Source: Spirochaetota bacterium
GTDB lineage: Bacteria > Spirochaetota > UBA6919 > CBDBPB01
NCBI GenBank assembly: GCA_965208615.1
Contig: CBDBPB010000007.1
Coordinates: 256,001-320,000, forward strand
DNA length: 64,000 nt
Direction: 5' to 3'
Of the stretch, positions 1 through 64,000 are shown piece after piece. Positions within the stretch are counted from its first letter, which is position 1. Each line of letters starts with the position of its first letter. A program made the translations under genes and the position numbers. The notes beneath the pieces were generated by a model that was not told the DNA's origin, did not search any database, and saw nothing but the letters and a program-made list of their open reading frames with translations.

Positions 1-607
1 TTAATTTATCTCTATTAAAAAACTTTTCAATGGTAACTAGGTCCTGGATCATTACTCCAAAGTTCAAGTATGGGATTTGCAATAAAATACCGACATCTAT
101 ACCGCCTCCGACAGAATATTTACCATTCATATTTTGGTGGATTATTTTAAAGTTTGCTCCAATACGAAGCATTTCACTATTGTCAATTACTTTAGCAATA
201 GTAAAGTATGTAGAACTGCTATAGTTAACGGTTTGCCCAGTACTATTACCCGAACTATCTATTTTTTTTATATCGTGATAATATAAGAAGTTAGCAGACA
301 CACCAAAGGCCCATGTACTATCCTCATTGGTGGAGTGGACAAAGGCAAAGTTACCAAAATATTTATTTTTAGGTATTCTTTGGAAGCTCGTTGAAAAGTA
401 GGACCACTCTAATGATGCTATTCCAGCTGGATTATGATAGAATGTACTCAAATCATCTGCTATAGCCACAAAAGTGTTACCCATTGATGCCGCACGGGTT
501 CCAATTTGTGGTATAGATCCTGCACCACTACTATCTTTCGAAAAGCTTTTTATAGATGGATATAAAAATATACCCACTAATATTAGTTTAGTTATTAGTT
601 TTAGCAT
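1..607 (-). CDS. PorV/FadL-like outer-membrane beta-barrel protein, 3' end outside the window (not in the ORF track)
   Basis: Manual translation from ATG at 607 is open to the window edge: signal peptide MLKLITKLILVGIFLY, then GTRAASMGNTFVAIADDLSTFYHNPAGI (PorV/FadL N-terminal signature) and LRIGANFKIIHQ...GIDVG barrel strands. Confidence 0.75.
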   Translation of the reverse strand, partial: MLKLITKLILVGIFLYPSIKSFSKDSSGAGSIPQIGTRAASMGNTFVAIADDLSTFYHNPAGIASLEWSYFSTSFQRIPKNKYFGNFAFVHSTNEDSTWAFGVSANFLYYHDIKKIDSSGNSTGQTVNYSSSTYFTIAKVIDNSEMLRIGANFKIIHQNMNGKYSVGGGIDVGILLQIPYLNFGVMIQDLVTIEKFFNRDKL

Positions 608-617
608 AATTATTAAC

Positions 618-992
618 TTATTGTATTATTAGTTCGAAATACTTTTCACCACTTGCTGTTCCACTAATTGTAACTTTTGCTCTATATATACCTGGACTTG
701 GTAATATACCACTATTATTAAGCCCAGACCACTTTAAATTTATTGTATTACCAGAGTTGGGATAATCTTTTGTTCTTGTCCATACTATTTGATTTCTTTG
801 ATCTTTAACCTCTATTTTTAGAGTAAAATCATCAGTTATACTATTATTTAGAGTTAATCTAAAAGTACCCTCTCCATTAGGTATGTTATAGGGATTGGGA
901 TAAATATAAAAGTCACTAATTATATTATCATCATCCGTACAAGCAAATGTAAGAGTTAATAATGTTATTAGTATTAGTTTTAATATTTTCAT
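618..992 (-). CDS. Small lipoprotein with FlgD-Ig / T9SS C-terminal-domain-like fold
   Basis: Lipobox TFAC; IYPNP motif, WSGLNNSG and PGIYRAKV typical of FlgD_ig/T9SS sorting domains. Confidence 0.6.
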   Translation of the reverse strand: MKILKLILITLLTLTFACTDDDNIISDFYIYPNPYNIPNGEGTFRLTLNNSITDDFTLKIEVKDQRNQIVWTRTKDYPNSGNTINLKWSGLNNSGILPSPGIYRAKVTISGTASGEKYFELIIQ

Positions 993-1041
993 TTATTTTG
1001 CTACGCCAGTATCTTGTAAAAGAGAGTGTTAATCTCTTAGG

Positions 1042-2118
1042 TCATGTTTTTTTAGAGTGCTTTTTTTGTAAATAGTATATCATAAGGCCTCCAAATAATG
1101 CCAGTGGTATACTAAGGTATTGTCCCATTGTTAAAAAGGACTGATCTGGGCTTACTGCCTGATATTCTTTAAAGAACTCCACAATAAATCTTAATGTAAA
1201 ATATAAACATATTAGCGTATATAATATTACACCATCGGCTAAAACTTTTCTTTTTTTCTTAAAAAGATAAAATAATGTGGAAAAAATAATTAATCCCATA
1301 ATCATTTCGTATATTTGACTGGGATGTCTTACTATAAGGTCAGTGGGAAGGTTTTCAAACTTATTAGTTTTGTAGTTGTATAAGTTTTTATAGTCATAAA
1401 ATAGGAATGTTACTCCCCAGGATATTTTAGTAGTTATTTTTCCTACTATTTCTGAGTTTATAAAGTTACCCAGGCGTATAAACATAGTACCAAAGGCTAT
1501 TGGTATTGATACTATATCAGTTATAACATAGAACTTTACTTTATGAACACGGCTAAATATATAGCTACCTAAGAATAAGCCAATAGCCGCACCATGACTA
1601 GCTATTCCACCTTGCCAAACCATTAATATTGCTTTTGGATTATTTAAATAATAGCTTTGTTTATCCATAAAAACGTTTATCATGTCGTAAAATACAACGT
1701 GAACTACTCTAGCACCTATTATTATACCTAAAACTAGGTATATAACAAAGCTATCCACTTTATTGTAATCGAGTTTTCTTGCACTAAATAGGTAATACAA
1801 GAAAAACATACCGAAGATTACCGATGATGCAAATAGTGCACCATAATATCTAATTTCGAGTTTAGTATTCATAGGGCTTAGTGCAAGGAGTACAAAGCCT
1901 ATTAGCAAGCCGATTATGGAGTAAGATACGAGATCTTTTAGAGTTGGTTTTTTTATAGTCTTATATTTTTTTATTTTTATTTTTGATAAGAGTATTTTGA
2001 TAGTATATATTATTGCAATTACTGCGGCTATATATATTAAGTCAAAGGGTAGAAAGTCGAATTTTAGTGGAATATTAACCATTGTTGGATCAATATCATT
2101 TATAAAAATTGGTTTCAC
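1042..2118 (-). CDS. lgt: Prolipoprotein diacylglyceryl transferase with N-terminal membrane extension
   Basis: IRYYG, GARVVHV, GGIASHGAAIG, RLGNFINSEIVG, RHPSQIYE, RFIVEFFKE, LTMGQYLS motifs. Confidence 0.93.
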   Translation of the reverse strand: MKPIFINDIDPTMVNIPLKFDFLPFDLIYIAAVIAIIYTIKILLSKIKIKKYKTIKKPTLKDLVSYSIIGLLIGFVLLALSPMNTKLEIRYYGALFASSVIFGMFFLYYLFSARKLDYNKVDSFVIYLVLGIIIGARVVHVVFYDMINVFMDKQSYYLNNPKAILMVWQGGIASHGAAIGLFLGSYIFSRVHKVKFYVITDIVSIPIAFGTMFIRLGNFINSEIVGKITTKISWGVTFLFYDYKNLYNYKTNKFENLPTDLIVRHPSQIYEMIMGLIIFSTLFYLFKKKRKVLADGVILYTLICLYFTLRFIVEFFKEYQAVSPDQSFLTMGQYLSIPLALFGGLMIYYLQKKHSKKT

Positions 2119-2530
2119 TTAAATAACCTCTTAATTTTTTAATAAAGCTTTATACTATTCACAAGTTTTATATGTACGTTTACTATTCTACAAAGATATA
2201 TGTTAGATATTTAAATTTATTACAGACTAACATAATAGATTTAGTTTTTTTATTATACATATTGATATGTATAACATACATATTATTATAAAATATATTG
2301 TTTAGTATAAAGTCAAGCTATAAATTTATTATTTTTATTTTTTAGTGTTTTATTAAAATTTAGTATTCTAAGGTTATTTTTTAATTGATTTTAATACTTA
2401 ATTAATAAAAAAAATTATTTAATTAAAAAGTATACCCCTTTTGCTATAAGAGTTGTATATTATTTAATATTACGTATATTTTATGTTGTTATGGGGTTCA
2501 TATATTGGTGAATAAACCGTTAAACATTAA

Positions 2531-3937
<1,407 letters not shown>

Positions 3938-3940
3938 CTA

Positions 3941-3968
3941 TTGACTAAATAAAATATTACTATATCTT
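3941..3968 (+). promoter_or_regulatory. Putative sigma70 promoter of the rimP operon
   Basis: TTGACT-N16-TATCTT upstream of the rimP leader hairpin. Confidence 0.5.
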
Positions 3969-3997
3969 TAATGATAAAGCTCAAATTTATTGTATTT

Positions 3998-4024
3998 GGG
4001 AGTCGTTAGTGCGACTCTTTTTTT
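3998..4024 (+). promoter_or_regulatory. rimP leader hairpin with U-tract (attenuator-like)
   Basis: GGGAGTCG-TTAGTG-CGACTCTT-TTTTT about 30 nt upstream of rimP; resembles the GAGT...ACTCTTTT hairpin commonly found before rimP. Confidence 0.65.
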
Positions 4025-4056
4025 AATGATTTTAGTTATAGTAATTAAAGATAAAT

Positions 4057-4509
4057 ATGGTAATTAAAGATAAAAAGGAAGACTATGAAGATGAATTAGA
4101 GAATTTTTTAGCTGAAAATGGATATAAACTAGTCGACTTTAAAAATATAAAAATAAAAACTTCTATTCATCTAAAAATTACCATTGACAAAGATGGAAAG
4201 GTTGGTCATAAGGATTGTCAGAAAATAGGAAAACTACTAGAAGAATTTACAAAGATGGTCGGAATAGACGAAGGCTATAGTTCAGAAATATCATCACCAG
4301 GTATAAATAGACAACTAAAAAGTTTAAGAGAATTAAATATTTTTAGGGGAAGAAAGGTACTGCTGACCTATGAAGAGGATTATAAAACTAAAAAAGTGCT
4401 AGGCCAACTTAAAAAAAGTAATTTAGAAAAAGTTATTTTATTAGTTGAGGCACAAAACGAAAAATCATTCCAAGTAGATAATATCAAAAAAATATTACTA
4501 TTTAATTAA
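4057..4509 (+). CDS. rimp: Ribosome maturation factor RimP
   Basis: ITID...GVGHKDC and EISSPGINRQL motifs; lies directly upstream of nusA. Confidence 0.88.
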   Translation: MVIKDKKEDYEDELENFLAENGYKLVDFKNIKIKTSIHLKITIDKDGKVGHKDCQKIGKLLEEFTKMVGIDEGYSSEISSPGINRQLKSLRELNIFRGRKVLLTYEEDYKTKKVLGQLKKSNLEKVILLVEAQNEKSFQVDNIKKILLFN

Positions 4510-4524
4510 TTGGAGGGTAAAGAG

Positions 4525-5973
4525 ATGTCTGCATCTATCGCAGAAGCGGTGAGACAGCTGGTTCATAATAAAGGCATTTCAGAAGACCTTATTTTACAAA
4601 CAGTAGAAGATATTCTTATTGTTGCCTATAAAAAGAAGTTTGGGACTAATGAAAACGTTGTTACTAAAATAAATGAAGAAAAAGGTGAGGTATCTCTTTT
4701 TGCCAGAAAGATAGTTGTGGATGAGGTGGATGACGATATATTAGAGATTAGCTTAGAAGAGGCAAAAAAAGGTAATAGTGACTGTGAGATAGATGATGAG
4801 GTTTTAGTTGAGATAATGCCTTCTGATCTTGGTAGAATTGCGGCTCAAACCGCAAGGCAAATTGTTTTTCAAAGACTTAAAGAAATTGAGAAAAATATTA
4901 TTTATAGCGAGTATGTACAAAAAAAAGGTCAAATTATTACCGGATTTTATCAGAGGGAGAAAAATGGTCATATTTTCGTTGATATTGGAAGAACTGAGGC
5001 AATTCTATTGCGTGCAGAACAATCCCCTAAGGAAGTATTTGCTGTTGGAGAAAGAATAAAAGCTATTGTGCTAGATGTGCAAAATAGTCGTAAGGGTGCT
5101 CAGGTTATTTTATCTAGAACCAGTCCACTTTTTGTTCAGCGTTTGTTTGAGTTTGAGGTTCCAGAGATTGTTGACGGTGTGATACAGGTAAAGTCTATAG
5201 TTAGGGATCCTGGTTATAGAACCAAGATTGCAGTATCGTCCCTTGATATTGATCCAGTTGGTGCATGCGTTGGAATGAAGGGTATGAGAATACAAATGAT
5301 TGTCAAAGAGCTAGAAGGAGAAAGAATAGATATTATTAGGCATAATGACAATATAAGAGATTATATAGCTAATGCTTTGTCTCCTGCTAAAATTGAGCAG
5401 GTTGTGGTTTTGAATGAAGCTAATAAAGAGGCTTTGGCTGTAGTTGGTGATAATCACCTTTCTTTAGCTATAGGAAAATTGGGACAAAATGTTAGGCTTG
5501 CGGCTAAACTTACTGGATGGAATATCGATATTAAGACTGAGTCTGAGTTTAAAGACCTTGATTATCAGGATGAGTCTAAGCGAATAGCAGAAGATCTCTT
5601 TGTAGACAATGAAAGTGAATATCATGATTTGTCTGAACTAGAAGAACTAGATAAAGAAACTATTACTTTATTAAAAGAAAAAGGAATTTCCTATTTAGAA
5701 GAGCTAGTTGAGGTGTCGAAAGAAGAGCTTTCTATGATAGATGGGATTGACGAAGAAAAAGCTAATGCTATTTTAAATATTATTAAAGAGAATATAGTAG
5801 TTTTGGGTGATGAAGAGGAAACTAATAAGGATGCTTTAAAAGAAACTCAGGAAGACACTGTTGAAGATAGTAAAGAGGATGATGACTATAACTATTATTG
5901 TCCAGAGTGTAATACAGAACTTGAGTTGGGTATGAATAAGTGTCCTGGATGTGAAATAGAAATAGAATTTTAA
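4525..5973 (+). CDS. nusA: Transcription factor NusA with acidic extension and C-terminal zinc ribbon
   Basis: GRIAAQTARQ, LSRT, FEVPEI, RDPGYRTKIAV, AIGKLGQNVRLAAKLTGW; ends CPEC...CPGC; ATG 4525 follows GGAGG. Confidence 0.97.
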   Translation: MSASIAEAVRQLVHNKGISEDLILQTVEDILIVAYKKKFGTNENVVTKINEEKGEVSLFARKIVVDEVDDDILEISLEEAKKGNSDCEIDDEVLVEIMPSDLGRIAAQTARQIVFQRLKEIEKNIIYSEYVQKKGQIITGFYQREKNGHIFVDIGRTEAILLRAEQSPKEVFAVGERIKAIVLDVQNSRKGAQVILSRTSPLFVQRLFEFEVPEIVDGVIQVKSIVRDPGYRTKIAVSSLDIDPVGACVGMKGMRIQMIVKELEGERIDIIRHNDNIRDYIANALSPAKIEQVVVLNEANKEALAVVGDNHLSLAIGKLGQNVRLAAKLTGWNIDIKTESEFKDLDYQDESKRIAEDLFVDNESEYHDLSELEELDKETITLLKEKGISYLEELVEVSKEELSMIDGIDEEKANAILNIIKENIVVLGDEEETNKDALKETQEDTVEDSKEDDDYNYYCPECNTELELGMNKCPGCEIEIEF

Positions 5974-6083
5974 CTATAATAATATATAATTTTTAATGTG
6001 TGTTGAGTTATTATGTAAGTTATTTTATATTTAATTAATAAGAAAAAAATAAATACAGCTGAATATAGACTCAGGAATTATTC

Positions 6084-8583
6084 ATGAAAGTTTACGAGTT
6101 ATCAAAAAGGTTTAATCTGTCTAATAATGATATGATAAAAGTAATTAAAAATTTAGAGATTCAAGCAGAAAAAGGTGTTAACTCTTTTACCTCTCTAACT
6201 ACTAAAGAAATAAGAGTTGTAGAAAGGCATCTTGAGCTAAAGCAAAAGACTAAAAAAAAGCCAGTAAGCAAAAAAAGTCAAGCTCCACAGGAACACGGGA
6301 AAGTTTTAATTGTTAAAAAAGGTGAAAAAGAGAACTATAAAGAAAAACAAGTTAAGAAAGTACACCTTAAAAGTAAAGTAGAGAATGAAAAAATACCTGA
6401 AAAGACTATTGAGAAGGAATTACCATTAGCTCCACGAAAGGTGGGTTGTTAGAAGAAAAAAGGTTAAACCAGATGAGGCCAAGAAAAAACCTAAAGTAGA
6501 AAAAGAACTATTAAAGGATAATAGTAGTATAGCTAATAAGAAGGATAATGCCTATGTTAACAAATCAGTTGTCAACACAAAAAAACAAGATAAGGTATTT
6601 CCAAAGCATGATAAGAGTAAATTTACCGATAATAAGAAAAAAGATCCTATTCATATTAGTAAAAGTAAAAAGGTTAAACGAGATTTTACTAAAAAAGATG
6701 TAAAAAAACGAGATGACTGGAAGAAGAAAGGTGGAAAACGAAAAATATATACTAATGACTATAGAGATAAGGCTATAGGAAAGGGGTTTTCTAGAAAACC
6801 TAAGCCTAAAGAGGTTTTACCTTCTTCTATACCAAAACGTATTGAGGTTATGGATACTATTACTATTTCTGATTTGGCTAAAAAGTTAAATATTAAAGCA
6901 AGTGAAATTATAGTAAAGCTTCTTAGTTGGGGAACAGTAGCTACTATTAATCAGATTATTGACTCTGATACTGTAAGCCTGGTTACTAATGAGTATAATT
7001 GTGAAACTAAGATTGTATCTCTTTATGATGAGACGGTTATTGATGAGTTAAAAGATAAAGAAGAGGATTTAAAAGATCGTCCGCCTATTGTAACGGTTAT
7101 GGGTCATGTTGATCATGGTAAGACAAAACTTCTTGATTCTATCCGAGAAGCTGATGTTGCTGGTACAGAGAGTGGGGGTATAACTCAGCATATTGGTGCC
7201 TATGAAATCGCTACAGCAAAGGGAAAGGTAGTTTTTTTAGATACGCCGGGTCATGAGGCTTTTACTGCAATGAGAGCAAGGGGTGCAAAGATAACTGATA
7301 TTGTTGTCTTGGTGGTGGCCGCAGACGATGGTGTTATGCCACAGACTATTGAGGCTATTAATCATGCTAAAGAGGCAAGCGTACCTATTGTTGTTGCCAT
7401 AAACAAGATTGACTCTCCTAATGCCAATTCTGATAGAGTTAGACAGCAGTTGGCAGATTATGACCTCATACCCGAGGAGTGGGGCGGAAAGTTTATTATG
7501 GTTGAGGTTAGTGCTTTAAAGAAAATGAATTTAGAAAAGCTTATTGAGGCCATTCTTTTAGAGGCTGAGCTTTTGGAGTTAAAAGCTAACCCCAATAGGC
7601 CTGCTGGAGGGACTATTGTTGAGTCTAAGATTGATATTGGTAGAGGACCTGTAGCTACTGTATTAGTCCAAGCAGGTACTCTTAAGGTGGGGGATTCTTT
7701 TGTATCTGGAGTTTATTCTGGACGAGTTAGAGCATTATTTAACTATAAGGGTCAGATAGTAGATAAGGCTACGCCGTCATGTCCTGTAGAGGTTTTAGGC
7801 CTAGACGGTGTTCCTAAGGCTGGTGATCCTTTTAATGTGGTGGATGATGATAAAATTGCCAGACAATATTCTCAAAAGCGTCAGGAACTGCATCGCGTAG
7901 AAAAGGCAAAGCTTGTTAAAAAGGTTACTTTAGATGACTTATCTCGGCAGATAAATTCTGGGGAGATAAAAGAACTTAAGATTATCCTTAAAGGTGATGT
8001 ACAGGGTAGTATAGAGGCTCTTAAAGATGCATTTGTAAAGCTATCAAACAGTGAGATTGGTGTTAAGGTTATACATAGCTCTACTGGAGCCATTAATGAG
8101 AATGATATAATGTTAGCAAGTGCATCTAACGCTATTATTATTGGTTTTCATGTTCGTCCTAATAATAAGGCATTACTGCTTGCTCAGAGGGAGCATGTTG
8201 AAATTATAAGACACTCTATTATATATGATGCTATTAATAGCATTAAGAGGGCTATGGAAGGCTTATTAGACCCTGAACTAAAAGAAGAAATTACTGGTCA
8301 GGCAGAAGTAAGAGAGTTATTTAGGGTTCCAAAAGTTGGAGTTATTGCTGGCTGTTATGTTAGTTATGGAAAAATTCTTAAGAGTAATAAAGTTAGGATT
8401 ATTCGTGACTCTATAGAGGTTTATGAAGGCGATATTCTTGCTCTTAAGCGTTTTAAAGATGATGTAACTGAGGTAAAAGAGCAGTTTGAGTGTGGTATTT
8501 CTATTAAAAACTTCAATGACTTTAAAGTTGGTGATGTTATTGAAGGATTCTTTATTAAAGAGACTTCTAAGACTATAAGCTAA
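6084..8583 (+). CDS. infB: Translation initiation factor IF-2, interrupted by a 1-nt frameshift at about 6443-6445
   Basis: ORF 6084-6452 has the IF2_N start MKVYELSK; ORF 6850-8583 has [24 protein letters not shown] and NKID; removing one G from GTGGG at 6441-6445 joins them through a Lys-rich linker. Confidence 0.95.
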
Positions 8584-8612
8584 TAGTCTTATGTTGTGAT
8601 TAGGCGGTTAAA

Positions 8613-8984
8613 ATGGTTTATTATAGAGATAAAAGAACTGCTAGCCTACTTAAGAAAGAAATAAGTCGTTTATTGTTAAGAGAGGTTAAGGATCCTCGTA
8701 TTACTGGGCTTATTACTGTTACTGATGTTGTTGTTTCGAAGGACTTAAAGGTTGCTACTGTTTATATTAGTATTTTGGGGGATAAAAAGACTATTGAAGA
8801 TAGTTTAGCTGGTTTAAGCAGTTCTAGGGGATATATTAAAACTTGTTTAGCTAAGGTTCTTCATATGAAGTATATGCCAGATATTCGCTTTAAAGAGGAT
8901 TACTCTTTAAAAAAAGGTGCAGAACTGTATAATAAACTAAATAAACTAAAACTGGAAAGCAAAAATAAAGAAATAAAAGAATGA
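8613..8984 (+). CDS. rbfA: Ribosome-binding factor A
   Basis: VKDPRI..LITVTDV.VS.DL..A.VY and P.IRF..D.S motifs; synteny after infB. Confidence 0.95.
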   Translation: MVYYRDKRTASLLKKEISRLLLREVKDPRITGLITVTDVVVSKDLKVATVYISILGDKKTIEDSLAGLSSSRGYIKTCLAKVLHMKYMPDIRFKEDYSLKKGAELYNKLNKLKLESKNKEIKE

Positions 8985-8994
8985 CTATATATAA

Positions 8995-9921
8995 ATGAAA
9001 CTTTTGATAAAAAGCAAAAAGTTTATTAATATAGATAAAGGAATTTTATTATTTAATAAACCTAGTAATATGACTTCCAATTTTGCTATTCAGTGGTTAA
9101 AAAGGAGTTATGGTTTTGAGAAGATAGGCCATTGTGGAACATTGGATCCTATTGCAACCGGACTGTTAATTGTTTGTTTGGGAAAGGGAACTAAGTTATC
9201 GTCCTATTTTACTTTATTAGAGAAAGAGTATATTGCCCATATTCAGTTAGGACAAGAGACTGATAGCGATGATAGAACTGGTATAGTAACTAAAACTAGT
9301 TCTAAAAAGCTATCTAGGACTAAAGTATTAGAAGTATTAAATAAGTTTAGGGGGGAGATTATTCAAACTCCTCCTTTGTATTCTGCTATTAAAGTTAGTG
9401 GAAAACGAGCATATTCTTATGCTCGGCAGGGTAAGACTTGTGATATTCAACCTAGGAAGGTTAATATTTATAAATTAGAGCTTATTAGCTTTTATGATAA
9501 TATGCTTAGCCTTAGGATAGTATGTTCTAAAGGAACTTATATTAGGTCTTTGGCAAGGGATATTGGTCGTGAGCTAGGGGTATACGCTAATTTATTTGAT
9601 TTACTGCGTAGTGGGATTGGGCAATTTAGTATTTATGATAAAAGGTGTTTGAATTATGAGGATGTTGTTAATAATAAGCTTTTAAAAGATTTTATTATTA
9701 GCTTATCAGAGGCTCTTTATTTTATCCCGGCTATATGTGTTAGTGAGAGCGTAAAGGATAAAATACAAAAAGGTCAAAAGCTGGATAAAGAGCTTATTAG
9801 CCAATATAATGAACTTCATAACTACACTAAATTAAAGTTAATAGATAAAAATAATAACTTATTAGCTATTATTAACTCTGATTTAAGATATTTAAAAGTA
9901 TTTCCTTATGAAGATATATAA
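8995..9921 (+). CDS. truB: tRNA pseudouridine(55) synthase
   Basis: KIGHCGTLDP, QTPPLYSAIKVSG, CSKGTYIRSLA. Confidence 0.96.
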   Translation: MKLLIKSKKFINIDKGILLFNKPSNMTSNFAIQWLKRSYGFEKIGHCGTLDPIATGLLIVCLGKGTKLSSYFTLLEKEYIAHIQLGQETDSDDRTGIVTKTSSKKLSRTKVLEVLNKFRGEIIQTPPLYSAIKVSGKRAYSYARQGKTCDIQPRKVNIYKLELISFYDNMLSLRIVCSKGTYIRSLARDIGRELGVYANLFDLLRSGIGQFSIYDKRCLNYEDVVNNKLLKDFIISLSEALYFIPAICVSESVKDKIQKGQKLDKELISQYNELHNYTKLKLIDKNNNLLAIINSDLRYLKVFPYEDI

Positions 9922-10825
9922 CAACTTGGATAGCATTCCAAAAACTGAAAAGGGGATAATTACTATAGGGACTTTTGATGGTTTTCATAGGGGGCATATA
10001 AAGATTATTGATCAGTTGCTGGCTGATAAAAAAAAAGAAAAAGGATATGAGACATTTGTAATTACTTTTACTAATCATCCTTTTGAGGTTATATACCCTG
10101 ATATTACACCGAAAAAACTAGCCCCTTTAGATTTAAAGATTAACTTTTTGCATAAAAAAGGCATAGATAATTTAATTTTAATTAACTTTACAAAAAAGTT
10201 TGCTAATATTACTCATCATAGTTTTTTCACTAAGTTGTTAGCTCCTTTTACTTTACTAAAACTGGTATTAGGCTATAATTTTCGTTTTGGTAAGGGTAAT
10301 AAAGGGGATGTTAACTTTTTACGTTGTCATGAAGATAATAATAGATTTTTTTTGGATGTGGTTGAGAAGGTTTTTTATGAAGGTCATGAGATATCCAGTA
10401 GTATAATAAGAGAGCTGATTAGAAATGGCGATATTTATCTTGCGAATAAAATGTTAAAAAGGGAATATTATATTGAGGGTAAGGCTTTGATTGGAGATAG
10501 AATAGGAAAAGATATAGGTTTCCCAACTATAAATATTGTTAATGATGATCAGGAGTATCCTAAGGATGGGGTGTATAAAACCAAAATAGAAATAAATAAT
10601 AAACTATATTCAAGTATGACATTTGTTGGCAAAAAGTCTATTGGTAATTATAGAAGAAAAACTATTGAAACCAATGTTTTTGATTTTAATCAAAATGTGT
10701 ATGACAAAAAAGTTAAGGTCTATTTTTTATCAAGAATGCGGAGTCAGATGGACTTTAACTCTTTAGACCACTTAAAAAGACAGTTAATTAAGGATAAAAA
10801 GGTTGCCTTAGAGTTGAATGAATAA
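9908..10825 (+). CDS. ribF: Bifunctional riboflavin kinase/FAD synthetase
   Basis: TIGTFDGFHRGH, ISSSIIR, IGFPTIN. Confidence 0.95.
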   Translation: MKIYNNLDSIPKTEKGIITIGTFDGFHRGHIKIIDQLLADKKKEKGYETFVITFTNHPFEVIYPDITPKKLAPLDLKINFLHKKGIDNLILINFTKKFANITHHSFFTKLLAPFTLLKLVLGYNFRFGKGNKGDVNFLRCHEDNNRFFLDVVEKVFYEGHEISSSIIRELIRNGDIYLANKMLKREYYIEGKALIGDRIGKDIGFPTINIVNDDQEYPKDGVYKTKIEINNKLYSSMTFVGKKSIGNYRRKTIETNVFDFNQNVYDKKVKVYFLSRMRSQMDFNSLDHLKRQLIKDKKVALELNE

Positions 10826-10908
10826 ATATAATTTGCCGAGATTTATCTAATTATAGAAATTAAATAAAGTAGATATATAATGCATAAGTCTTAATATATG
10901 GAGGAAAT

Positions 10909-11178
10909 ATGGGATTAACAAAAGAAAAAAAACTTAAGATATTAGGGGAATATTGTCAACATGATAATGATACAGGCTCTCCTGAAGTGCAAGTTGCCTT
11001 GATAACAAATAGGATCAATGATTTGAATGAGCATTTTAAAGTTCATAAAAAAGATTTTCATTCCAGAAGAGGTCTACTTCAGCTTATTGGGCAAAGACGT
11101 AGACTGCTTAACTATCTTAAGAGAAAGAGCTTAACTAGATATCAAAAACTAATAGGTTCTCTTGGGTTAAGAAAATAA
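10909..11178 (+). CDS. rpsO: 30S ribosomal protein S15
   Basis: [25 protein letters not shown]. Confidence 0.98.
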
Positions 11179-11276
11179 TAACTGATTATTTTAAACTATA
11201 TTGTTAGCATTAAAAGCTAAATAAAGTTGGTTTATATAATTCTAATTGGTATATAAGGCGTATTAAGGAGTAAATA

Positions 11277-13376
11277 ATGGTTCACTCGGTAACACTAAAT
11301 ATTAACGGGAAAGATTTAATAATAGAAACAGGAAAACTGGCTAGACAGGCTAATGGATCGGTTACAATAAGTTATGGTGGAACCGTTGTTCTTACTACTG
11401 TATGCATAGCCCCTAAAGCTAATCTTAATATGGATTATTTTCCATTACAGGTAAATTATTCAGAAAAATATTATGCAGTTGGTAAAATACCAGGTGGCTT
11501 TATAAAACGGGAAGGAAGGGCTAAAGATAAAGAAATCTTAGTATCAAGATTAATTGATAGGCCTATAAGACCTTTATTTCCTGAGGGTTTTCGTAATGAG
11601 GTTCAGGTCTTGCCAACAACAATATCTGCTGATCAGGTTAATCCCCCTGATATATTGGGTATAATATCGGCTAGTGCGGCGTTGTGTATATCTGATTTGC
11701 CTTTTAATGGTCCTGTTGGTGCTGTTCGTGTGGGGCTTATAAATGGTAAATTAACTATTAATCCTACTTTTGAAGAAATTGGAGAAAGTGAACTTGACTT
11801 AATAGTTGCAGGTACTAAAAATGCTATTACTATGATCGAAGGCAGTGCTAAAGAGTTAACTGAAGATCAGATGCTTGATGCATTACGTTTTGCTCATGAT
11901 AATATAATTGAGGTTTGTAAAATCCAGGAGGACCTAGCTAGTAAATGTGCTAAGGATAAAATTGAGGTAACTCTTTTTACTATAGATGATGATATAAAAA
12001 AAGAGGTAACAGAGTTTATTTATGAGCCTATCAAAAATGCTTTTAAGTCTTCTGCTAAAAAGCTTGAAATGTATGATAGTTTAAATAAAATAAAAGAAGA
12101 AGCTGAACAGACTTTCTCTAGTAAGTTTGGTGAGGATAAAATACAGCAGATTAGGCAGGTATTTGAAGAAGTAGAACATGGTATAGTCCGTAGAATGATT
12201 ATTGATGAAGATCTTAGGGTGGATAGCCGTAAGCTTAATGAGATAAGGCCTATTTCTTGTGATATTGAGATATTACCCCGTACTCATGGTTCTGCATTAT
12301 TTACTAGAGGCGAAACTCAGAGCCTTGCAATCGTTACTCTTGGCACACACACTGATGTTCAACGTTTTGACGATCTTGATGGAGAGAGTTCAAAGCATTT
12401 TATGCTTCATTATAACTTTCCACCTTTTAGCGTTGGTGAGGTTGGTCGTGTTGGTGGAGTCGGTAGACGTGAGATTGGACATGGTTATTTGGCTGAAAAA
12501 GCTTTAGTTAACGTTTTACCCGATGAAGAGAGTTTTCCTTATACTATAAGGGTTGTGTCTGAGATATTGGAGTCTAATGGTTCATCATCTATGGCCAGTG
12601 TTTGTAGTTCTTCTATGGCTCTTTTGGATGCAGGGGTTCCTATATCAAAGGCTGTTAGTGGTATTGCTATGGGATTAGTTACTTTGGATGATAAATATAA
12701 GATTCTAACTGATATACAGGGTATAGAGGATCATTTGGGTGATATGGATTTTAAGGTAGCTGGTACTAGGGATGGTATTACGGCTTTTCAGTTAGACTTA
12801 AAAATGGAAGGTATTTCTTTTGATATTATGATTGATGCTTTTGAACAGGCAAAGACTGCAAGATTTGAAATATTGGATGCTATGGAAAATACTATTAAAG
12901 AAGTTAGCGAGACCTTGTCTCATTATGCTCCTAAGATTATATCTTATACAGTTAAAGAAAATAAAATAAAAGATGTTATTGGTCCAGGTGGGAAAACCAT
13001 TAAAGGTATAATTGAGAAAACTGGTGCTAATATTAATGTAGATGATTTTGGTAAGGTTACCATATCATCAAAGGATGAGTTAGCCGCTGAGAGTGCATAT
13101 AATATGGTTAAGGATATTATTACTGATGCAGAGATTGGCAAAATATATGATGGAACTGTTAAGCGTATTGTAGACTTTGGTGCATTTATAGAGATATTGC
13201 CTGGTAAAGAGGGCTTATGCCATATATCTAAAATATCAAGGGATAGAGTTAACAAGGTTGAGGATGTATTAAGTGTGGGAAAGTCTGTTAAGGTTAAAGT
13301 AATTGAGGTTGATAGGCAGAATAGAATTAAGTTAAGTATAAAGGATGCTGATAGGGCTAATGAAGGGAGAAGATAG
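11277..13376 (+). CDS. pnp: Polyribonucleotide nucleotidyltransferase
   Basis: ETGKLARQA, SRLIDRPIRP, HGSALFTRGETQ, ESNGSSSMAS, GDMDFKVAG; KH and S1 domains. Confidence 0.99.
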   Translation: MVHSVTLNINGKDLIIETGKLARQANGSVTISYGGTVVLTTVCIAPKANLNMDYFPLQVNYSEKYYAVGKIPGGFIKREGRAKDKEILVSRLIDRPIRPLFPEGFRNEVQVLPTTISADQVNPPDILGIISASAALCISDLPFNGPVGAVRVGLINGKLTINPTFEEIGESELDLIVAGTKNAITMIEGSAKELTEDQMLDALRFAHDNIIEVCKIQEDLASKCAKDKIEVTLFTIDDDIKKEVTEFIYEPIKNAFKSSAKKLEMYDSLNKIKEEAEQTFSSKFGEDKIQQIRQVFEEVEHGIVRRMIIDEDLRVDSRKLNEIRPISCDIEILPRTHGSALFTRGETQSLAIVTLGTHTDVQRFDDLDGESSKHFMLHYNFPPFSVGEVGRVGGVGRREIGHGYLAEKALVNVLPDEESFPYTIRVVSEILESNGSSSMASVCSSSMALLDAGVPISKAVSGIAMGLVTLDDKYKILTDIQGIEDHLGDMDFKVAGTRDGITAFQLDLKMEGISFDIMIDAFEQAKTARFEILDAMENTIKEVSETLSHYAPKIISYTVKENKIKDVIGPGGKTIKGIIEKTGANINVDDFGKVTISSKDELAAESAYNMVKDIITDAEIGKIYDGTVKRIVDFGAFIEILPGKEGLCHISKISRDRVNKVEDVLSVGKSVKVKVIEVDRQNRIKLSIKDADRANEGRR

Positions 13377-13381
13377 GGCTT

Positions 13382-14632
13382 TTGATTGAAAAGTATGTTT
13401 TAGATAATGGGATTCATGTTATTTGTGATGAGGTTAGTTTTTATAAAACCTTTTCTCTTGGATTTTGGGTTGGAGTTGGGTCTATTTATGAGGATGATTT
13501 AACTAATGGTTATACTCATTTTTTGGAACATGTTTTATTTAAGGGTACTAAGACTCGTAGTTATTTAGATATTTCAAAAGAGATTGATTGTGTTGGAGGC
13601 TATATAAATGCCTTTACTGAGCATGAAAGTACTTGTTTTTATGTTAACATGATGACTAAGTATACAAAGCTTGGAATAAATGTTCTTTGGGATATTATTA
13701 CTAATCCTACTATTGAATCCAATGAATTAGAAAAAGAGAAAATGGTAGTCTTAGAAGAGATTAATATGTATGAAGACTCTTCTGAAGACCTTGTTACTGA
13801 TTTATTCTTGGCTAGTACATGGAAAGGACATCCTATGGGTTATCCTATTTTAGGTAATAAGGATAACATTGATAAGATAGACAGATATAGTATAATAGAC
13901 TTCTACAAAAAACATTACTCTTCTGATAACATTACTATTTCAATTTCTGGTAATTTTGATAAGAAAGTTTTTATCAAAGAGATAGAGTGTTTATCATTTA
14001 GGATAGGAGAAAAGGCTTTTTATAAGCCAAAGTTAATAGAACCTAATTTTGGTATGGACTACAAATATAAAGAACTATTACAGTTATATTTTAATTTAGG
14101 TTTTAAGGCATTTAATCGCCATAATTCAAAACGTTATGTTCTATACTTGCTGACAATATTGTTAGGAGGTGGATCAAGTTCCAGGTTATTTGTTGAGGTA
14201 AGAGAAAAGCTTGGTTTATGTTATTCTATATATAGTTATCACAAGCTTTTTGAAGAAGACGGACTTATAGCTATTGCCTCATCCACAAGTGAGGATAAAT
14301 ATATTAGGGTATTAGAGGTTATTTGGCAGGAGATAGATAAACTTTGTAAATATGGTATAACTGAAGAAGAGCTTAATTTAGCTAAGGAACAGTTTATAGG
14401 CAATATTATTTTTGAACAAGAGAGCTTAGAGTTTAGAATGATTAGGAATGCAAAGTATGAGATTAAATATGGTTATCAATTACCTTATGAAGAGGCTATA
14501 TTAAATATTAAAAAGGTAAAGGTTGATGATGTAAACAATATTATTAATGAGTTGTTTAAGGTTGAATCATGTTCTATGTTTAGTTTGGGAGCTGTTGATA
14601 GAGTCGGTTTTATACCGAAAAAGATAGGTTAG
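13382..14632 (+). CDS. M16 family zinc peptidase
   Basis: HFLEH (HxxEH) motif, INAFT, GGGSSSRLF.EVREK.GL.YS. Confidence 0.92.
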   Translation: MIEKYVLDNGIHVICDEVSFYKTFSLGFWVGVGSIYEDDLTNGYTHFLEHVLFKGTKTRSYLDISKEIDCVGGYINAFTEHESTCFYVNMMTKYTKLGINVLWDIITNPTIESNELEKEKMVVLEEINMYEDSSEDLVTDLFLASTWKGHPMGYPILGNKDNIDKIDRYSIIDFYKKHYSSDNITISISGNFDKKVFIKEIECLSFRIGEKAFYKPKLIEPNFGMDYKYKELLQLYFNLGFKAFNRHNSKRYVLYLLTILLGGGSSSRLFVEVREKLGLCYSIYSYHKLFEEDGLIAIASSTSEDKYIRVLEVIWQEIDKLCKYGITEEELNLAKEQFIGNIIFEQESLEFRMIRNAKYEIKYGYQLPYEEAILNIKKVKVDDVNNIINELFKVESCSMFSLGAVDRVGFIPKKIG

Positions 14633-14685
14633 TATAGTTTTACTTTTGGGGGTAAAGGCTATCTATTAAATATGAGGGAATTAAT

Positions 14686-16380
14686 TTGAATGATAAACAA
14701 AAAAAATTAAAGAAAAAAAAAGTAAGTTCTATAAAAATATTACCTCTTGGCGGGTGTAATGAAATTGGAAAGAATTGTACAGTTATAGAATATAAAGATG
14801 AGATAGTCGTTATTGATTGTGGGGTTATGTTCCCTGAGTCTGGGATGCACGGTATTGATCTTGTTATTCCTGATATGACTTATTTGTATAAAAACTCTAG
14901 TAAGGTAAAAGCTATTCTTCTTACCCATGGACACGAGGATCATATTGGTGCATTGCCATATTTAATTAAGATAGTTAATGCTCCTATATATGGTGGAAAG
15001 TTTACATTGGGCTTATTAGAGAATAGGCTTAAAGAACACGGACTCTTTGAGCAGGTTGAATTAAATATTACTGAATATAGAAAGCCTTTTAAAGTAGGAT
15101 CATTTAATATTGAGTTTGTTAAAACTACTCATAGTATTGCTGATAGTGCCGCTATATTACTTGATACTCCTTTGGGTAAGGTTTTGCATACTGGGGATTT
15201 TAAGATTGACCATTCTCCTATTGATGGAAAGCCATTCGATTTTTATCGATTTGCAGAGTTAGGAGAAAATGGTTTATTGGCTTTACTCTCTGATAGTACT
15301 AACATTAATAAGGATGGATATACCTTATCTGAGAAAGTTATTTATCAGGTATTAAGGGATGCATTTAGGCGTACAAAGGGACGTATTTTTATTGCTACTT
15401 TTGCCTCTAACATTCACAGAATTCAGATTGTCTTTGATGTTGCTAAAGAGTTTAATAAGAAAGTTGCTGTATCAGGGCGTAGTATGGAAGGAAATATACA
15501 GATTGCTAAAGAGCTTGGTTATTTAAGCTTTTCTGAAGATGTGCTTCATCCAATTGAAGACTTAAAAAGTATGTCTCGTAATCATACTGTACTTATTACT
15601 ACTGGTACTCAGGGTGAGCCTATGAGTGCTTTATCTCTTTTAGCAAATGAAAAACATAAGTGGTTAATGATTGAAAAAGGGGATATGGTAATAATTTCTG
15701 CTAGTGTTATACCCGGTAATGAGAAGGGTGTATCAAAGATCATTAACAGTCTTATGAAAGCAGGGGCAAACGTTATTTATGAGGCTATTGAGGATATTCA
15801 TGTTTCTGGACACGGTTGTAGAGAAGAGCTTAAAATGATGATTAGTCTTGTTAGGCCTAAGTTTTTTATACCTATTCACGGAGAATATCGTCATTTAGTT
15901 AATCATTCAAAGATGGCTAGTTTATTGGGTATACCTGAGAGTCGTATTCAGGTTTTAGAGAATGGGGATATGGTTGAAATCACTCCTAATAGTATGGTTA
16001 GGAGTGGATATATTGATTGTCAGCAGGTATTTGTTGATGGTAAGGGCGTTGGAGATATTGGTACTAAGGTAATTCGTGATAGACAGGTATTATCAGAGGA
16101 TGGTATTGTTGTTGTTATTGTTACTAACCAGCCTAAAAACGGTAAAAAGGTTTATAAGCCCGAGATTATATCTAGAGGTTTTGTTTATATTAAGGATTCA
16201 AGTGAGATTTTTAAAAAGGCCGAAAATCTAGTATTAGATATTGCAAAAGAGTATAGTAGTAATGGTTTAGAAAATGATTTTAATAGTTTTAATAATAAGA
16301 TTAGGATGACTCTTAGGGACTTCTTTTATAAAGAGACTCGGCGTAAGCCAATAATTATTACTAGGATAATTGAAAAGTAG
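14686..16380 (+). CDS. rnj: Ribonuclease J
   Basis: PLGG..EIGKN, THGHEDHIG, HTGDFK, TGTQGEP, HVSGH, PIHGEYRH. Confidence 0.97.
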   Translation: MNDKQKKLKKKKVSSIKILPLGGCNEIGKNCTVIEYKDEIVVIDCGVMFPESGMHGIDLVIPDMTYLYKNSSKVKAILLTHGHEDHIGALPYLIKIVNAPIYGGKFTLGLLENRLKEHGLFEQVELNITEYRKPFKVGSFNIEFVKTTHSIADSAAILLDTPLGKVLHTGDFKIDHSPIDGKPFDFYRFAELGENGLLALLSDSTNINKDGYTLSEKVIYQVLRDAFRRTKGRIFIATFASNIHRIQIVFDVAKEFNKKVAVSGRSMEGNIQIAKELGYLSFSEDVLHPIEDLKSMSRNHTVLITTGTQGEPMSALSLLANEKHKWLMIEKGDMVIISASVIPGNEKGVSKIINSLMKAGANVIYEAIEDIHVSGHGCREELKMMISLVRPKFFIPIHGEYRHLVNHSKMASLLGIPESRIQVLENGDMVEITPNSMVRSGYIDCQQVFVDGKGVGDIGTKVIRDRQVLSEDGIVVVIVTNQPKNGKKVYKPEIISRGFVYIKDSSEIFKKAENLVLDIAKEYSSNGLENDFNSFNNKIRMTLRDFFYKETRRKPIIITRIIEK

Positions 16381-16442
16381 TACTACTTTATAAAATTACT
16401 CAATATAGCTGTATAACGCGTTAGTTGTATAGCAAAAAGTAC

Positions 16443-16470
16443 TCAATTATTTAGTAAGTATACCGATGGA
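16443..16470 (+). promoter_or_regulatory. Putative sigma28 (FliA) promoter
   Basis: TCAA-N16-CCGAT about 35 nt upstream of the 16503 start. Confidence 0.5.
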
Positions 16471-16502
16471 TAATTGATTAAAACTAAATTGAGTGTACTA
16501 TA

Positions 16503-18092
16503 ATGAGAAAAGTTATAATTTTGGTATCTTTTTTAATCTTATCAATAAGTTATGGGAAGAACCCTAAGATTATTAATCTTGGAAAGCTTAATGGATGGGG
16601 TTATCTTTACCATCAAAATACTAAATATCATAATGGTTTTGATGATAAAGATATTATACTAAAAGATAATGCTTATAGCCCTGATCATAATGTTGATTTA
16701 TTAATCCACTTTGATGGTAAGACCAATAAACCATGGACTAAAGATAAAAGCAATATAACTCGTAATTATAGTGTTAGAAAGAAGAGATTTTTATTTGACT
16801 CGAAAAATAAGGTATATGGAGAGTCAGCCGCTAAGTTTATCCACAATAATAGCACTATAAACCTAAGGCCTAAGGCTGGATCATGGTTTAATAGAACTAG
16901 TCATGCTGGAAGTTTTACAATAGAGTTTTGGTTAAATCCCTCCACTCTTAGTGATGAACAGGTAATACTAAAAAAATATGGTCCTATAATTGCTAATGGA
17001 CTTGTTGATAAATATAGTGGTATTATTTGCAAAATCAAAAATAGAAGGCTAAACTGGGAGTTTCATAATATGTTCCACTTAGCCAACTACTCTTATGATA
17101 AAAAGGATCAGTTAGTAAAAGAACTTGTTAAAATAACTAGTTATAGTCGTCTTAGGCAGTATAAGTGGATGCATCACGCTGTAACTTTTGATGCTCTTAG
17201 TGGAAAGATGATATATTATGTTAATGGCAAGGCTCAGAAGACTATTTTTATAACTGCATCAGGCCAGCCTTATGATACTATACTCACTCCTAAATTTCAC
17301 TCTGAAGAAAAGTCTTTGTTCATAATTGGTGAAAGGTTTTACGGCTTTATGGATGAGCTTATGATTTATACTGATTATAAGGTTCCTCATCCTCTTATAA
17401 TTAGGTATTCTGGTAAATATAAGGAAAAACAGTACTTTAAGACTAAGAAGTACTCATCTTTAGAGGGGCTGGTAACTAGTGGTATATTTGATCATAAGTT
17501 TACAGGATCATATTTAAAGCGGGTTAAGGTCAATGCTAGTGAGCTGGGTGGGAGTCAAATTGATATTTTATATAGGATGAGTGATAAATATTTTTCTCCT
17601 AGCGATAATTTATTAAAATGGCATGAGTTAAAGCAAAATGACATATCCTTTAGGATTAATAAAAGTCCAATGGGTCGATTCTTTCAGTGGAAGGCTATTT
17701 TAAAGAGCAGTTATGATGGTAAACACTCCCCCATACTTAAGGATATATCTTTTCATTTTGTTATAGACAATAATCCCTCGTCTCCAAAGGGGCTTACGGC
17801 CTATAGCAGCAGGGGTAAGGTATTCTTAAAATGGAAGGGTAATTTAGAAAGGGATATAAAAGAATATCGCATTTATTACGGGATTCATAAAGGAACATAT
17901 CTCGGAGAAGATAATAATATTAATACTAAGCCTATAACTATAGCCATAAATCAGCTAAGCAATAGAGTAGAGCCTTATTATGCTGTTCCAGGGTTATCTA
18001 TGAACCGTGTTTATTTCTTTGTTATTACTGCTGTGGATAAACATAATCATGAGAGTATTCCATCTGATGAGGTATCCATAAAGGTAAGATAG
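16503..18092 (+). CDS. Exported LamG-like jellyroll protein with C-terminal fibronectin type III domain
   Basis: Signal peptide; SFTIEFWLNP, KWMHHAVTFD..SG...YYVNG, FYGFMDEL (LamG-like); PKGLTA..V.LKW..YRIYYG..YFFVITAVD..HES..S (FN3). Confidence 0.75.
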   Translation: MRKVIILVSFLILSISYGKNPKIINLGKLNGWGYLYHQNTKYHNGFDDKDIILKDNAYSPDHNVDLLIHFDGKTNKPWTKDKSNITRNYSVRKKRFLFDSKNKVYGESAAKFIHNNSTINLRPKAGSWFNRTSHAGSFTIEFWLNPSTLSDEQVILKKYGPIIANGLVDKYSGIICKIKNRRLNWEFHNMFHLANYSYDKKDQLVKELVKITSYSRLRQYKWMHHAVTFDALSGKMIYYVNGKAQKTIFITASGQPYDTILTPKFHSEEKSLFIIGERFYGFMDELMIYTDYKVPHPLIIRYSGKYKEKQYFKTKKYSSLEGLVTSGIFDHKFTGSYLKRVKVNASELGGSQIDILYRMSDKYFSPSDNLLKWHELKQNDISFRINKSPMGRFFQWKAILKSSYDGKHSPILKDISFHFVIDNNPSSPKGLTAYSSRGKVFLKWKGNLERDIKEYRIYYGIHKGTYLGEDNNINTKPITIAINQLSNRVEPYYAVPGLSMNRVYFFVITAVDKHNHESIPSDEVSIKVR

Positions 18093-18108
18093 CTTATTTA
18101 TAAAAACT

Positions 18109-18134
18109 AAAAAGAGCCCATAGGGCTCTTTTTT
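18109..18134. terminator. Bidirectional intrinsic terminator between convergent genes
   Basis: AAAAAGAGCCC-ATA-GGGCTCTTTTTT. Confidence 0.85.
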
Positions 18135-18804
18135 AGCTTAGTAGCAGTATTGCAGAGTTAGAATCTAGGTTTTTATGTGTTATTTCAGGAACACCCGTAC
18201 TTTTGATTGAATCTAATACCTCAGAGGCAGAAGACTCATTCATAGTACTAACCAACTGTTCGGATATTTCTTGACTCAAGTTATTTTTCAAATAATGTTT
18301 AACATTATCAATATTAGATGAAACTCTATAAATCTTATTGGACAGATCAATAGACCTTATAAAAGGCTTATAACTTGATGCAATACTGACATTTAATTCT
18401 TCAACACTCTTAACCAAACTATTTAAACTAGGAAAGTCTTTAGATAGTTTTGACATATCCTTATAAATAGAGTATAGAGACTGAAATATAGTTGACCTGT
18501 TATGAAAGATACTCGATTTATCTTTCATAAGCTCAAAGTCAACATTTTTTAAGTTATCTAATACTTTAGATAACTTATTAAGATTCACCTCAGTACTCTG
18601 AAGCCAAGATACTGAGTTTTGAATCTTACGATATTTTGCTAATTCTTTCAAATACTTAAATCTTAGGTTTAAAGTTTTTCTAAAAGGATCAACATTATTT
18701 TTTGATCCTTTATTTTCAAAAGAAACATCTGGATAGCCATCTTTTTTAAACTTACTTATTAAGATGGATAAATTACTAATTCTAGAATCATTTAATACTT
18801 GCAT
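18133..18804 (-). CDS. Highly diverged flagellin-like protein
   Basis: IQNSVSWLQSTEVNLNKLSKVLDNLK resembles Fla[27 protein letters not shown]; C-terminus NLDSNSAILLLS resembles [12 protein letters not shown]; GGAGG RBS; directly downstream of flaB. Confidence 0.55.
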   Translation of the reverse strand: MQVLNDSRISNLSILISKFKKDGYPDVSFENKGSKNNVDPFRKTLNLRFKYLKELAKYRKIQNSVSWLQSTEVNLNKLSKVLDNLKNVDFELMKDKSSIFHNRSTIFQSLYSIYKDMSKLSKDFPSLNSLVKSVEELNVSIASSYKPFIRSIDLSNKIYRVSSNIDNVKHYLKNNLSQEISEQLVSTMNESSASEVLDSIKSTGVPEITHKNLDSNSAILLLS

Positions 18805-18864
18805 ACTAGCCTCCTTAAGGATGATAGATAAACTAAAATCCCCTTGGCCTATACCAGCTTACCT

Positions 18865-19725
18865 TTATCGCAATAGTTGAAGAACTAAGCTAGGTTTTAC
18901 ATTTGCCTGAGCAAGCATAGAAGTTCCGGCTTGAAGAAGTATTTGATCTCTAGTCATTTTAATGGTTTCTTCTGCCATATCAGTATCACGGATTCGAGAT
19001 TCAGCTGCTTGAAGGTTTTCGTAACCGTTTAATAGTCCTTTAACTGCAAACTCAAGCCTATTCTGATATGCACCTAGGTCTGCTCTTTGCTTAGAGATTT
19101 TTCTTAAGGCTTCATCAAGGTCACCAATAGCCTTATTAGCCCTATCCTGAGTAGTTAATTCCATAAGCTCACCAGTACCTAATGCTTTTAATCCAAGGGC
19201 TTTGGCAGTCATTGTTCCAACGTAGACTCTTTCACGCTGATCCATATTAGCGCCAATGTGAAACCACATACTGGCAATAGCTGGAGTTGTTGGATTATCC
19301 TTTGCAAATCGACCAGTTAGCATATTAAGAGTGTTAAACTGTGCATGAGATGCAATACGATCCACCTCATCGATTAGTTGGGACACTTCTACTTGGATTT
19401 GCATTCTGTCTTCGGCAGTATAAATACCATTTGAGGCCTGTACAGCAAGTTCTCTAATTCTGTGGATAACATTTTGAGAGTTTTGCAAATAGCCTTCTGC
19501 AGTTTGGATAAAGGATATGTCATCTTCTGCATTCATTGCAGCTCTTCTAAGACCTCTTATTTGAGCTCTCATTTTTTCAGATACTGCTAATCCTGATGCA
19601 TCATCACCGGCTCTATTAATCCGCATGCCAGAAGAAAGCTTTTCAAGGCTCTTTTCAAGGCTAAGATTATTACTTTTGAGTTGGTTATGAGAAAAGATAG
19701 CACTTAAATTGTGATTGATAATCAT
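18865..19725 (-). CDS. flaB: Flagellin, spirochaete periplasmic flagellar core type
   Basis: MIINHNLSA start, [41 protein letters not shown], short 286 aa without variable domain. Confidence 0.97.
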
Positions 19726-19729
19726 TAAT

Positions 19730-19829
19730 TTCCTCCTTGAAATCGATCATCGTAGCGTCCTTATAAAGCAGCTTTCTCTAAATTGAATTGGTTTCCCATT
19801 GAGATAAGTAAACACATCCTTGCGTTTAC
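19730..19829 (-). promoter_or_regulatory. CsrA-binding sites in the flaB leader
   Basis: Minus strand: hairpin GTAAACGC-AAGGAT-GTGTTTAC (19808-19829) with ANGGA loop, a second AAGGAC, and AAGGAGG over the Shine-Dalgarno. Confidence 0.65.
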
Positions 19830-19869
19830 ACAGCTAAATGTTTAACCTTTATTTTAAGTATATACCAAA

Positions 19870-19897
19870 AATTCGGTTATGGTTATCCCAAATTTTA
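19870..19897 (-). promoter_or_regulatory. Putative sigma28 promoter of flaB
   Basis: Minus strand TAAAATTT-N12-ACCGAATT, one base longer than the consensus spacing. Confidence 0.45.
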
Positions 19898-20004
19898 ACG
19901 GAATGAATTAAAAAAGGCTGTTTTTTGATAAAATAATTTATTTTTTTATTTTAAGAGGTGGGCATATAATAACATAGCATTGTTAAGTTGATGAAAATAA
20001 TATA

Positions 20005-20895
20005 TTAGTAGCTTGCTATTATTACAACGGCAAGAGCGTTTAAACAAACTACCTCTATTAGTGAGGCACTTATATTACTCCTTTGCGTAATTTCTTTATT
20101 TAAGGATAGTCCAAAAAGCATAGCCTTATCAACAAATATCCGTATTAGTGGAAAGGCTATAATGGCAAATATTGATAACCAAATATAATAAGTTAAGCTA
20201 TCACCCCAGTTTATAAACTTACCATCTGCATAAATACCTTTAAAAAGGATTAGTCCAAGAGCAATTAACCTTCCTGAAAAAGATATTCCAGCAGATATAT
20301 TAGCCTTATCAATTTCTAATTGTATGTTATAAGGCGATATCCATCCTAAAATAAGGCTGTATATTATAAATGTTATTTGTCCTATTAGAAAGAAAACTAT
20401 GGATAATAATACCTCTGTCAACAATGGACCAAAACTATAATAAAATAAACCTAAATAAGAAGGGCTTAGGCTAATACTTGCACTAATTACTAATCCACTA
20501 GCTATATACCCCCCAGCTAATACTATTCCTGTGCCAATATTTTTATCTTTTATAAGTTCGTTACTTATATTAAACTTATATAGTATTAACTTATAAATAG
20601 TTAACCTTGACATATTTAGTAAAAGTATCCCTAAAAGACCGTGAAGCCAAAAACGTATTATACCATCCTCTAACGGAGTATTATGTATATTAGGTATAGC
20701 CCCCATTATTATAATTATTAGAGCAATAAAGTATCCAAATAGGCTTATTCCGACTGCAGAGTTCTTATTTTGACCTATTTCTTTATTTAGCTTATAACTG
20801 GTTAGTAAGTCATAGATTAGTTTGCCTATTAATAAAAAGATAATAGTCATAAGCCCGTAAAAAAGCATTTGAGGAAAAATAGCAAAGTTTTTCAT
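20005..20895 (-). CDS. DUF350-family membrane protein (tandem domains)
   Basis: Multiple TM helices; four copies of a Y/F-x-L/I-x-x-E-I/L...N.A/G.G motif (YKLNKEIGQNKNSAVGI, FNISNELIKDKNIGTGI, YNIQLEIDKANISAGI, LSLNKEITQRSNISASL). Confidence 0.8.
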   Translation of the reverse strand: MKNFAIFPQMLFYGLMTIIFLLIGKLIYDLLTSYKLNKEIGQNKNSAVGISLFGYFIALIIIIMGAIPNIHNTPLEDGIIRFWLHGLLGILLLNMSRLTIYKLILYKFNISNELIKDKNIGTGIVLAGGYIASGLVISASISLSPSYLGLFYYSFGPLLTEVLLSIVFFLIGQITFIIYSLILGWISPYNIQLEIDKANISAGISFSGRLIALGLILFKGIYADGKFINWGDSLTYYIWLSIFAIIAFPLIRIFVDKAMLFGLSLNKEITQRSNISASLIEVVCLNALAVVIIASY

Positions 20896-20956
20896 AGCTT
20901 ATTCACCCATATAAAGTTTTGAAAAGGTTTATAGCAGTAATATAATTTAGAAAAAG

Positions 20957-21517
20957 CTAATCTTTTAATGGAAAATCTGGACCTATTAAAGATTCCATAA
21001 CATCACACTTCATTTCAATTTCTTCTTTAAGCTCTGGGGCAATGTCTTCATCAGAAATAGCCCTAACCCATTCAATAAAGTCCAAAATAGCATCACTTGG
21101 TATATAAGACTTTTTATTTTGTACAGATTGATGAAATTGTGTATGATCCTCGCCATAGGAGCCGTATGAGTTAATATGAAGTTGCCCTCTCATATCACCG
21201 TTGAAGTATATTAGTGGTTTATTAGAGTCGGTTTTTTTTAAGCTTTTTGTTTCTCTTTCGTAGAAGTCAATTCCTTTTGGAGTTAGTCTATAGGACAGAA
21301 CCTTATTTTTACTATGAGAAAGGGGAGTAATATATTCTTTATCGGTAAGGTAGTTTAGTGTGGCTAGTATTTCTTTAGGATTAGTATTAGAGCCTATTTT
21401 AGTAGTAATATCGTTTATGGAAAGAGGATCAATAGGATTTTGATTAACATATTGTTTGTAAAGTACTTTTAAAAGCAGTTTAGCAGACTTTCTAATATTA
21501 GGCATATTTTTCCCCAA
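20957..21517 (-). CDS. Hypothetical protein with possible N-terminal winged helix
   Basis: LNYLTDKEYI...YRLTPKGIDFYE wing-like pattern; start codon uncertain. Confidence 0.5.
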   Translation of the reverse strand: MGKNMPNIRKSAKLLLKVLYKQYVNQNPIDPLSINDITTKIGSNTNPKEILATLNYLTDKEYITPLSHSKNKVLSYRLTPKGIDFYERETKSLKKTDSNKPLIYFNGDMRGQLHINSYGSYGEDHTQFHQSVQNKKSYIPSDAILDFIEWVRAISDEDIAPELKEEIEMKCDVMESLIGPDFPLKD

Positions 21518-21834
21518 GCAAATATATTACTTTTTTTGTTTATACAAATAAATGAAACTTGCTAATTATTCCTACTTTGAAGATATACAAACTTTTAGAA
21601 AAGTCAATTTTATTATATAGGATTTATTGTATTTTAAATTTATTTATAGTCTTTAAAAATAAACAAATTCAGGCTTAGGAACATTATCGCATAGTTCATT
21701 ATAGCCAGATTTATTTATCTTAATAGATGCTAATTAAAATTAGGGCAATAATTTTTTATTAAGAATAATATAGCTTTTTTTTTGCTTTTTGTAAAGGTAG
21801 TTAGTATATTTTTTTATAATAAAAAAAATTAACA

Positions 21835-22110
21835 TTGAGGCATTTTATGAATTTTAAAAATTATAAAATTAATAATTATGCTTTCCAAAGAGTTAAATCT
21901 ATAATATTTAACTACCTTATAGCGGTTTTTATATTGGCTATACTAACTATATTCTTTTTGCAAACTAAAAAAGAAGGTTTAATTAGTCAAAAGAATATTC
22001 TAAACCTTAGTCAACAGAGCATATATGACAAAAATAAAAAAGAAGAATTCATGCTAACGAAAACTAAGCCTATTATTCTATTTAAAGTTAAAAACTATGA
22101 TAATTATTAA
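21835..22110 (+). CDS. Possible small membrane-anchored hypothetical protein
   Basis: One hydrophobic segment; TTGCTT-N17-TATATT upstream; no recognisable motif. Confidence 0.3.
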   Translation: MRHFMNFKNYKINNYAFQRVKSIIFNYLIAVFILAILTIFFLQTKKEGLISQKNILNLSQQSIYDKNKKEEFMLTKTKPIILFKVKNYDNY

Positions 22111-22154
22111 TTTATTCATTGTATGAGTTAACTAATTATTTGTTAGCATATAAA

Positions 22155-24491
22155 TTAGTCTTTACTAATATCTTTTAATTTAGCCATAAATAATATACTT
22201 TTTTTTGTTAGTCCCACGTGATTGATTGCTTTTGCCGCAGATAAACAAGTTGTAATATACGAGTTAGCCAGCTTATACTTTTTTTGTTTATAATAATACT
22301 TAGCAAAAATGTATGAAACATGACCTAAGGCCAGCATATTTTTATTAGACTTTGCAGAGTTAAGTGCTTTGTTAAAAAATAGATAGGTGTTATTAGCATT
22401 TTTTAATGCTCTATAGGCTAATGCGGTATTGTATAATATTATTGGATGGTTTTCTTTTAGGTTAAGGGCTTTTATAAAAATATTTACTCCTTTTTTGTAT
22501 AATTTTTGATTATAATAAATTACTCCCATATTGTTGTATATTTTCCATAAATAATCTAATGCATTAAGTTTTTTGTATAAGGATAAAGCCTTATCATAGT
22601 GGTATAAAGAGGAGTTATACTCTCCTTGGGAGTAATATATTTCTGCTAACATTAGGTGTGCTTTTGCGATATCTTTTATGGCTAGACTTTTATTGTTAAC
22701 TATTTTTTTTAGTTTTCTTATTACATCCCGTTTATCTTTTTCTCCTATGGACTTAACCTTAGGAACTTTATTATCCTTAGTTTTAACTTTTAGTATTCCA
22801 CCCCTCTTTGCCCATATAAGAGAGGTAGACTTATCTTTATTTCCAAAGTTTATAATTCCAGATGGTATTTTCTTGACAAGCTTTTTTTTATAAGGTTTTT
22901 TTAGTGACAGTAAAACATTAGTACCGTCTTTATGGGTAAGGTATAACTGATCTTTTTCTAGTCCCCATTTTATAGTACTTATTGGTTTTTTATTGTTTAT
23001 TCTCTTAATTATTTTATCATCAGAATCGAGGATCACAATATCACCGTTAGAAAGGGCAATAGCTAATTGTTTATCCTGTTTGTTAAACTTGAATGCAATA
23101 ATCCTATGATCAAAGTTCTTTGATGGAACAGCATTTTTACTTATTGTATTAAGTTTATATATAGTATTTGGCGTAATAACCCTAATATTATTTTTAGACT
23201 TTGGAGTAAATCCTAATATTGGTTTATTAAAAAATATATCTCTTTTTTTAATAAATAAATTAAGGTCCCACTCAATAACTCTACCACTACCATCTCCTGA
23301 AAAGGCAGTCTTATTAATTATAAAAATATCATTAACCCAAACGGAGTGTTCTTTTCTGATAACGGTTAGTCTTTTTTTTCTTATCCAGAATGCCACAGTT
23401 CCGTCGTCATGGCCTGTTATGACAAGGCTGTCTTTGTTTATGGAGCTAACCGAATAAATACTTGCTAAATGACGATCTATTAAGTGTATAACTTCTGATA
23501 ACAAAGATATTATCAGAAGTTTATTGTTGGATAAAGTAATAACCATAATATTGGCGTCTTTTGATAAAGCCATATTTTTTATACCATGTTTTGTTTTGAT
23601 TAGTACTTTTTCTTTTTTAGTATATAGATTGGTTGTGCTAACAATCCCAGAGGGGTATGCAGAGTATAAGGTATTATTATGTACTATTAACTTTTTCACT
23701 GGAGAGTTGCTAAAATATAGAGTTTTACTATCCTTAAACAGTGAGTGGATGTAGATAGTATTATTTAGTCCTCCGCTTATTATTAGGTTATTTGTATGTG
23801 TTATAGAGTTTACCCATCCGTTATGGGATAGTATTTTCTTAGTTTTACGGCTTTCTGTATTTATATGGTAAACAGAACCAGACTCATCACCAAAATATAT
23901 GGAGTTATTTGTAACAGATATATCCCTAATTTTATTTTTATGATTTAGGGTATATATAATTTTAGTATCCATATTTCTTTTGGTAATATTGTCAATAATT
24001 CCACTGGTAACAAAAATGATAGACTTACCATTGGGAGTGAATTTAACAATTTTAACGGGGTTAAGTTCTTGTATAAAGTAGTTATAGGAGAAGTTTTGAA
24101 CATTCCATAATATAGTTTGGCCGTTTTCTAGCCCGAGGATTATAGTTTTTCCATTAGGATGAAAGTCTATAGAGTTAACCTTAGATTTGGTTATAAAGTA
24201 TTTTATTAGTTTTTTAGTATTTAGGTTATAAAGGGCTAATCCGAGATTAGTTGATACAGCCAAATAGTTATTATACGGGGATATTTTTATATTAGTTATA
24301 TTAGAGTATCCCCATGTCTCAATGAACAGCTTATTATTATTTTGGAAGATAATAAAGTCTTGATCATTAGTTAGATAGTAGTCTTTATTATCATTTTTTT
24401 TGAACTGCCATTTATTATTTGCTTTGCTTAGGCTAGAGCTAAAGAATATTGTTATTAATATTATTATTATTGAGTAAAAATGCCTATTCAT
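22155..24491 (-). CDS. Exported WD40 beta-propeller plus TPR protein
   Basis: Signal peptide; WD40-like units (VNSIDFHPNGK..LW, HNGWVNSI, TGHDDGTVAFW); C-terminal TPRs (YNNMGVIYY..A). Confidence 0.8.
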   Translation of the reverse strand: MNRHFYSIIIILITIFFSSSLSKANNKWQFKKNDNKDYYLTNDQDFIIFQNNNKLFIETWGYSNITNIKISPYNNYLAVSTNLGLALYNLNTKKLIKYFITKSKVNSIDFHPNGKTIILGLENGQTILWNVQNFSYNYFIQELNPVKIVKFTPNGKSIIFVTSGIIDNITKRNMDTKIIYTLNHKNKIRDISVTNNSIYFGDESGSVYHINTESRKTKKILSHNGWVNSITHTNNLIISGGLNNTIYIHSLFKDSKTLYFSNSPVKKLIVHNNTLYSAYPSGIVSTTNLYTKKEKVLIKTKHGIKNMALSKDANIMVITLSNNKLLIISLLSEVIHLIDRHLASIYSVSSINKDSLVITGHDDGTVAFWIRKKRLTVIRKEHSVWVNDIFIINKTAFSGDGSGRVIEWDLNLFIKKRDIFFNKPILGFTPKSKNNIRVITPNTIYKLNTISKNAVPSKNFDHRIIAFKFNKQDKQLAIALSNGDIVILDSDDKIIKRINNKKPISTIKWGLEKDQLYLTHKDGTNVLLSLKKPYKKKLVKKIPSGIINFGNKDKSTSLIWAKRGGILKVKTKDNKVPKVKSIGEKDKRDVIRKLKKIVNNKSLAIKDIAKAHLMLAEIYYSQGEYNSSLYHYDKALSLYKKLNALDYLWKIYNNMGVIYYNQKLYKKGVNIFIKALNLKENHPIILYNTALAYRALKNANNTYLFFNKALNSAKSNKNMLALGHVSYIFAKYYYKQKKYKLANSYITTCLSAAKAINHVGLTKKSILFMAKLKDISKD

Positions 24492-26092
24492 GGTTTCTCC
24501 GTTATTTTGGATATATATTTGAGATATCTTTTAATTTTTCTTTTATTTTTGTATTTTGGAAACTTATTAACTAAACTATTAAATACTTTTTTAGCATTAG
24601 AATATTCCTTAAGTTTTATATAGCACTCTCCTAGACTGTGATAGTTAATGGCATTATTAGGGGTATTATTAACGAGCCATAAAAACTCTTTTGAGGCATT
24701 TTCAAAGTCTTTTTTCTTAAAGAATACTTTAGCGAGGCTTTTTTTTAGTTTTATAGAGTTTTCATCTTTTTTTAGTGCAAGTTTATAATATTTTATAGAG
24801 TCGTTATACTTTTTTAGCTGGAATGAGGCATCCCCCATTTTCTTTAGTGTTTGTGCTGTGGATATATCCTCATCAACAAGGTATTCTAGAGTAGTTAGAA
24901 CTTTTTTATATTTTCTTTTTTTATAATATACATTAGCAAGCAAAAGGTAGTATTCTGTTTTATTCGGATTCGATTTTATACCTTTTTTAAGTATTCTAAT
25001 AGAGTTGTTATATTTTTTTAGTAGTAATAGTATTTTGCTATACTGTTGTATTATGTCTATATCATTTGGATTAATGGCATAAGCTTTTTTGAGGTAGGAT
25101 AGTGCAGAATTAAATCTTTTCTTTTTGGACAGTACAATTCCTATATTATATAGTGTAGTACTATTAGCTGGTCTAACTGTGCTGGCTTTTATGTAGTATG
25201 TTAGGGCTAGATTTAGTTGTTCTATGCTATCATATGTTTTAGCGATATTAAAAAGGAGATAAAAGTTAGTTGGATATTTTTTAAGTCCATTTTTATATGT
25301 TTTTATAGAGTTGTCGTAGTTTTTTAATTTATAGTATGTTTGTCCTTTTTGGATTATAGTTTTAATATGCTTTGGATCGAGTTTATTGGCTTTATTGAAG
25401 GATGTTATTGCCATTTGGAAGTTATTAAGTTTTTTATCACAGAATCCAATATTATAAAGGGCTTTAACTTTTATAGATTTTGCTTTTATTAGTGGAATAG
25501 CCTTATAAAAGTATTCCTTTGCGCCATCATATTTTTTTTTCAGTAGATAAATTACACCGAGTTTATAAAGTATAATACCTTTGTTATGCTTATCCAGTTT
25601 AGTTTTCGTTAGAGTGAGTTCATAAAGTCCTTGTGCTTCATCTAGTTTATTTTGCTCATAGAACCTATTAGCCATTTTTATATCATTTTTTATTATTTCA
25701 TTTTCTGAAGGTTTTTTATTTTTAGCTATTTCTATTTTTGCACTTTTTACTTCTTCATCAGTTATTTTGATTATTACGGTCTTACTGCTATAGCCTTTGA
25801 TATCATTTTTAACTATTCCTGTAACTCTAACGTAGTAGTCACCTTTTTCTATAAATATATTGGCAAAGCTATCTTTAGTTTTAATTGATTTTATAACTTT
25901 TAAGAATGACTGTGTTTTGGATATTTCAACTAAATAGTATTTACTTATTATGTCAATATTCCATGACAATTTAATTTTTCCTAATTCTTTATTGGGATAT
26001 GCTAGTGGTGAATGAAAAGTAATACTGCTAATAAGTATAATTAGGGATAAGCTATAGAGTTTTTTCTTCATAAATTTTCCTTGATATATCAT
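24488..26092 (-). CDS. Exported tetratricopeptide-repeat protein
   Basis: Signal peptide, short FN3-like segment, then many 34-aa TPRs; overlaps the next gene by 4 nt. Confidence 0.85.
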   Translation of the reverse strand: MIYQGKFMKKKLYSLSLIILISSITFHSPLAYPNKELGKIKLSWNIDIISKYYLVEISKTQSFLKVIKSIKTKDSFANIFIEKGDYYVRVTGIVKNDIKGYSSKTVIIKITDEEVKSAKIEIAKNKKPSENEIIKNDIKMANRFYEQNKLDEAQGLYELTLTKTKLDKHNKGIILYKLGVIYLLKKKYDGAKEYFYKAIPLIKAKSIKVKALYNIGFCDKKLNNFQMAITSFNKANKLDPKHIKTIIQKGQTYYKLKNYDNSIKTYKNGLKKYPTNFYLLFNIAKTYDSIEQLNLALTYYIKASTVRPANSTTLYNIGIVLSKKKRFNSALSYLKKAYAINPNDIDIIQQYSKILLLLKKYNNSIRILKKGIKSNPNKTEYYLLLANVYYKKRKYKKVLTTLEYLVDEDISTAQTLKKMGDASFQLKKYNDSIKYYKLALKKDENSIKLKKSLAKVFFKKKDFENASKEFLWLVNNTPNNAINYHSLGECYIKLKEYSNAKKVFNSLVNKFPKYKNKRKIKRYLKYISKITEKP

Positions 26093-26370
26093 TTAGATAA
26101 AGTATAATTAAGGTTTTACTGTGTATGTTTAAATAATATATGAATCGGATTTGACTTTTTGGTATTAAGTCTGTATAGTTAAATATATTTGAATTTGTTT
26201 AACATTTCATTAGTTTTGATAAAAGCTAAAATATATACCTAAAGATTCGGCATTTTATAATTTTTCATAAATAAAGAAAGTAGTTTAATTGAGTATGGCC
26301 TAATATAGCATAATTTGCCTTATCCTTGACTTAGTGCTTTTATGAAGGGTATTATTATTTAGGGGGATAT

Positions 26371-27042
26371 ATGAATAATATAACTAGGTTAAAATATGTA
26401 TGTTTAATTTTATTAGTATTAGGTTTTAGCGGGTGTAGTACACTGTTATATCTTATGAGAATAGTTAAAGATTTTAGAGTGGGAGATAAGCTAAAAGATA
26501 ACGAAGTTTTAATTATTGGCAATGTTGAGATAGACCCTCCTTTTACTGATTCTGATTTTGATATTGAGCAAAGGGATGAATGTTGGAAAGGTGATTTTGA
26601 AAAACAGGCTCATCTTTGGATTGATCATAACTTTAATGAGTATCCTCCTGAGCTATATGATGAAAACGATACTTATGGCTATTATTTTAGAAATAGGATT
26701 ATTGCTGGGCTTAACAAAGAGTTTTATGTTAAATTTAAAAAAAAGTCTTTTTATATAATGGAGATATTTATGCTTAGGGAATGTTATTATACCTATAATT
26801 ATTATCGTGACACTTATAAATTAAACATTACCTCTTATAGAGGAAAAATTAATTTTAAGGTTAATGTTAAACCTGATGACCAGGCTATATATATAGGAAC
26901 AATAAAATACACCAGAAATGGTTATAATATAGTCAAATCTAAGCTTATTGATAACTTTGACAGAGTTAAACAAGACTTTATAGAAAAGTTTGGTGATGGT
27001 ATAAAGATTAGGAAGTCTATTATGGTTTCTGCGAAGAGATAA
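26371..27042 (+). CDS. Hypothetical lipoprotein
   Basis: Lipobox FSGC; GGGGG RBS; C-terminal AIYIGTIKY motif. Confidence 0.65.
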   Translation: MNNITRLKYVCLILLVLGFSGCSTLLYLMRIVKDFRVGDKLKDNEVLIIGNVEIDPPFTDSDFDIEQRDECWKGDFEKQAHLWIDHNFNEYPPELYDENDTYGYYFRNRIIAGLNKEFYVKFKKKSFYIMEIFMLRECYYTYNYYRDTYKLNITSYRGKINFKVNVKPDDQAIYIGTIKYTRNGYNIVKSKLIDNFDRVKQDFIEKFGDGIKIRKSIMVSAKR

Positions 27043-27080
27043 AATATATATATTTTTTTACTGCTGTTAGGTTATTTATT

Positions 27081-27746
27081 ATGAATATATTTTTTTATAC
27101 TTTTTTATTTTTGATAATATTGATATTTAGCTTTTGTAATTCTTCTACAGGGATAAGGGATGGATCACAATTAACCCAGTTACAACTAAGCCAAATAGAG
27201 GTAATAAAAACTGGAGTTTATAACTGGAATACTTGGAGAAAAAAGAATCCAGATGAAGAGATAAACCTGCAATACGTATCTTTTAGGGAGATGGAGTTAA
27301 GGGGAATAGATTTAAGTAATGTTTTTCTTTATGAAGCGGATTTTAAAGGTGCTAATTTAGAAGGTGCTAAGTTTAATTTTGCTATTATTTCTAAGGTTAA
27401 TTTTAATAGGGCAAATTTAAATAATGCTAACTTTTCAAAGGCAAGGCTAAGCCAAACTAGTTTTGTTAGGAGTAAGTTAGACAATGTTAATTTTTATAAC
27501 TCCGAAATGATTTGGAATAACTTTAATATGGCAGTACTTACAAATGCTAGTTTTAGATGGTCTATTTGTAAGAACTGCTATTTTTTTAAATCATACGCAA
27601 AGGGAGCTGACTTTACTAACTCTGACCTTAGTGGATCAAGTTTTAAGTTTGCTTATTTGGTTGATAGTAATTTCTCAAAAGCTAATCTTTATGGTGTAAG
27701 TTTTAACAATGCTAATAAAAAAGGAGCTAACCTAACTATAAAATAA
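27081..27746 (+). CDS. Pentapeptide-repeat protein, probable lipoprotein
   Basis: A(D/N)(L/F)xx repeats (ADFKG ANLEG AKFNF...), WNTWR cap motif, hydrophobic leader ending in Cys. Confidence 0.88.
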   Translation: MNIFFYTFLFLIILIFSFCNSSTGIRDGSQLTQLQLSQIEVIKTGVYNWNTWRKKNPDEEINLQYVSFREMELRGIDLSNVFLYEADFKGANLEGAKFNFAIISKVNFNRANLNNANFSKARLSQTSFVRSKLDNVNFYNSEMIWNNFNMAVLTNASFRWSICKNCYFFKSYAKGADFTNSDLSGSSFKFAYLVDSNFSKANLYGVSFNNANKKGANLTIK

Positions 27747-27913
27747 TAATTAAAGGTAATTATTTCTTTATAGAATAAACTGTTACAAAAACAATTGACT
27801 AATAATAGGGTTTTCGGTATTTTATATTATATATTTCGTTTTTCTTTGGTATTTATAACTAACCTAATTAGTCTTAATATACAATTATTTTACATTAATA
27901 TAAGGGTATAACT

Positions 27914-28738
27914 ATGAATTATACTGTAGATGATTTACAAAATAAAGCAAAAGAGATTCGCATAGATTGCATTAGAATGTTAACAAAAGCTGGTTCAGGA
28001 CATCCTGGCGGTTCTCTTTCTGCGGTTGATTTATTGACTGTATTGTTTTATGATAAAATAAAAAGAACTAAGGATAATGCTCTATCCGATAATAGGCATA
28101 GATTTGTTTTATCAAAGGGACATTGTGTTCCTGTTTTATATTCTATATTTTCTCAGGTGGGAATAATAAACAAGGCTGACCTTATGACTCTAAGGAAAAT
28201 AAACTCTCCATTGCAGGGTCATCCTGACTGTGTGTTATTTCCTTATGTAGAGGCGTCTACTGGATCATTGGGTCAGGGTTTATCTATTGCACAGGGAATG
28301 GCTATGGCGGGAAAGGTTGATAATAAGGATTATAGGGTTTATTGTATGGTTGGTGATGGGGAGATGCAGGAAGGTGAGATTTGGGAAGGGCTTATGTCAT
28401 CTGCCAAGTATGGTTTGGATAATTTTTGTGTTATTTTGGATTATAATAAGTCTCAGATAGACGGTACTATAAAAGAGGTTATGAATATTGAGCCTCTTCT
28501 AGACAAAGTTAGAGCTTTTAATTGGCATGTAATTGAGATAGATGGTCATGATTTTGTTCAGATAATTGATGCTTATAATGAGGCTGAGTCTATAAAAGGA
28601 AAGCCTAGCTTTATTATTGCTCATACTGTTAAGGGAAAGGGGGTTTCATTTATGGAGGGTAAGACTGAGTGGCATGGAAAGGCTCCTAATTATGAAGAGG
28701 CTGAAATAGCTATTAAAGAGTTAGGAGCTGGTTTATGA
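27914..28738 (+). CDS. Transketolase, N-terminal subunit
   Basis: SGHPGGSLS, LSKGH, LQGHP, TGSLGQG, GDGEMQEG TPP motif, KGKGVSFME..WH. Confidence 0.96.
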   Translation: MNYTVDDLQNKAKEIRIDCIRMLTKAGSGHPGGSLSAVDLLTVLFYDKIKRTKDNALSDNRHRFVLSKGHCVPVLYSIFSQVGIINKADLMTLRKINSPLQGHPDCVLFPYVEASTGSLGQGLSIAQGMAMAGKVDNKDYRVYCMVGDGEMQEGEIWEGLMSSAKYGLDNFCVILDYNKSQIDGTIKEVMNIEPLLDKVRAFNWHVIEIDGHDFVQIIDAYNEAESIKGKPSFIIAHTVKGKGVSFMEGKTEWHGKAPNYEEAEIAIKELGAGL

Positions 28739-29682
28739 GTATTTCAAGGGCTACTAGAGTTACTTTTGGTGAGGTTATAGTAGAGCTGGGGGAAAAATAT
28801 CCTAATATAGTTGTTTTAGAGGCTGATTTGGCTAAGTCTACATATTCTTATGCTTTTGGAGAGAGGTTCCCAAATCGCTATTTTGAGATGGGTATTGCAG
28901 AGGCTAATATGATTGGTGCTAGTGCTGGATTAGCTTTAAGCGGAAAGATTTCATATATTTGTAGTTTTTCGGCTTTTGTAACTGGTCGTTATGATATTAT
29001 TCGTATGTCTATTGCATATTCTAAGGCTAATGTTAGGATTATTGGCACTCATGCAGGTATTGCCATTGGTGATGATGGTAATAGTCAGCAGGGATTAGAG
29101 GATATATCTATTATGCGATCTTTACCTAATATGGTAGTTATTCAGCCTGGTGATGATATTGAGGCTCGTCAAGCTTTGGAATATTCTGTTCATCATAGTG
29201 GGCCTATGTTTTTCAGGTTGACTAGGCAAAAGTTAGAGGCTATTCATTCTGATAATTATAGGTTTGAGTTTGGTAAAGGGGATATTATTAAAGATGGTAG
29301 TGATGCTACTATTTTTTGTACTGGTGGAGTTGTTTATAATAGTCTTCACGCTGCATATTCTTTGGAGAAAGACTATAATATTAGGGTTGTTAATATTCAC
29401 ACAGTTAAGCCTATTGATGAAGATTTAATTATTAGGTGTGCTAAAGAGACAAAGCGTATTATTACTGTTGAGGATCATAATATTACTGGAGGTCTTGGTA
29501 GTGCTGTTAGTGAGGTGCTTACTAATCATTGTCCTGTTTTGCTAAACAGAATTGGGATAAGTGATTGCTTTGGAGAGTCTGGATCGCCTAAAGAGCTATA
29601 TTCAAAGCATGGGTTGGATATAAAGGGTATAAAGGATAATATAAATCGCTTTTTAGAGAAGGCACAGCCTATTTTTTATTAA
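28735..29682 (+). CDS. Transketolase, C-terminal subunit
   Basis: EMGIAEANM, EDISIMR.LPN, VKPIDE, VEDH...GGLGSAV, FGESG; 4-nt overlap with the N subunit. Confidence 0.95.
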   Translation: MSISRATRVTFGEVIVELGEKYPNIVVLEADLAKSTYSYAFGERFPNRYFEMGIAEANMIGASAGLALSGKISYICSFSAFVTGRYDIIRMSIAYSKANVRIIGTHAGIAIGDDGNSQQGLEDISIMRSLPNMVVIQPGDDIEARQALEYSVHHSGPMFFRLTRQKLEAIHSDNYRFEFGKGDIIKDGSDATIFCTGGVVYNSLHAAYSLEKDYNIRVVNIHTVKPIDEDLIIRCAKETKRIITVEDHNITGGLGSAVSEVLTNHCPVLLNRIGISDCFGESGSPKELYSKHGLDIKGIKDNINRFLEKAQPIFY

Positions 29683-29852
29683 GAGAATTAACTATATAGA
29701 TAGTTTTTAAGGGCTAGTTATTATTCGAAGCATATAAAAAAAACTATTGTAATTTTTTTTTAATTAGTTGACAAAAATTAATATTTAAGTATATTTCTTG
29801 TGACCTTTTAGTAGTATTTATGAATTAGATAGTTTATTATTGACTAGCAAGT

Positions 29853-29884
29853 TAAGGAACTTTTATTAAAAGTATATTGTTATA
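29853..29884 (+). promoter_or_regulatory. dsr upstream motif, copy 1 (ECF-like GGAAC-N18-GTTA)
   Basis: TAAGGAACTTTTATTAAAAGTATATTGTTATA, 26/32 identical to the copy upstream of dsrE. Confidence 0.65.
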
Positions 29885-29914
29885 TATAGAAAATGATTTA
29901 CTTTGGAGGTAATT

Positions 29915-30247
29915 ATGCCATTAGAAGTTAGTGGAAAAGCTGTGGATATTGATGAAGACGGATTTTTAACTAATGTTGATGACTGGAATGAGGATATAGC
30001 GGCTGTTTTGGCAAAGACTGAGCAAATTGAGATGACTGATTCACATTGGGAAGTTATACACTTTTTGAGAGAGTATTATGAAGAATATAAGATTGCTCCC
30101 ATGATAAGGATACTTACTAAAGCTATTGGGAAAAAGTTAGGGAAAGAAAAGGGTAATACTAAATATCTTTATTCTCTTTATCCTGGTGGTCCTGCTAAGC
30201 AGGCCTGTAAGATTGCTGGTCTTCCAAAGCCTACTGGATGTGTTTAG
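29915..30247 (+). CDS. dsrC: Sulfur carrier DsrC with both C-terminal cysteines
   Basis: DEDGFL, C-x10-C tail ACKIAGLPKPTGCV; contains KKLGKEKGNTKYLY insert; ATG 29915 after GGAGG. Confidence 0.97.
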   Translation: MPLEVSGKAVDIDEDGFLTNVDDWNEDIAAVLAKTEQIEMTDSHWEVIHFLREYYEEYKIAPMIRILTKAIGKKLGKEKGNTKYLYSLYPGGPAKQACKIAGLPKPTGCV

Positions 30248-30268
30248 GCTTGATTTATAATATATCTT

Positions 30269-30310
30269 AAGTGGCAAGGGTTATCCTAAACGCCACTTTA
30301 TCTTTATTTT
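30269..30310 (+). terminator. Stem-loop after dsrC
   Basis: AAGTGGC...GCCACTT followed by a T-rich tract. Confidence 0.6.
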
Positions 30311-30444
30311 TTATAAAGGTCATACTTTTTAAGCTACTATATATGTTATCCTTTTCTTTTATATATTTGTGATAATATAACTTTATTTATTTTACATATA
30401 AATAAGATTTGGGATATAGTTATTAGAGTGAGCTAAGGTTTATA

Positions 30445-31002
30445 ATGGGAGAAAGCGAGTTTATTTCTTATCTTATAAATAAAAAATCTGTTATTGTTCA
30501 GAAATGGCTAGACGGAATTGTAGATTGTTATTCTCCTACTACGGCTAGTTTTATGAAGGCTAAGAAAGATCCTTTTCTTAATCCGGTTGGTCATGCCTTA
30601 TCCTCCCTTATAGATGGTATTTTTAGTTATCTTACCAATAGATGTTCCTACGGTGATATTAAGCCTGTTTTAGTTGATGCAATAAAAATACTTGTGGTTC
30701 AGGATATGCCTTCTTCTCGTGGTTTAGGATTTATAAATATGGTTAAGAAGGTTGTTAGGGCTGAGCTTAAAAAGGAAATTAAAAAAGAGAACCTTTTTTC
30801 TGAGCTATTAGTTTTTGAATCAAAGGTTGATGAGGTCTTGCTAAAGGCTGTGGATATTTATATTGCTAATATAGCCAAGCTTTATGAGATTAAAGCCAAT
30901 GATATAAAAAATAGAACTTTTAAGTTATTACGAATGGCAAATCTGGAAGATGAAGCTCGGAGCTTAATGATGGACTCTACTTGTAAAAGTGGGCAGTTAT
31001 AA
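30445..31002 (+). CDS. dsrT: DsrT (RsbRD N-terminal-like)
   Basis: W...I...Y......F....KDPFLNPVG, IKI.VVQD, KLYEIKAN; directly upstream of dsrM. Confidence 0.9.
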   Translation: MGESEFISYLINKKSVIVQKWLDGIVDCYSPTTASFMKAKKDPFLNPVGHALSSLIDGIFSYLTNRCSYGDIKPVLVDAIKILVVQDMPSSRGLGFINMVKKVVRAELKKEIKKENLFSELLVFESKVDEVLLKAVDIYIANIAKLYEIKANDIKNRTFKLLRMANLEDEARSLMMDSTCKSGQL

Positions 31003-31024
31003 ATTACGATAATAGGTGGGTTCA

Positions 31025-32032
31025 ATGAAGAAAATATTAATTTCTTTAGGTATTGTTGTAGTTCTTGCGTTTATACCGTATATAGGTATATTGGCGTCTG
31101 GTTCTTTAAAGTTTTTATTTGGAGTTTTTATACCTCTTGTAGCTGTGATTGTATTTTTAGTTGGAGTTATTCGTAGGGTGGTTATATGGGGTCGTTCTGC
31201 TGTTCCTTTTAGGATACCTACTACTTGCGGTCAACAGGAATCTCTTTCGTGGATAAAGCAAAACAAGATAGATAATCCTTCATCTGGTTTTTGGGTAATG
31301 GTGAGGATGTTTTTTGAGGTATTTTTATTTCGTTCTCTTTTCAGGAACACTAAAGCTGAGCTAAGGGATGGTGGTAAAAGATTATCTTATGGTGAATCTA
31401 AGTGGCTTTGGATTATGTCTTTAGTTTTCCATTTTAGTTTATTTGTTGTTATAATAAGGCATTTACGTTTTTTTCTTGAGCCTGTACCTTTCTTTGTAAA
31501 TGCAGCAAGCTATGTAGACTCTGTACTACAAATAGGCATGCCTATTCTTTATTTATCTGGGGTTGCTTTGTTAGGCACGGTGAGCTTTTTATTTTTGAGA
31601 AGGGTTGTACTACCTAAAATCAGGTATATTTCTTTAACCATAGACTATTTTCCATTATTATTGATTTTATTTATAGTATGTACTGGACTATTAATGAGGT
31701 ATTTTACTAAGGTAGATATTCTATCTATTAAAGAGCTTGTCATTAATGTTATGACTTTTAGTTTTAGTGTTAGTGTTTTTAAGGGGATTGATACACTTTT
31801 TTTTGTTCATATTTTTTTAGTTAGCATACTAATTGCATATTTTCCTTTTAGTCAGTTAATGCATGGTATAGGTATATTTTTTAGTCCTACAAGGAATATG
31901 GCGAATAATAACCGTAAGAAAAGGCATATTAATCCGTGGAATTATCCTGTTAAACTCCACACTTATGAGCAATATGAAGATGATTTTAGGGAAACTATGA
32001 AAAAGGCTGGACTTCCAGTGGAAAAGGAGTAA
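31025..32032 (+). CDS. dsrM: DsrM, membrane cytochrome b
   Basis: VPFRIPTTCGQQ.SL.W, FRSLFRNT, heme-ligating His (FH, RH, VH, MH), SPTRN. Confidence 0.96.
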   Translation: MKKILISLGIVVVLAFIPYIGILASGSLKFLFGVFIPLVAVIVFLVGVIRRVVIWGRSAVPFRIPTTCGQQESLSWIKQNKIDNPSSGFWVMVRMFFEVFLFRSLFRNTKAELRDGGKRLSYGESKWLWIMSLVFHFSLFVVIIRHLRFFLEPVPFFVNAASYVDSVLQIGMPILYLSGVALLGTVSFLFLRRVVLPKIRYISLTIDYFPLLLILFIVCTGLLMRYFTKVDILSIKELVINVMTFSFSVSVFKGIDTLFFVHIFLVSILIAYFPFSQLMHGIGIFFSPTRNMANNNRKKRHINPWNYPVKLHTYEQYEDDFRETMKKAGLPVEKE

Positions 32033-32035
32033 TAT

Positions 32036-33658
32036 ATGTCAAAACTACCTAAGCCGGATGAGTTATCTAATGTAGATTATACCCTACCTAAGACTGAGTG
32101 GATAAATACTCCAACTGAGCTTAAGGAAACTATGATTTGTTATGGTGCTAAGGAAGATAAGCTAAAAGCCGTTGACTTTCCAAATGCAAGAAGTTGGGAT
32201 CCTAAATTGGATGACTGGAAGCTCCCTGATAATTGGAAGGAGATTATATTAGAGGGTATTAGTGAGCGTTTGGAGAAGTACAGGTCATTTAGGCTATTTA
32301 TGGATATATGTGTACGTTGTGGTGCTTGTGCGGATAAGTGTCATTTTTTTATTGGTACTGGCGATCCTAAGAATATGCCTGTTTTACGTGCTGAGCTTTT
32401 GAGATCGGTTTATAGAAGAGATTTTACTACTGCGGGTAAGGTTTTTGGTTCATTAGTTGGTGCAAGGGATCTTACTATTGATGTACTAAAGGAATGGTGG
32501 TATTATTTCTTTCAGTGTACTGAATGCCGTCGTTGTTCTGTATTTTGTCCTTATGGCATTGATCAGGCTGAGATTACTATTATAGGTAGGGAGCTTTTAA
32601 ATTTATTAGGTCTTAACACTGACTGGATCGCTGGTCCTGTAGCTAATTGTTATAAAAAGGGTAATCATATTGGTCTTGAGCCTAAGGTTATTGTTGATAC
32701 CATAAAGTTTTTGTGTGAGGATATTGAAGAGATTACTGGTATTAAGATTGAGCCTCCTATTAACAAAAAAGGTGCTGATATATTATTTGTTGCTCCATCG
32801 GGTGATCTTTTTGCTGAACCCGGTATTTATACCTGTATGGGCTATCTTATGCTATTCCATGAGCTTGGTTTGAATTATACATGGAGTACTTATGCGTCTG
32901 AGGGTGGTAACTTTGGTTTTTTTACTAGTAATGAGATGGCAAAGAGATTAAATGCTAAAATATATGCTGAGGCTAAGAGATTAGGGGTAAAATGGATTAT
33001 AGGCGGTGAATGTGGACATATGTGGCGTGTTATTCATCAATATATGAATACATGGAATGGTCCTGCTGATTTTTTAGAAGAGCCTGTTTCTCCTGTAACG
33101 GGTACTAAGTTTACAAATAGTACTTCTACTAAGATGGTTCATATTGCCGAGTTTACTGCTGATCTTATTAAAAACGGTAAGATTAAGTTAGACCCTAGTA
33201 GGAATGATCATTTAGCTATTACTTTTCATGATTCATGTAATACAGCTCGGGCATTAGGTATGTTTGAGGAGCCACGTTATATTATTAATAATATTTCTAA
33301 TAGCTTTTATGATATGCCTGAAAATACTATTAAAGAAGTAACTTTTTGTTGTGGTAGTGGTGCAGGGTTAAACGCTTCTGAGAACATGGAGCTTAGAATG
33401 AAAGGTGGTTTTCCAAGGGCTAATGCGGTTAAGTATGTTGCAAATAAATATGGGGTTAATATGCTTGCCAATATTTGTGCTGTAGACAGGGTTACATTAC
33501 CTCCTCTAATGGATTATTGGGTTCCTGATGTAGGGGTAGCGGGATTACATGAACTTATTGGAAATGCTCTTGTTATGACTGGTGAAACTGAAAGAGAAAC
33601 TGATTTAAGGGGTGAACCGTTACCAGATAATGATCACAAGGAGAAAGAAGATGTATGA
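32036..33658 (+). CDS. dsrK: DsrK, HdrD-like Fe-S catalytic subunit
   Basis: CVRCGACADKC, CTECRRCSVFCP, GECGH, FHDSC, FCCGSG. Confidence 0.97.
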   Translation: MSKLPKPDELSNVDYTLPKTEWINTPTELKETMICYGAKEDKLKAVDFPNARSWDPKLDDWKLPDNWKEIILEGISERLEKYRSFRLFMDICVRCGACADKCHFFIGTGDPKNMPVLRAELLRSVYRRDFTTAGKVFGSLVGARDLTIDVLKEWWYYFFQCTECRRCSVFCPYGIDQAEITIIGRELLNLLGLNTDWIAGPVANCYKKGNHIGLEPKVIVDTIKFLCEDIEEITGIKIEPPINKKGADILFVAPSGDLFAEPGIYTCMGYLMLFHELGLNYTWSTYASEGGNFGFFTSNEMAKRLNAKIYAEAKRLGVKWIIGGECGHMWRVIHQYMNTWNGPADFLEEPVSPVTGTKFTNSTSTKMVHIAEFTADLIKNGKIKLDPSRNDHLAITFHDSCNTARALGMFEEPRYIINNISNSFYDMPENTIKEVTFCCGSGAGLNASENMELRMKGGFPRANAVKYVANKYGVNMLANICAVDRVTLPPLMDYWVPDVGVAGLHELIGNALVMTGETERETDLRGEPLPDNDHKEKEDV

Positions 33659-34088
33659 TAGGTCTAAAATTATTATTGGTATAGTTATATTTTTAGGGGT
33701 TATTGCTTTTCCTTTTTATTATAACAATGTTTTAGGAAAGAGTTCTGATGTTAAGGCTAAGGGTAAAAGTAATGTTTTAGCTGGAAAAAAGGATGTGGAT
33801 GCCTTACACTTTCATATTGGAGGCGAGAAAAAACAAAGAACCCTTAAGGATATGAGAGCTAATCACATGAAGATATTGGATAGCTGGCGAAATGAAGTTG
33901 TTAGAGATGGTATTCGTAAGCCTGGAAGGAGCTTACAAAATGGATGTCTTAGTTGTCATGCTAAAGAGAAAAAGAATGCTATGAAAATTGGGGATAAGGA
34001 GGCTACTGCTTGTGAAGACTGCCATGTTAAGACTGGAACGCAGTTGTACTGCTGGGAATGCCATTTTGATCCGAAGGAGAGTAAGTAA
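33651..34088 (+). CDS. dsrJ: DsrJ, triheme cytochrome c
   Basis: N-terminal TM anchor, MRANHM, three CxxCH (CLSCH, CEDCH, CWECH). Confidence 0.92.
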   Translation: MYDRSKIIIGIVIFLGVIAFPFYYNNVLGKSSDVKAKGKSNVLAGKKDVDALHFHIGGEKKQRTLKDMRANHMKILDSWRNEVVRDGIRKPGRSLQNGCLSCHAKEKKNAMKIGDKEATACEDCHVKTGTQLYCWECHFDPKESK

Positions 34089-34939
34089 TGGATAAAAATG
34101 ATAATAAAACTGAGGTTCAATCTATTGAAGAGAAAATTGGCAGAAGACAGTTTATAAAGATAGCTGGTATATCTACTTTATTTGGAGCTGCTGGTATATC
34201 TGCCTTACAGATTCTTAAGCCTGGCTCACTGGATGCTTTTCATACATATACTAATAAAATACAATGGGCTATGGTGGTTGATATTAGAAAGTTTAATTCT
34301 GATGAAGACTTTAAAATTCTTATTGACGCTTGTCATATAAATCATAATGTACCTCTTATACCTAATAATGAGGATGGTTCTGAGAATAAGGACGTGGTAA
34401 AGTGGATTTGGAGGGATAGTTATGAGCATGTTTTTGTAGAAAGTGGTCATCGTTTTTTATCCAATAGAGTTAGTAATAAGAATGTTTTAGCATTATGCAA
34501 TCATTGTACTGAACCACCATGTATTAGGGTATGCCCTACTAATGCTACTTTTAAGAGGGTTAATGATGGGATTGTTATGATGGATCAGCATAGGTGTATT
34601 GGTTGTAGGTTTTGTATGGCGGCTTGTCCTTATGGAGCAAGGAGTTTTAATTTTAGGGATCCAAAACCTTATATTAAAATGCGTAATCCTTCTTATCCTG
34701 CTCGTAGTAGGGGAGTTGTTGAGAAGTGTACTTTTTGTGCTGATATCATTCATATTGAGGATACTAAGCCTTATTGCGTAGAAGCATGTGATAGTAAAGA
34801 GGAACTTAAAGGTGGTCTTACTTTTGGCAACGTTAATGATAAAAATTCTAAGGTTAGACAGCTTCTTAAAGAGTACTATACGGTAGTTCGTAGGCCTGAA
34901 ATTGGTACTAAACCAAATGTGTATTATATAATATCCTAA
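34088..34939 (+). CDS. dsrO: DsrO, Tat-exported Fe-S protein
   Basis: GRRQFIK Tat motif, ACH..HNVP, CNHC..PPC..VCP, CIGCRFCMAACP, EKCTFC. Confidence 0.94.
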   Translation: MDKNDNKTEVQSIEEKIGRRQFIKIAGISTLFGAAGISALQILKPGSLDAFHTYTNKIQWAMVVDIRKFNSDEDFKILIDACHINHNVPLIPNNEDGSENKDVVKWIWRDSYEHVFVESGHRFLSNRVSNKNVLALCNHCTEPPCIRVCPTNATFKRVNDGIVMMDQHRCIGCRFCMAACPYGARSFNFRDPKPYIKMRNPSYPARSRGVVEKCTFCADIIHIEDTKPYCVEACDSKEELKGGLTFGNVNDKNSKVRQLLKEYYTVVRRPEIGTKPNVYYIIS

Positions 34940-34952
34940 GGAGTAATTGGTC

Positions 34953-36104
34953 ATGTTGGAAAAAGTGATTTCTGGAAGTCGGATATATTGGGGCTGGATT
35001 TTATTTTTATTAGTGGTAATAGCTATTGGTTCTGCCGCTTATGCTTATCAGTTTATTAATGGACTTACTGTTACTAATATGGGCAGGGATGTTTCATGGG
35101 GATTATATATAGGTCAGTTTACTTTTTTTGTAGGGGTTGCGGCCTCGGCTGTTATGTTGGTTATTCCATATTATTTACATAATGCAAAGGTATTTGGTAG
35201 GTTGGTTATATTTGGAGAGTTTTTAGCTATACCTGCGGTTATAATGTGCCTATTATTTGTTATTGCTGATATGGGAAAGCCTATGAGGATGCTAAACGTT
35301 GTTATTTACATGAGGACTAATTCTATATTATTTTGGGATTTTTTAGCATTAAATGGATATTTACTCTTAAACATTATTATTGGTTGGTTTGCTTTAGGAG
35401 CAGAGAGAAAGGGTATTAGTTATCCAAAGTTTGTTAGGCCGCTAATATATTTATCAGTTCCGGTGGCATTTAGCATTCACACGGTAACAGCTTTTATTTA
35501 TGCTGGTTTACCTGTTAGGCATTTATGGCTTACAGCTATTATGGCGGCAAGGTTTTTGGCATCTGCATTTGCGGCTGGACCTGCACTTTTAGTTTTACTT
35601 CTTTTTATAACACAAAAGCTTAGCAAGTGTGATTTAAAGTTAGAGCCTATTAAGGCTATGGGTAAGATTGTTACTTATGCTATGATTGCTAATGTATTTT
35701 TTTTAGGATTAGAGTTATTTACGGCTTTTTATAGTGGTATTGAGTCTCATCAGCATCCATTTGAGTATTTATATGTTCACGCTAGTTTAATTTCGCCTCT
35801 TATGTGGGTTTCGGCCGTATTGGGGCTTGGATCTTTGGTATTATTAATTACGCCATCTTTTAATAGTAACTTTAATTTAGTTAGAATAGCATGTTTAATG
35901 GTTTTTATATCCCTGTGGATAGATAAAGGTTTTGGATTAGTAATAGGTGGGTTTAATCCTAGTCCTGCGGGTAAGTTTGTTGATTATTGGCCTACATTAG
36001 TTGAGGTTTTAGTTAGTCTTGGTATTTGGGGAATTGGTGCATTGGTGTTGACTATTTTGTATAAGGTGATTTTATCTGTGAGAAAAGAGATTAGAGGGTT
36101 TTAA
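34953..36104 (+). CDS. dsrP: DsrP, NrfD/PsrC-family membrane protein
   Basis: GL.VT.M.RDVSWGLYI, FFVGVAASAV, DMGKP.R, SIHTVTAF, FLASAF. Confidence 0.95.
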   Translation: MLEKVISGSRIYWGWILFLLVVIAIGSAAYAYQFINGLTVTNMGRDVSWGLYIGQFTFFVGVAASAVMLVIPYYLHNAKVFGRLVIFGEFLAIPAVIMCLLFVIADMGKPMRMLNVVIYMRTNSILFWDFLALNGYLLLNIIIGWFALGAERKGISYPKFVRPLIYLSVPVAFSIHTVTAFIYAGLPVRHLWLTAIMAARFLASAFAAGPALLVLLLFITQKLSKCDLKLEPIKAMGKIVTYAMIANVFFLGLELFTAFYSGIESHQHPFEYLYVHASLISPLMWVSAVLGLGSLVLLITPSFNSNFNLVRIACLMVFISLWIDKGFGLVIGGFNPSPAGKFVDYWPTLVEVLVSLGIWGIGALVLTILYKVILSVRKEIRGF

Positions 36105-37494
36105 GTTTTTAATTTTGATTAAGTGCTATTCAAAAGTATAGGCTGTTTTATTGTATTATTTAAAGTTAGTCTAGTTATAGATTAGGCTATTTTATGATAG
36201 ATTTTAGTGGGTATTATTGTAAAAGGTTTTTAAGTTTTTAAGTTTTTAATTTTGATTAAGTGCTATTCAAAAGTATAGGACGTTTTATTGTATTATTTAA
36301 AGTTAGTCTAGTTATAGATTAGGCTATTTTATGATAGATTTTAGTGGGTATTATTGTAAAAGGGTTTATAGTTTTTAATTTTGATTAAGTGCTATTCAAA
36401 AGTATAGGACGTTTTATTGTATTATTTAAAGTTAGTCTAGTTATAGATTAGGCTATTTTATGATAGATTTTAGTGGGTATTATTGTAAAAGGTTTTTAAG
36501 TTTTTAAGTTTTTAATTTTGATTAAGTGCTATTCAAAAGTATAGGACGTTTTATTGTATTATTTAAAGTTAGTCTAGTTATAGATTAGGCTATTTTATGA
36601 TAGATTTTAGTGGGTATTATTGTAAAAGGGTTTATAGTTTTTAAGTTTTTAATTTTGATTAAGTGCTATTCAAAAGTATAGGACGTTTTATTGTATTATT
36701 TAAAGTTAGTCTAGTTATAGATTAGGCTATTTTATGATAGATTTTAGTGGGTATTATTGTAAAAGGGTTTATAGTTTTTAATTTTGATTAAGTGCTATTC
36801 AAAAGTATAGGCTGTTTTATTGTATTATTTAAAGTTAGTCTAGTTATAGATTAGGCTATTTTATGATAGATTTTAGTGGGTATTATTGTAAAAGGTTTTT
36901 AAGTTTTTAAGTTTTTAATTTTGATTAAGTGCTATTCAAAAGTATAGGACGTTTTATTGTATTATTTAAAGTTAGTCTAGTTATAGATTAGGCTATTTTA
37001 TGATAGATTTTAGTGGGTATTATTGTAAAAGGGTTTATAGTTTTTAATTTTGATTAAGTGCTATTCAAAAGTATAGGACGTTTTATTGTATTATTTAAAG
37101 TTAGTCTAGTTATAGATTAGGCTATTTTATGATAGATTTTAGTGGGTATTATTGTAAAAGGTTTTTAAGTTTTTAAGTTTTTAATTTTGATTAAGTGCTA
37201 TTCAAAAGTATAGGACGTTTTATTGTATTATTTAAAGTTAGTCTAGTTATAGATTAGGCTATTTTATGATAGATTTTAGTGGGTATTATTGTAAAAGGGT
37301 TTATAGTTTTTAATTTTGATTAAGTGCTATTCAAAAGTATAGGCTGTTTTATTGTATTATTTAAAGTTAGTCTAGTTATAGATTAGGCTATTTTATGATA
37401 GATTTTAGTGGGTATTATTGTAAAAGGTTTTTAAGTTTTTAAGTTTTTAATTTTGATTAAGTGCTATTCAAAAGTATAGGCTGTTTTATTGTAT
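36095..37494. repeat. Non-coding tandem array, 10 full units plus a partial 11th, unit length 129 or 137 bp
   Basis: AAGTGCTATTCAAAAGTATAGG recurs at 36121, 36258, 36387, 36524, 36661, 36790, 36927, 37056, 37193, 37322 and 37459; the length difference is one 8-bp GTTTTTAA module. Confidence 0.97.
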
Positions 37495-38186
37495 AGGTAA
37501 ATATATTAAGATGACGTTTTATGATAATTTAGTTATGACTTTATAACAAGGTATAGAACGTAAAACGCAAGACATATAACGTAAAGGCAAGTGAATTTTA
37601 GATTTCTTTATGGAACAGGAAAGTTAAGATATTCATGAAAAAGTTATATTCTTGTTCTACAGGGCTAAACTTTCTATGCTCTTTAAGTACTGTTTAAATG
37701 CCTTAGCAATGAACACAAAATATCACTTTTTATGCAAGTAGTCATCACTACGAGAGCTATTAAGAATCCCTTACTGAGACTAAGAATTATACACCTTTAT
37801 TAAGTGATAACGGATTTGCCTTTCCATAAAGGGATAGAGCGGATTCTTTAAATATTATATATTGACGTTATGTGTAAAGCTTAGGCGAATTAACTATAAT
37901 TCTTTATATGTTAAAACACTTAAACTAACTAATATAAAAACTAATCCACTAAGAACCTCTTTACAACAGCATAACTAAAACACTCCATAACAAATAGCTA
38001 TTCCCCATCTTGCGAACTCTAAAACCATTTAATAATCCTTTGCAATAGATTTTAAATACGTTTCTGCTTGACTTTTCATAGAAATTTATTATATTATAAC
38101 AGCTTTATTTTTAAATGATATAGCTATATAGATGCCGATCACTTGTAGACTGTCATATTAAGCTAAAATGTATAATAGGGGGAATT

Positions 38187-39236
38187 ATGAAAAAAATATT
38201 TTTTATATTACTATCTCTATCTCTATTAATAGGATGCGAACAGGATAGTGTTAGTAAACTTGCTATGGATAATGGTGGAGGCACTGGTGGTACTGGTGGT
38301 ACTGGTGGTACTGGTGGTACTGGTGGAGGCTCTGGTGGAGGTACTGGTGGAAATGGTGGAAATGGTGGAAATAATGATGGAGGTACTGGTAACTCTACTG
38401 GTAAAGTTTTTGTAAAACTAGGTGTTAGTAATGGAAATGGAAGATCTTGGTCTACTGCTTATAGTGATTTACAAAAAGCTATTGAGGAAGCTCATAAAGA
38501 ATCAAAAGCAACCGGAAAAACGGTTAAAGTCTATGTAGCCGCTGGAACCTATACTCCATCAGGTTGGCCTAATAAAGGTGGAGTTGTTACTAATAAGGGT
38601 AAACACTTTTCTTTGCGTAATAATGTAGAGGTATACGGTGGTTATCCTCGATCTGGTGGTAACTATAGTAACTATAGGGTTAATAAGACTATTTTAAGTG
38701 GTGATCTTGGTGGAGAGAAGGTATACCACGTTTTTTATCATCCAAATGGAGTGATAAATACTACAGCAAAGCTACAAGGAGTTACCATTACTAATGGTTA
38801 TAATGAAGGTCAATATGGGGGAGGCATGCATAATGGTAGAGGCTCCAGCATAACATTACTAGACTGTACTTTTAAGGATAATACTGCACATTATGGTGGT
38901 GGAATGTATAATGGTCCTGATTCTAATGTAAAATTAGAAAACTGTATCTTTAAAAATAATACAGCTCTTAATGGTAATGGAGGCGGAATACATAATGGTG
39001 ATGGTTCTAGGGTAGAATTGAAAAACTGCACCTTTGAAAATAACACTGCTAGATATTATGGTGGTGGAGTATATATTAGCTATGGTACTACTACTACGTT
39101 TACAGGCTGTACCATTAAAAGTAATACTGCTCACTATGGTGGTGGTGGAATATATAGTTTTAATTCCGAACTAAATTATGTAAACAAAGGTAATACAATT
39201 GAAGATAATGACCCTGACAATGTAAAGTCTTTATAA
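38187..39236 (+). CDS. Lipoprotein with Gly/Thr/Asn linker and right-handed beta-helix (PMP-like) repeats
   Basis: Lipobox LLIGC; (GGT)n linker; G.SW..AY.DLQ.AI, V.VAAGTY.P; repeated GGGMxNG..S...L.NC.F.NNTA units. Confidence 0.85.
   Translation: MKKIFFILLSLSLLIGCEQDSVSKLAMDNGGGTGGTGGTGGTGGTGGGSGGGTGGNGGNGGNNDGGTGNSTGKVFVKLGVSNGNGRSWSTAYSDLQKAIEEAHKESKATGKTVKVYVAAGTYTPSGWPNKGGVVTNKGKHFSLRNNVEVYGGYPRSGGNYSNYRVNKTILSGDLGGEKVYHVFYHPNGVINTTAKLQGVTITNGYNEGQYGGGMHNGRGSSITLLDCTFKDNTAHYGGGMYNGPDSNVKLENCIFKNNTALNGNGGGIHNGDGSRVELKNCTFENNTARYYGGGVYISYGTTTTFTGCTIKSNTAHYGGGGIYSFNSELNYVNKGNTIEDNDPDNVKSL
38274..38390 (+). repeat. In-frame 9-bp microsatellite encoding a GGT/GGN linker
   Basis: (ACTGGTGGT)x4 at 38283-38318 plus (AATGGTGGA) copies. 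Confidence 0.9.
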
Positions 39237-39282
39237 AAGGGTTATTAGCTAAAACTACTATCAATATTAATAATTGATAATG

Positions 39283-39307
39283 TTAACCCCCTTTTTAAGG
39301 GGGCTAA
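39283..39307. terminator. Stem-loop after the lipoprotein gene
   Basis: TTAACCCCCTT-TTT-AAGGGGGCTAA. Confidence 0.65.
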
Positions 39308-39495
39308 TACATTTAGGGTATTACGCTATAGCATCCTATAGGCTATTGTAAATATTATAAGATATCCAGTTTTAGCAGATAATGTCAATATAATTATTCT
39401 TAAAATGCTTTTTATTATGTTTAATAGAGCAATAAATAACAGCTTACCATAAATATACTATTAAAATATCCCCCTATTTCATTTTTAATATAAGA

Positions 39496-39527
39496 TAAGG
39501 AACTTTCTTTAAAAGCCATTTGTTATA
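39496..39527 (+). promoter_or_regulatory. dsr upstream motif, copy 2 (ECF-like GGAAC-N18-GTTA; overlaps an extended -10 TGTTATAAT)
   Basis: TAAGGAACTTTCTTTAAAAGCCATTTGTTATA. Confidence 0.65.
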
Positions 39528-39600
39528 ATATATAATCTTATAGATATCTTTTTAATGCTAATTATTATAGTTAGATAGAAACTTATTGTTAGGAGGAATA

Positions 39601-39957
39601 ATGAAGATAGGGGTATTGATATATGAGGGTCCTTATAACCACCAGGCGTCTGATAGTGCATATAACTTTATAAAAGCCGCTATGGATAAGGGACATGAGA
39701 TTATTAGAGTATTTTTCTATCACGATGGAGTTATAAACGTTACAAAGCTTATGGAACCACCATCTGACGATAGACATATTGCAAAGCGGTGGTCTGAGAT
39801 TGGTGAAAAGGGAGTTGATGTTATTGCATGTATAGCGGCGGCTAAGCGTAGGGGTATGGTTGATGATATTTTAACTCCTAATACCAGAATATCTGGTTTG
39901 GGTCAGTTGGTTGAGATGGGGGTTGATGCTGATAAAGTTGTAGTTTTTGGTGATTAA
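39601..39957 (+). CDS. dsrE: Sulfurtransferase DsrE
   Basis: EGPYNHQASDSAY, RVFFYHDGV, active-site CIAAAKRRG, ISGLGQL; ATG after AGGAGG. Confidence 0.95.
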   Translation: MKIGVLIYEGPYNHQASDSAYNFIKAAMDKGHEIIRVFFYHDGVINVTKLMEPPSDDRHIAKRWSEIGEKGVDVIACIAAAKRRGMVDDILTPNTRISGLGQLVEMGVDADKVVVFGD

Positions 39958-39975
39958 CATATAAAAGGAGATTTT

Positions 39976-40386
39976 ATGAGCGGAAAGAAGTTTATGTTTG
40001 TTATGAGAAAGGCTCCTCATGGTACTATTTACTCTTATGAGGGTTTAGAGGTTGTATTAATTACTGCAAGTTATGATCAGGACATATCCATGGCATTTAT
40101 TGATGATGGTGTTTTTGCACTTAAAAAGGGCCAGGATACTAGTGGGATTGGTATAAAGGGTTTTTTACCTACTTATGATGTTCTTGGGGATTATGATGTA
40201 CATAAGCTCTATGTAGATGTTGATTCAATGAATGACAGGGGGCTTACTAAGGATGATCTTGTTGATCTTGTTTATGAGGACGATGAAGATGAGGATAATC
40301 CAAAAGAAATTAAGCTTATTCAGTTTTTGAGCCGCAAAGAGATTATGGCTAAGATGAGTGAGCAGGATGTTTTACTACCTTATTAG
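39976..40386 (+). CDS. dsrF: DsrF
   Basis: RKAPHGTIYSYEGLEVVLI..SYDQD, F.DDGV..LKKGQ; acidic insert EDDEDED. Confidence 0.94.
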   Translation: MSGKKFMFVMRKAPHGTIYSYEGLEVVLITASYDQDISMAFIDDGVFALKKGQDTSGIGIKGFLPTYDVLGDYDVHKLYVDVDSMNDRGLTKDDLVDLVYEDDEDEDNPKEIKLIQFLSRKEIMAKMSEQDVLLPY

Positions 40387-40413
40387 AACTGCTAATTAAA
40401 AGGAGGATTGGTT

Positions 40414-40707
40414 TTGTTACATACAATTAATAAGTCACCTTATACAAATACCAGTTTAGAGAGTTGTTTAGGCTTTATAAATGAGGGGGATAGTGTATTA
40501 CTTTATGAGGATGGTGTGCTTGGTGCTCAGGCTGGTAGTAGTGTTGAGCCTATATTAAAGGATTTTAGTAAAAAGTGTAAGATTTATGTTTTATCTGAGG
40601 ACTTAAAAGCTAGGGGTATATCTAATACTTTGGATTTTGTAGAGTTGACCGACTACTCAGGTTTTGTAGACTTAGTTGAAAAGGATAAGATTCTTGCGTG
40701 GCTCTAA
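40414..40707 (+). CDS. dsrH: DsrH
   Basis: MLHTINKSP, LESCL, LLYEDGV, DLKARG, DYSGFVDL; TTG start 7 nt after AGGAGG. Confidence 0.94.
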   Translation: MLHTINKSPYTNTSLESCLGFINEGDSVLLYEDGVLGAQAGSSVEPILKDFSKKCKIYVLSEDLKARGISNTLDFVELTDYSGFVDLVEKDKILAWL

Positions 40708-41396
40708 GTAAAGAAGGTATAAATAAAAGTAAGTTACGGTTTTTATTGTTAGAAAACAATATTGAGGCGATAAAAGAACTTTCTTTTGTAAATGGAAACG
40801 CTCTAATAAAAATACTTTCTAGGCTATTGTATGATAGGGATTATCTGGTAAGATGGAGGGTGGTAAGTGCTTTTGGTGAGCTAAGTGTTATTAGTCCTGA
40901 TTTAGTTAGGCGGACTGTTAGTCGTTTGGCATGGACTCTTAATGATGAGGCTGGATGTAGGAATTGGGGTGCTCCTGTTGTATTAGCTGAGATTGGTTAT
41001 CATGACTTATCCCTTGTGGATGAGGTTATAAGGATAGTTCTTCATTATATTGATGATCCCGAAACGTCATTACCTCCAAATCGTAATGTGGATATTGTAG
41101 TGGGAGTGCTTTGGTCTATTGCTAGATTTGCTAAAAGCCATCCTAACATAGCCAAAGAGGTTGTTGGACTGGTTATACCCTTTTTAGCTGATGAGAATAG
41201 TAATATTAGAGGTCATGCACTGTGGGCATTAGAGTCCCTTAGCCAATTTATAAAGGCAAGTGATAATAAGGATATTTTAAACATTCTTTTGCTTTTGAAA
41301 AAAGATTGTACTAAATTTAATCTCTATTTAGATAGACAGATTATTTCTTTAGAGATAAATAAATTAGCTATTAATATTTTAGCAAAGTTAAAATAA
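40698..41396 (+). CDS. HEAT-repeat protein (DVU0298-like)
   Basis: LYD.D.LVRWR, RL.WTLNDEAG...WGAP, FLADEN..IRG.A.WAL; overlaps dsrH by 10 nt. Confidence 0.7.
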   Translation: MALSKEGINKSKLRFLLLENNIEAIKELSFVNGNALIKILSRLLYDRDYLVRWRVVSAFGELSVISPDLVRRTVSRLAWTLNDEAGCRNWGAPVVLAEIGYHDLSLVDEVIRIVLHYIDDPETSLPPNRNVDIVVGVLWSIARFAKSHPNIAKEVVGLVIPFLADENSNIRGHALWALESLSQFIKASDNKDILNILLLLKKDCTKFNLYLDRQIISLEINKLAINILAKLK

Positions 41397-41419
41397 CTAT
41401 TTTAAGGAGAAGTGATAAT

Positions 41420-42628
41420 ATGGCAGATGATTTAAAAACACCGCTTTTAGATGAGTTATTAGATGGGCGATGGCCTAGCTTTGTCAAGGATCTTAAAAGT
41501 GTTTCTGATAAGCAACCTATGGTAAAAGATTTATTGGGTCAGCTTGAATTATCCTATAGTGATAATGTTGGGCATTGGAAGCATGGTGGACTTGTTGGAG
41601 TCATGGGTTATGGTTCTGGTGTTATTGGCAGGTATTCTGATGTACCTGATAAATTCCCTAATGTAGCTCATTTTCACACTTTAAGGATTAATCAACCATC
41701 GGGGTGGTTTTATACTACTGAGGCTCTTACTAAGCTGTGTGATATTTGGGATAAATATGGTTCTGGTATGACAAACATGCACGGGACTACTGGTGACGTT
41801 ATTTTTCTTGGAACTAAAACTGAGCATTTAGAAAACTGTTTTACTGAGTTAACAGAAAATGGATGGGACTTAGGTGGTTCTGGTTCTGCTACAAGAACTC
41901 CATCTTGTTGTGTGGGACCTGCTAAGTGTCAGTTTTCTTTATTTGATACATTAAATGTTACTTATGAGTTAACACAGAACTATCAAGATGAGATTCACAG
42001 ACCTGTATGGCCATATAAGTTTAAATTTAAGTTTTCTGGTTGTCCTAATGATTGCGTTGCCGCTGCTGCACGGTCTGACCTTACTGTTATTGGTACATGG
42101 AGAGATAGTATCCGCATTGACCAAGCTGAGGTGGCTAATTATATAGATGGCGGGATGGATGTTGTTAGTGATGTACTTATGCTTTGTCCTACAAAATGTA
42201 TTACTCTAAAGGGCAAGGAAATGATCATTGATAATTCTGATTGTGTTAAGTGTATGCATTGTTTAAATGTAATGCCAAAGGCTCTTAGACCTGGTACTGA
42301 TACTGGGGCATCTATATTGGTAGGGGCTAAGGCTCCAATTGTAGAGGGTGCATTATTGTCATCTATGATAATACCTTTTATGAAGATTGAGCCGCCTTAT
42401 GAGGAGCTTATTGACTTAATTGACAAAATACAAGAGTTTTGGGAAGAACATGGTATGAATAGAGAGCGTATTGGGGAGTTTATTCAAAGAATTGGTCTTG
42501 GTAGCTTCCTTGAGGAAATTGGGGTTGAGCCTATACCAGAGCAGATTACAGCTCCAAGGGACAATCCATATATATTTTATGAGGAGTATTTTGAAGAGGG
42601 TGATGAAGACGAAGAAGATGAAGAATAA
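41420..42628 (+). CDS. dsrA: Dissimilatory sulfite reductase alpha subunit, reductive-type signature
   Basis: TPLLDEL..G.WPSFV, HWKHGG, FHTLR.NQP, RTPSCCVGPAKC, KFSGCPNDC, CVKCMHCLN; acidic C-terminal tail. Confidence 0.98.
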   Translation: MADDLKTPLLDELLDGRWPSFVKDLKSVSDKQPMVKDLLGQLELSYSDNVGHWKHGGLVGVMGYGSGVIGRYSDVPDKFPNVAHFHTLRINQPSGWFYTTEALTKLCDIWDKYGSGMTNMHGTTGDVIFLGTKTEHLENCFTELTENGWDLGGSGSATRTPSCCVGPAKCQFSLFDTLNVTYELTQNYQDEIHRPVWPYKFKFKFSGCPNDCVAAAARSDLTVIGTWRDSIRIDQAEVANYIDGGMDVVSDVLMLCPTKCITLKGKEMIIDNSDCVKCMHCLNVMPKALRPGTDTGASILVGAKAPIVEGALLSSMIIPFMKIEPPYEELIDLIDKIQEFWEEHGMNRERIGEFIQRIGLGSFLEEIGVEPIPEQITAPRDNPYIFYEEYFEEGDEDEEDEE

Positions 42629-42751
42629 TATATTTTAGTTTTTAATTTATGATGTTAATAATGATTTACAATATAAATCTATTTTATGGTAGATAAAAAG
42701 TTATTTACTATAAGCTAAAAATTATACTAACTGATTTAGGAGGAATAGATT

Positions 42752-43828
42752 ATGGCTATGCCAAAAAGAGAAACTGATATAGGACCACCAAGTTATGAGA
42801 AGTTTCTTCATCCTGTTATAAAGAATAATTATGGTAAGTGGAAGTATCATGAGATTTTAAAGCCTGGAGTTTTAGTACACGTTGCTGAAAATGGCGACTC
42901 TATCTATACAGTAAGGGTTGGCTCACCTAGGCTAATAACTACTGATAAGATTCGTAAGCTTTGTCAGACTGCTAATAAATATTGTGATGGGTATTTAAGG
43001 TTTACCAGTAGAAGTAATGTTGAGTTTATGACTGATAAAAAAGAGAATATAGACCTTATAATAAAGGATGCTAGTTCTTATGATTTTCCAGCTGGTGGAA
43101 CTGGTAATTCTGTGTCTAGTATTGTACATACTCAAGGTTGGGTACATTGTCATACTGCGGCTACAGATGCCTCTGGGGTTGTCAAGTCTGTTATGGATGA
43201 GATTTATGACTATTTTGTTACTATGACCTTGCCTCACAGGGTAAAAATAGCTCTTGCATGTTGTTTAAATATGTGTGGAGCTGTTCATTGTTCTGATATA
43301 GCTATTCTTGGTATACACAGACGCCCTCCTACTATTAATCATGGGGATTTAAAGAACAAATGTGAAATACCTACTACTGTAGCATCATGTCCTACTGCGG
43401 CTATTAGGCCTACATCTGTGGATGGCAAGCCTTCTGTAGAGGTAATTGAGGAAAAGTGTATGTATTGTGGTAATTGTTATACAACTTGTCCGTCTATGCC
43501 TATTGCTAACTCGCTTAATGATGGAGTATCAATTTGGGTTGGTGGAAAGGTCTCTAATGCAAGGTCTGCACCTAAGTTTTCTAAGTTAGCTGTTGCATAT
43601 ATTGAAAATGAGCCTCCAAGGTGGCCTGGGGTATCTGCGGCTGTTAAAAAGATTATTGAGGTTTATGCTGAGAATGCCAGAAATTGGGAGCGTATTGGTG
43701 AGTGGATAGAGCGAGTTGGTTGGTCTAAGTTTTTCAAACTAACTGGATTTGAGTTTACAAAATATCATATTGATGATTTTAAAGGACCTATTAGGAGTTA
43801 TAATAACTCGACTCACGTTAGATTTTAG
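42752..43828 (+). CDS. dsrB: Dissimilatory sulfite reductase beta subunit
   Basis: [52 protein letters not shown]. Confidence 0.98.
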
Positions 43829-43839
43829 TTGGAGGTGTT

Positions 43840-44082
43840 ATGAGTGTTTCTATTGAACAGATAGCTGATGATATGTATAAGCTTGTGTCTGACGCTGCTG
43901 GAAAGAAAAAGTTAAAGCCTGGCGATTTAACCAAGTCTATTATTAAGCAGTACGGTGATCAGGTATCAAAAAAGGATTGCAAAGCTGCTCTTAAGACCCT
44001 TATTGACGGCGGAAAGTGTATATATGGTTATTTTGGTGGTAGTTCGGTAGAGCTTCCACGAAAAGAAGGGGCTGAGAATTAG
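43840..44082 (+). CDS. dsrD: DsrD-like small winged-helix protein (divergent type)
   Basis: 80 aa directly after dsrB; basic GKKKLKPGDL, KKDCKAALKTLIDGG, YGYFGGS wing; GGAGG RBS. Confidence 0.75.
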   Translation: MSVSIEQIADDMYKLVSDAAGKKKLKPGDLTKSIIKQYGDQVSKKDCKAALKTLIDGGKCIYGYFGGSSVELPRKEGAEN

Positions 44083-44092
44083 TTTATTAATT

Positions 44093-44120
44093 AGGCATCC
44101 TTTTTATTGGGTGCCTTTTT
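44093..44120 (+). terminator. Intrinsic terminator between dsrD and dsrL
   Basis: AGGCATCC-TTTTTATT-GGGTGCCT-TTTT. Confidence 0.75.
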
Positions 44121-44315
44121 AATATGTTATATTAGTTTTTATTGTTTTGTTTAGACTGTGGTTTATTTGTATATTATTTACTGAGCAATTATTTAATAAT
44201 AGTATTAAGGTATTTTGAATGGCTTAGGGTCAAAGTTTGGATATTATAAATAGATTAAATTTTAAAAGGCGATTTACGTCAATTTTAAATAGACAATACT
44301 AAGTTAGGAGGATAA

Positions 44316-45995
44316 ATGGCTATTAAGAAAAAGAAAAAGGTAGCTAAGAAAGCTAAAAGGAGTTTTGCTGCATCGGGTGCAGGGTCTACTCAGGTCTCTA
44401 GTTTAAGACCAAAGTATACTAAGAAAATACCACCGTGTAATGTTGCTTGTCCTAGTAGTGAGACAATTAGGAGTTATTTAACTACTGTTGCACAGAAGGA
44501 TGAGTATGGGCTAACCTTAGATCAGGCTACTAAAGATGCTTGGCATATTTTAACTGCTAAAAACCCATTTCCTTCAGTTTGTGGTAGGGTATGTCCTCAT
44601 CCTTGTGAGACTGGTTGTAATAGGGCTCAATTTGACACACCAGTGGCTATTAACAATGTTGAGCGTTATATTGGTGATTTTGGAATTAAAAACAATTTAG
44701 AATATACAAAGCCTAATGAAAAGTATTCAGAGAAGGTAGCTGTTATTGGCTCTGGTCCTGGTGGTATGAGTTGTGCCTATCAGTTGGCTAAAATGGGATA
44801 TTCTGTAACTGTGTTTGAGCAGTTTGCTGAGTCTGGGGGTATGCTTAGGTATGGGATACCGTCATATAGGTTGCCTCGGGATGTTTTGGATGCTGAGGTT
44901 CAAAAGATAGTTGATCTTGGTGTAGAGATGCGGTATAACACTAAGATTGGTAAGGATATAAGTATAGATGAGCTTAAGAAAGAGTATAAGGCATTTTTTC
45001 TTGGTATTGGTGCTCATGTTGGCTATGAGTTAGGCGTAGAGGGTGAGGATGCCCCTAATGTATACTCTGGTGCAGACTTTTTAAATAGGTTTAATGCTGG
45101 GGAGACCATTGAGGTTGGTGATAAGGTTTTGATAGTGGGAGGTGGTGATAGTGCCATTGACTGTGCCAGAACTTGTAGGCGGCTAGGTGCTGATGTTAGT
45201 ATTGTTTATCGGCGTGGTAAGGCTGAAATGCCTGCTATAGCTCATGAGATAGATGAGGCTGAGAAAGAAGGTGTTAAGCTTGAACTTTTGACTGCTCCTA
45301 TTTCTTTTGTTAAAGAGGGTGATAAAGCTACTGGTATGAATTGTTTACGTATGGAGCTTGGTGAGCCTGACTCATCTGGTCGTAGACGTCCTGTACCTAT
45401 TAAGGGGTCTGAGTTTGTTATTGAGGCTAGTACTGTTATTGCGGCTATTAGTCAGGAGCCTGATTTTACTGGATTTGAGCAGTTTAAGCATGGAAAAGAT
45501 TGGGTTAGGGTTAATGATCAGCGTATGACTAATGTGGATAGTGTTTTTGCTGGGGGTGATGTTATTGAGTTAATGTTAGTTACCACTGCTATTGGTCATG
45601 GTAGAATGGCGGCTGAGAACATTCATCATTATATTAGGGGTACTAAACCATCAGATGATAATAAGATGGAGGTTGTAAGCTATGATAAGCTTAATACCCG
45701 CTACTATAGTGAAAAACCACGTCATGAATATAATAGTATATCTTTAGAAGATAGGCTGGGTACTTTTAATGAGGTTAACTTTACTCTAAGTCCTGATGAG
45801 TTTTTAGAAGAGACTAAGCGATGTTTTAGTTGTGGAATGTGTTTTGACTGCGATAACTGTTGGAGTTATTGTCAGGATGGGGTTATTGAGAAGTTGCCTA
45901 AGGGTCAGCACTACGATTTTTATAAGATGGAGCAGTGTATTGGTTGTAAGAAGTGTGCTGAAGAGTGTCCATGCGGCTATATTGATATGATATAG
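44316..45995 (+). CDS. dsrL: DsrL iron-sulfur flavoprotein, DsrL-2 (YRR, NADP(H)) type
   Basis: PPC..ACP, VCGRVCPHPCE..CNR, GSGPGG, GGGDSA with IVYRR, RCFSCGMCFDCDNC and CIGCKKCAEECPCG. Confidence 0.92.
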   Translation: MAIKKKKKVAKKAKRSFAASGAGSTQVSSLRPKYTKKIPPCNVACPSSETIRSYLTTVAQKDEYGLTLDQATKDAWHILTAKNPFPSVCGRVCPHPCETGCNRAQFDTPVAINNVERYIGDFGIKNNLEYTKPNEKYSEKVAVIGSGPGGMSCAYQLAKMGYSVTVFEQFAESGGMLRYGIPSYRLPRDVLDAEVQKIVDLGVEMRYNTKIGKDISIDELKKEYKAFFLGIGAHVGYELGVEGEDAPNVYSGADFLNRFNAGETIEVGDKVLIVGGGDSAIDCARTCRRLGADVSIVYRRGKAEMPAIAHEIDEAEKEGVKLELLTAPISFVKEGDKATGMNCLRMELGEPDSSGRRRPVPIKGSEFVIEASTVIAAISQEPDFTGFEQFKHGKDWVRVNDQRMTNVDSVFAGGDVIELMLVTTAIGHGRMAAENIHHYIRGTKPSDDNKMEVVSYDKLNTRYYSEKPRHEYNSISLEDRLGTFNEVNFTLSPDEFLEETKRCFSCGMCFDCDNCWSYCQDGVIEKLPKGQHYDFYKMEQCIGCKKCAEECPCGYIDMI

Positions 45996-46022
45996 CTTTT
46001 AAGGTATTATTTTTATAAGATT

Positions 46023-46088
46023 AAATAGGTCTTTTAGTTTTTGTTTATGGTTTATAACTTTTTAAACATTAGCTAATAAGGCCTATTT
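46023..46088. terminator. Long imperfect hairpin after dsrL
   Basis: AAATAGGTCTT...TGTTTA...TAAACA...AAGGCCTATTT. Confidence 0.5.
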
Positions 46089-46250
46089 TATTATGCTTTT
46101 TTTATGTTTTTTAAAAAAGAATTTGGTTAAGACATAAATTATTATCATATTTAATATGTTATATTTTAGGATTTAATAACTTTTTTAATAAGTAGTAGAA
46201 AGTATATTATATTTTAGCTATCTTTGTAGAGGTTTTTAAGGGTTGTAGTG

Positions 46251-46430
46251 ATGAAAAGTGCTAAAAAGAAGGTTCTTAAGAAAAAAGTACGAAAAATAGG
46301 CGTTACTACTCAGTGTTGTGAGAATTATTGTAGGGATTGTAGGAATATTTTACTTAAGGGTACTAATGAGATACCCAATATTGCTTATCGGAACCCTGAA
46401 AGACCAGGCTATAAAGATTTTGAAAGCTAA
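46251..46430 (+). CDS. Small Lys-rich, Cys-rich hypothetical protein
   Basis: MKSAKKKVLKKKVRK leader then CCENYCRDC; same strand as the dsr genes. Confidence 0.65.
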   Translation: MKSAKKKVLKKKVRKIGVTTQCCENYCRDCRNILLKGTNEIPNIAYRNPERPGYKDFES

Positions 46431-46443
46431 TTAGGAGTTTTAT

Positions 46444-46680
46444 ATGGCAGATAGTTGCTTATATTATAAACCAATTGTTAATCAGACTGATAAACAAGAT
46501 AGTTTTGCTTTAAAGATGTCTTTTTTAAGTGGAGATGGCCTTTGCCCTGTGTGCAAGCGAGAAGGAAAAGAGGTAAAGATTGAAGAGCGTCTTGGGGATA
46601 CTACTTGTGAGAGGGATGGTACTTATGCTGTTTGTATAGACAATAACGGCGTTATGAAGCATGGCACATCTCTTGACTGA
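46444..46680 (+). CDS. Small Cys-rich hypothetical protein (possible metal binding)
   Basis: AGGAG RBS; five Cys including CPVC. Confidence 0.7.
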   Translation: MADSCLYYKPIVNQTDKQDSFALKMSFLSGDGLCPVCKREGKEVKIEERLGDTTCERDGTYAVCIDNNGVMKHGTSLD

Positions 46681-46828
46681 TTCTTGATAATAGAAAAGTT
46701 AAGTCTTACTTTTATATATTTTACTTAACAAAAAATACAATATATTTTCTTTCTTATTTGGACTTTTAAATTTAGAGTAAGTTATTATATAAAACAAGGT
46801 TTAAGAGTTTTTGTTTAGGGGTTAGTAA

Positions 46829-47476
46829 ATGAAACTATTTTTAGATACGGCTAATATAGACGAAATTAGAGAGATAAATGATCTTGGGATAATTGATGGA
46901 GTTACTACTAACCCATCCCTTATAGCAAAAGAAAATAGGGACTTTAAACTCGTAGTAAAAGAAATAGTAAGAATAGTTGATGGTCCTATTAGTGCTGAGG
47001 TTATAAGCAGTGATTCTGAGGGTATGATAAAAGAGGCTTATGACCTAGCTAGTATCCATGAGAATATAGTTGTTAAGGTGCCTCTTACTGAGCAAGGGAT
47101 TAAGGCTACTTCTAAGTTAAGTAAAGATAATATTAAAACTAATGTTACCTTATGTTTTTCGGTTAGTCAGGCTTTATTGGCGGCTAAAGTTGGGGCTAGT
47201 TTTGTTAGTCCATTTATTGGACGTATAGATGACCTTAGTTATTATGGAATCCAGCTTATTAGAGATATTGTAGATGTTTATCATAATTATTCTTTTAGTA
47301 CAAAGGTTATTGCCGCAAGCATAAGGCATCCTCTTCATGTATATGAATCTGCCATTAGTGGTTGTCATATTGCAACCGTTCCATATAAAGTTATAAAGCA
47401 GTTATTTAGTCATCCTCTTACTGATATTGGCATTGATAAGTTTCTTAAGGATTGGGAAGGTTTAAAGACCAGATAA
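46829..47476 (+). CDS. tal: Transaldolase / fructose-6-phosphate aldolase family
   Basis: [46 protein letters not shown]. Confidence 0.93.
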
Positions 47477-47478
47477 TT

Positions 47479-48543
47479 ATGCTATCATTTATTTTATTTC
47501 TCCATGTATTGCCGTTTATGTCGGTTTTGGATACAGGAAAATATAGTTATAACTTTCCTTATGATCATAATGCACATCCACAATATCAGACTGAATGGTG
47601 GTATTATACTGGACATTTAAAAACCGTTAATGGGCATAGATATGGATATGAGTTAACTTTTTTTAAAGTAGAGTGGCCAGAGTCTTTAGTTAAACACCCA
47701 AAAGGCTGGAAGGCTAAACCTATTTACTTAGCTCATTTTGCAATTTCTGATATTACAAAAAAGCGTTTTTATTATGATGAAAAGATAAATAGGCCTATTG
47801 GTGATATTGCAGGTGTAGATAAGATTAATAGCTCTTATACTATTTGGAATGAAGACTGGAAAACTGTTATCACTAATAAGCGGCATAAGTTATTTGCCAA
47901 TAGTAAAGGCTTTAAGCTTAACCTTAGCCTATACCCTCTGAAAGAGCCTGTAGTTCATGGTATTGATGGGGTTAGTAAAAAGGGGAAAGAGCCAGATAAC
48001 TTTTCTTATTACTACTCTATATCCCGCTTAAAAACTATTGGTGAGATTATAATTGATGGTAAGGCTTTTAGTTGCTCTGGTCTTAGCTGGATGGATCATG
48101 AGTGGATGAATAATAGAAAGTATTTTGCTTTTGCTAAGTTAGGTTGGGATTGGTTTAGTATTCAGCTTAGTAATGGTATGGATATAATGATCTATAAGAT
48201 TAGGGATAAGGAGAACAAAGGGACTTTAAGTGGTACAATTGTTTATAGTGATGGTCGTAAAAGGCATTTAGGCTTTAGTGATATATATATAAAGGAATTA
48301 GAATATTGGCAGAGTCCATCTACTAAGGCTGTATACCCTATTAAGTGGGAGCTATCTATTTTAGGCTCTAAGATTAAGCTAAATATTAGTCCATATTTTA
48401 AAAATCAGGAGCTTAACACTTATAGGAGTACTAGGGTTATTTATTGGGAAGGTGCAACGAATATTTTTGGTAAAGTTGGGGCTAAGCAAGTAAGTGGACA
48501 AGGTTATGTTGAGATGACTGGATACACTTCAAATAGAGAGTAA
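47479..48543 (+). CDS. Lipocalin-like CrtC/AttH family protein
   Basis: FP.DH.AHP...TEWWYYTG, SYYYS, WMDHEW, GWDWFS.QL, YWEGA, GYVEMTGY. Confidence 0.85.
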   Translation: MLSFILFLHVLPFMSVLDTGKYSYNFPYDHNAHPQYQTEWWYYTGHLKTVNGHRYGYELTFFKVEWPESLVKHPKGWKAKPIYLAHFAISDITKKRFYYDEKINRPIGDIAGVDKINSSYTIWNEDWKTVITNKRHKLFANSKGFKLNLSLYPLKEPVVHGIDGVSKKGKEPDNFSYYYSISRLKTIGEIIIDGKAFSCSGLSWMDHEWMNNRKYFAFAKLGWDWFSIQLSNGMDIMIYKIRDKENKGTLSGTIVYSDGRKRHLGFSDIYIKELEYWQSPSTKAVYPIKWELSILGSKIKLNISPYFKNQELNTYRSTRVIYWEGATNIFGKVGAKQVSGQGYVEMTGYTSNRE

Positions 48544-48555
48544 TGGTAAGACTTT

Positions 48556-50121
48556 ATGTTTGATAAAAAGGATAAGGCTATTAATAACATTGAACTTTTA
48601 CAGTTATCTAATAACCTTACTAGTATTTATGGTATTGATAGTATTTTAAAGACTATTAGCAATGAGACAATTTCTTTGTTAAATGCTGATAGGTGTAGTA
48701 TTTTTATATATGATCCAATTAAGCAGTTGTTGTGGTCTAAGGTTGCCCATGGACTTGAGATAGATATTATTCGTCTTAAGCTAGGAGAGGGTATAGCTGG
48801 GTTAGTGGCTAAGAATAAATCTATTATGAACATTAGGGATGCCTATGATAATGAGCATTTTAGCTCTCATATTGATGAGTCAACTGGATATAAAACTAAA
48901 ACATTATTAGCTTGTCCTCTTTTGAACATAAGCCATGATTTAGTTGGTGTTATTGAGGTTCTGAACAAAAAGGACGGCAAGTTTAATAAAAGGGATGAGA
49001 ACTTTTTAGAAATTATATCAAAGTTATCTGCTATTGCTGTTGAACAAGCACAGCTTTATGAGTGGAATAGGTTATTAAGGCAATATAACGAAAACATTAT
49101 AAAAAATATATCCTCTGGGCTTATTGTTCTTGATGGTAATTTTAGAGTTACTATGATGAACAGGGTTGCTGAGACTATTCTTAATCCATTTACTAAGGGG
49201 CTAAATGGTAAGATAATTATTGACGAGGTATTATTTTTTAGTGAGCTTGAATCTTTTTTAGAAGACCTTAAAAATAATGGTAGTGCTAAAATAGATAATG
49301 TTGAGATTTCTTATAATAATGAGACTCGTTTTTTTAATATAAGAGCATCAGAGCTTAAATCTAAAACAGAAGAGGATTATGGCTATAACATATTAATTGA
49401 TGATATTAGTGAAAAGGTGCTTTTAGAACGAGAAAATAAACAAAAAGAAAATCTATCTTTAATTGGGAATATGACTAGTTCTATTATACACGATATAAAA
49501 AATCCTATCTCTATTATTACTGCATACTTACAGATTATGAATAAGAGGTCTGATGATGATAGATTTAAGCATTATTTTTCAATTATTGACAGAGAAATTA
49601 ATAGGCTGATTAAGATGACTGAAGAGGTTCTTCACTTTGCAAGAGGCGAATACAAAATTAATTTAGAGACTTGTAGAATAGGTGATTTTATAGAGGAAAT
49701 AACCCCTCTTATTAAACAGTTATTTCAGAAAAAGCAAATTAACCTTAAAATTGACATACAAAATGAAGATATTGTTACTTTTGATAGGGATAAGATAAGA
49801 CGTCTAATTTATAATATTGCATCCAATGCAGATGTTGCCATGGACAAAGGTGGACTTTTTGAGATTCGTATGTATAAAACTCTTAATAGTTTTAGGATGC
49901 ACTTTAAGGATAATGGATATGGTATTTCTAAACATATTTATGATAAAGTTATGATTCCTTTTTCTACTTATGGTAAGGCTGATGGTATTGGTCTTGGCAT
50001 GGCTATAGTCAAAAAGATAGTAGATGAGCATAAAGGGGATATAAAAATTAATAGCGAGGAAGGCGTTGGAACAGAAATAATTATTACTTTATCCCTTGAT
50101 CCTTACAAAACAGAGAAATAG
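48556..50121 (+). CDS. Cytoplasmic GAF-PAS histidine kinase
   Basis: GAF (ADRCSIF, GEGIAG.V, D..TGY.TKT.L..PL), PAS-like segment, HDIKNP H-box, DNGYG, G.GLG. Confidence 0.92.
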   Translation: MFDKKDKAINNIELLQLSNNLTSIYGIDSILKTISNETISLLNADRCSIFIYDPIKQLLWSKVAHGLEIDIIRLKLGEGIAGLVAKNKSIMNIRDAYDNEHFSSHIDESTGYKTKTLLACPLLNISHDLVGVIEVLNKKDGKFNKRDENFLEIISKLSAIAVEQAQLYEWNRLLRQYNENIIKNISSGLIVLDGNFRVTMMNRVAETILNPFTKGLNGKIIIDEVLFFSELESFLEDLKNNGSAKIDNVEISYNNETRFFNIRASELKSKTEEDYGYNILIDDISEKVLLERENKQKENLSLIGNMTSSIIHDIKNPISIITAYLQIMNKRSDDDRFKHYFSIIDREINRLIKMTEEVLHFARGEYKINLETCRIGDFIEEITPLIKQLFQKKQINLKIDIQNEDIVTFDRDKIRRLIYNIASNADVAMDKGGLFEIRMYKTLNSFRMHFKDNGYGISKHIYDKVMIPFSTYGKADGIGLGMAIVKKIVDEHKGDIKINSEEGVGTEIIITLSLDPYKTEK

Positions 50122-50131
50122 TCTAGTAGTT

Positions 50132-51421
50132 TTAGTTTTTTAAAGAAGGCTGTCCGTTGCTTTCAAGAATACTCTGCCATAATGCACCTTTTGGATCTAC
50201 CTGTTTTCGTTTAGAGGTAACAAGGGGTATTGGTAAATGGACAAACATATTATTCCATACGCCTACTATCATATTAGTTTTACCAGCCATTGCGGCGTGT
50301 ACTGCATTTTGAGCAAGGAAGCCGCAAAAAGCACTATCATTAGGATTAGCTGGAACAGAACGTATTATATAACTAGGGTCAATATACTTAAGGTTTATCT
50401 CATAATTTATAGACTTAAAATAATTAGTAATTTCTTTTTTTAAATATAGTCCAATATCACCGAGTTTTATATTACCAGATGGATCACTGCCCATTGACCT
50501 ATCCTCTACATATTTTTGTCCAGCACCTTCAGCAACAACGATAACAGCATGATCTTTTTCATCCAAGCGTTTTTTTATAGTTGTTAATAGTCCGTTATTT
50601 CCTTCAATATCAAAGTCTACCTCTGGTATTAGTACATAATTAACCTCTTTTAATGCAAGAGCCGCATTAGAGGCAATAAATCCAGAGTGTCTTCCCATGA
50701 GTTTTACCAGTCCAATTCCATTAGGGGCACCAATGGCCTCAGCATGGGCACTTGCAATAGACTCAGCAGCAGCAGAAAAGGCAGTCTCAAAGCCAAAACT
50801 TCTAGCTACATAGGATATATCATTATCTATAGTTTTTGGTATACCAATTACACTAATGTTTAAGTTTCTTTTTTTTACTTCATTTGCGATAGAGCTAGCT
50901 CCTCTAAGGGTTCCATCGCCACCAATGGTAAATAGACAGCCTATTTTTAACTCTTCTAAATAGTCTACTATTATGTTAATAGGCTGTTTACCCCTTGATG
51001 AGCCTAAGAATGAGCCTCCAAGTTTATTAATATCTTTTACTATGTTAGGAACGAGTTTTAAAGGCTTATGTCCATATTTTGGATTAAGTCCTTGATAGCC
51101 ATAACGAAAGCCTAATATATTTTTAACTCCATAGACATAATATAATTGTATTACCAGAGTTCTGATAACATTGTTAATCCCCGGACAAAGCCCACCACAG
51201 CTTACTATAGCGGCTTTAGTTTTACTGGCATTATAAAGTATTTTTTGTCTAGCACCAGCTTTTTCGAAAGAAGGAATATCTTTTCCTTGTTTAACTAAGG
51301 CTATTATGTCTTTGGCAAATATATTGTATAATATTCTCTCCCCATCGTCTGTAAATAATTGACTTTCAATGGGTGAATCAACATTAGGAGTACCAACACA
51401 CTCAATTTTAGTATCTATCAT
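50132..51421 (-). CDS. pfkA: 6-phosphofructokinase, ATP-type (GGDG)
   Basis: CGGLCPG.N, GSSRG, IGGDG, PKTIDND, LMGRHSG, YIDPSYIIRS. Confidence 0.93.
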   Translation of the reverse strand: MIDTKIECVGTPNVDSPIESQLFTDDGERILYNIFAKDIIALVKQGKDIPSFEKAGARQKILYNASKTKAAIVSCGGLCPGINNVIRTLVIQLYYVYGVKNILGFRYGYQGLNPKYGHKPLKLVPNIVKDINKLGGSFLGSSRGKQPINIIVDYLEELKIGCLFTIGGDGTLRGASSIANEVKKRNLNISVIGIPKTIDNDISYVARSFGFETAFSAAAESIASAHAEAIGAPNGIGLVKLMGRHSGFIASNAALALKEVNYVLIPEVDFDIEGNNGLLTTIKKRLDEKDHAVIVVAEGAGQKYVEDRSMGSDPSGNIKLGDIGLYLKKEITNYFKSINYEINLKYIDPSYIIRSVPANPNDSAFCGFLAQNAVHAAMAGKTNMIVGVWNNMFVHLPIPLVTSKRKQVDPKGALWQSILESNGQPSLKN

Positions 51422-51513
51422 ATTTAGGTTAACCCATAAGATTACTATAAGTTCCAATTTAATAGCTGTAATTACAAAAAAGAGTAACAGTAAGAGTTTT
51501 TTTATACTAAATA

Positions 51514-52716
51514 TTATTTTTCAATATGCCTATATGTTAAGGCTTTTTTTAAGTGATAAAAGTCTCCATCTTTAGGCACAGGACGTACTCTTGCCTTAAG
51601 AGTAGTAGGATTAATTAGTTCTTCAAAAGGTATTCCAATAACATTTAAGTTATCCTCTACGCTTACCATGTGACCTATTTTATTGTTATCCATAAGTTTA
51701 AATGCACCGTAACCTAAAACACTACCCAATAAAACATCATAACTTATAGGAGGTGCGGTTCTAGTTTCATATCCCACTTGTTTCGAGATAACCTTAAGAG
51801 GATTACCAGTTTTTTCTTGATAAAAACGAGTTATACCATTAGCAATAACTTTTCCTATTTCTGCCTTAGCTAAAATAGTGTGTCCAAATGGATCCTTTTC
51901 TTGAGGACGTAAATAATCAGGGAGTCTATCAACTAGACCCTCAGCTATACAAATGACCCCATATTTTAGTCCATCTTTTTCTCTTTTAATAATGCTGTCA
52001 ACAATATCATTGCAAATATTATCTATATTTATATCCCCGTTACCCTCGGGTAAATCTTCAAGGGCTATCATTTTAATAGCTTCTCCAGCAATACCAGCCG
52101 CATAAGTTAGCCATCCAGCTTTACGCCCCATGACCTCAGCCACAAAATAAGAACCTGTTGCCTCTGCATCAGACTTTAAATTAAGAATAATTTTTTGAGC
52201 AACATTAACACTAGTCCAAAATCCGAATGTCCAGGGTATACCATAATAATCGTTGTCAATGGTTTTTGGTATGTGTATTACCGGCATACCTAAGTTATAA
52301 AGTAGATTAGCAGTTCTTAGGGTATCATCACCGCCAATGGATATTAAAAGTCCGACATTCAAGAATTTTAAAGCTTTTATAACGTTATTAAGTTTTTTTG
52401 TTTTATTATTGTCTTTTAGGTCATCAGGATTTTTAATGTCCTTACCTGGATTAACTCTTGCAGTACCGATTATAATACCTTGTTTATTCCTATAGCTGCC
52501 AATAGCTCTAGTTAGCTCTACATAGTGTTTATCTTTGATTAGTGCAGGGTTATCTTTATCAAAGCCTTCTAAGTGCTTGTAGCCGTTATAAAGACCAAAG
52601 ACCTTAAATCCGTTATCCAAAAAGCTAAGGGCAACTGATGATATAACAGCATTAGCGGCAGGAGCAGGACCCCCTGAGAATATAATACCAATATTAGTTT
52701 TTTCTTTTTCAGACAT
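51514..52716 (-). CDS. Phosphofructokinase, PPi-dependent signature (GGDD with PKTIDND)
   Basis: GGPAPAAN, IGGDD, PKTIDND, EVMGR.AG, GYETR. Confidence 0.88.
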   Translation of the reverse strand: MSEKEKTNIGIIFSGGPAPAANAVISSVALSFLDNGFKVFGLYNGYKHLEGFDKDNPALIKDKHYVELTRAIGSYRNKQGIIIGTARVNPGKDIKNPDDLKDNNKTKKLNNVIKALKFLNVGLLISIGGDDTLRTANLLYNLGMPVIHIPKTIDNDYYGIPWTFGFWTSVNVAQKIILNLKSDAEATGSYFVAEVMGRKAGWLTYAAGIAGEAIKMIALEDLPEGNGDINIDNICNDIVDSIIKREKDGLKYGVICIAEGLVDRLPDYLRPQEKDPFGHTILAKAEIGKVIANGITRFYQEKTGNPLKVISKQVGYETRTAPPISYDVLLGSVLGYGAFKLMDNNKIGHMVSVEDNLNVIGIPFEELINPTTLKARVRPVPKDGDFYHLKKALTYRHIEK

Positions 52717-52848
52717 TAGTCTCTCCCTATTAGTTTGTTTAGTTTGCTTAAAAGGCATATTTAGGTTTGCCTTTTTAAGGCTATAAATTGTTAATATTTG
52801 TATTTATAAAGTTTTTTAATATTAGTCAATGTTAAGTATAGTTTATAT

Positions 52849-54006
52849 TTAAGAATATAGCAAATACTTTTTTCTTATTTCTAAAAAGTTATTTAATTTT
52901 GTTTGCCATTTAGCCTCAATGGATTTAATACTTAAGTTTGAGCTTAAGGCCTTTCTAATATCCTTATCGCCTATTAGCAGGTCAATGGGCAGTTTTTCAT
53001 ATTCATATTCGTATGGAGGGTTTTTCCATAAATCTTTTTTGGGATAGAGGTTTTTAACAGCTTTAATTATTGATAATCCAGTTAGGTATGGTTTAAAGGT
53101 ATCTCTATTTGTAATGTGGAGCTGTATACCACCACATACCTCATTAGAGAACTTATGGAAGCATGGTTCAAAATAAACGGGTCTAAAATATACTCCCAAA
53201 AGACCGTATGAGTCCAAAAGAGCTTTTAGTTTATATGGATTTATATATGGTGCACCAATAAGCTCAAAGGGCATAGTGGTACCTCTGCCTTCGGATATTT
53301 TTGTACCTTCTATTAAGACTGTACCTGGGTATACTAATGCACTATCTAGTTTTGGTATATTTGGTGATGGATATATCCAAGGTAAGTCGGTATTATCAAA
53401 CCACATAGCTCTATCATAGTTAGTCATTTTAATCACTTTTAATTTACAGTTAATGTTGGACTCGTGATTAAACATTAATGCAAGTTCAGCAATGGTCATT
53501 CCGTGTCTCATAGGTATGGTGTGTATGCCAACGAAAGACATAAGGTTAGGGTTTAGAACGTTGCCTTCTACGGATATAGCATTAATGGGGTTAGGCCTGT
53601 CTAAAACAATAACTTCTTTGTTATACTTTTTACAAGCCTTCATAGACAGTGCCATAGTGGATATAAATGTATATACCCTTGTTCCAATATCCTGGAGGTC
53701 TATAACAAGGACGTCAATATTATCAAGCATATACTGCATAGGTGTTCTGGTTTCACTATACAGGCTATAAACTGCTAGTTTAGTAATGGGATCTATATGG
53801 TGGGGAGATTCTATCATATTATCCTGTTTTTCACCTTTAAGGCCGTGTTGTGGGGATAGTATAGTAGTTAGTTTTGTATTATGTTTTAGTAGTATATCAA
53901 CGGTATGGATATAATCTTTATTTATGGAGGCGGGATGGCATAATAGTCCAATTCTTTTGTTATTTTTAGTATTAGTTATTAGTTTAGTTAGTCCGATTTC
54001 TATCAT
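52849..54006 (-). CDS. namZ: Exo-beta-N-acetylmuramidase NamZ (DUF1343) family
   Basis: PQHG, DLQDIGTRVYTF, LDRPNP, RHGMT.AEL, PSPN, SEGRGT. Confidence 0.9.
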   Translation of the reverse strand: MIEIGLTKLITNTKNNKRIGLLCHPASINKDYIHTVDILLKHNTKLTTILSPQHGLKGEKQDNMIESPHHIDPITKLAVYSLYSETRTPMQYMLDNIDVLVIDLQDIGTRVYTFISTMALSMKACKKYNKEVIVLDRPNPINAISVEGNVLNPNLMSFVGIHTIPMRHGMTIAELALMFNHESNINCKLKVIKMTNYDRAMWFDNTDLPWIYPSPNIPKLDSALVYPGTVLIEGTKISEGRGTTMPFELIGAPYINPYKLKALLDSYGLLGVYFRPVYFEPCFHKFSNEVCGGIQLHITNRDTFKPYLTGLSIIKAVKNLYPKKDLWKNPPYEYEYEKLPIDLLIGDKDIRKALSSNLSIKSIEAKWQTKLNNFLEIRKKYLLYS

Positions 54007-54098
54007 AATGTTATCAAGCGTTCTAATAAATATAATAAAAAGCTTTTTGAGTATTAGGATTTATATTAGATAGTTAAAAAGTGAATAGTATTTTGTTA

Positions 54099-54371
54099 TC
54101 AATTAATATCTTTTTTTTTATACTGACTATTAAGTAATTCCTCGATTTCGGGATCAAGTTTATTGGATGAGGTTTTATTATTAGTGGAGTTATTTATAGG
54201 CTTATCTTTATGAAGGTTATTGTTAAGGAGTTTCTCTATCTCAGGATCAAGTTTATTAGACGGCTTTAGGCTGTTAAATAAATCAAGATTTGGACGAGGG
54301 TCGAAGCCTTCAAATCCTACGTTGATTAATAAATCATAAAGCTTTTTTTTGTCTAGTTCAGAAAGAGACAT
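54099..54371 (-). CDS. Small hypothetical protein with an internal duplicated motif
   Basis: SNKLDPEIEKLLN and SNKLDPEIEELLN; AAGGA RBS. Confidence 0.55.
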   Translation of the reverse strand: MSLSELDKKKLYDLLINVGFEGFDPRPNLDLFNSLKPSNKLDPEIEKLLNNNLHKDKPINNSTNNKTSSNKLDPEIEELLNSQYKKKDIN

Positions 54372-54549
54372 AAATAAAATCCTTAACTCATTTTATTGGC
54401 TTATGGATTTAGCATTTTGCTCTATTTATTATATTAATAATAATTAATAAAAAATCAACTAGATAAAATATTAGTTTAGTAATATATAGTTTACCAGCTA
54501 ATATACTTTTATATTAACTGGTATTATTAAGTAACAGTTAAGCCTGATT

Positions 54550-55449
54550 TCAGGCCGCCATAAAAGTCTTTAGATGATGGTTGACAGATGGTTGTTTTAG
54601 CTTTTTAATAGCTCTTTTTTCAATTTGTCTTATCCTTTCTTTTGTTACGTTAAACTTTCTACCTATTTCGCTAAGGGATAAAAGTTCTGCACCATTTAGT
54701 CCAAAGCGATGTCTAATAATTATTCTTTCTTTATCGGATAAGATTTTTAGAGTATTATTAATAGTTTCTTTTAAATGTTTGTCTAAAACTTCATCTTCTG
54801 GCAACTTATTTTTAGTATCGAGTAGAACATCTTCTAGGAATATAGTTTTTCTATCACTAGTATCATTGTTTACGGGGGCATCAATGGATACGTATTTTTT
54901 AGTAGCGGTAATTATTGTATCCACCTCATCTTTTTTCATATCCAATTTAGAAGCAATATCAGTATTGCTTAAACCTTCCTGATTATTATAGTCATTGTCA
55001 TTAATAAGATTTTTAATCTTAAAATGCTGTAGTGCTCTATTCATAGGCAGTCTAATTAAGCCAACCTGTTCAGCAAATGCTTTAGCAATATATTGTCTAA
55101 TCCACCATACAGCATAGGATATAAACCTATAACCTTTAGTATAGTCAAATTTATCACAGGCTAAAATTAGTCCCATATTACCTTCGTTTATCAGGTCTAA
55201 AAACGGTATACCTTTGTTTAAGTAATTTTTAGCGATGCTAACAACGAATCGAAGGTTTGAAGCAATTAGTTTTTCTCTAGCTTCTTGATCGTTATTACTA
55301 GCCATTCTTTTAGCCAGTTTATCTTCTTCTTCTTTAGTAAGAACCTTATATTGATCTATTTCTTGAATATATGTTTTTAGCGAATTAGATTCGAGAAAGT
55401 TCTCCCACTTTTTTGGTTTTTTGTTATTAACTTCTTTTTTCATCATCAC
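54550..55449 (-). CDS. RpoS-like group 2 sigma70 factor (no region 1.1)
   Basis: NLRFVVSIAK, DLINEGN.GL, F.SYAVWWIRQ, TKERIRQIE; 299 aa. Confidence 0.88.
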   Translation of the reverse strand: MMMKKEVNNKKPKKWENFLESNSLKTYIQEIDQYKVLTKEEEDKLAKRMASNNDQEAREKLIASNLRFVVSIAKNYLNKGIPFLDLINEGNMGLILACDKFDYTKGYRFISYAVWWIRQYIAKAFAEQVGLIRLPMNRALQHFKIKNLINDNDYNNQEGLSNTDIASKLDMKKDEVDTIITATKKYVSIDAPVNNDTSDRKTIFLEDVLLDTKNKLPEDEVLDKHLKETINNTLKILSDKERIIIRHRFGLNGAELLSLSEIGRKFNVTKERIRQIEKRAIKKLKQPSVNHHLKTFMAA

Positions 55450-55532
55450 ACCTTTTATCTACTCTATATTAATTTTTTTTAAAATTGCAATTCCTCATGA
55501 TAATAAACACATAATCAATAAAAATGTTCTAT

Positions 55533-55549
55533 AGCAATATATATGCCAA
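55533..55549 (-). promoter_or_regulatory. sigma54 (-24/-12) promoter of the RpoS-like gene
   Basis: Minus strand TTGGCATATATATTGCT = GG-N10-GC, about 85 nt upstream of the start. Confidence 0.8.
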
Positions 55550-55724
55550 AGTTTAAATTTATTATTTTTATACGGCATTTACTTTTATTGTAATGAGTTA
55601 GTAGTTTTTTAATAAAAACTAAATGAGTTAAACTAAATTAAGAAGTGGGCAAAAATGAGCCTTTTTATTAAAAAAATAAATATTTTTAAATAGATAGGGT
55701 CATTATGAAACATTTATTAAAAGT

Positions 55725-56831
55725 TTAGATCATTTTTTTATGTTTTAGGTAGTGATCGCATATTACCAAAGCCATCATACTCTCTATCACAGGTATAATT
55801 CTTGGTACAATACAAGGGTCATGTCTTCCTTTTGTAGAAAGCATAATTTTTTCTCCTTTAAGGTTTACGCTATGCTGTTCTATGCCAATAGATGGAGTAG
55901 GCTTTATAGCGGCTCTTATTATAATGGGCATACCATTAGATATTCCCCCTAACACACCTCCACAGCGATTAGTATTAGTAACTATCCTACCACCTACATT
56001 AAAAAAGCAATCATTAGATTCCTCGCCTCTAAGTTTGGATAGGTTAAAGCCGTCCCCTATTTCAATACCTTTTACTGATCCAATACTCATTATTGCTTTG
56101 GCAATATCTGCATCGAGTTTATCAAACACGGGTTCTCCGATTCCTGGAGGGACATTTAAGGCTAAAGCCTCTACAATACCCCCAATAGAGGTATTATCTT
56201 TTTTTACATTAAGAATAAGGTTTTCCATTTTTTTAGCTGTATTTATATCATTGGTTCTAACAGGATTGCTATCAATAAAGTTAATTTGATTATAATCGAT
56301 ATTAATATTAGCTTTTGAGTCAATATTTATAGGATTTTTATTTGATTTAACATTCCCAATTGACTTTGTATATGCAATAATTTTAATGCCTATATTGTCC
56401 AAAACCTTTTTAGCAACGGCACCCCCTGCTACTCTTGCGATAGTCTCTCTTCCAGAAGATCGACCGCCACCTCTGTAATCCCTAATACCATATTTTATAA
56501 AATAAGTAAAGTCGGCATGGCCTGGCCTGAATACGTTTTTAATATGATCGTAGTTTTTAGGACGTTGATCTTTATTAAATACCATCATAGAAATGGGAGT
56601 TCCTGTAGTTTTGCCGTTAAAAACCCCTGATAGTATTTCTACTTTATCGTCTTCTTTTCTTGGAGTGCTAATATTACTTTGCCCTGGTTTTCTTTTATCT
56701 AATTCAGTTTGTATATCTTTTTCTGATAAAGATATTTTAGGAGGACATCCATCAACAATTACTCCAACGCCTTTACCATGAGACTCACCCCATGTAGTTA
56801 TTTTAAATATATCCCCAAAAGAACTACTCAT
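55725..56831 (-). CDS. aroC: Chorismate synthase
   Basis: GESHG, RPGHAD, RGGGRSSGRET, GG.LGGISNG, GRHDPC. Confidence 0.98.
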   Translation of the reverse strand: MSSSFGDIFKITTWGESHGKGVGVIVDGCPPKISLSEKDIQTELDKRKPGQSNISTPRKEDDKVEILSGVFNGKTTGTPISMMVFNKDQRPKNYDHIKNVFRPGHADFTYFIKYGIRDYRGGGRSSGRETIARVAGGAVAKKVLDNIGIKIIAYTKSIGNVKSNKNPINIDSKANINIDYNQINFIDSNPVRTNDINTAKKMENLILNVKKDNTSIGGIVEALALNVPPGIGEPVFDKLDADIAKAIMSIGSVKGIEIGDGFNLSKLRGEESNDCFFNVGGRIVTNTNRCGGVLGGISNGMPIIIRAAIKPTPSIGIEQHSVNLKGEKIMLSTKGRHDPCIVPRIIPVIESMMALVICDHYLKHKKMI

Positions 56832-57063
56832 TTTTACCGCAAATAAAGTTTATTTAATTTAAAATAAGTTATGCTAAATATTGTTATTTTATTAGCATAA
56901 TTAAGCTAGTTTATACTATAAAAATATAAAATATATTATAACTTGGCAATAGTATTATAATGTGCCATAATATACCAGAATAAATATGACAGGCAAATAA
57001 GTATAAAGTTATTTTATTATTTACTATAATAAAGCTATTTGGCTAATTTTTATGGATAGGTGA

Positions 57064-57092
57064 TTGACAAATCTAGAAATATTAGTTAGTAT
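57064..57092 (+). promoter_or_regulatory. Putative sigma70 promoter upstream of the ECF sigma gene
   Basis: TTGACA-N17-TAGTAT. Confidence 0.55.
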
Positions 57093-57214
57093 ATGCTAAT
57101 AATGTTCGGTTAGATATGTAGTAATATTTAAGCCTTTTGTTTAACAATAAGGTATAGAGTTATTTAAAAGTTTATATTTAAGGTAATACTTTGAAGTTAT
57201 TTAATAAAACAAAT

Positions 57215-57240
57215 GGAACAATTCCTCTTTTCATGTGTTA
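57215..57240 (+). promoter_or_regulatory. Putative autoregulatory ECF promoter
   Basis: GGAAC-N17-GTTA, about 25 nt before the likely TTG start at 57265. Confidence 0.55.
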
Positions 57241-57264
57241 TTCAACTTGTATAAGAGGGCTGAC

Positions 57265-57843
57265 TTGAACCAGAACTTGAAAGAAGAAAGTGATGAATTT
57301 CTAATGCTTTCGTTTAGAGAAGGCAATGAAGAGGCCTTTACTGAAATAATAAACAGGTATAATATAAGGCTTTTTAACTATGTATATAAGTATATACACG
57401 ATAAAGAAAGAAGCGAAGAGATAACCCAAGAAGTATTTATTAGGGTTTATAGGAGCAGAGAAAGGTATAAAATAAAAGCTAAGTTTTCTACTTATATATA
57501 TAGAATTGCACTAAACCTTTCATATAATGAGGTTAGGAACAGAAATAGAAGAAAAACGGACTTGAAGAATGAATTTGATGATAAGTCTTTTAAGGATAAA
57601 ATAAAAGAAACTAATACTCCTGAAAAGATATTTGAAAAAAAAGAAGTAAAGGAGATTGTTAATCAAGAGATTAATAACTTGTCTACTAAGTATAAAGATG
57701 TTATACTATTATGTGATATAGAGGAATTGTCATATAAAGATGTAGCTAAGGTGCTTAATATTTCTATTGGAACAGTTCAATCAAGGCTGAGTAGAGGGAG
57801 AATAAAGTTAAAACAGCGTTTGGAGGGATTATTAAATTTTTAA
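57265..57843 (+). CDS. ECF sigma factor
   Basis: G...AF..I..RY, EEITQEVF, FSTYIYRIA.N, LSY..VA.VL.I..GTV.SRL.RGR; TTG start after AGAGGG. Confidence 0.93.
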   Translation: MNQNLKEESDEFLMLSFREGNEEAFTEIINRYNIRLFNYVYKYIHDKERSEEITQEVFIRVYRSRERYKIKAKFSTYIYRIALNLSYNEVRNRNRRKTDLKNEFDDKSFKDKIKETNTPEKIFEKKEVKEIVNQEINNLSTKYKDVILLCDIEELSYKDVAKVLNISIGTVQSRLSRGRIKLKQRLEGLLNF

Positions 57844-57904
57844 AAAAAAATGTGAACTATGTTATATAAAGAAAAACATAATTTACTAAATCAAGGTGAT
57901 AGTT

Positions 57905-58621
57905 ATGAAAAAAAATAAGTACTACAAATTATTATCAGGTCTATTAGATAATGAATTATCCACAAAAGAAAGACTTAAAGCTATTAAACTATTAGAAAAA
58001 AACTCATGGTTTAAAGAGCAATATCAAAAGCTTAAGGAGTTAAAAGAAATAACTAACTCAACTAAATCTAATAGTTTACTTTCTCCAAACTTTACTAACG
58101 ATCTAAAGAATAAGATTTATGATTACCAGAATAAAGAAAACTGGTTTAGTAGACTAGTTGATAGAGGCTTTTTTACAAAGTTGTCCTATGCAATGGTAAG
58201 TGCTTCTGCTATGTTTATTATTTTTCTTGGAGTTAAATTATATTTTTATGAATATAATGAAAAGGATATTGCTAGTAAAAATACAGATAGTATTAAAGAG
58301 TCTCCAGTCGTATTAGGTAACAACTTTTCTAAGGCTAAAAGTACAATAGGAGGCTATAGTACGGTTTCACCATTAAATCAAGGTGCCTCTTCTCACGCTA
58401 ATAGTATAACCGTACTTGTTAAAGGGTCTAACATAACTTTGTATAGGGGTAATGAGTTCATTAAGGTTAATATTGATACAGGGCAGTTAGTAAGCAAAGT
58501 TGATGAAAAGAAAAAAGAAATGTTTAAAGTCTTTTTTAATAATAATAACAGTTTAAAAAATATATGGTTATTTCCCATGAAAAGATTTAAAAAGTCAATA
58601 GAGCAGTCTAATAAAAAATAG
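57905..58621 (+). CDS. Probable membrane-anchored anti-sigma factor
   Basis: LLSGLLDNELS anti-sigma N-terminus without HxxxCxxC, one TM helix, directly after the ECF gene. Confidence 0.7.
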   Translation: MKKNKYYKLLSGLLDNELSTKERLKAIKLLEKNSWFKEQYQKLKELKEITNSTKSNSLLSPNFTNDLKNKIYDYQNKENWFSRLVDRGFFTKLSYAMVSASAMFIIFLGVKLYFYEYNEKDIASKNTDSIKESPVVLGNNFSKAKSTIGGYSTVSPLNQGASSHANSITVLVKGSNITLYRGNEFIKVNIDTGQLVSKVDEKKKEMFKVFFNNNNSLKNIWLFPMKRFKKSIEQSNKK

Positions 58622-58629
58622 ATATAATT

Positions 58630-59187
58630 TTATGTTGTATCAAGCTTTATAAAGTCTATTCCTATACATTTTACATTGTTTAGTGCATCTTTAATATCTT
58701 CTGATAGAATTACTGCAACACCAAGACTCTTATCAAAAGTAAATACCTTGCTATTTGCAATATTAGCTTGTTTAAGATGGGGTTTAATAACAATATTTTT
58801 TGCTTTACCAGCAAACCTTGTTTTAGCCTCATCTAGTATGTTAAGTTGCTTAACAAGGTGGAGGGCATAATAATCCTTATTATCGCCGTAGCTGTTAAAT
58901 AGCTTTACACTAAGCCATTGAATATCATCATCTTTATGTTTTAGGCTGTCTATAATGGATTTCATCTTATTAGAACAAAGATGCCAATATTCTATATTTG
59001 CTTGATAATCAACAAAACTACCTTTGTCAATAATAAAATCTACCGTATTCCAGTTGTCAAACCTGCCACCACTAATAATTTTCTTATAATCAGGATTATC
59101 AGGAGTATTAATCTCATTTTTTGTAGTTGCAAGATCAATAAACTCCTCTTCTTTAAAAACTAGTTGATAATAATTCACATTATTCAC
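58630..59187 (-). CDS. Imm11/DUF1629-like immunity protein
   Basis: D...N...HLCS.KMK.II, IQWL.V, YY.LH, VILSE.IK.AL, GIDF pattern; family call from memory of the motif. Confidence 0.5.
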   Translation of the reverse strand: MNNVNYYQLVFKEEEFIDLATTKNEINTPDNPDYKKIISGGRFDNWNTVDFIIDKGSFVDYQANIEYWHLCSNKMKSIIDSLKHKDDDIQWLSVKLFNSYGDNKDYYALHLVKQLNILDEAKTRFAGKAKNIVIKPHLKQANIANSKVFTFDKSLGVAVILSEDIKDALNNVKCIGIDFIKLDTT

Positions 59188-59193
59188 CGTAAG

Positions 59194-59991
59194 TTAGTAG
59201 CTCTCTGAAGAAGATGGAAACTTACCTAAGGTAATATCCTCTGCATAGCAGTTTATTGCATCGGTTATTGTTTTTTGTAAGTTAGCATATTTTCTTAAGA
59301 ACTTTGGATTAAAGTCTGTCATACCAAGAACATCGTAACATACAATTATTTGTCCATCACAATTTACTCCCGCACCAATGCCTATAGTTGGTATTTTTAT
59401 AGAGTTGGTTATGTTTTTAGCAACGTCGGATTTAATTAACTCCAATACTATAGCAAATGCACCAGCTTGTTCAAGGATTTTAGCTTCTTTAATTAATTTT
59501 TCATGTTGTTCATTTTTTCGTCCTTGGACTATGTGTCCACCAAGCTGATGTTCTGACTGGGGGGTAAAGCCAATATGCCCTAAAACTGGTATGCCAATTT
59601 GAGTAAGCCTATAAACCGTATCAGCTATAAGTTCACCACCTTCTAACTTAACACCTTCTACTTGGCTTTCCTTCATCATTCGTCCTACATTATCAATAGC
59701 CTTATCGGTGCTAATCTGGTAGGACAAAAAAGGCATATCACCGATTAAAAGAGAACGATTAACACCACGTCTTACAGACCTACAGTGATAAATCATCTCA
59801 TCAAGGGTTATTGGTAAAGTAGTTCTATAACCAGCAACCACATTGGATAAAGAATCACCAACTAAAATAATATCTACATTACACTGATCAATAATACGAG
59901 CAAAGGTGTAGTCATAGGCAGTTATTGATATAATTTTTTCATTATTTAGCTTTTTATTAGTGATGGTTTTTATAGATGTTTTTTTAAACAT
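59194..59991 (-). CDS. panB: 3-methyl-2-oxobutanoate hydroxymethyltransferase
   Basis: TAYDY, ILVGDSL, DMPF.SY, VKLEGG, GHIG.TPQ, IGIGAG..CDGQ. Confidence 0.98.
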   Translation of the reverse strand: MFKKTSIKTITNKKLNNEKIISITAYDYTFARIIDQCNVDIILVGDSLSNVVAGYRTTLPITLDEMIYHCRSVRRGVNRSLLIGDMPFLSYQISTDKAIDNVGRMMKESQVEGVKLEGGELIADTVYRLTQIGIPVLGHIGFTPQSEHQLGGHIVQGRKNEQHEKLIKEAKILEQAGAFAIVLELIKSDVAKNITNSIKIPTIGIGAGVNCDGQIIVCYDVLGMTDFNPKFLRKYANLQKTITDAINCYAEDITLGKFPSSSESY

Positions 59992-60003
59992 ATTAACCTA
60001 AAG

Positions 60004-60252
60004 CTATTGATGTTTTTTTATATACTGCCTAACCTTCTTAGCTCCAACGAGTTGACCTAAAATAGATACTATTATAAGTATGGGTACAACATAATAATCG
60101 AATCCTAAAGCTCGTCTTAAAAGGAATATAATGGGGATTGAGGCATGTAATATAGCAAACCACTGCCATGACATCTTTTTATAATTTTCTCTAAAATATC
60201 CACAAGGTATATTAACTATAAAAGTAATAACAAGTAATAGCGTTAATAACAT
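60004..60252 (-). CDS. Small hydrophobic membrane protein
   Basis: NIPCGYFRE..KK.SWQWF..LH..IP; three hydrophobic segments. Confidence 0.7.
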   Translation of the reverse strand: MLLTLLLVITFIVNIPCGYFRENYKKMSWQWFAILHASIPIIFLLRRALGFDYYVVPILIIVSILGQLVGAKKVRQYIKKHQ

Positions 60253-60323
60253 AATATATTGCCTTAGGGTTAATGTAAGTTTTTTTGTAAATATACTTTT
60301 TAATTAACTTATTAAATAATAGT

Positions 60324-61718
60324 CTATTTTATAAACAAGTCCATCTTTTTTACTAGTTCATAGGAGTTTTTTATACAATCGTTTATTCCAACTCCGTTAA
60401 TATAGCTACTATTAATAAAAATAGACGGATGTTCATTAATAATATTAAATATATTTTTAACCAGCTTAATATGCCCGACATTATATTGGGGAATGCCTTT
60501 GTCATACCTAATAATATGTATTATATCTGGTTTATCTTTTATATTCATGGTTAGTTTAATTGTATTTTGAGCGTTATTGATTAGTTGTTCATCTGTCCAG
60601 TTTTTAGTTTCTGGATGACATGCTCCACCATAGATTGCGGTTAAGTTAACGCCATTTTTTGGAGCCAACGTTGGGAAGACCATATCATTCCATATACAGC
60701 CTAGCATACTAAGTTTTTCTTTTTGAGGGCTTAAAAAGCCAAAGCCCTTATAGGGATTAACTTTTTTATTATAGCCCAAGCATAAAACCTGTATAGGAGC
60801 ATATTCAACTTTATTAAGTAGGCTATATAGCTCACTGGATAACGGATTTATCAAATTAGCAGTATGGTAAGCTGGAGTTGCAAAGATAATATAATCGGCA
60901 TTAATTTTTTGTTTAGCTCCGTCATATTCGCAATGTATAATATTATCCCTAAAGGATATTTCATTAATTTTTACATTTGTTTTGATAATGGTATTTAGGT
61001 TTTCACCTAAGGCCTTGATTAGAACTTCCATTCCACTATCAAAAGCGACCAATTTTCTTTTATTGATAGCCATAACATCGTCTGGGAACTGATTTTTAAC
61101 ACTATTCTTTTTAGCTTTTAAGAATCCGAGTATAATAGAGCCGTATTTATGTTCTAATTCTGTTAGTTTGGGGAAAATAGCTTTTGCACTAAGGGTTTTA
61201 GTATTACCAGCGTATATACCCGTTACAAGGAGTTCAAATAAGTTGTTTAGCATATCCTCTGAGAACCGTCTAGTAAAGAACTGGGCTACTGATTCATCAT
61301 CAGATATAGGCATATTTCTTTTAAAGATTTCTGCAATAACGGTTTTAACTTCTTTAAGCCCTATAACATCGGATCTTATTAAGTCAATAATGCCGTTGGG
61401 CAGGGGATTTAGTTTATTATTAGTCCATATATACCTAATTCTTGCATTATCGTTACTAACTTGTATTTTATTCCAAATGCCAATATCTTTGCATAGTGAT
61501 AATGTTCTCCTTCCTTCGGCTAAAAAGCCTCTTGGGCCTGTATCAAATATAAACCCGCTATCACGGATGGATTGGATATTACCACCTATTTTTGACTCTT
61601 GTTCTAAGAGGATAATTTCATGGTTAGAGTTTAGTTTAGTTATTTTTTCTTTTAGAAAATAAGCGGTAGTAAGGCCTGATATACCGCCTCCAAATATGAC
61701 AAAGCGTTTTTTAGACAA
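60324..61718 (-). CDS. hemY: FAD-dependent protoporphyrinogen/coproporphyrinogen oxidase (HemY family)
   Basis: GGGISGL..A, E....IGG, D.GP..F, GIYAG, FGFL.P, IPQYNVGH, GVGINDC. Confidence 0.92.
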   Translation of the reverse strand: MSKKRFVIFGGGISGLTTAYFLKEKITKLNSNHEIILLEQESKIGGNIQSIRDSGFIFDTGPRGFLAEGRRTLSLCKDIGIWNKIQVSNDNARIRYIWTNNKLNPLPNGIIDLIRSDVIGLKEVKTVIAEIFKRNMPISDDESVAQFFTRRFSEDMLNNLFELLVTGIYAGNTKTLSAKAIFPKLTELEHKYGSIILGFLKAKKNSVKNQFPDDVMAINKRKLVAFDSGMEVLIKALGENLNTIIKTNVKINEISFRDNIIHCEYDGAKQKINADYIIFATPAYHTANLINPLSSELYSLLNKVEYAPIQVLCLGYNKKVNPYKGFGFLSPQKEKLSMLGCIWNDMVFPTLAPKNGVNLTAIYGGACHPETKNWTDEQLINNAQNTIKLTMNIKDKPDIIHIIRYDKGIPQYNVGHIKLVKNIFNIINEHPSIFINSSYINGVGINDCIKNSYELVKKMDLFIK

Positions 61719-61722
61719 TGTT

Positions 61723-62688
61723 TTAATCCTTAATATTATTTAGTATTATGGTGGATAGGGCTTTTATAAACAGATTATGATCATTTAGAGAGTTTATCCT
61801 ATCAAAGTGTTTTATACCAGCTTGTTTAGCTTGATTGGCATAGAGTATATCTATTTCATAATTAGTCTCATAGTGGTCTGACACAAAGCTTATGGGTACT
61901 ACTAATATACTTTGATTTTTTCTTTCAGCTATATTATTGATAACGGACTTAGTAGATGGTTCAAGCCATTTTATAGGTCCTATCTTACTCTGAAAGCAAA
62001 TGTGATGCGGATTAGTACAGTTTAGGCTGTTTATTATATGTTCTACGCATATATTTATATGGTTGGGATACGGATCACCTTTATTGACTAGGCTTAAGGG
62101 TATGCTGTGTGCCGAGAACACTATGTGAACATCATTTTTATTATTATATACATTTAGTTTATCTTTAATTAACAAAGAGAGAGCCTTAATATAGTCAGGG
62201 CAGTCGTACCAGTGGTATATAATTTTAATTTGCATATTATTAAGTTGTTTAGCTTTGATTATTCTATTAAATTCGTTTATGCTTGATAGGCTTGTACTAT
62301 TTGAGAAGTGGGGATATAATGGTAATACAATTAGTTTGTTATGATTATCGTTAATTATATTATTTACGGCATCATTTATAGTGGGTTTGGTATAGCGCAT
62401 ACCTATATATACTTTTGAGTTAACAGTTTTATTTAGTTCTTTATTTAGTTTATTAGCTTGTTTAGTGGTTAGTTCTAGTATTGGGGACTTGCCACCTATT
62501 TTTTGATAATGTTTTTTTACGTATGGAGTTCTTAAAGAGCTTATGATTTTTGCGAATAGGTTTTGTAAAAAGGGGATGTTAATAATCTCTTTATCGGAGA
62601 ATAGCCTATATAAGAAGTTTTTAATATCGGACAGTGAGGATGGGCCTCCCATATTTAATAATAGTACGGCAAATGAGTTATTTTTCAT
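61723..62688 (-). CDS. hemH: Ferrochelatase
   Basis: LLNMGGP, Y..IGG.SP, MRY..P, LPLYP.FS, FSAHS.P, FQSK.GP..WLEP, FVSDH.ET.YEID. Confidence 0.96.
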   Translation of the reverse strand: MKNNSFAVLLLNMGGPSSLSDIKNFLYRLFSDKEIINIPFLQNLFAKIISSLRTPYVKKHYQKIGGKSPILELTTKQANKLNKELNKTVNSKVYIGMRYTKPTINDAVNNIINDNHNKLIVLPLYPHFSNSTSLSSINEFNRIIKAKQLNNMQIKIIYHWYDCPDYIKALSLLIKDKLNVYNNKNDVHIVFSAHSIPLSLVNKGDPYPNHINICVEHIINSLNCTNPHHICFQSKIGPIKWLEPSTKSVINNIAERKNQSILVVPISFVSDHYETNYEIDILYANQAKQAGIKHFDRINSLNDHNLFIKALSTIILNNIKD

Positions 62689-62698
62689 ATAGATTCCG

Positions 62699-64000
62699 TT
62701 ATATGGTTTTGGAGAACTGTCTTTCTTTACTTTTTAGGTAGCTGTCGAATACCATACAGATATTTCGTATAAATATAGTACCTTTTTCTTTAATTTTTAT
62801 TTTATTATTGCTTATGCTTATCAAGTCATCTTTTATAAACTGGTTAAGGTTATTAATCTCGTCGTTAAAGTATTTGCTAAAAGATGTATTAAACTTTTTA
62901 TAAAAGTCTGCATAGTCAAGCTCAAACTGACACATAAGGGTGGATATTACCCATTGACGTATTAGATCATCGTTATTTAGTTTAAGGCCTCTATCTATTG
63001 GGAACTTGTTATTATCTATGGTATTATAATAGTCTTTTAGTGACTTTAGGTTTTGGACAAATGTTTTATTTACGTATCCGATTGAGCTTATACCAAAGCC
63101 TATAAAGTGTTCTGTGGACTTTATAGTATAGCCCATGAAGTTACGGTGTAGGGATTTATTTTTAAGGGCTATGGATAGTTCATCATTGGGTTTAGCGAAG
63201 TGATCCATTCCTATTGGACAATAATTATTTTTTAGCAGTAGTTCTCTTGCTTTTAAGAATATGGAGAGCTTTTCGTTTACTGATGGACAATCTTTATCAT
63301 TAATCTTTTTTTGATGGGGTTTAAGCCATGGTATTTTGGCATAGCTAAATAGGGCTATTCTATCCGGCGATATACTTAGTATTTTTTCTATTGTATTAGT
63401 AAAGGATTCGACGGTTTGCATTGGTAGGCCGTATATTAGGTCAATATTAACGCTTATGAAGTTATTATTTCTTGAGTAGTTAATTAGGTTTATCAAGTTA
63501 TTTTCGTCTTGCATTCTATTTACGGCTTTTTGCACTATGGGATTAAGGTCTTGTACTCCCATACTAATTCTGTTAAAGCCTAATTGTTTTAAGAGTTTAA
63601 CTTGTTGTTTTGATGTAATATTTGGGTCTATTTCTATGGCTATTTCGGCGTTTTTGTCTATGGAGAAGTTTTTAGTTATGGAGTTAAACAATTTTTCTAT
63701 CTGACCTTCGTTTAGGAAGGTTGGAGTACCTCCTCCCCAGTGTAGCTGGCTTATAGGCATGTTATTCTTTAGCGTATTTTTGAATAGTGAGAACTCTTTA
63801 TCAAGATAATCTATATACTTATTTACATAGAGTCTATTTTTGTCTATTATGCTATGACAGCCGCAATACAAACATCTTTCTTCACAGAATGGTATGTGAA
63901 CGTACAAAGAGAAAGGTGATTTATCCATAATGTTGATGGACTCTAATTGTTTAACATAGTCGTCGTACGAAAATGAGTCTGACCACTCAGGTGCAGTGGG
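62699..64000 (-). CDS. hemN: Oxygen-independent coproporphyrinogen III dehydrogenase, 5' end outside the window
   Basis: YVHIPFCEERCLYCGC, HWGGGTP, IGMDHFA, RNFMGY; the frame continues upstream of the ORF-track start to the window edge as PTAPEW..., the HemN N-terminal motif. Confidence 0.95.
   Translation of the reverse strand, partial: PTAPEWSDSFSYDDYVKQLESINIMDKSPFSLYVHIPFCEERCLYCGCHSIIDKNRLYVNKYIDYLDKEFSLFKNTLKNNMPISQLHWGGGTPTFLNEGQIEKLFNSITKNFSIDKNAEIAIEIDPNITSKQQVKLLKQLGFNRISMGVQDLNPIVQKAVNRMQDENNLINLINYSRNNNFISVNIDLIYGLPMQTVESFTNTIEKILSISPDRIALFSYAKIPWLKPHQKKINDKDCPSVNEKLSIFLKARELLLKNNYCPIGMDHFAKPNDELSIALKNKSLHRNFMGYTIKSTEHFIGFGISSIGYVNKTFVQNLKSLKDYYNTIDNNKFPIDRGLKLNNDDLIRQWVISTLMCQFELDYADFYKKFNTSFSKYFNDEINNLNQFIKDDLISISNNKIKIKEKGTIFIRNICMVFDSYLKSKERQFSKTI

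Follow-up and report, generated by a model that had tools for sequence, protein, structure and literature searches.

Organization of the dsr locus

The window analyzed here is a 64,000-nucleotide stretch of contig CBDBPB010000007.1 (positions 256,001–320,000, assembly GCA_965208615.1). Its dsr genes lie on the plus strand in two successive modules, dsrC-T-MKJOP and dsrEFH-HEAT-dsrAB-dsrD-dsrL, separated by a spacer that is filled with repeats and contains a lipoprotein gene. An earlier note made from the sequence letters had described this arrangement, and every gene it named was found at the place it gave. Genes were scored in bits against the cut-offs of curated models (Pfam and NCBIfam equivalogs). 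The first module begins with dsrC (29903–30247; TIGR03342, 167 bits, cut-off 53.5) and a dsrT-like gene (30445–31002; RsbRD_N, 24.7 bits, cut-off 24.3) whose homologs (26–41% identity) lie between dsrC and dsrM in many loci. It continues with dsrM (31016–32032; 492 bits, cut-off 300), dsrK (32036–33658; 736 bits, cut-off 400), dsrJ (33612–34088; 76 bits, cut-off 100), dsrO (34088–34939; 260 bits, cut-off 200), and dsrP (34947–36104; 442 bits, cut-off 350). All five DsrMKJOP subunits match; M, K, O, and P exceed their NCBIfam equivalog cut-offs, and J, which has three CxxCH motifs, falls below its own.

The spacer opens with a non-coding tandem array detected by TRF (36099–37494; 137-bp unit, 10.4 copies, 93% matches). 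All 11 blastn matches of the array in the genome are at its own locus, it has no Rfam match, and read depth on its collapsed read-contig is about 12 times that of the flanks. Next comes a copy of a dispersed repeat of about 350–450 bp that is common in the genome (37517–37995; blastn). Two spacer queries gave 68 blastn matches in the genome at 76–92% identity, and the 45 matches listed fall on at least four contigs. The lipoprotein gene (38187–39236, plus strand; Beta_helix, 44 bits) has tblastn matches at about 20 further places on six contigs and is the most variable stretch between two samples. It is a member of a large paralogous family and not a dsr gene.

The second module consists of dsrE (39586–39957; TIGR03012, TusD/DsrE model, 113.7 bits, cut-off 89.25), dsrF (39976–40386; TIGR03010, TusC/DsrF model, 109.5 bits, cut-off 94.15), dsrH (40408–40707; TIGR03011, TusB/DsrH model, 90.0 bits, cut-off 49.2), a gene for a HEAT-repeat protein of the DVU0298 family (40698–41396; NF045662, 115 bits, cut-off 75), dsrA (41420–42628; TIGR02064, 549.7 bits, cut-off 392.85), dsrB (42752–43828; TIGR02066, 498.6 bits, cut-off 341.5), and an 80-residue ORF assigned below as a divergent dsrD (43840–44082), which starts 11 nt after dsrB. 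These genes are packed with intergenic gaps of at most 123 nt or overlap, and the genome holds no second copy of dsrAB. Homologs of the HEAT protein (22–33% identity) occur in many Nitrospirota dsr loci. A terminator-like hairpin directly 3' of dsrD (44093–44116, plus strand), found by consensus scan only, is weak on its own because the scan gave 6 sites compared to 7.2 expected in shuffles. The dsrL gene follows (44316–45995; PRK12771, 644 bits, cut-off 516), and then two small Cys-rich ORFs of 60 (46248–46430) and 78 residues (46444–46680), all on the plus strand. Neither small ORF matches a Pfam or NCBIfam family; a homolog of the 78-residue product, with 53% identity, is encoded upstream of dsrE in the Nitrospirae locus L237.

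Types of the Dsr proteins

The type of the window DsrAB was determined from a 43-row tree (LG+G4) and from sequence motifs. A split with 100/100 support and a length of 0.54 parts 13 oxidative rows, including four cultured oxidizers, from the remaining 30. On the non-oxidative side of this split the window branches off first, beside the oxidative clade; archaeal DsrAB, early-branching DsrAB, and Desulfurella were left out of the tree, so the label "transitional" denotes here only a position beside that clade. Among the 23 of 43 aligned rows listed, DsrA has RTPSCC in 11 non-oxidative rows, the window included, and RTPSGC or RTPTGC in the two reductive rows from spirochaetes; DsrB has HCH(S/T) in 13 of 13 non-oxidative rows (HCHT in the window); and each of the 10 oxidative rows has RTxxSC and HCDIP. 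The motifs that the earlier note took as reductive are real and separate the types in the alignment, and the tree places the window outside the oxidative rDsrAB clade. Assignment as an oxidative rDsrAB was rejected by tree and motifs; DsrA and DsrB are 46–51% identical to those of cultured oxidizers. These data classify the window DsrAB as the reductive bacterial type. The nearest DsrAB (66–70% identity) are encoded in Nitrospirae, Nitrospinota, Actinomycetota, and Thermoleophilia loci with dsrAB-D-L, one of which (L019) also has dsrEFH.

The 80-residue ORF had been called DsrD, and this call is upheld by synteny and profile comparison, not by a direct match. The ORF does not match Pfam DsrD (PF08679) even at E ≤ 10, and neither Pfam nor NCBIfam gave any other match to it. 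Pfam DsrD matches were obtained for 6 of its 23 aligned homologs (best E 5.9e-5), the window ORF not among them. Homologs lie directly after dsrB in 67 of the 93 loci screened. Alignment of the 23-row family to the DsrD of Thermosulfurimonas dismutans, a reference ORF verified by Pfam (DsrD, 109.5 bits), gave an hhalign probability of 94.5% (E 7.4e-8, 67 columns). The predicted structure is a winged helix with three helices and a hairpin (pLDDT 87.8). Foldseek returned generic winged-helix proteins, none at E ≤ 0.001 and solved DsrD not among the matches listed, and a PDB profile search did not return solved DsrD. Synteny and profile comparison indirectly identify the ORF as a divergent DsrD. 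DsrD is described as an activator of sulfite reduction (PMC8794893).

DsrL has the domain order Fer4_20 (38–126), Pyr_redox_2 (140–429), and Fer4 (508–558). The DsrL-2 criteria are an N-terminal ferredoxin domain, FAD and NAD(P) domains, a linker, and a C-terminal ferredoxin domain, and DsrL-2 has been characterized from Desulfurella amilsii (PMC7596348). The YRR motif in the NAD(P) site, which the earlier note had pointed out, is at residues 298–300. It is present in 12 of 21 aligned DsrL rows and absent from all 9 DsrL encoded beside rDsrAB, and these 9 form one clade in the DsrL tree. Motif and tree agree in classifying the window protein as the YRR (DsrL-2) type.

The C-terminus of DsrC (...QACKIAGLPKPTGCV) has both conserved cysteines of the C-terminal arm, which identify it as a predicted functional-type DsrC and not TusE or RspA. 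An insert in DsrC had been proposed as a mark of oxidizers. The alignment confirms an insert of 7–8 residues; it is also present in Thermodesulfovibrio-type DsrC beside dsrD and is not oxidizer-specific. DsrC is 71–76% identical to that of same-order kin compared to 72–77% for some Nitrospirota and Nitrospinota.

Three adjacent genes scoring above their cut-offs classify DsrEFH as the canonical type I sulfur transferase. An alignment of nine rows, of which three come from cultured oxidizers, shows the DsrE and DsrH cysteines conserved in every row and bears out the DsrE cysteine reported earlier; after the work on A. vinosum, we take these cysteines to be the active residues. The highest identity of DsrE, DsrF, and DsrH combined is 66%, to the same-order genome G005. 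The DsrEFH tree did not resolve a grouping of the window with G005 and G035, a second genome of the order, and DsrE alone is 68–72% identical to Aquicultor-type Actinomycetota, as similar as to kin. The DsrMKJOP complex is of the Thermodesulfovibrionia kind: DsrK is 72–77% identical to Nitrospirota, 60–65% to other spirochaetes, 43–47% to same-order kin, and 43–45% to the loci with the nearest DsrAB.

The host genome and related systems

Host placement was examined with FlaA, the sheath protein of the periplasmic flagellum, and PNPase. FlaA has eight matches in the genome, one on the dsr contig, and none in 14 control genomes. PNPase identity falls from 69–70% (same order) to 56–61% (same class) and 53% (a same-phylum genome); the nearest named matches are Leptospirales and Spirochaetales MAGs (55% and 52%). 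A contig of a same-order relative is identical to a record labelled Spirochaetia, and the host is the sole member of its family among the compared genomes. FlaA and PNPase identify the host as a spirochaete, as the earlier note had supposed.

The window lacks sat, apr, qmo, and sox, as had been noted, and all of these were found elsewhere in the genome. The sox scores are X 70.7 bits (cut-off 61), Y 132.3 (125), Z 81.7 (76), A 212.8 (110), and B 727.7 (550); SoxC has no match in this 99.4% complete genome, which predicts a truncated SoxXYZAB system. The genome search also gave aprA (987 bits), aprB (227), sat (398), and qmoC (423) with qmoABC present, an SQR type III-like gene with tusA directly upstream, cbb3 oxidase (ccoNO), napA (1410 bits), a NiFe hydrogenase, and two PhsA/PsrA-like enzymes. 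No DsrK/DsrM paralog that might provide an sHdr alternative was found in the genome by tblastn. Some of this inventory counts against an oxidative reading, as does the activator DsrD. Sat, AprBA, and Qmo operate in both directions; DsrT, QmoABC, and the reducer-type DsrMKJOP suit a reducer equally well; and the NiFe hydrogenase with the two PhsA/PsrA-like enzymes would suit H2-driven reduction of sulfur compounds.

Only the host, G005, and G035 have SoxB among 401 sampled genomes of the phylum, and the same three have DsrE above the cut-off. G005 and G035 share soxYZAB, dsrEFH, dsrC, and aprA with the host. Their DsrAB are of the oxidative type and fall in the oxidative clade, which also contains Chlorobium, Magnetococcus, and Allochromatium; their DsrL lacks YRR, their DsrMK/JOP differ from those of the host, their gene order is dsrC-MK-EFH-JOP, and dsrD was not found in their dsrAB loci. 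Identity to G005 and G035 is near or above the baseline for PNPase (69–70%), AprA (79–80%), DsrE (68–73%), DsrF (58–62%), and DsrH (54–55%), and far below it for DsrA (46–49%), DsrB (50–51%), DsrK (43–47%), DsrL (40%), and DsrP (24%).

Canonical rDsr loci were represented by Allochromatium warmingii (L317), Thioalkalivibrio denitrificans (L318), and Chlorobium phaeovibrioides (L265). Truncated Sox with Apr and Sat is the overall scheme of the canonical rDsr pathway, as it is in the host. In these loci DsrL is present, and DsrEFH is 43–57% and DsrC 53–67% identical to the window. DsrA and DsrB are only 46–51% identical and their motifs differ, the window DsrL is of the YRR type, and no dsrD or dsrT match was found within the 7-kb stretches.

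To our knowledge, Desulfurivibrio alkaliphilus and cable bacteria lack Sox and DsrL. Like the host, these sulfur oxidizers are reported to combine reductive-type DsrAB with sat, apr, and qmo, and a DsrEFH sulfur transferase has been proposed as the enabling part in sulfide oxidizers with reductive-type DsrAB (PMC13293266). Their DsrEFH is type II and linked to yeeE and tusA, whereas the window has type I beside dsrAB; according to the same source, only 2.4% of the genomes that have type I dsrEFH also have reductive dsrAB (PMC13293266).

Both mixed dsr sets and spirochaete MAGs with dsr genes are known from the literature. Mixed sets in uncultured lineages, mentioned in the earlier note, are described as "group two" or "transitionary" repertoires (dsrA, B, C, D, E, L) of SAR324, Nitrospirota, Nitrospinota, Actinomycetota, and CG2-30-53-67 (Klier et al. 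2024, PMC11406059). The window genome has the same six markers and the same DsrAB position beside the oxidative clade, and by gene content it would be classed with them. The described repertoires are from other phyla, and in the available text Spirochaetota are named only among lineages losing dsrD (PMC11406059). The host differs further in its Thermodesulfovibrionia-kind DsrMKJOP and in having Sox, cbb3, and Nap. The view that spirochaetes are not classical dissimilatory sulfur organisms needs correction, since reductive and oxidative Dsr have been reported in Spirochaetota (PMC10591310, PMC12687941, PMC10494364); these include rDsr-bearing Leptospirae and Spirochaetota MAGs (PMC12687941) and putative sulfate reducers (PMC10494364, PMC10591310). 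The latter, represented here by families f25, f32, f42, and f49, share with the window the phylum, reductive-type DsrAB, and, in most loci, dsrC and dsrMKJOP nearby; DsrD-like ORFs were detected in 4 of 8 loci. With 100/100 support, the DsrAB of these families form a clade of their own far from the window (56–61% identity), their DsrC is without the insert, their loci have no dsrL, and no DsrE or SoxB was found in the families.

Origin and direction of the mixed system

The locus truly combines reductive with oxidative markers. It is highly improbable that the mix arose as an assembly or binning artefact, with the dsrEFH-dsrAB piece or the whole locus from another organism joined through repeats. 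Read-derived contigs do leave 36128–38297 unbridged, a stretch with the 137-bp array, the copy of the dispersed repeat, and the lipoprotein gene with its paralogs; two of them share an overlap of only 19 nt at 44052–44070; and depth is low, about 4–5x and 2x in the two runs, which come from one study. Yet the mixed part itself, from dsrEFH through reductive dsrAB to the start of dsrD, lies on a single 5.8-kb read-contig (38297–44070) with 0 differences. The three pieces of the locus are alike in depth (4.7, 3.9, and 4.9), and both modules are present in the second sample at depth 2. GC3 of the dsr genes is 0.22–0.35 compared to 0.251 ± 0.038 for the genome, while the nearest foreign dsrA have a GC of 0.42–0.58; the match to the host indicates that the dsr genes are long resident and not contamination. 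The spacer is built from host-specific repeats, the order dsrA-B-D-L is that of the nearest relatives, flaA is on the same 480-kb contig, and completeness and contamination of the genome, which has one dsrAB, are 99.4% and 0.5%.

A solely reductive Dsr would let the organism use H2 or organic donors to respire sulfate, sulfite, or thiosulfate, the lifestyle supposed for other dsr-bearing spirochaetes; Sox and SQR would then serve detoxification or a separate oxidation ending at sulfate or sulfur without Dsr, and DsrEFH would be a leftover or have another role. Reductive-type DsrAB, DsrD, DsrT-MKJOP, YRR-DsrL, the full sat, aprBA, and qmoABC set, and the NiFe hydrogenase fit this role, and dsrD with dsrL-2 beside reductive dsrAB is given as a reductive indicator by Diao et al. 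(PMC10591310). We consider it unlikely given that dsrEFH with its active cysteines is tightly packed ahead of dsrAB, that cbb3 and Nap are in the genome, and that the nearest kin are rDsr oxidizers sharing the Sox, DsrEFH, and Apr set. Sox without SoxCD leaves sulfur in known oxidizers, and further oxidation needs Dsr or Hdr; the genome has Sox without a SoxC match and, by tblastn, no DsrK/DsrM paralog as an sHdr alternative. Disproportionation of elemental sulfur, thiosulfate, or sulfite would have DsrAB and DsrD work reductively, Apr and Sat oxidatively, and DsrEFH feed sulfur. Cultured disproportionators have genes of these classes, such as dsrAB with DsrD in the T. dismutans locus; DsrL-2 was characterized from D. 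amilsii (PMC7596348), and the two PhsA/PsrA-like enzymes would also fit. This is quite improbable, as Sox, cbb3, and Nap are dispensable to disproportionators, and dsrEFH is reported as uncorrelated with disproportionation, a result for type II (PMC13293266).

The direction of the pathway, left undecided in the earlier note, is less open now: Sox, the SQR-like enzyme, Apr, Sat, Qmo, cbb3, and Nap together with rDsr-type oxidizer kin argue for oxidation or reversibility over plain sulfate reduction. With moderate confidence, we favor a real, single-copy, mixed-marker Dsr system in a lithotrophic spirochaete, most likely for sulfur oxidation and perhaps reversible. We infer the direction, the sulfur flow, and the recipient lineage from gene content, protein types, and kinship. 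SoxXYZAB without SoxCD and the SQR-like enzyme would convert thiosulfate and sulfide to zero-valent sulfur, which TusA-type carriers and DsrEFH would load onto DsrC. DsrAB would oxidize the DsrC-bound sulfur to sulfite, with electrons passing to DsrL-2 (NADP+) and to DsrMKJOP and quinone. AprBA with QmoABC, and then Sat, would take sulfite to sulfate, and cbb3 oxidase or NapA would be the electron sink. The host is most likely a sulfur oxidizer in which a reductive-type Dsr core took the place of another. DsrAB, DsrD, DsrL, and DsrT-MKJOP are of the reductive kind and unrelated to those of kin, which suggests that lateral transfer replaced the catalytic and membrane modules in one of the lineages, with Sox, DsrEFH, and AprBA retained. 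Since DsrD, reducer-type DsrMKJOP, QmoABC, and the NiFe hydrogenase are present, the same genes may reverse to sulfate or sulfite reduction without an oxidant. Published accounts describe oxidative activity of reductive-type DsrAB as not demonstrated at the enzyme level (PMC13293266, PMC8794893). A spirochaete that combines a full sulfur-oxidation gene set with a reductive-type sulfite reductase, a type usually linked to sulfate reduction, is a natural test of whether that enzyme can operate oxidatively.

Organization of the dsr locus and its host

Genes in the window were identified by ORF calling and scans against Pfam and NCBIfam, and the gene set and order named in the earlier note were recovered. 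All genes lie on the plus strand. dsrC, a dsrT-like gene, and dsrMKJOP (29903–36104) are followed by a 2.1-kb noncoding stretch between dsrP and a β-helix lipoprotein gene (38187–39236). Next are dsrE, dsrF, dsrH, a HEAT-repeat gene of the DVU0298 family, dsrA, dsrB, an 80-aa ORF, and dsrL (39586–45995), and then two small Cys-rich ORFs that end at 46680. The curated cut-offs were passed by all Dsr proteins except DsrJ, which has three CxxCH motifs and scores 76 against a cut-off of 100. dsrAB is single in the host genome, and tblastn searches of that genome detected no DsrK, DsrM, DsrC, or DsrE paralog. The HEAT-repeat gene (40698–41396), between dsrH and dsrA, is a conserved dsr neighbor with weak homologs (22–33% identity) between dsrD and dsrC in many Nitrospirota dsr loci. 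The 78-aa Cys-rich ORF (46444–46680, 3′ of dsrL) has a homolog immediately 5′ of dsrE in the locus of a Nitrospirae MAG (L237:804–1022; 53% identity) and may encode an unnamed small dsr-associated protein.

The host genome (2.46 Mb, nine contigs, 99.4% completeness, 0.5% contamination) has a GC content of ~0.31–0.32 on each contig. The periplasmic flagellar sheath protein FlaA has eight matches in it, one of them on the window's own contig 17 kb beyond the window, and none in 14 control genomes. PNPase identity falls from 69–70% with two genomes of the same order (G005 and G035, hereafter the kin) to 56–61% within the class and 53% with a genome of the same phylum, and the closest named PNPase matches are Leptospirales and Spirochaetales MAGs. 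These data bear out the assignment of the host to the spirochetes. The host is the sole member of its family in the species set compared.

A chimeric assembly is one possible source of the mixed gene content. Reads from two runs of one study cover the locus. Contigs assembled from the reads show no differences from the window over 29500–36128, 38297–44070, and 44052–47500 onward, at depths of 4.7, 3.9, and 4.9, respectively, and both modules are covered at a depth of 2 in the second sample. The read contigs do not bridge the repeat zone (36128–38297), and the overlap at 44052–44070 is only 19 nt; these two unbridged joins neither prove nor disprove a chimera. Against a chimera, the mixed core of dsrEFH, reductive dsrAB, and the first part of dsrD lies on a single read contig. 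The repeat zone includes host elements, namely a copy of a dispersed host repeat and one gene from a lipoprotein family of the host. The order dsrA-B-D-L matches that of the nearest relatives, and a metagenome contig from elsewhere (L326, GC 0.37) carries dsrABD at 78–80% identity. A chimeric locus is thus highly improbable.

The repeat zone contains a tandem array (36099–37494) of ~10.4 copies of a 137-bp AT-rich unit with 93% matches; the read contig depth suggests ~12 copies. The array is confined to this locus in the host genome, and on the minus strand each unit contains a pair of promoter-like hexamers. The near-identical units adjoin one another without spacers, and a CRISPR was rejected on this basis. 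Rfam detected nothing at E ≤ 0.01 across 29000–47500, including the array. The dispersed noncoding repeat (~350–450 bp; copy at 37517–37995) occurs many more times in the genome, and blastn with two spacer stretches gave 68 matches (76–92% identity); the 45 matches listed fall on at least four contigs. The repeat resembles a MITE- or REP-like element. The β-helix lipoprotein has a Gly-rich N-terminal tract, and no other stretch varies more between the two samples. Its paralogs were matched by tblastn at ~20 further places on contigs C1, C2, C3, C4, C7, and C8, several of them near contig ends, and these lipoproteins may be a variable surface-protein family.

Types of the Dsr proteins

The DsrAB type was determined from a maximum-likelihood tree (LG+G4) of concatenated DsrA and DsrB. 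The 43 rows comprise a hand-picked subset of 84 loci with complete pairs, chosen to thin the many Nitrospirota, plus 10 added oxidative references; L239, with an incomplete dsrB, was left out. A split with 100/100 support and a length of 0.54 separates 13 oxidative rows from the other 30. The oxidative rows include Allochromatium warmingii, Thiorhodococcus minor, Thioalkalivibrio denitrificans, Chlorobium phaeovibrioides, Magnetococcus, one Acidiferrobacteraceae MAG, and five spirochete genomes. The window DsrAB lies outside this clade as the first branch on the nonoxidative side, with the remaining 29 rows supported at 93/98. Its nearest relatives are a Nitrospirae MAG (L004; 69% identity over DsrA plus DsrB), a Nitrospinota MAG (L006), and Actinomycetota/Thermoleophilia MAGs. 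The motifs proposed in the earlier note distinguish the two types in the aligned rows shown. RTPSCC and HCH(S/T) are found in the window and most nonoxidative rows, the window having the HCHT kind, and RTxxSC and HCDIP are found in 10 of 10 oxidative rows. These data identify the window DsrAB as reductive type.

The 80-aa ORF that had been called DsrD starts 11 nt past dsrB and has no match of its own in Pfam or NCBIfam, even at E ≤ 10. Homologs (blastp, 36–68% identity) are encoded directly 3′ of dsrB in 67 of the 93 loci screened, all within the 80 loci with the nearest DsrA, and Pfam DsrD is touched by 6 of 23 aligned homologs (best E = 5.9e-5). In the Thermosulfurimonas dismutans locus, an HMM of the ORF family picks an ORF 3′ of dsrB that scores 109.5 bits as Pfam DsrD, and hhalign pairs the family with this DsrD at a probability of 94.5% (E = 7.4e-8). 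The AlphaFold model is a winged helix (pLDDT 87.8). A PDB profile search returned generic wHTH regulators alone, and Foldseek against the PDB gave nothing at E ≤ 0.001, the listed matches being generic winged-helix proteins without DsrD. The ORF is thus filed as a putative divergent DsrD on the indirect evidence of its position and the profile alignment; the direct domain match is absent.

DsrL shows the complete domain order together with the YRR motif, in agreement with the earlier call. The nine DsrL proteins that adjoin oxidative rDsrAB are without YRR and form one clade with a support of 100 in a 21-row alignment. YRR-type DsrL is associated with NADP(H) use (PMC7596348). A DsrL/NfnB-like paralog of 576 aa (G000:C1:314172–315902) also has YRR and is 34% identical to the window DsrL.

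DsrEFH is canonical type I with conserved cysteines, including that of DsrE noted previously. A TusBCD function in tRNA thiolation was rejected in view of the site beside dsrAB and the lack of a second TusE/DsrC. Three gammaproteobacterial oxidizers (A. warmingii, T. denitrificans, and L306) have an 11-residue DsrE insert that is missing in the window and in L223, L224, L019, L233, and L238 (spirochete, Actinomycetota, and Nitrospinota loci). DsrC has both C-terminal cysteines and the predicted insert of 7–8 residues. The same insert is found in Thermodesulfovibrio-type DsrC encoded beside dsrD, so it does not serve as the oxidizer marker it was taken to be.

Shared and foreign parts of the pathway

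dsrA is present in 25 of the 401 genomes sampled from the phylum, host counted, and these genes represent three unrelated DsrAB lineages. One is a monophyletic reductive clade from four families (f25, f32, f42, and f49) that have dsrC nearby, dsrMKJOP in most loci, and dsrL in none. The second, the oxidative DsrAB of the two kin, also occurs in other Leptospirales and Spirochaetia MAGs. The third is the window's own. SoxB and above-cut-off DsrE each occur in 3 of the 401 genomes, the host and its two kin, which marks the order as a sulfur-oxidizer lineage.

In G005, dsrC-MK-EFH-JOP is on one contig and rdsrAB-dsrL is on a different one. Identities between the host and the two kin were compared with the PNPase baseline (69–70%). 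AprA (79–80%), DsrC (71–76%), and DsrE (68–73%) are followed by DsrF (58–62%), DsrH (54–55%), SoxB (53–54%), DsrB (50–51%), DsrA (46–49%), DsrK (43–47%), DsrL (40%), DsrM (32–36%), and DsrP (24%). The window DsrK is 72–77% identical to Thermodesulfovibrionia-type DsrK, and DsrAB, DsrD, and DsrL are 51–70% identical to those of mixed-type MAGs (L004, L006, L018, and L019). Based on these sequence comparisons, the sulfur-relay and Apr parts look common to host and kin, and the catalytic core and membrane complex are xenologs that derive from one or more other sources. The DsrEFH tree places the window outside both well-supported foreign clades and did not resolve it together with the kin. DsrE alone is 68–72% identical to Aquicultor-type Actinomycetota, and some Nitrospinota/Nitrospirota DsrC proteins are as similar as kin DsrC. 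The GC3 of the dsr genes (0.22–0.35) is host-like (0.251 ± 0.038) compared to a GC of 0.42–0.58 for the nearest foreign dsrA; thus, any transfer is old. It is possible, though we hold it tentatively, that laterally acquired reductive-type DsrAB-DsrD-DsrL-2 and DsrT-MKJOP displaced oxidative rDsrAB/DsrL-1/DsrMK/JOP in one spirochete order, with Sox, DsrEFH, DsrC, AprBA, Sat, and Qmo retained.

Direction of the pathway

The host genome encodes aprBA outside the window (987 and 227 bits), sat, qmoABC (QmoC, 423 bits), soxXYZAB (five of five above cut-off), a type III SQR-like protein with tusA directly upstream, three further tusA, napA (1410 bits), a NiFe hydrogenase, and two PhsA/PsrA-like molybdoenzymes. 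ccoNO, for a cbb3 oxidase, scores slightly under the equivalog cut-offs. SoxC, cytochrome bd, and the RuBisCO large subunit were not found in this 99.4% complete genome. The gene set is that of a lithotroph with the capacity to oxidize reduced sulfur with O2 or nitrate, and it could also use H2. An arsenite oxidase, aioBA (AioA, 1207 bits; AioB, 176 bits), lies within 3.2 kb past qmoABC (G000:C2:83385–94097), and arsenite may be an additional electron donor. A second heme-copper-oxidase-like protein (543 aa, G000:C4:75846–77477) has an odd match order, with a C-terminal piece of CcoN at residues 25–182 and a CtaD-like part at 203–518. The locus G000:C7:182466–185946 holds an intact AclB-like gene of 422 aa with Citrate_bind and ATP-grasp domains. 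It is followed 3′ by a CoA-binding ORF that reads only 240 aa in frame and then by short frames, and a citrate-synthase domain is absent at this locus. With a truncated-looking partner ORF and without that domain, autotrophy via ATP-citrate lyase is doubtful; a broken ACL, a citryl-CoA synthetase, and assembly errors are candidate explanations of the locus.

We lean slightly toward a Dsr system that serves sulfur oxidation, possibly reversibly, with every step of sulfur flow and direction being putative. The truncated Sox and SQR would generate zero-valent sulfur, which TusA-type carriers and DsrEFH would load onto DsrC. DsrAB would oxidize the DsrC-bound sulfur to sulfite, DsrL-2 would reduce NADP+, and DsrMKJOP would hand electrons to quinone. 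AprBA with Qmo and then Sat would convert sulfite to sulfate, and cbb3 or Nap would be the electron sink. This direction is suggested by the intact dsrEFH packed directly 5′ of dsrAB, a Sox system apparently without SoxCD, the lack of an Hdr-like alternative in tblastn searches, and the same scheme in the nearest kin with rDsrAB. However, DsrT-MKJOP, Qmo, and the hydrogenase suit a reducer. DsrD is described as an activator of sulfite reduction (PMC8794893), and a reductive-type DsrAB is not known to carry out oxidation at the enzyme level (PMC13293266, PMC8794893).

Mixed gene sets have precedents. Diao et al. 2023 describe Spirochaetota MAGs of two kinds, some with oxidative sets and others with reductive sets in which dsrD is accompanied by dsrL-2 or dsrL is missing, and they name reductive DsrAB with DsrEFH in Aquicultor and one SAR324 family only (PMC10591310). 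Klier et al. 2024, in their account of a mixed "group two", place dsrA, B, C, D, E, and L together in five phyla only and list Spirochaetota among the lineages that lost dsrD (PMC11406059). A 2025 estuary study reports Leptospirae MAGs that encode rdsrAB, dsrEFH, sat, aprAB, and qmoABC but lack dsrD (PMC12687941), and Plum-Jensen et al. 2026 put at 2.4% the share of type I dsrEFH genomes that have reductive dsrAB (PMC13293266). A full-text literature search returned no spirochete combining dsrD, dsrEFH, and Sox, although supplementary tables may list one.

Genome surveys assign reducers and oxidizers by the DsrAB type together with dsrD, dsrEFH, and dsrL, and mixed sets are the open problem for such assignments (PMC10591310, PMC11406059, PMC7596348). 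This system is most useful for a contrast found inside a single order, in which sister lineages have Sox, DsrEFH, and Apr in common and differ in the core of DsrAB, DsrD, DsrL, and DsrMKJOP, which is a built-in comparison. Enrichment or in situ transcripts would test whether reductive-type DsrAB with DsrD supports oxidation. Spirochaetota joins the phyla with all six "transition" markers, which bears on the origin of rDsr, and the host is a spirochete with genes for reduced sulfur, H2, and arsenite as donors and O2 and nitrate as acceptors. If the displacement is true, sulfur oxidation in vivo is carried out by a reductive-type DsrAB accompanied by its activator DsrD, or one operon works both ways, and the DsrAB type would not set the direction of the pathway.
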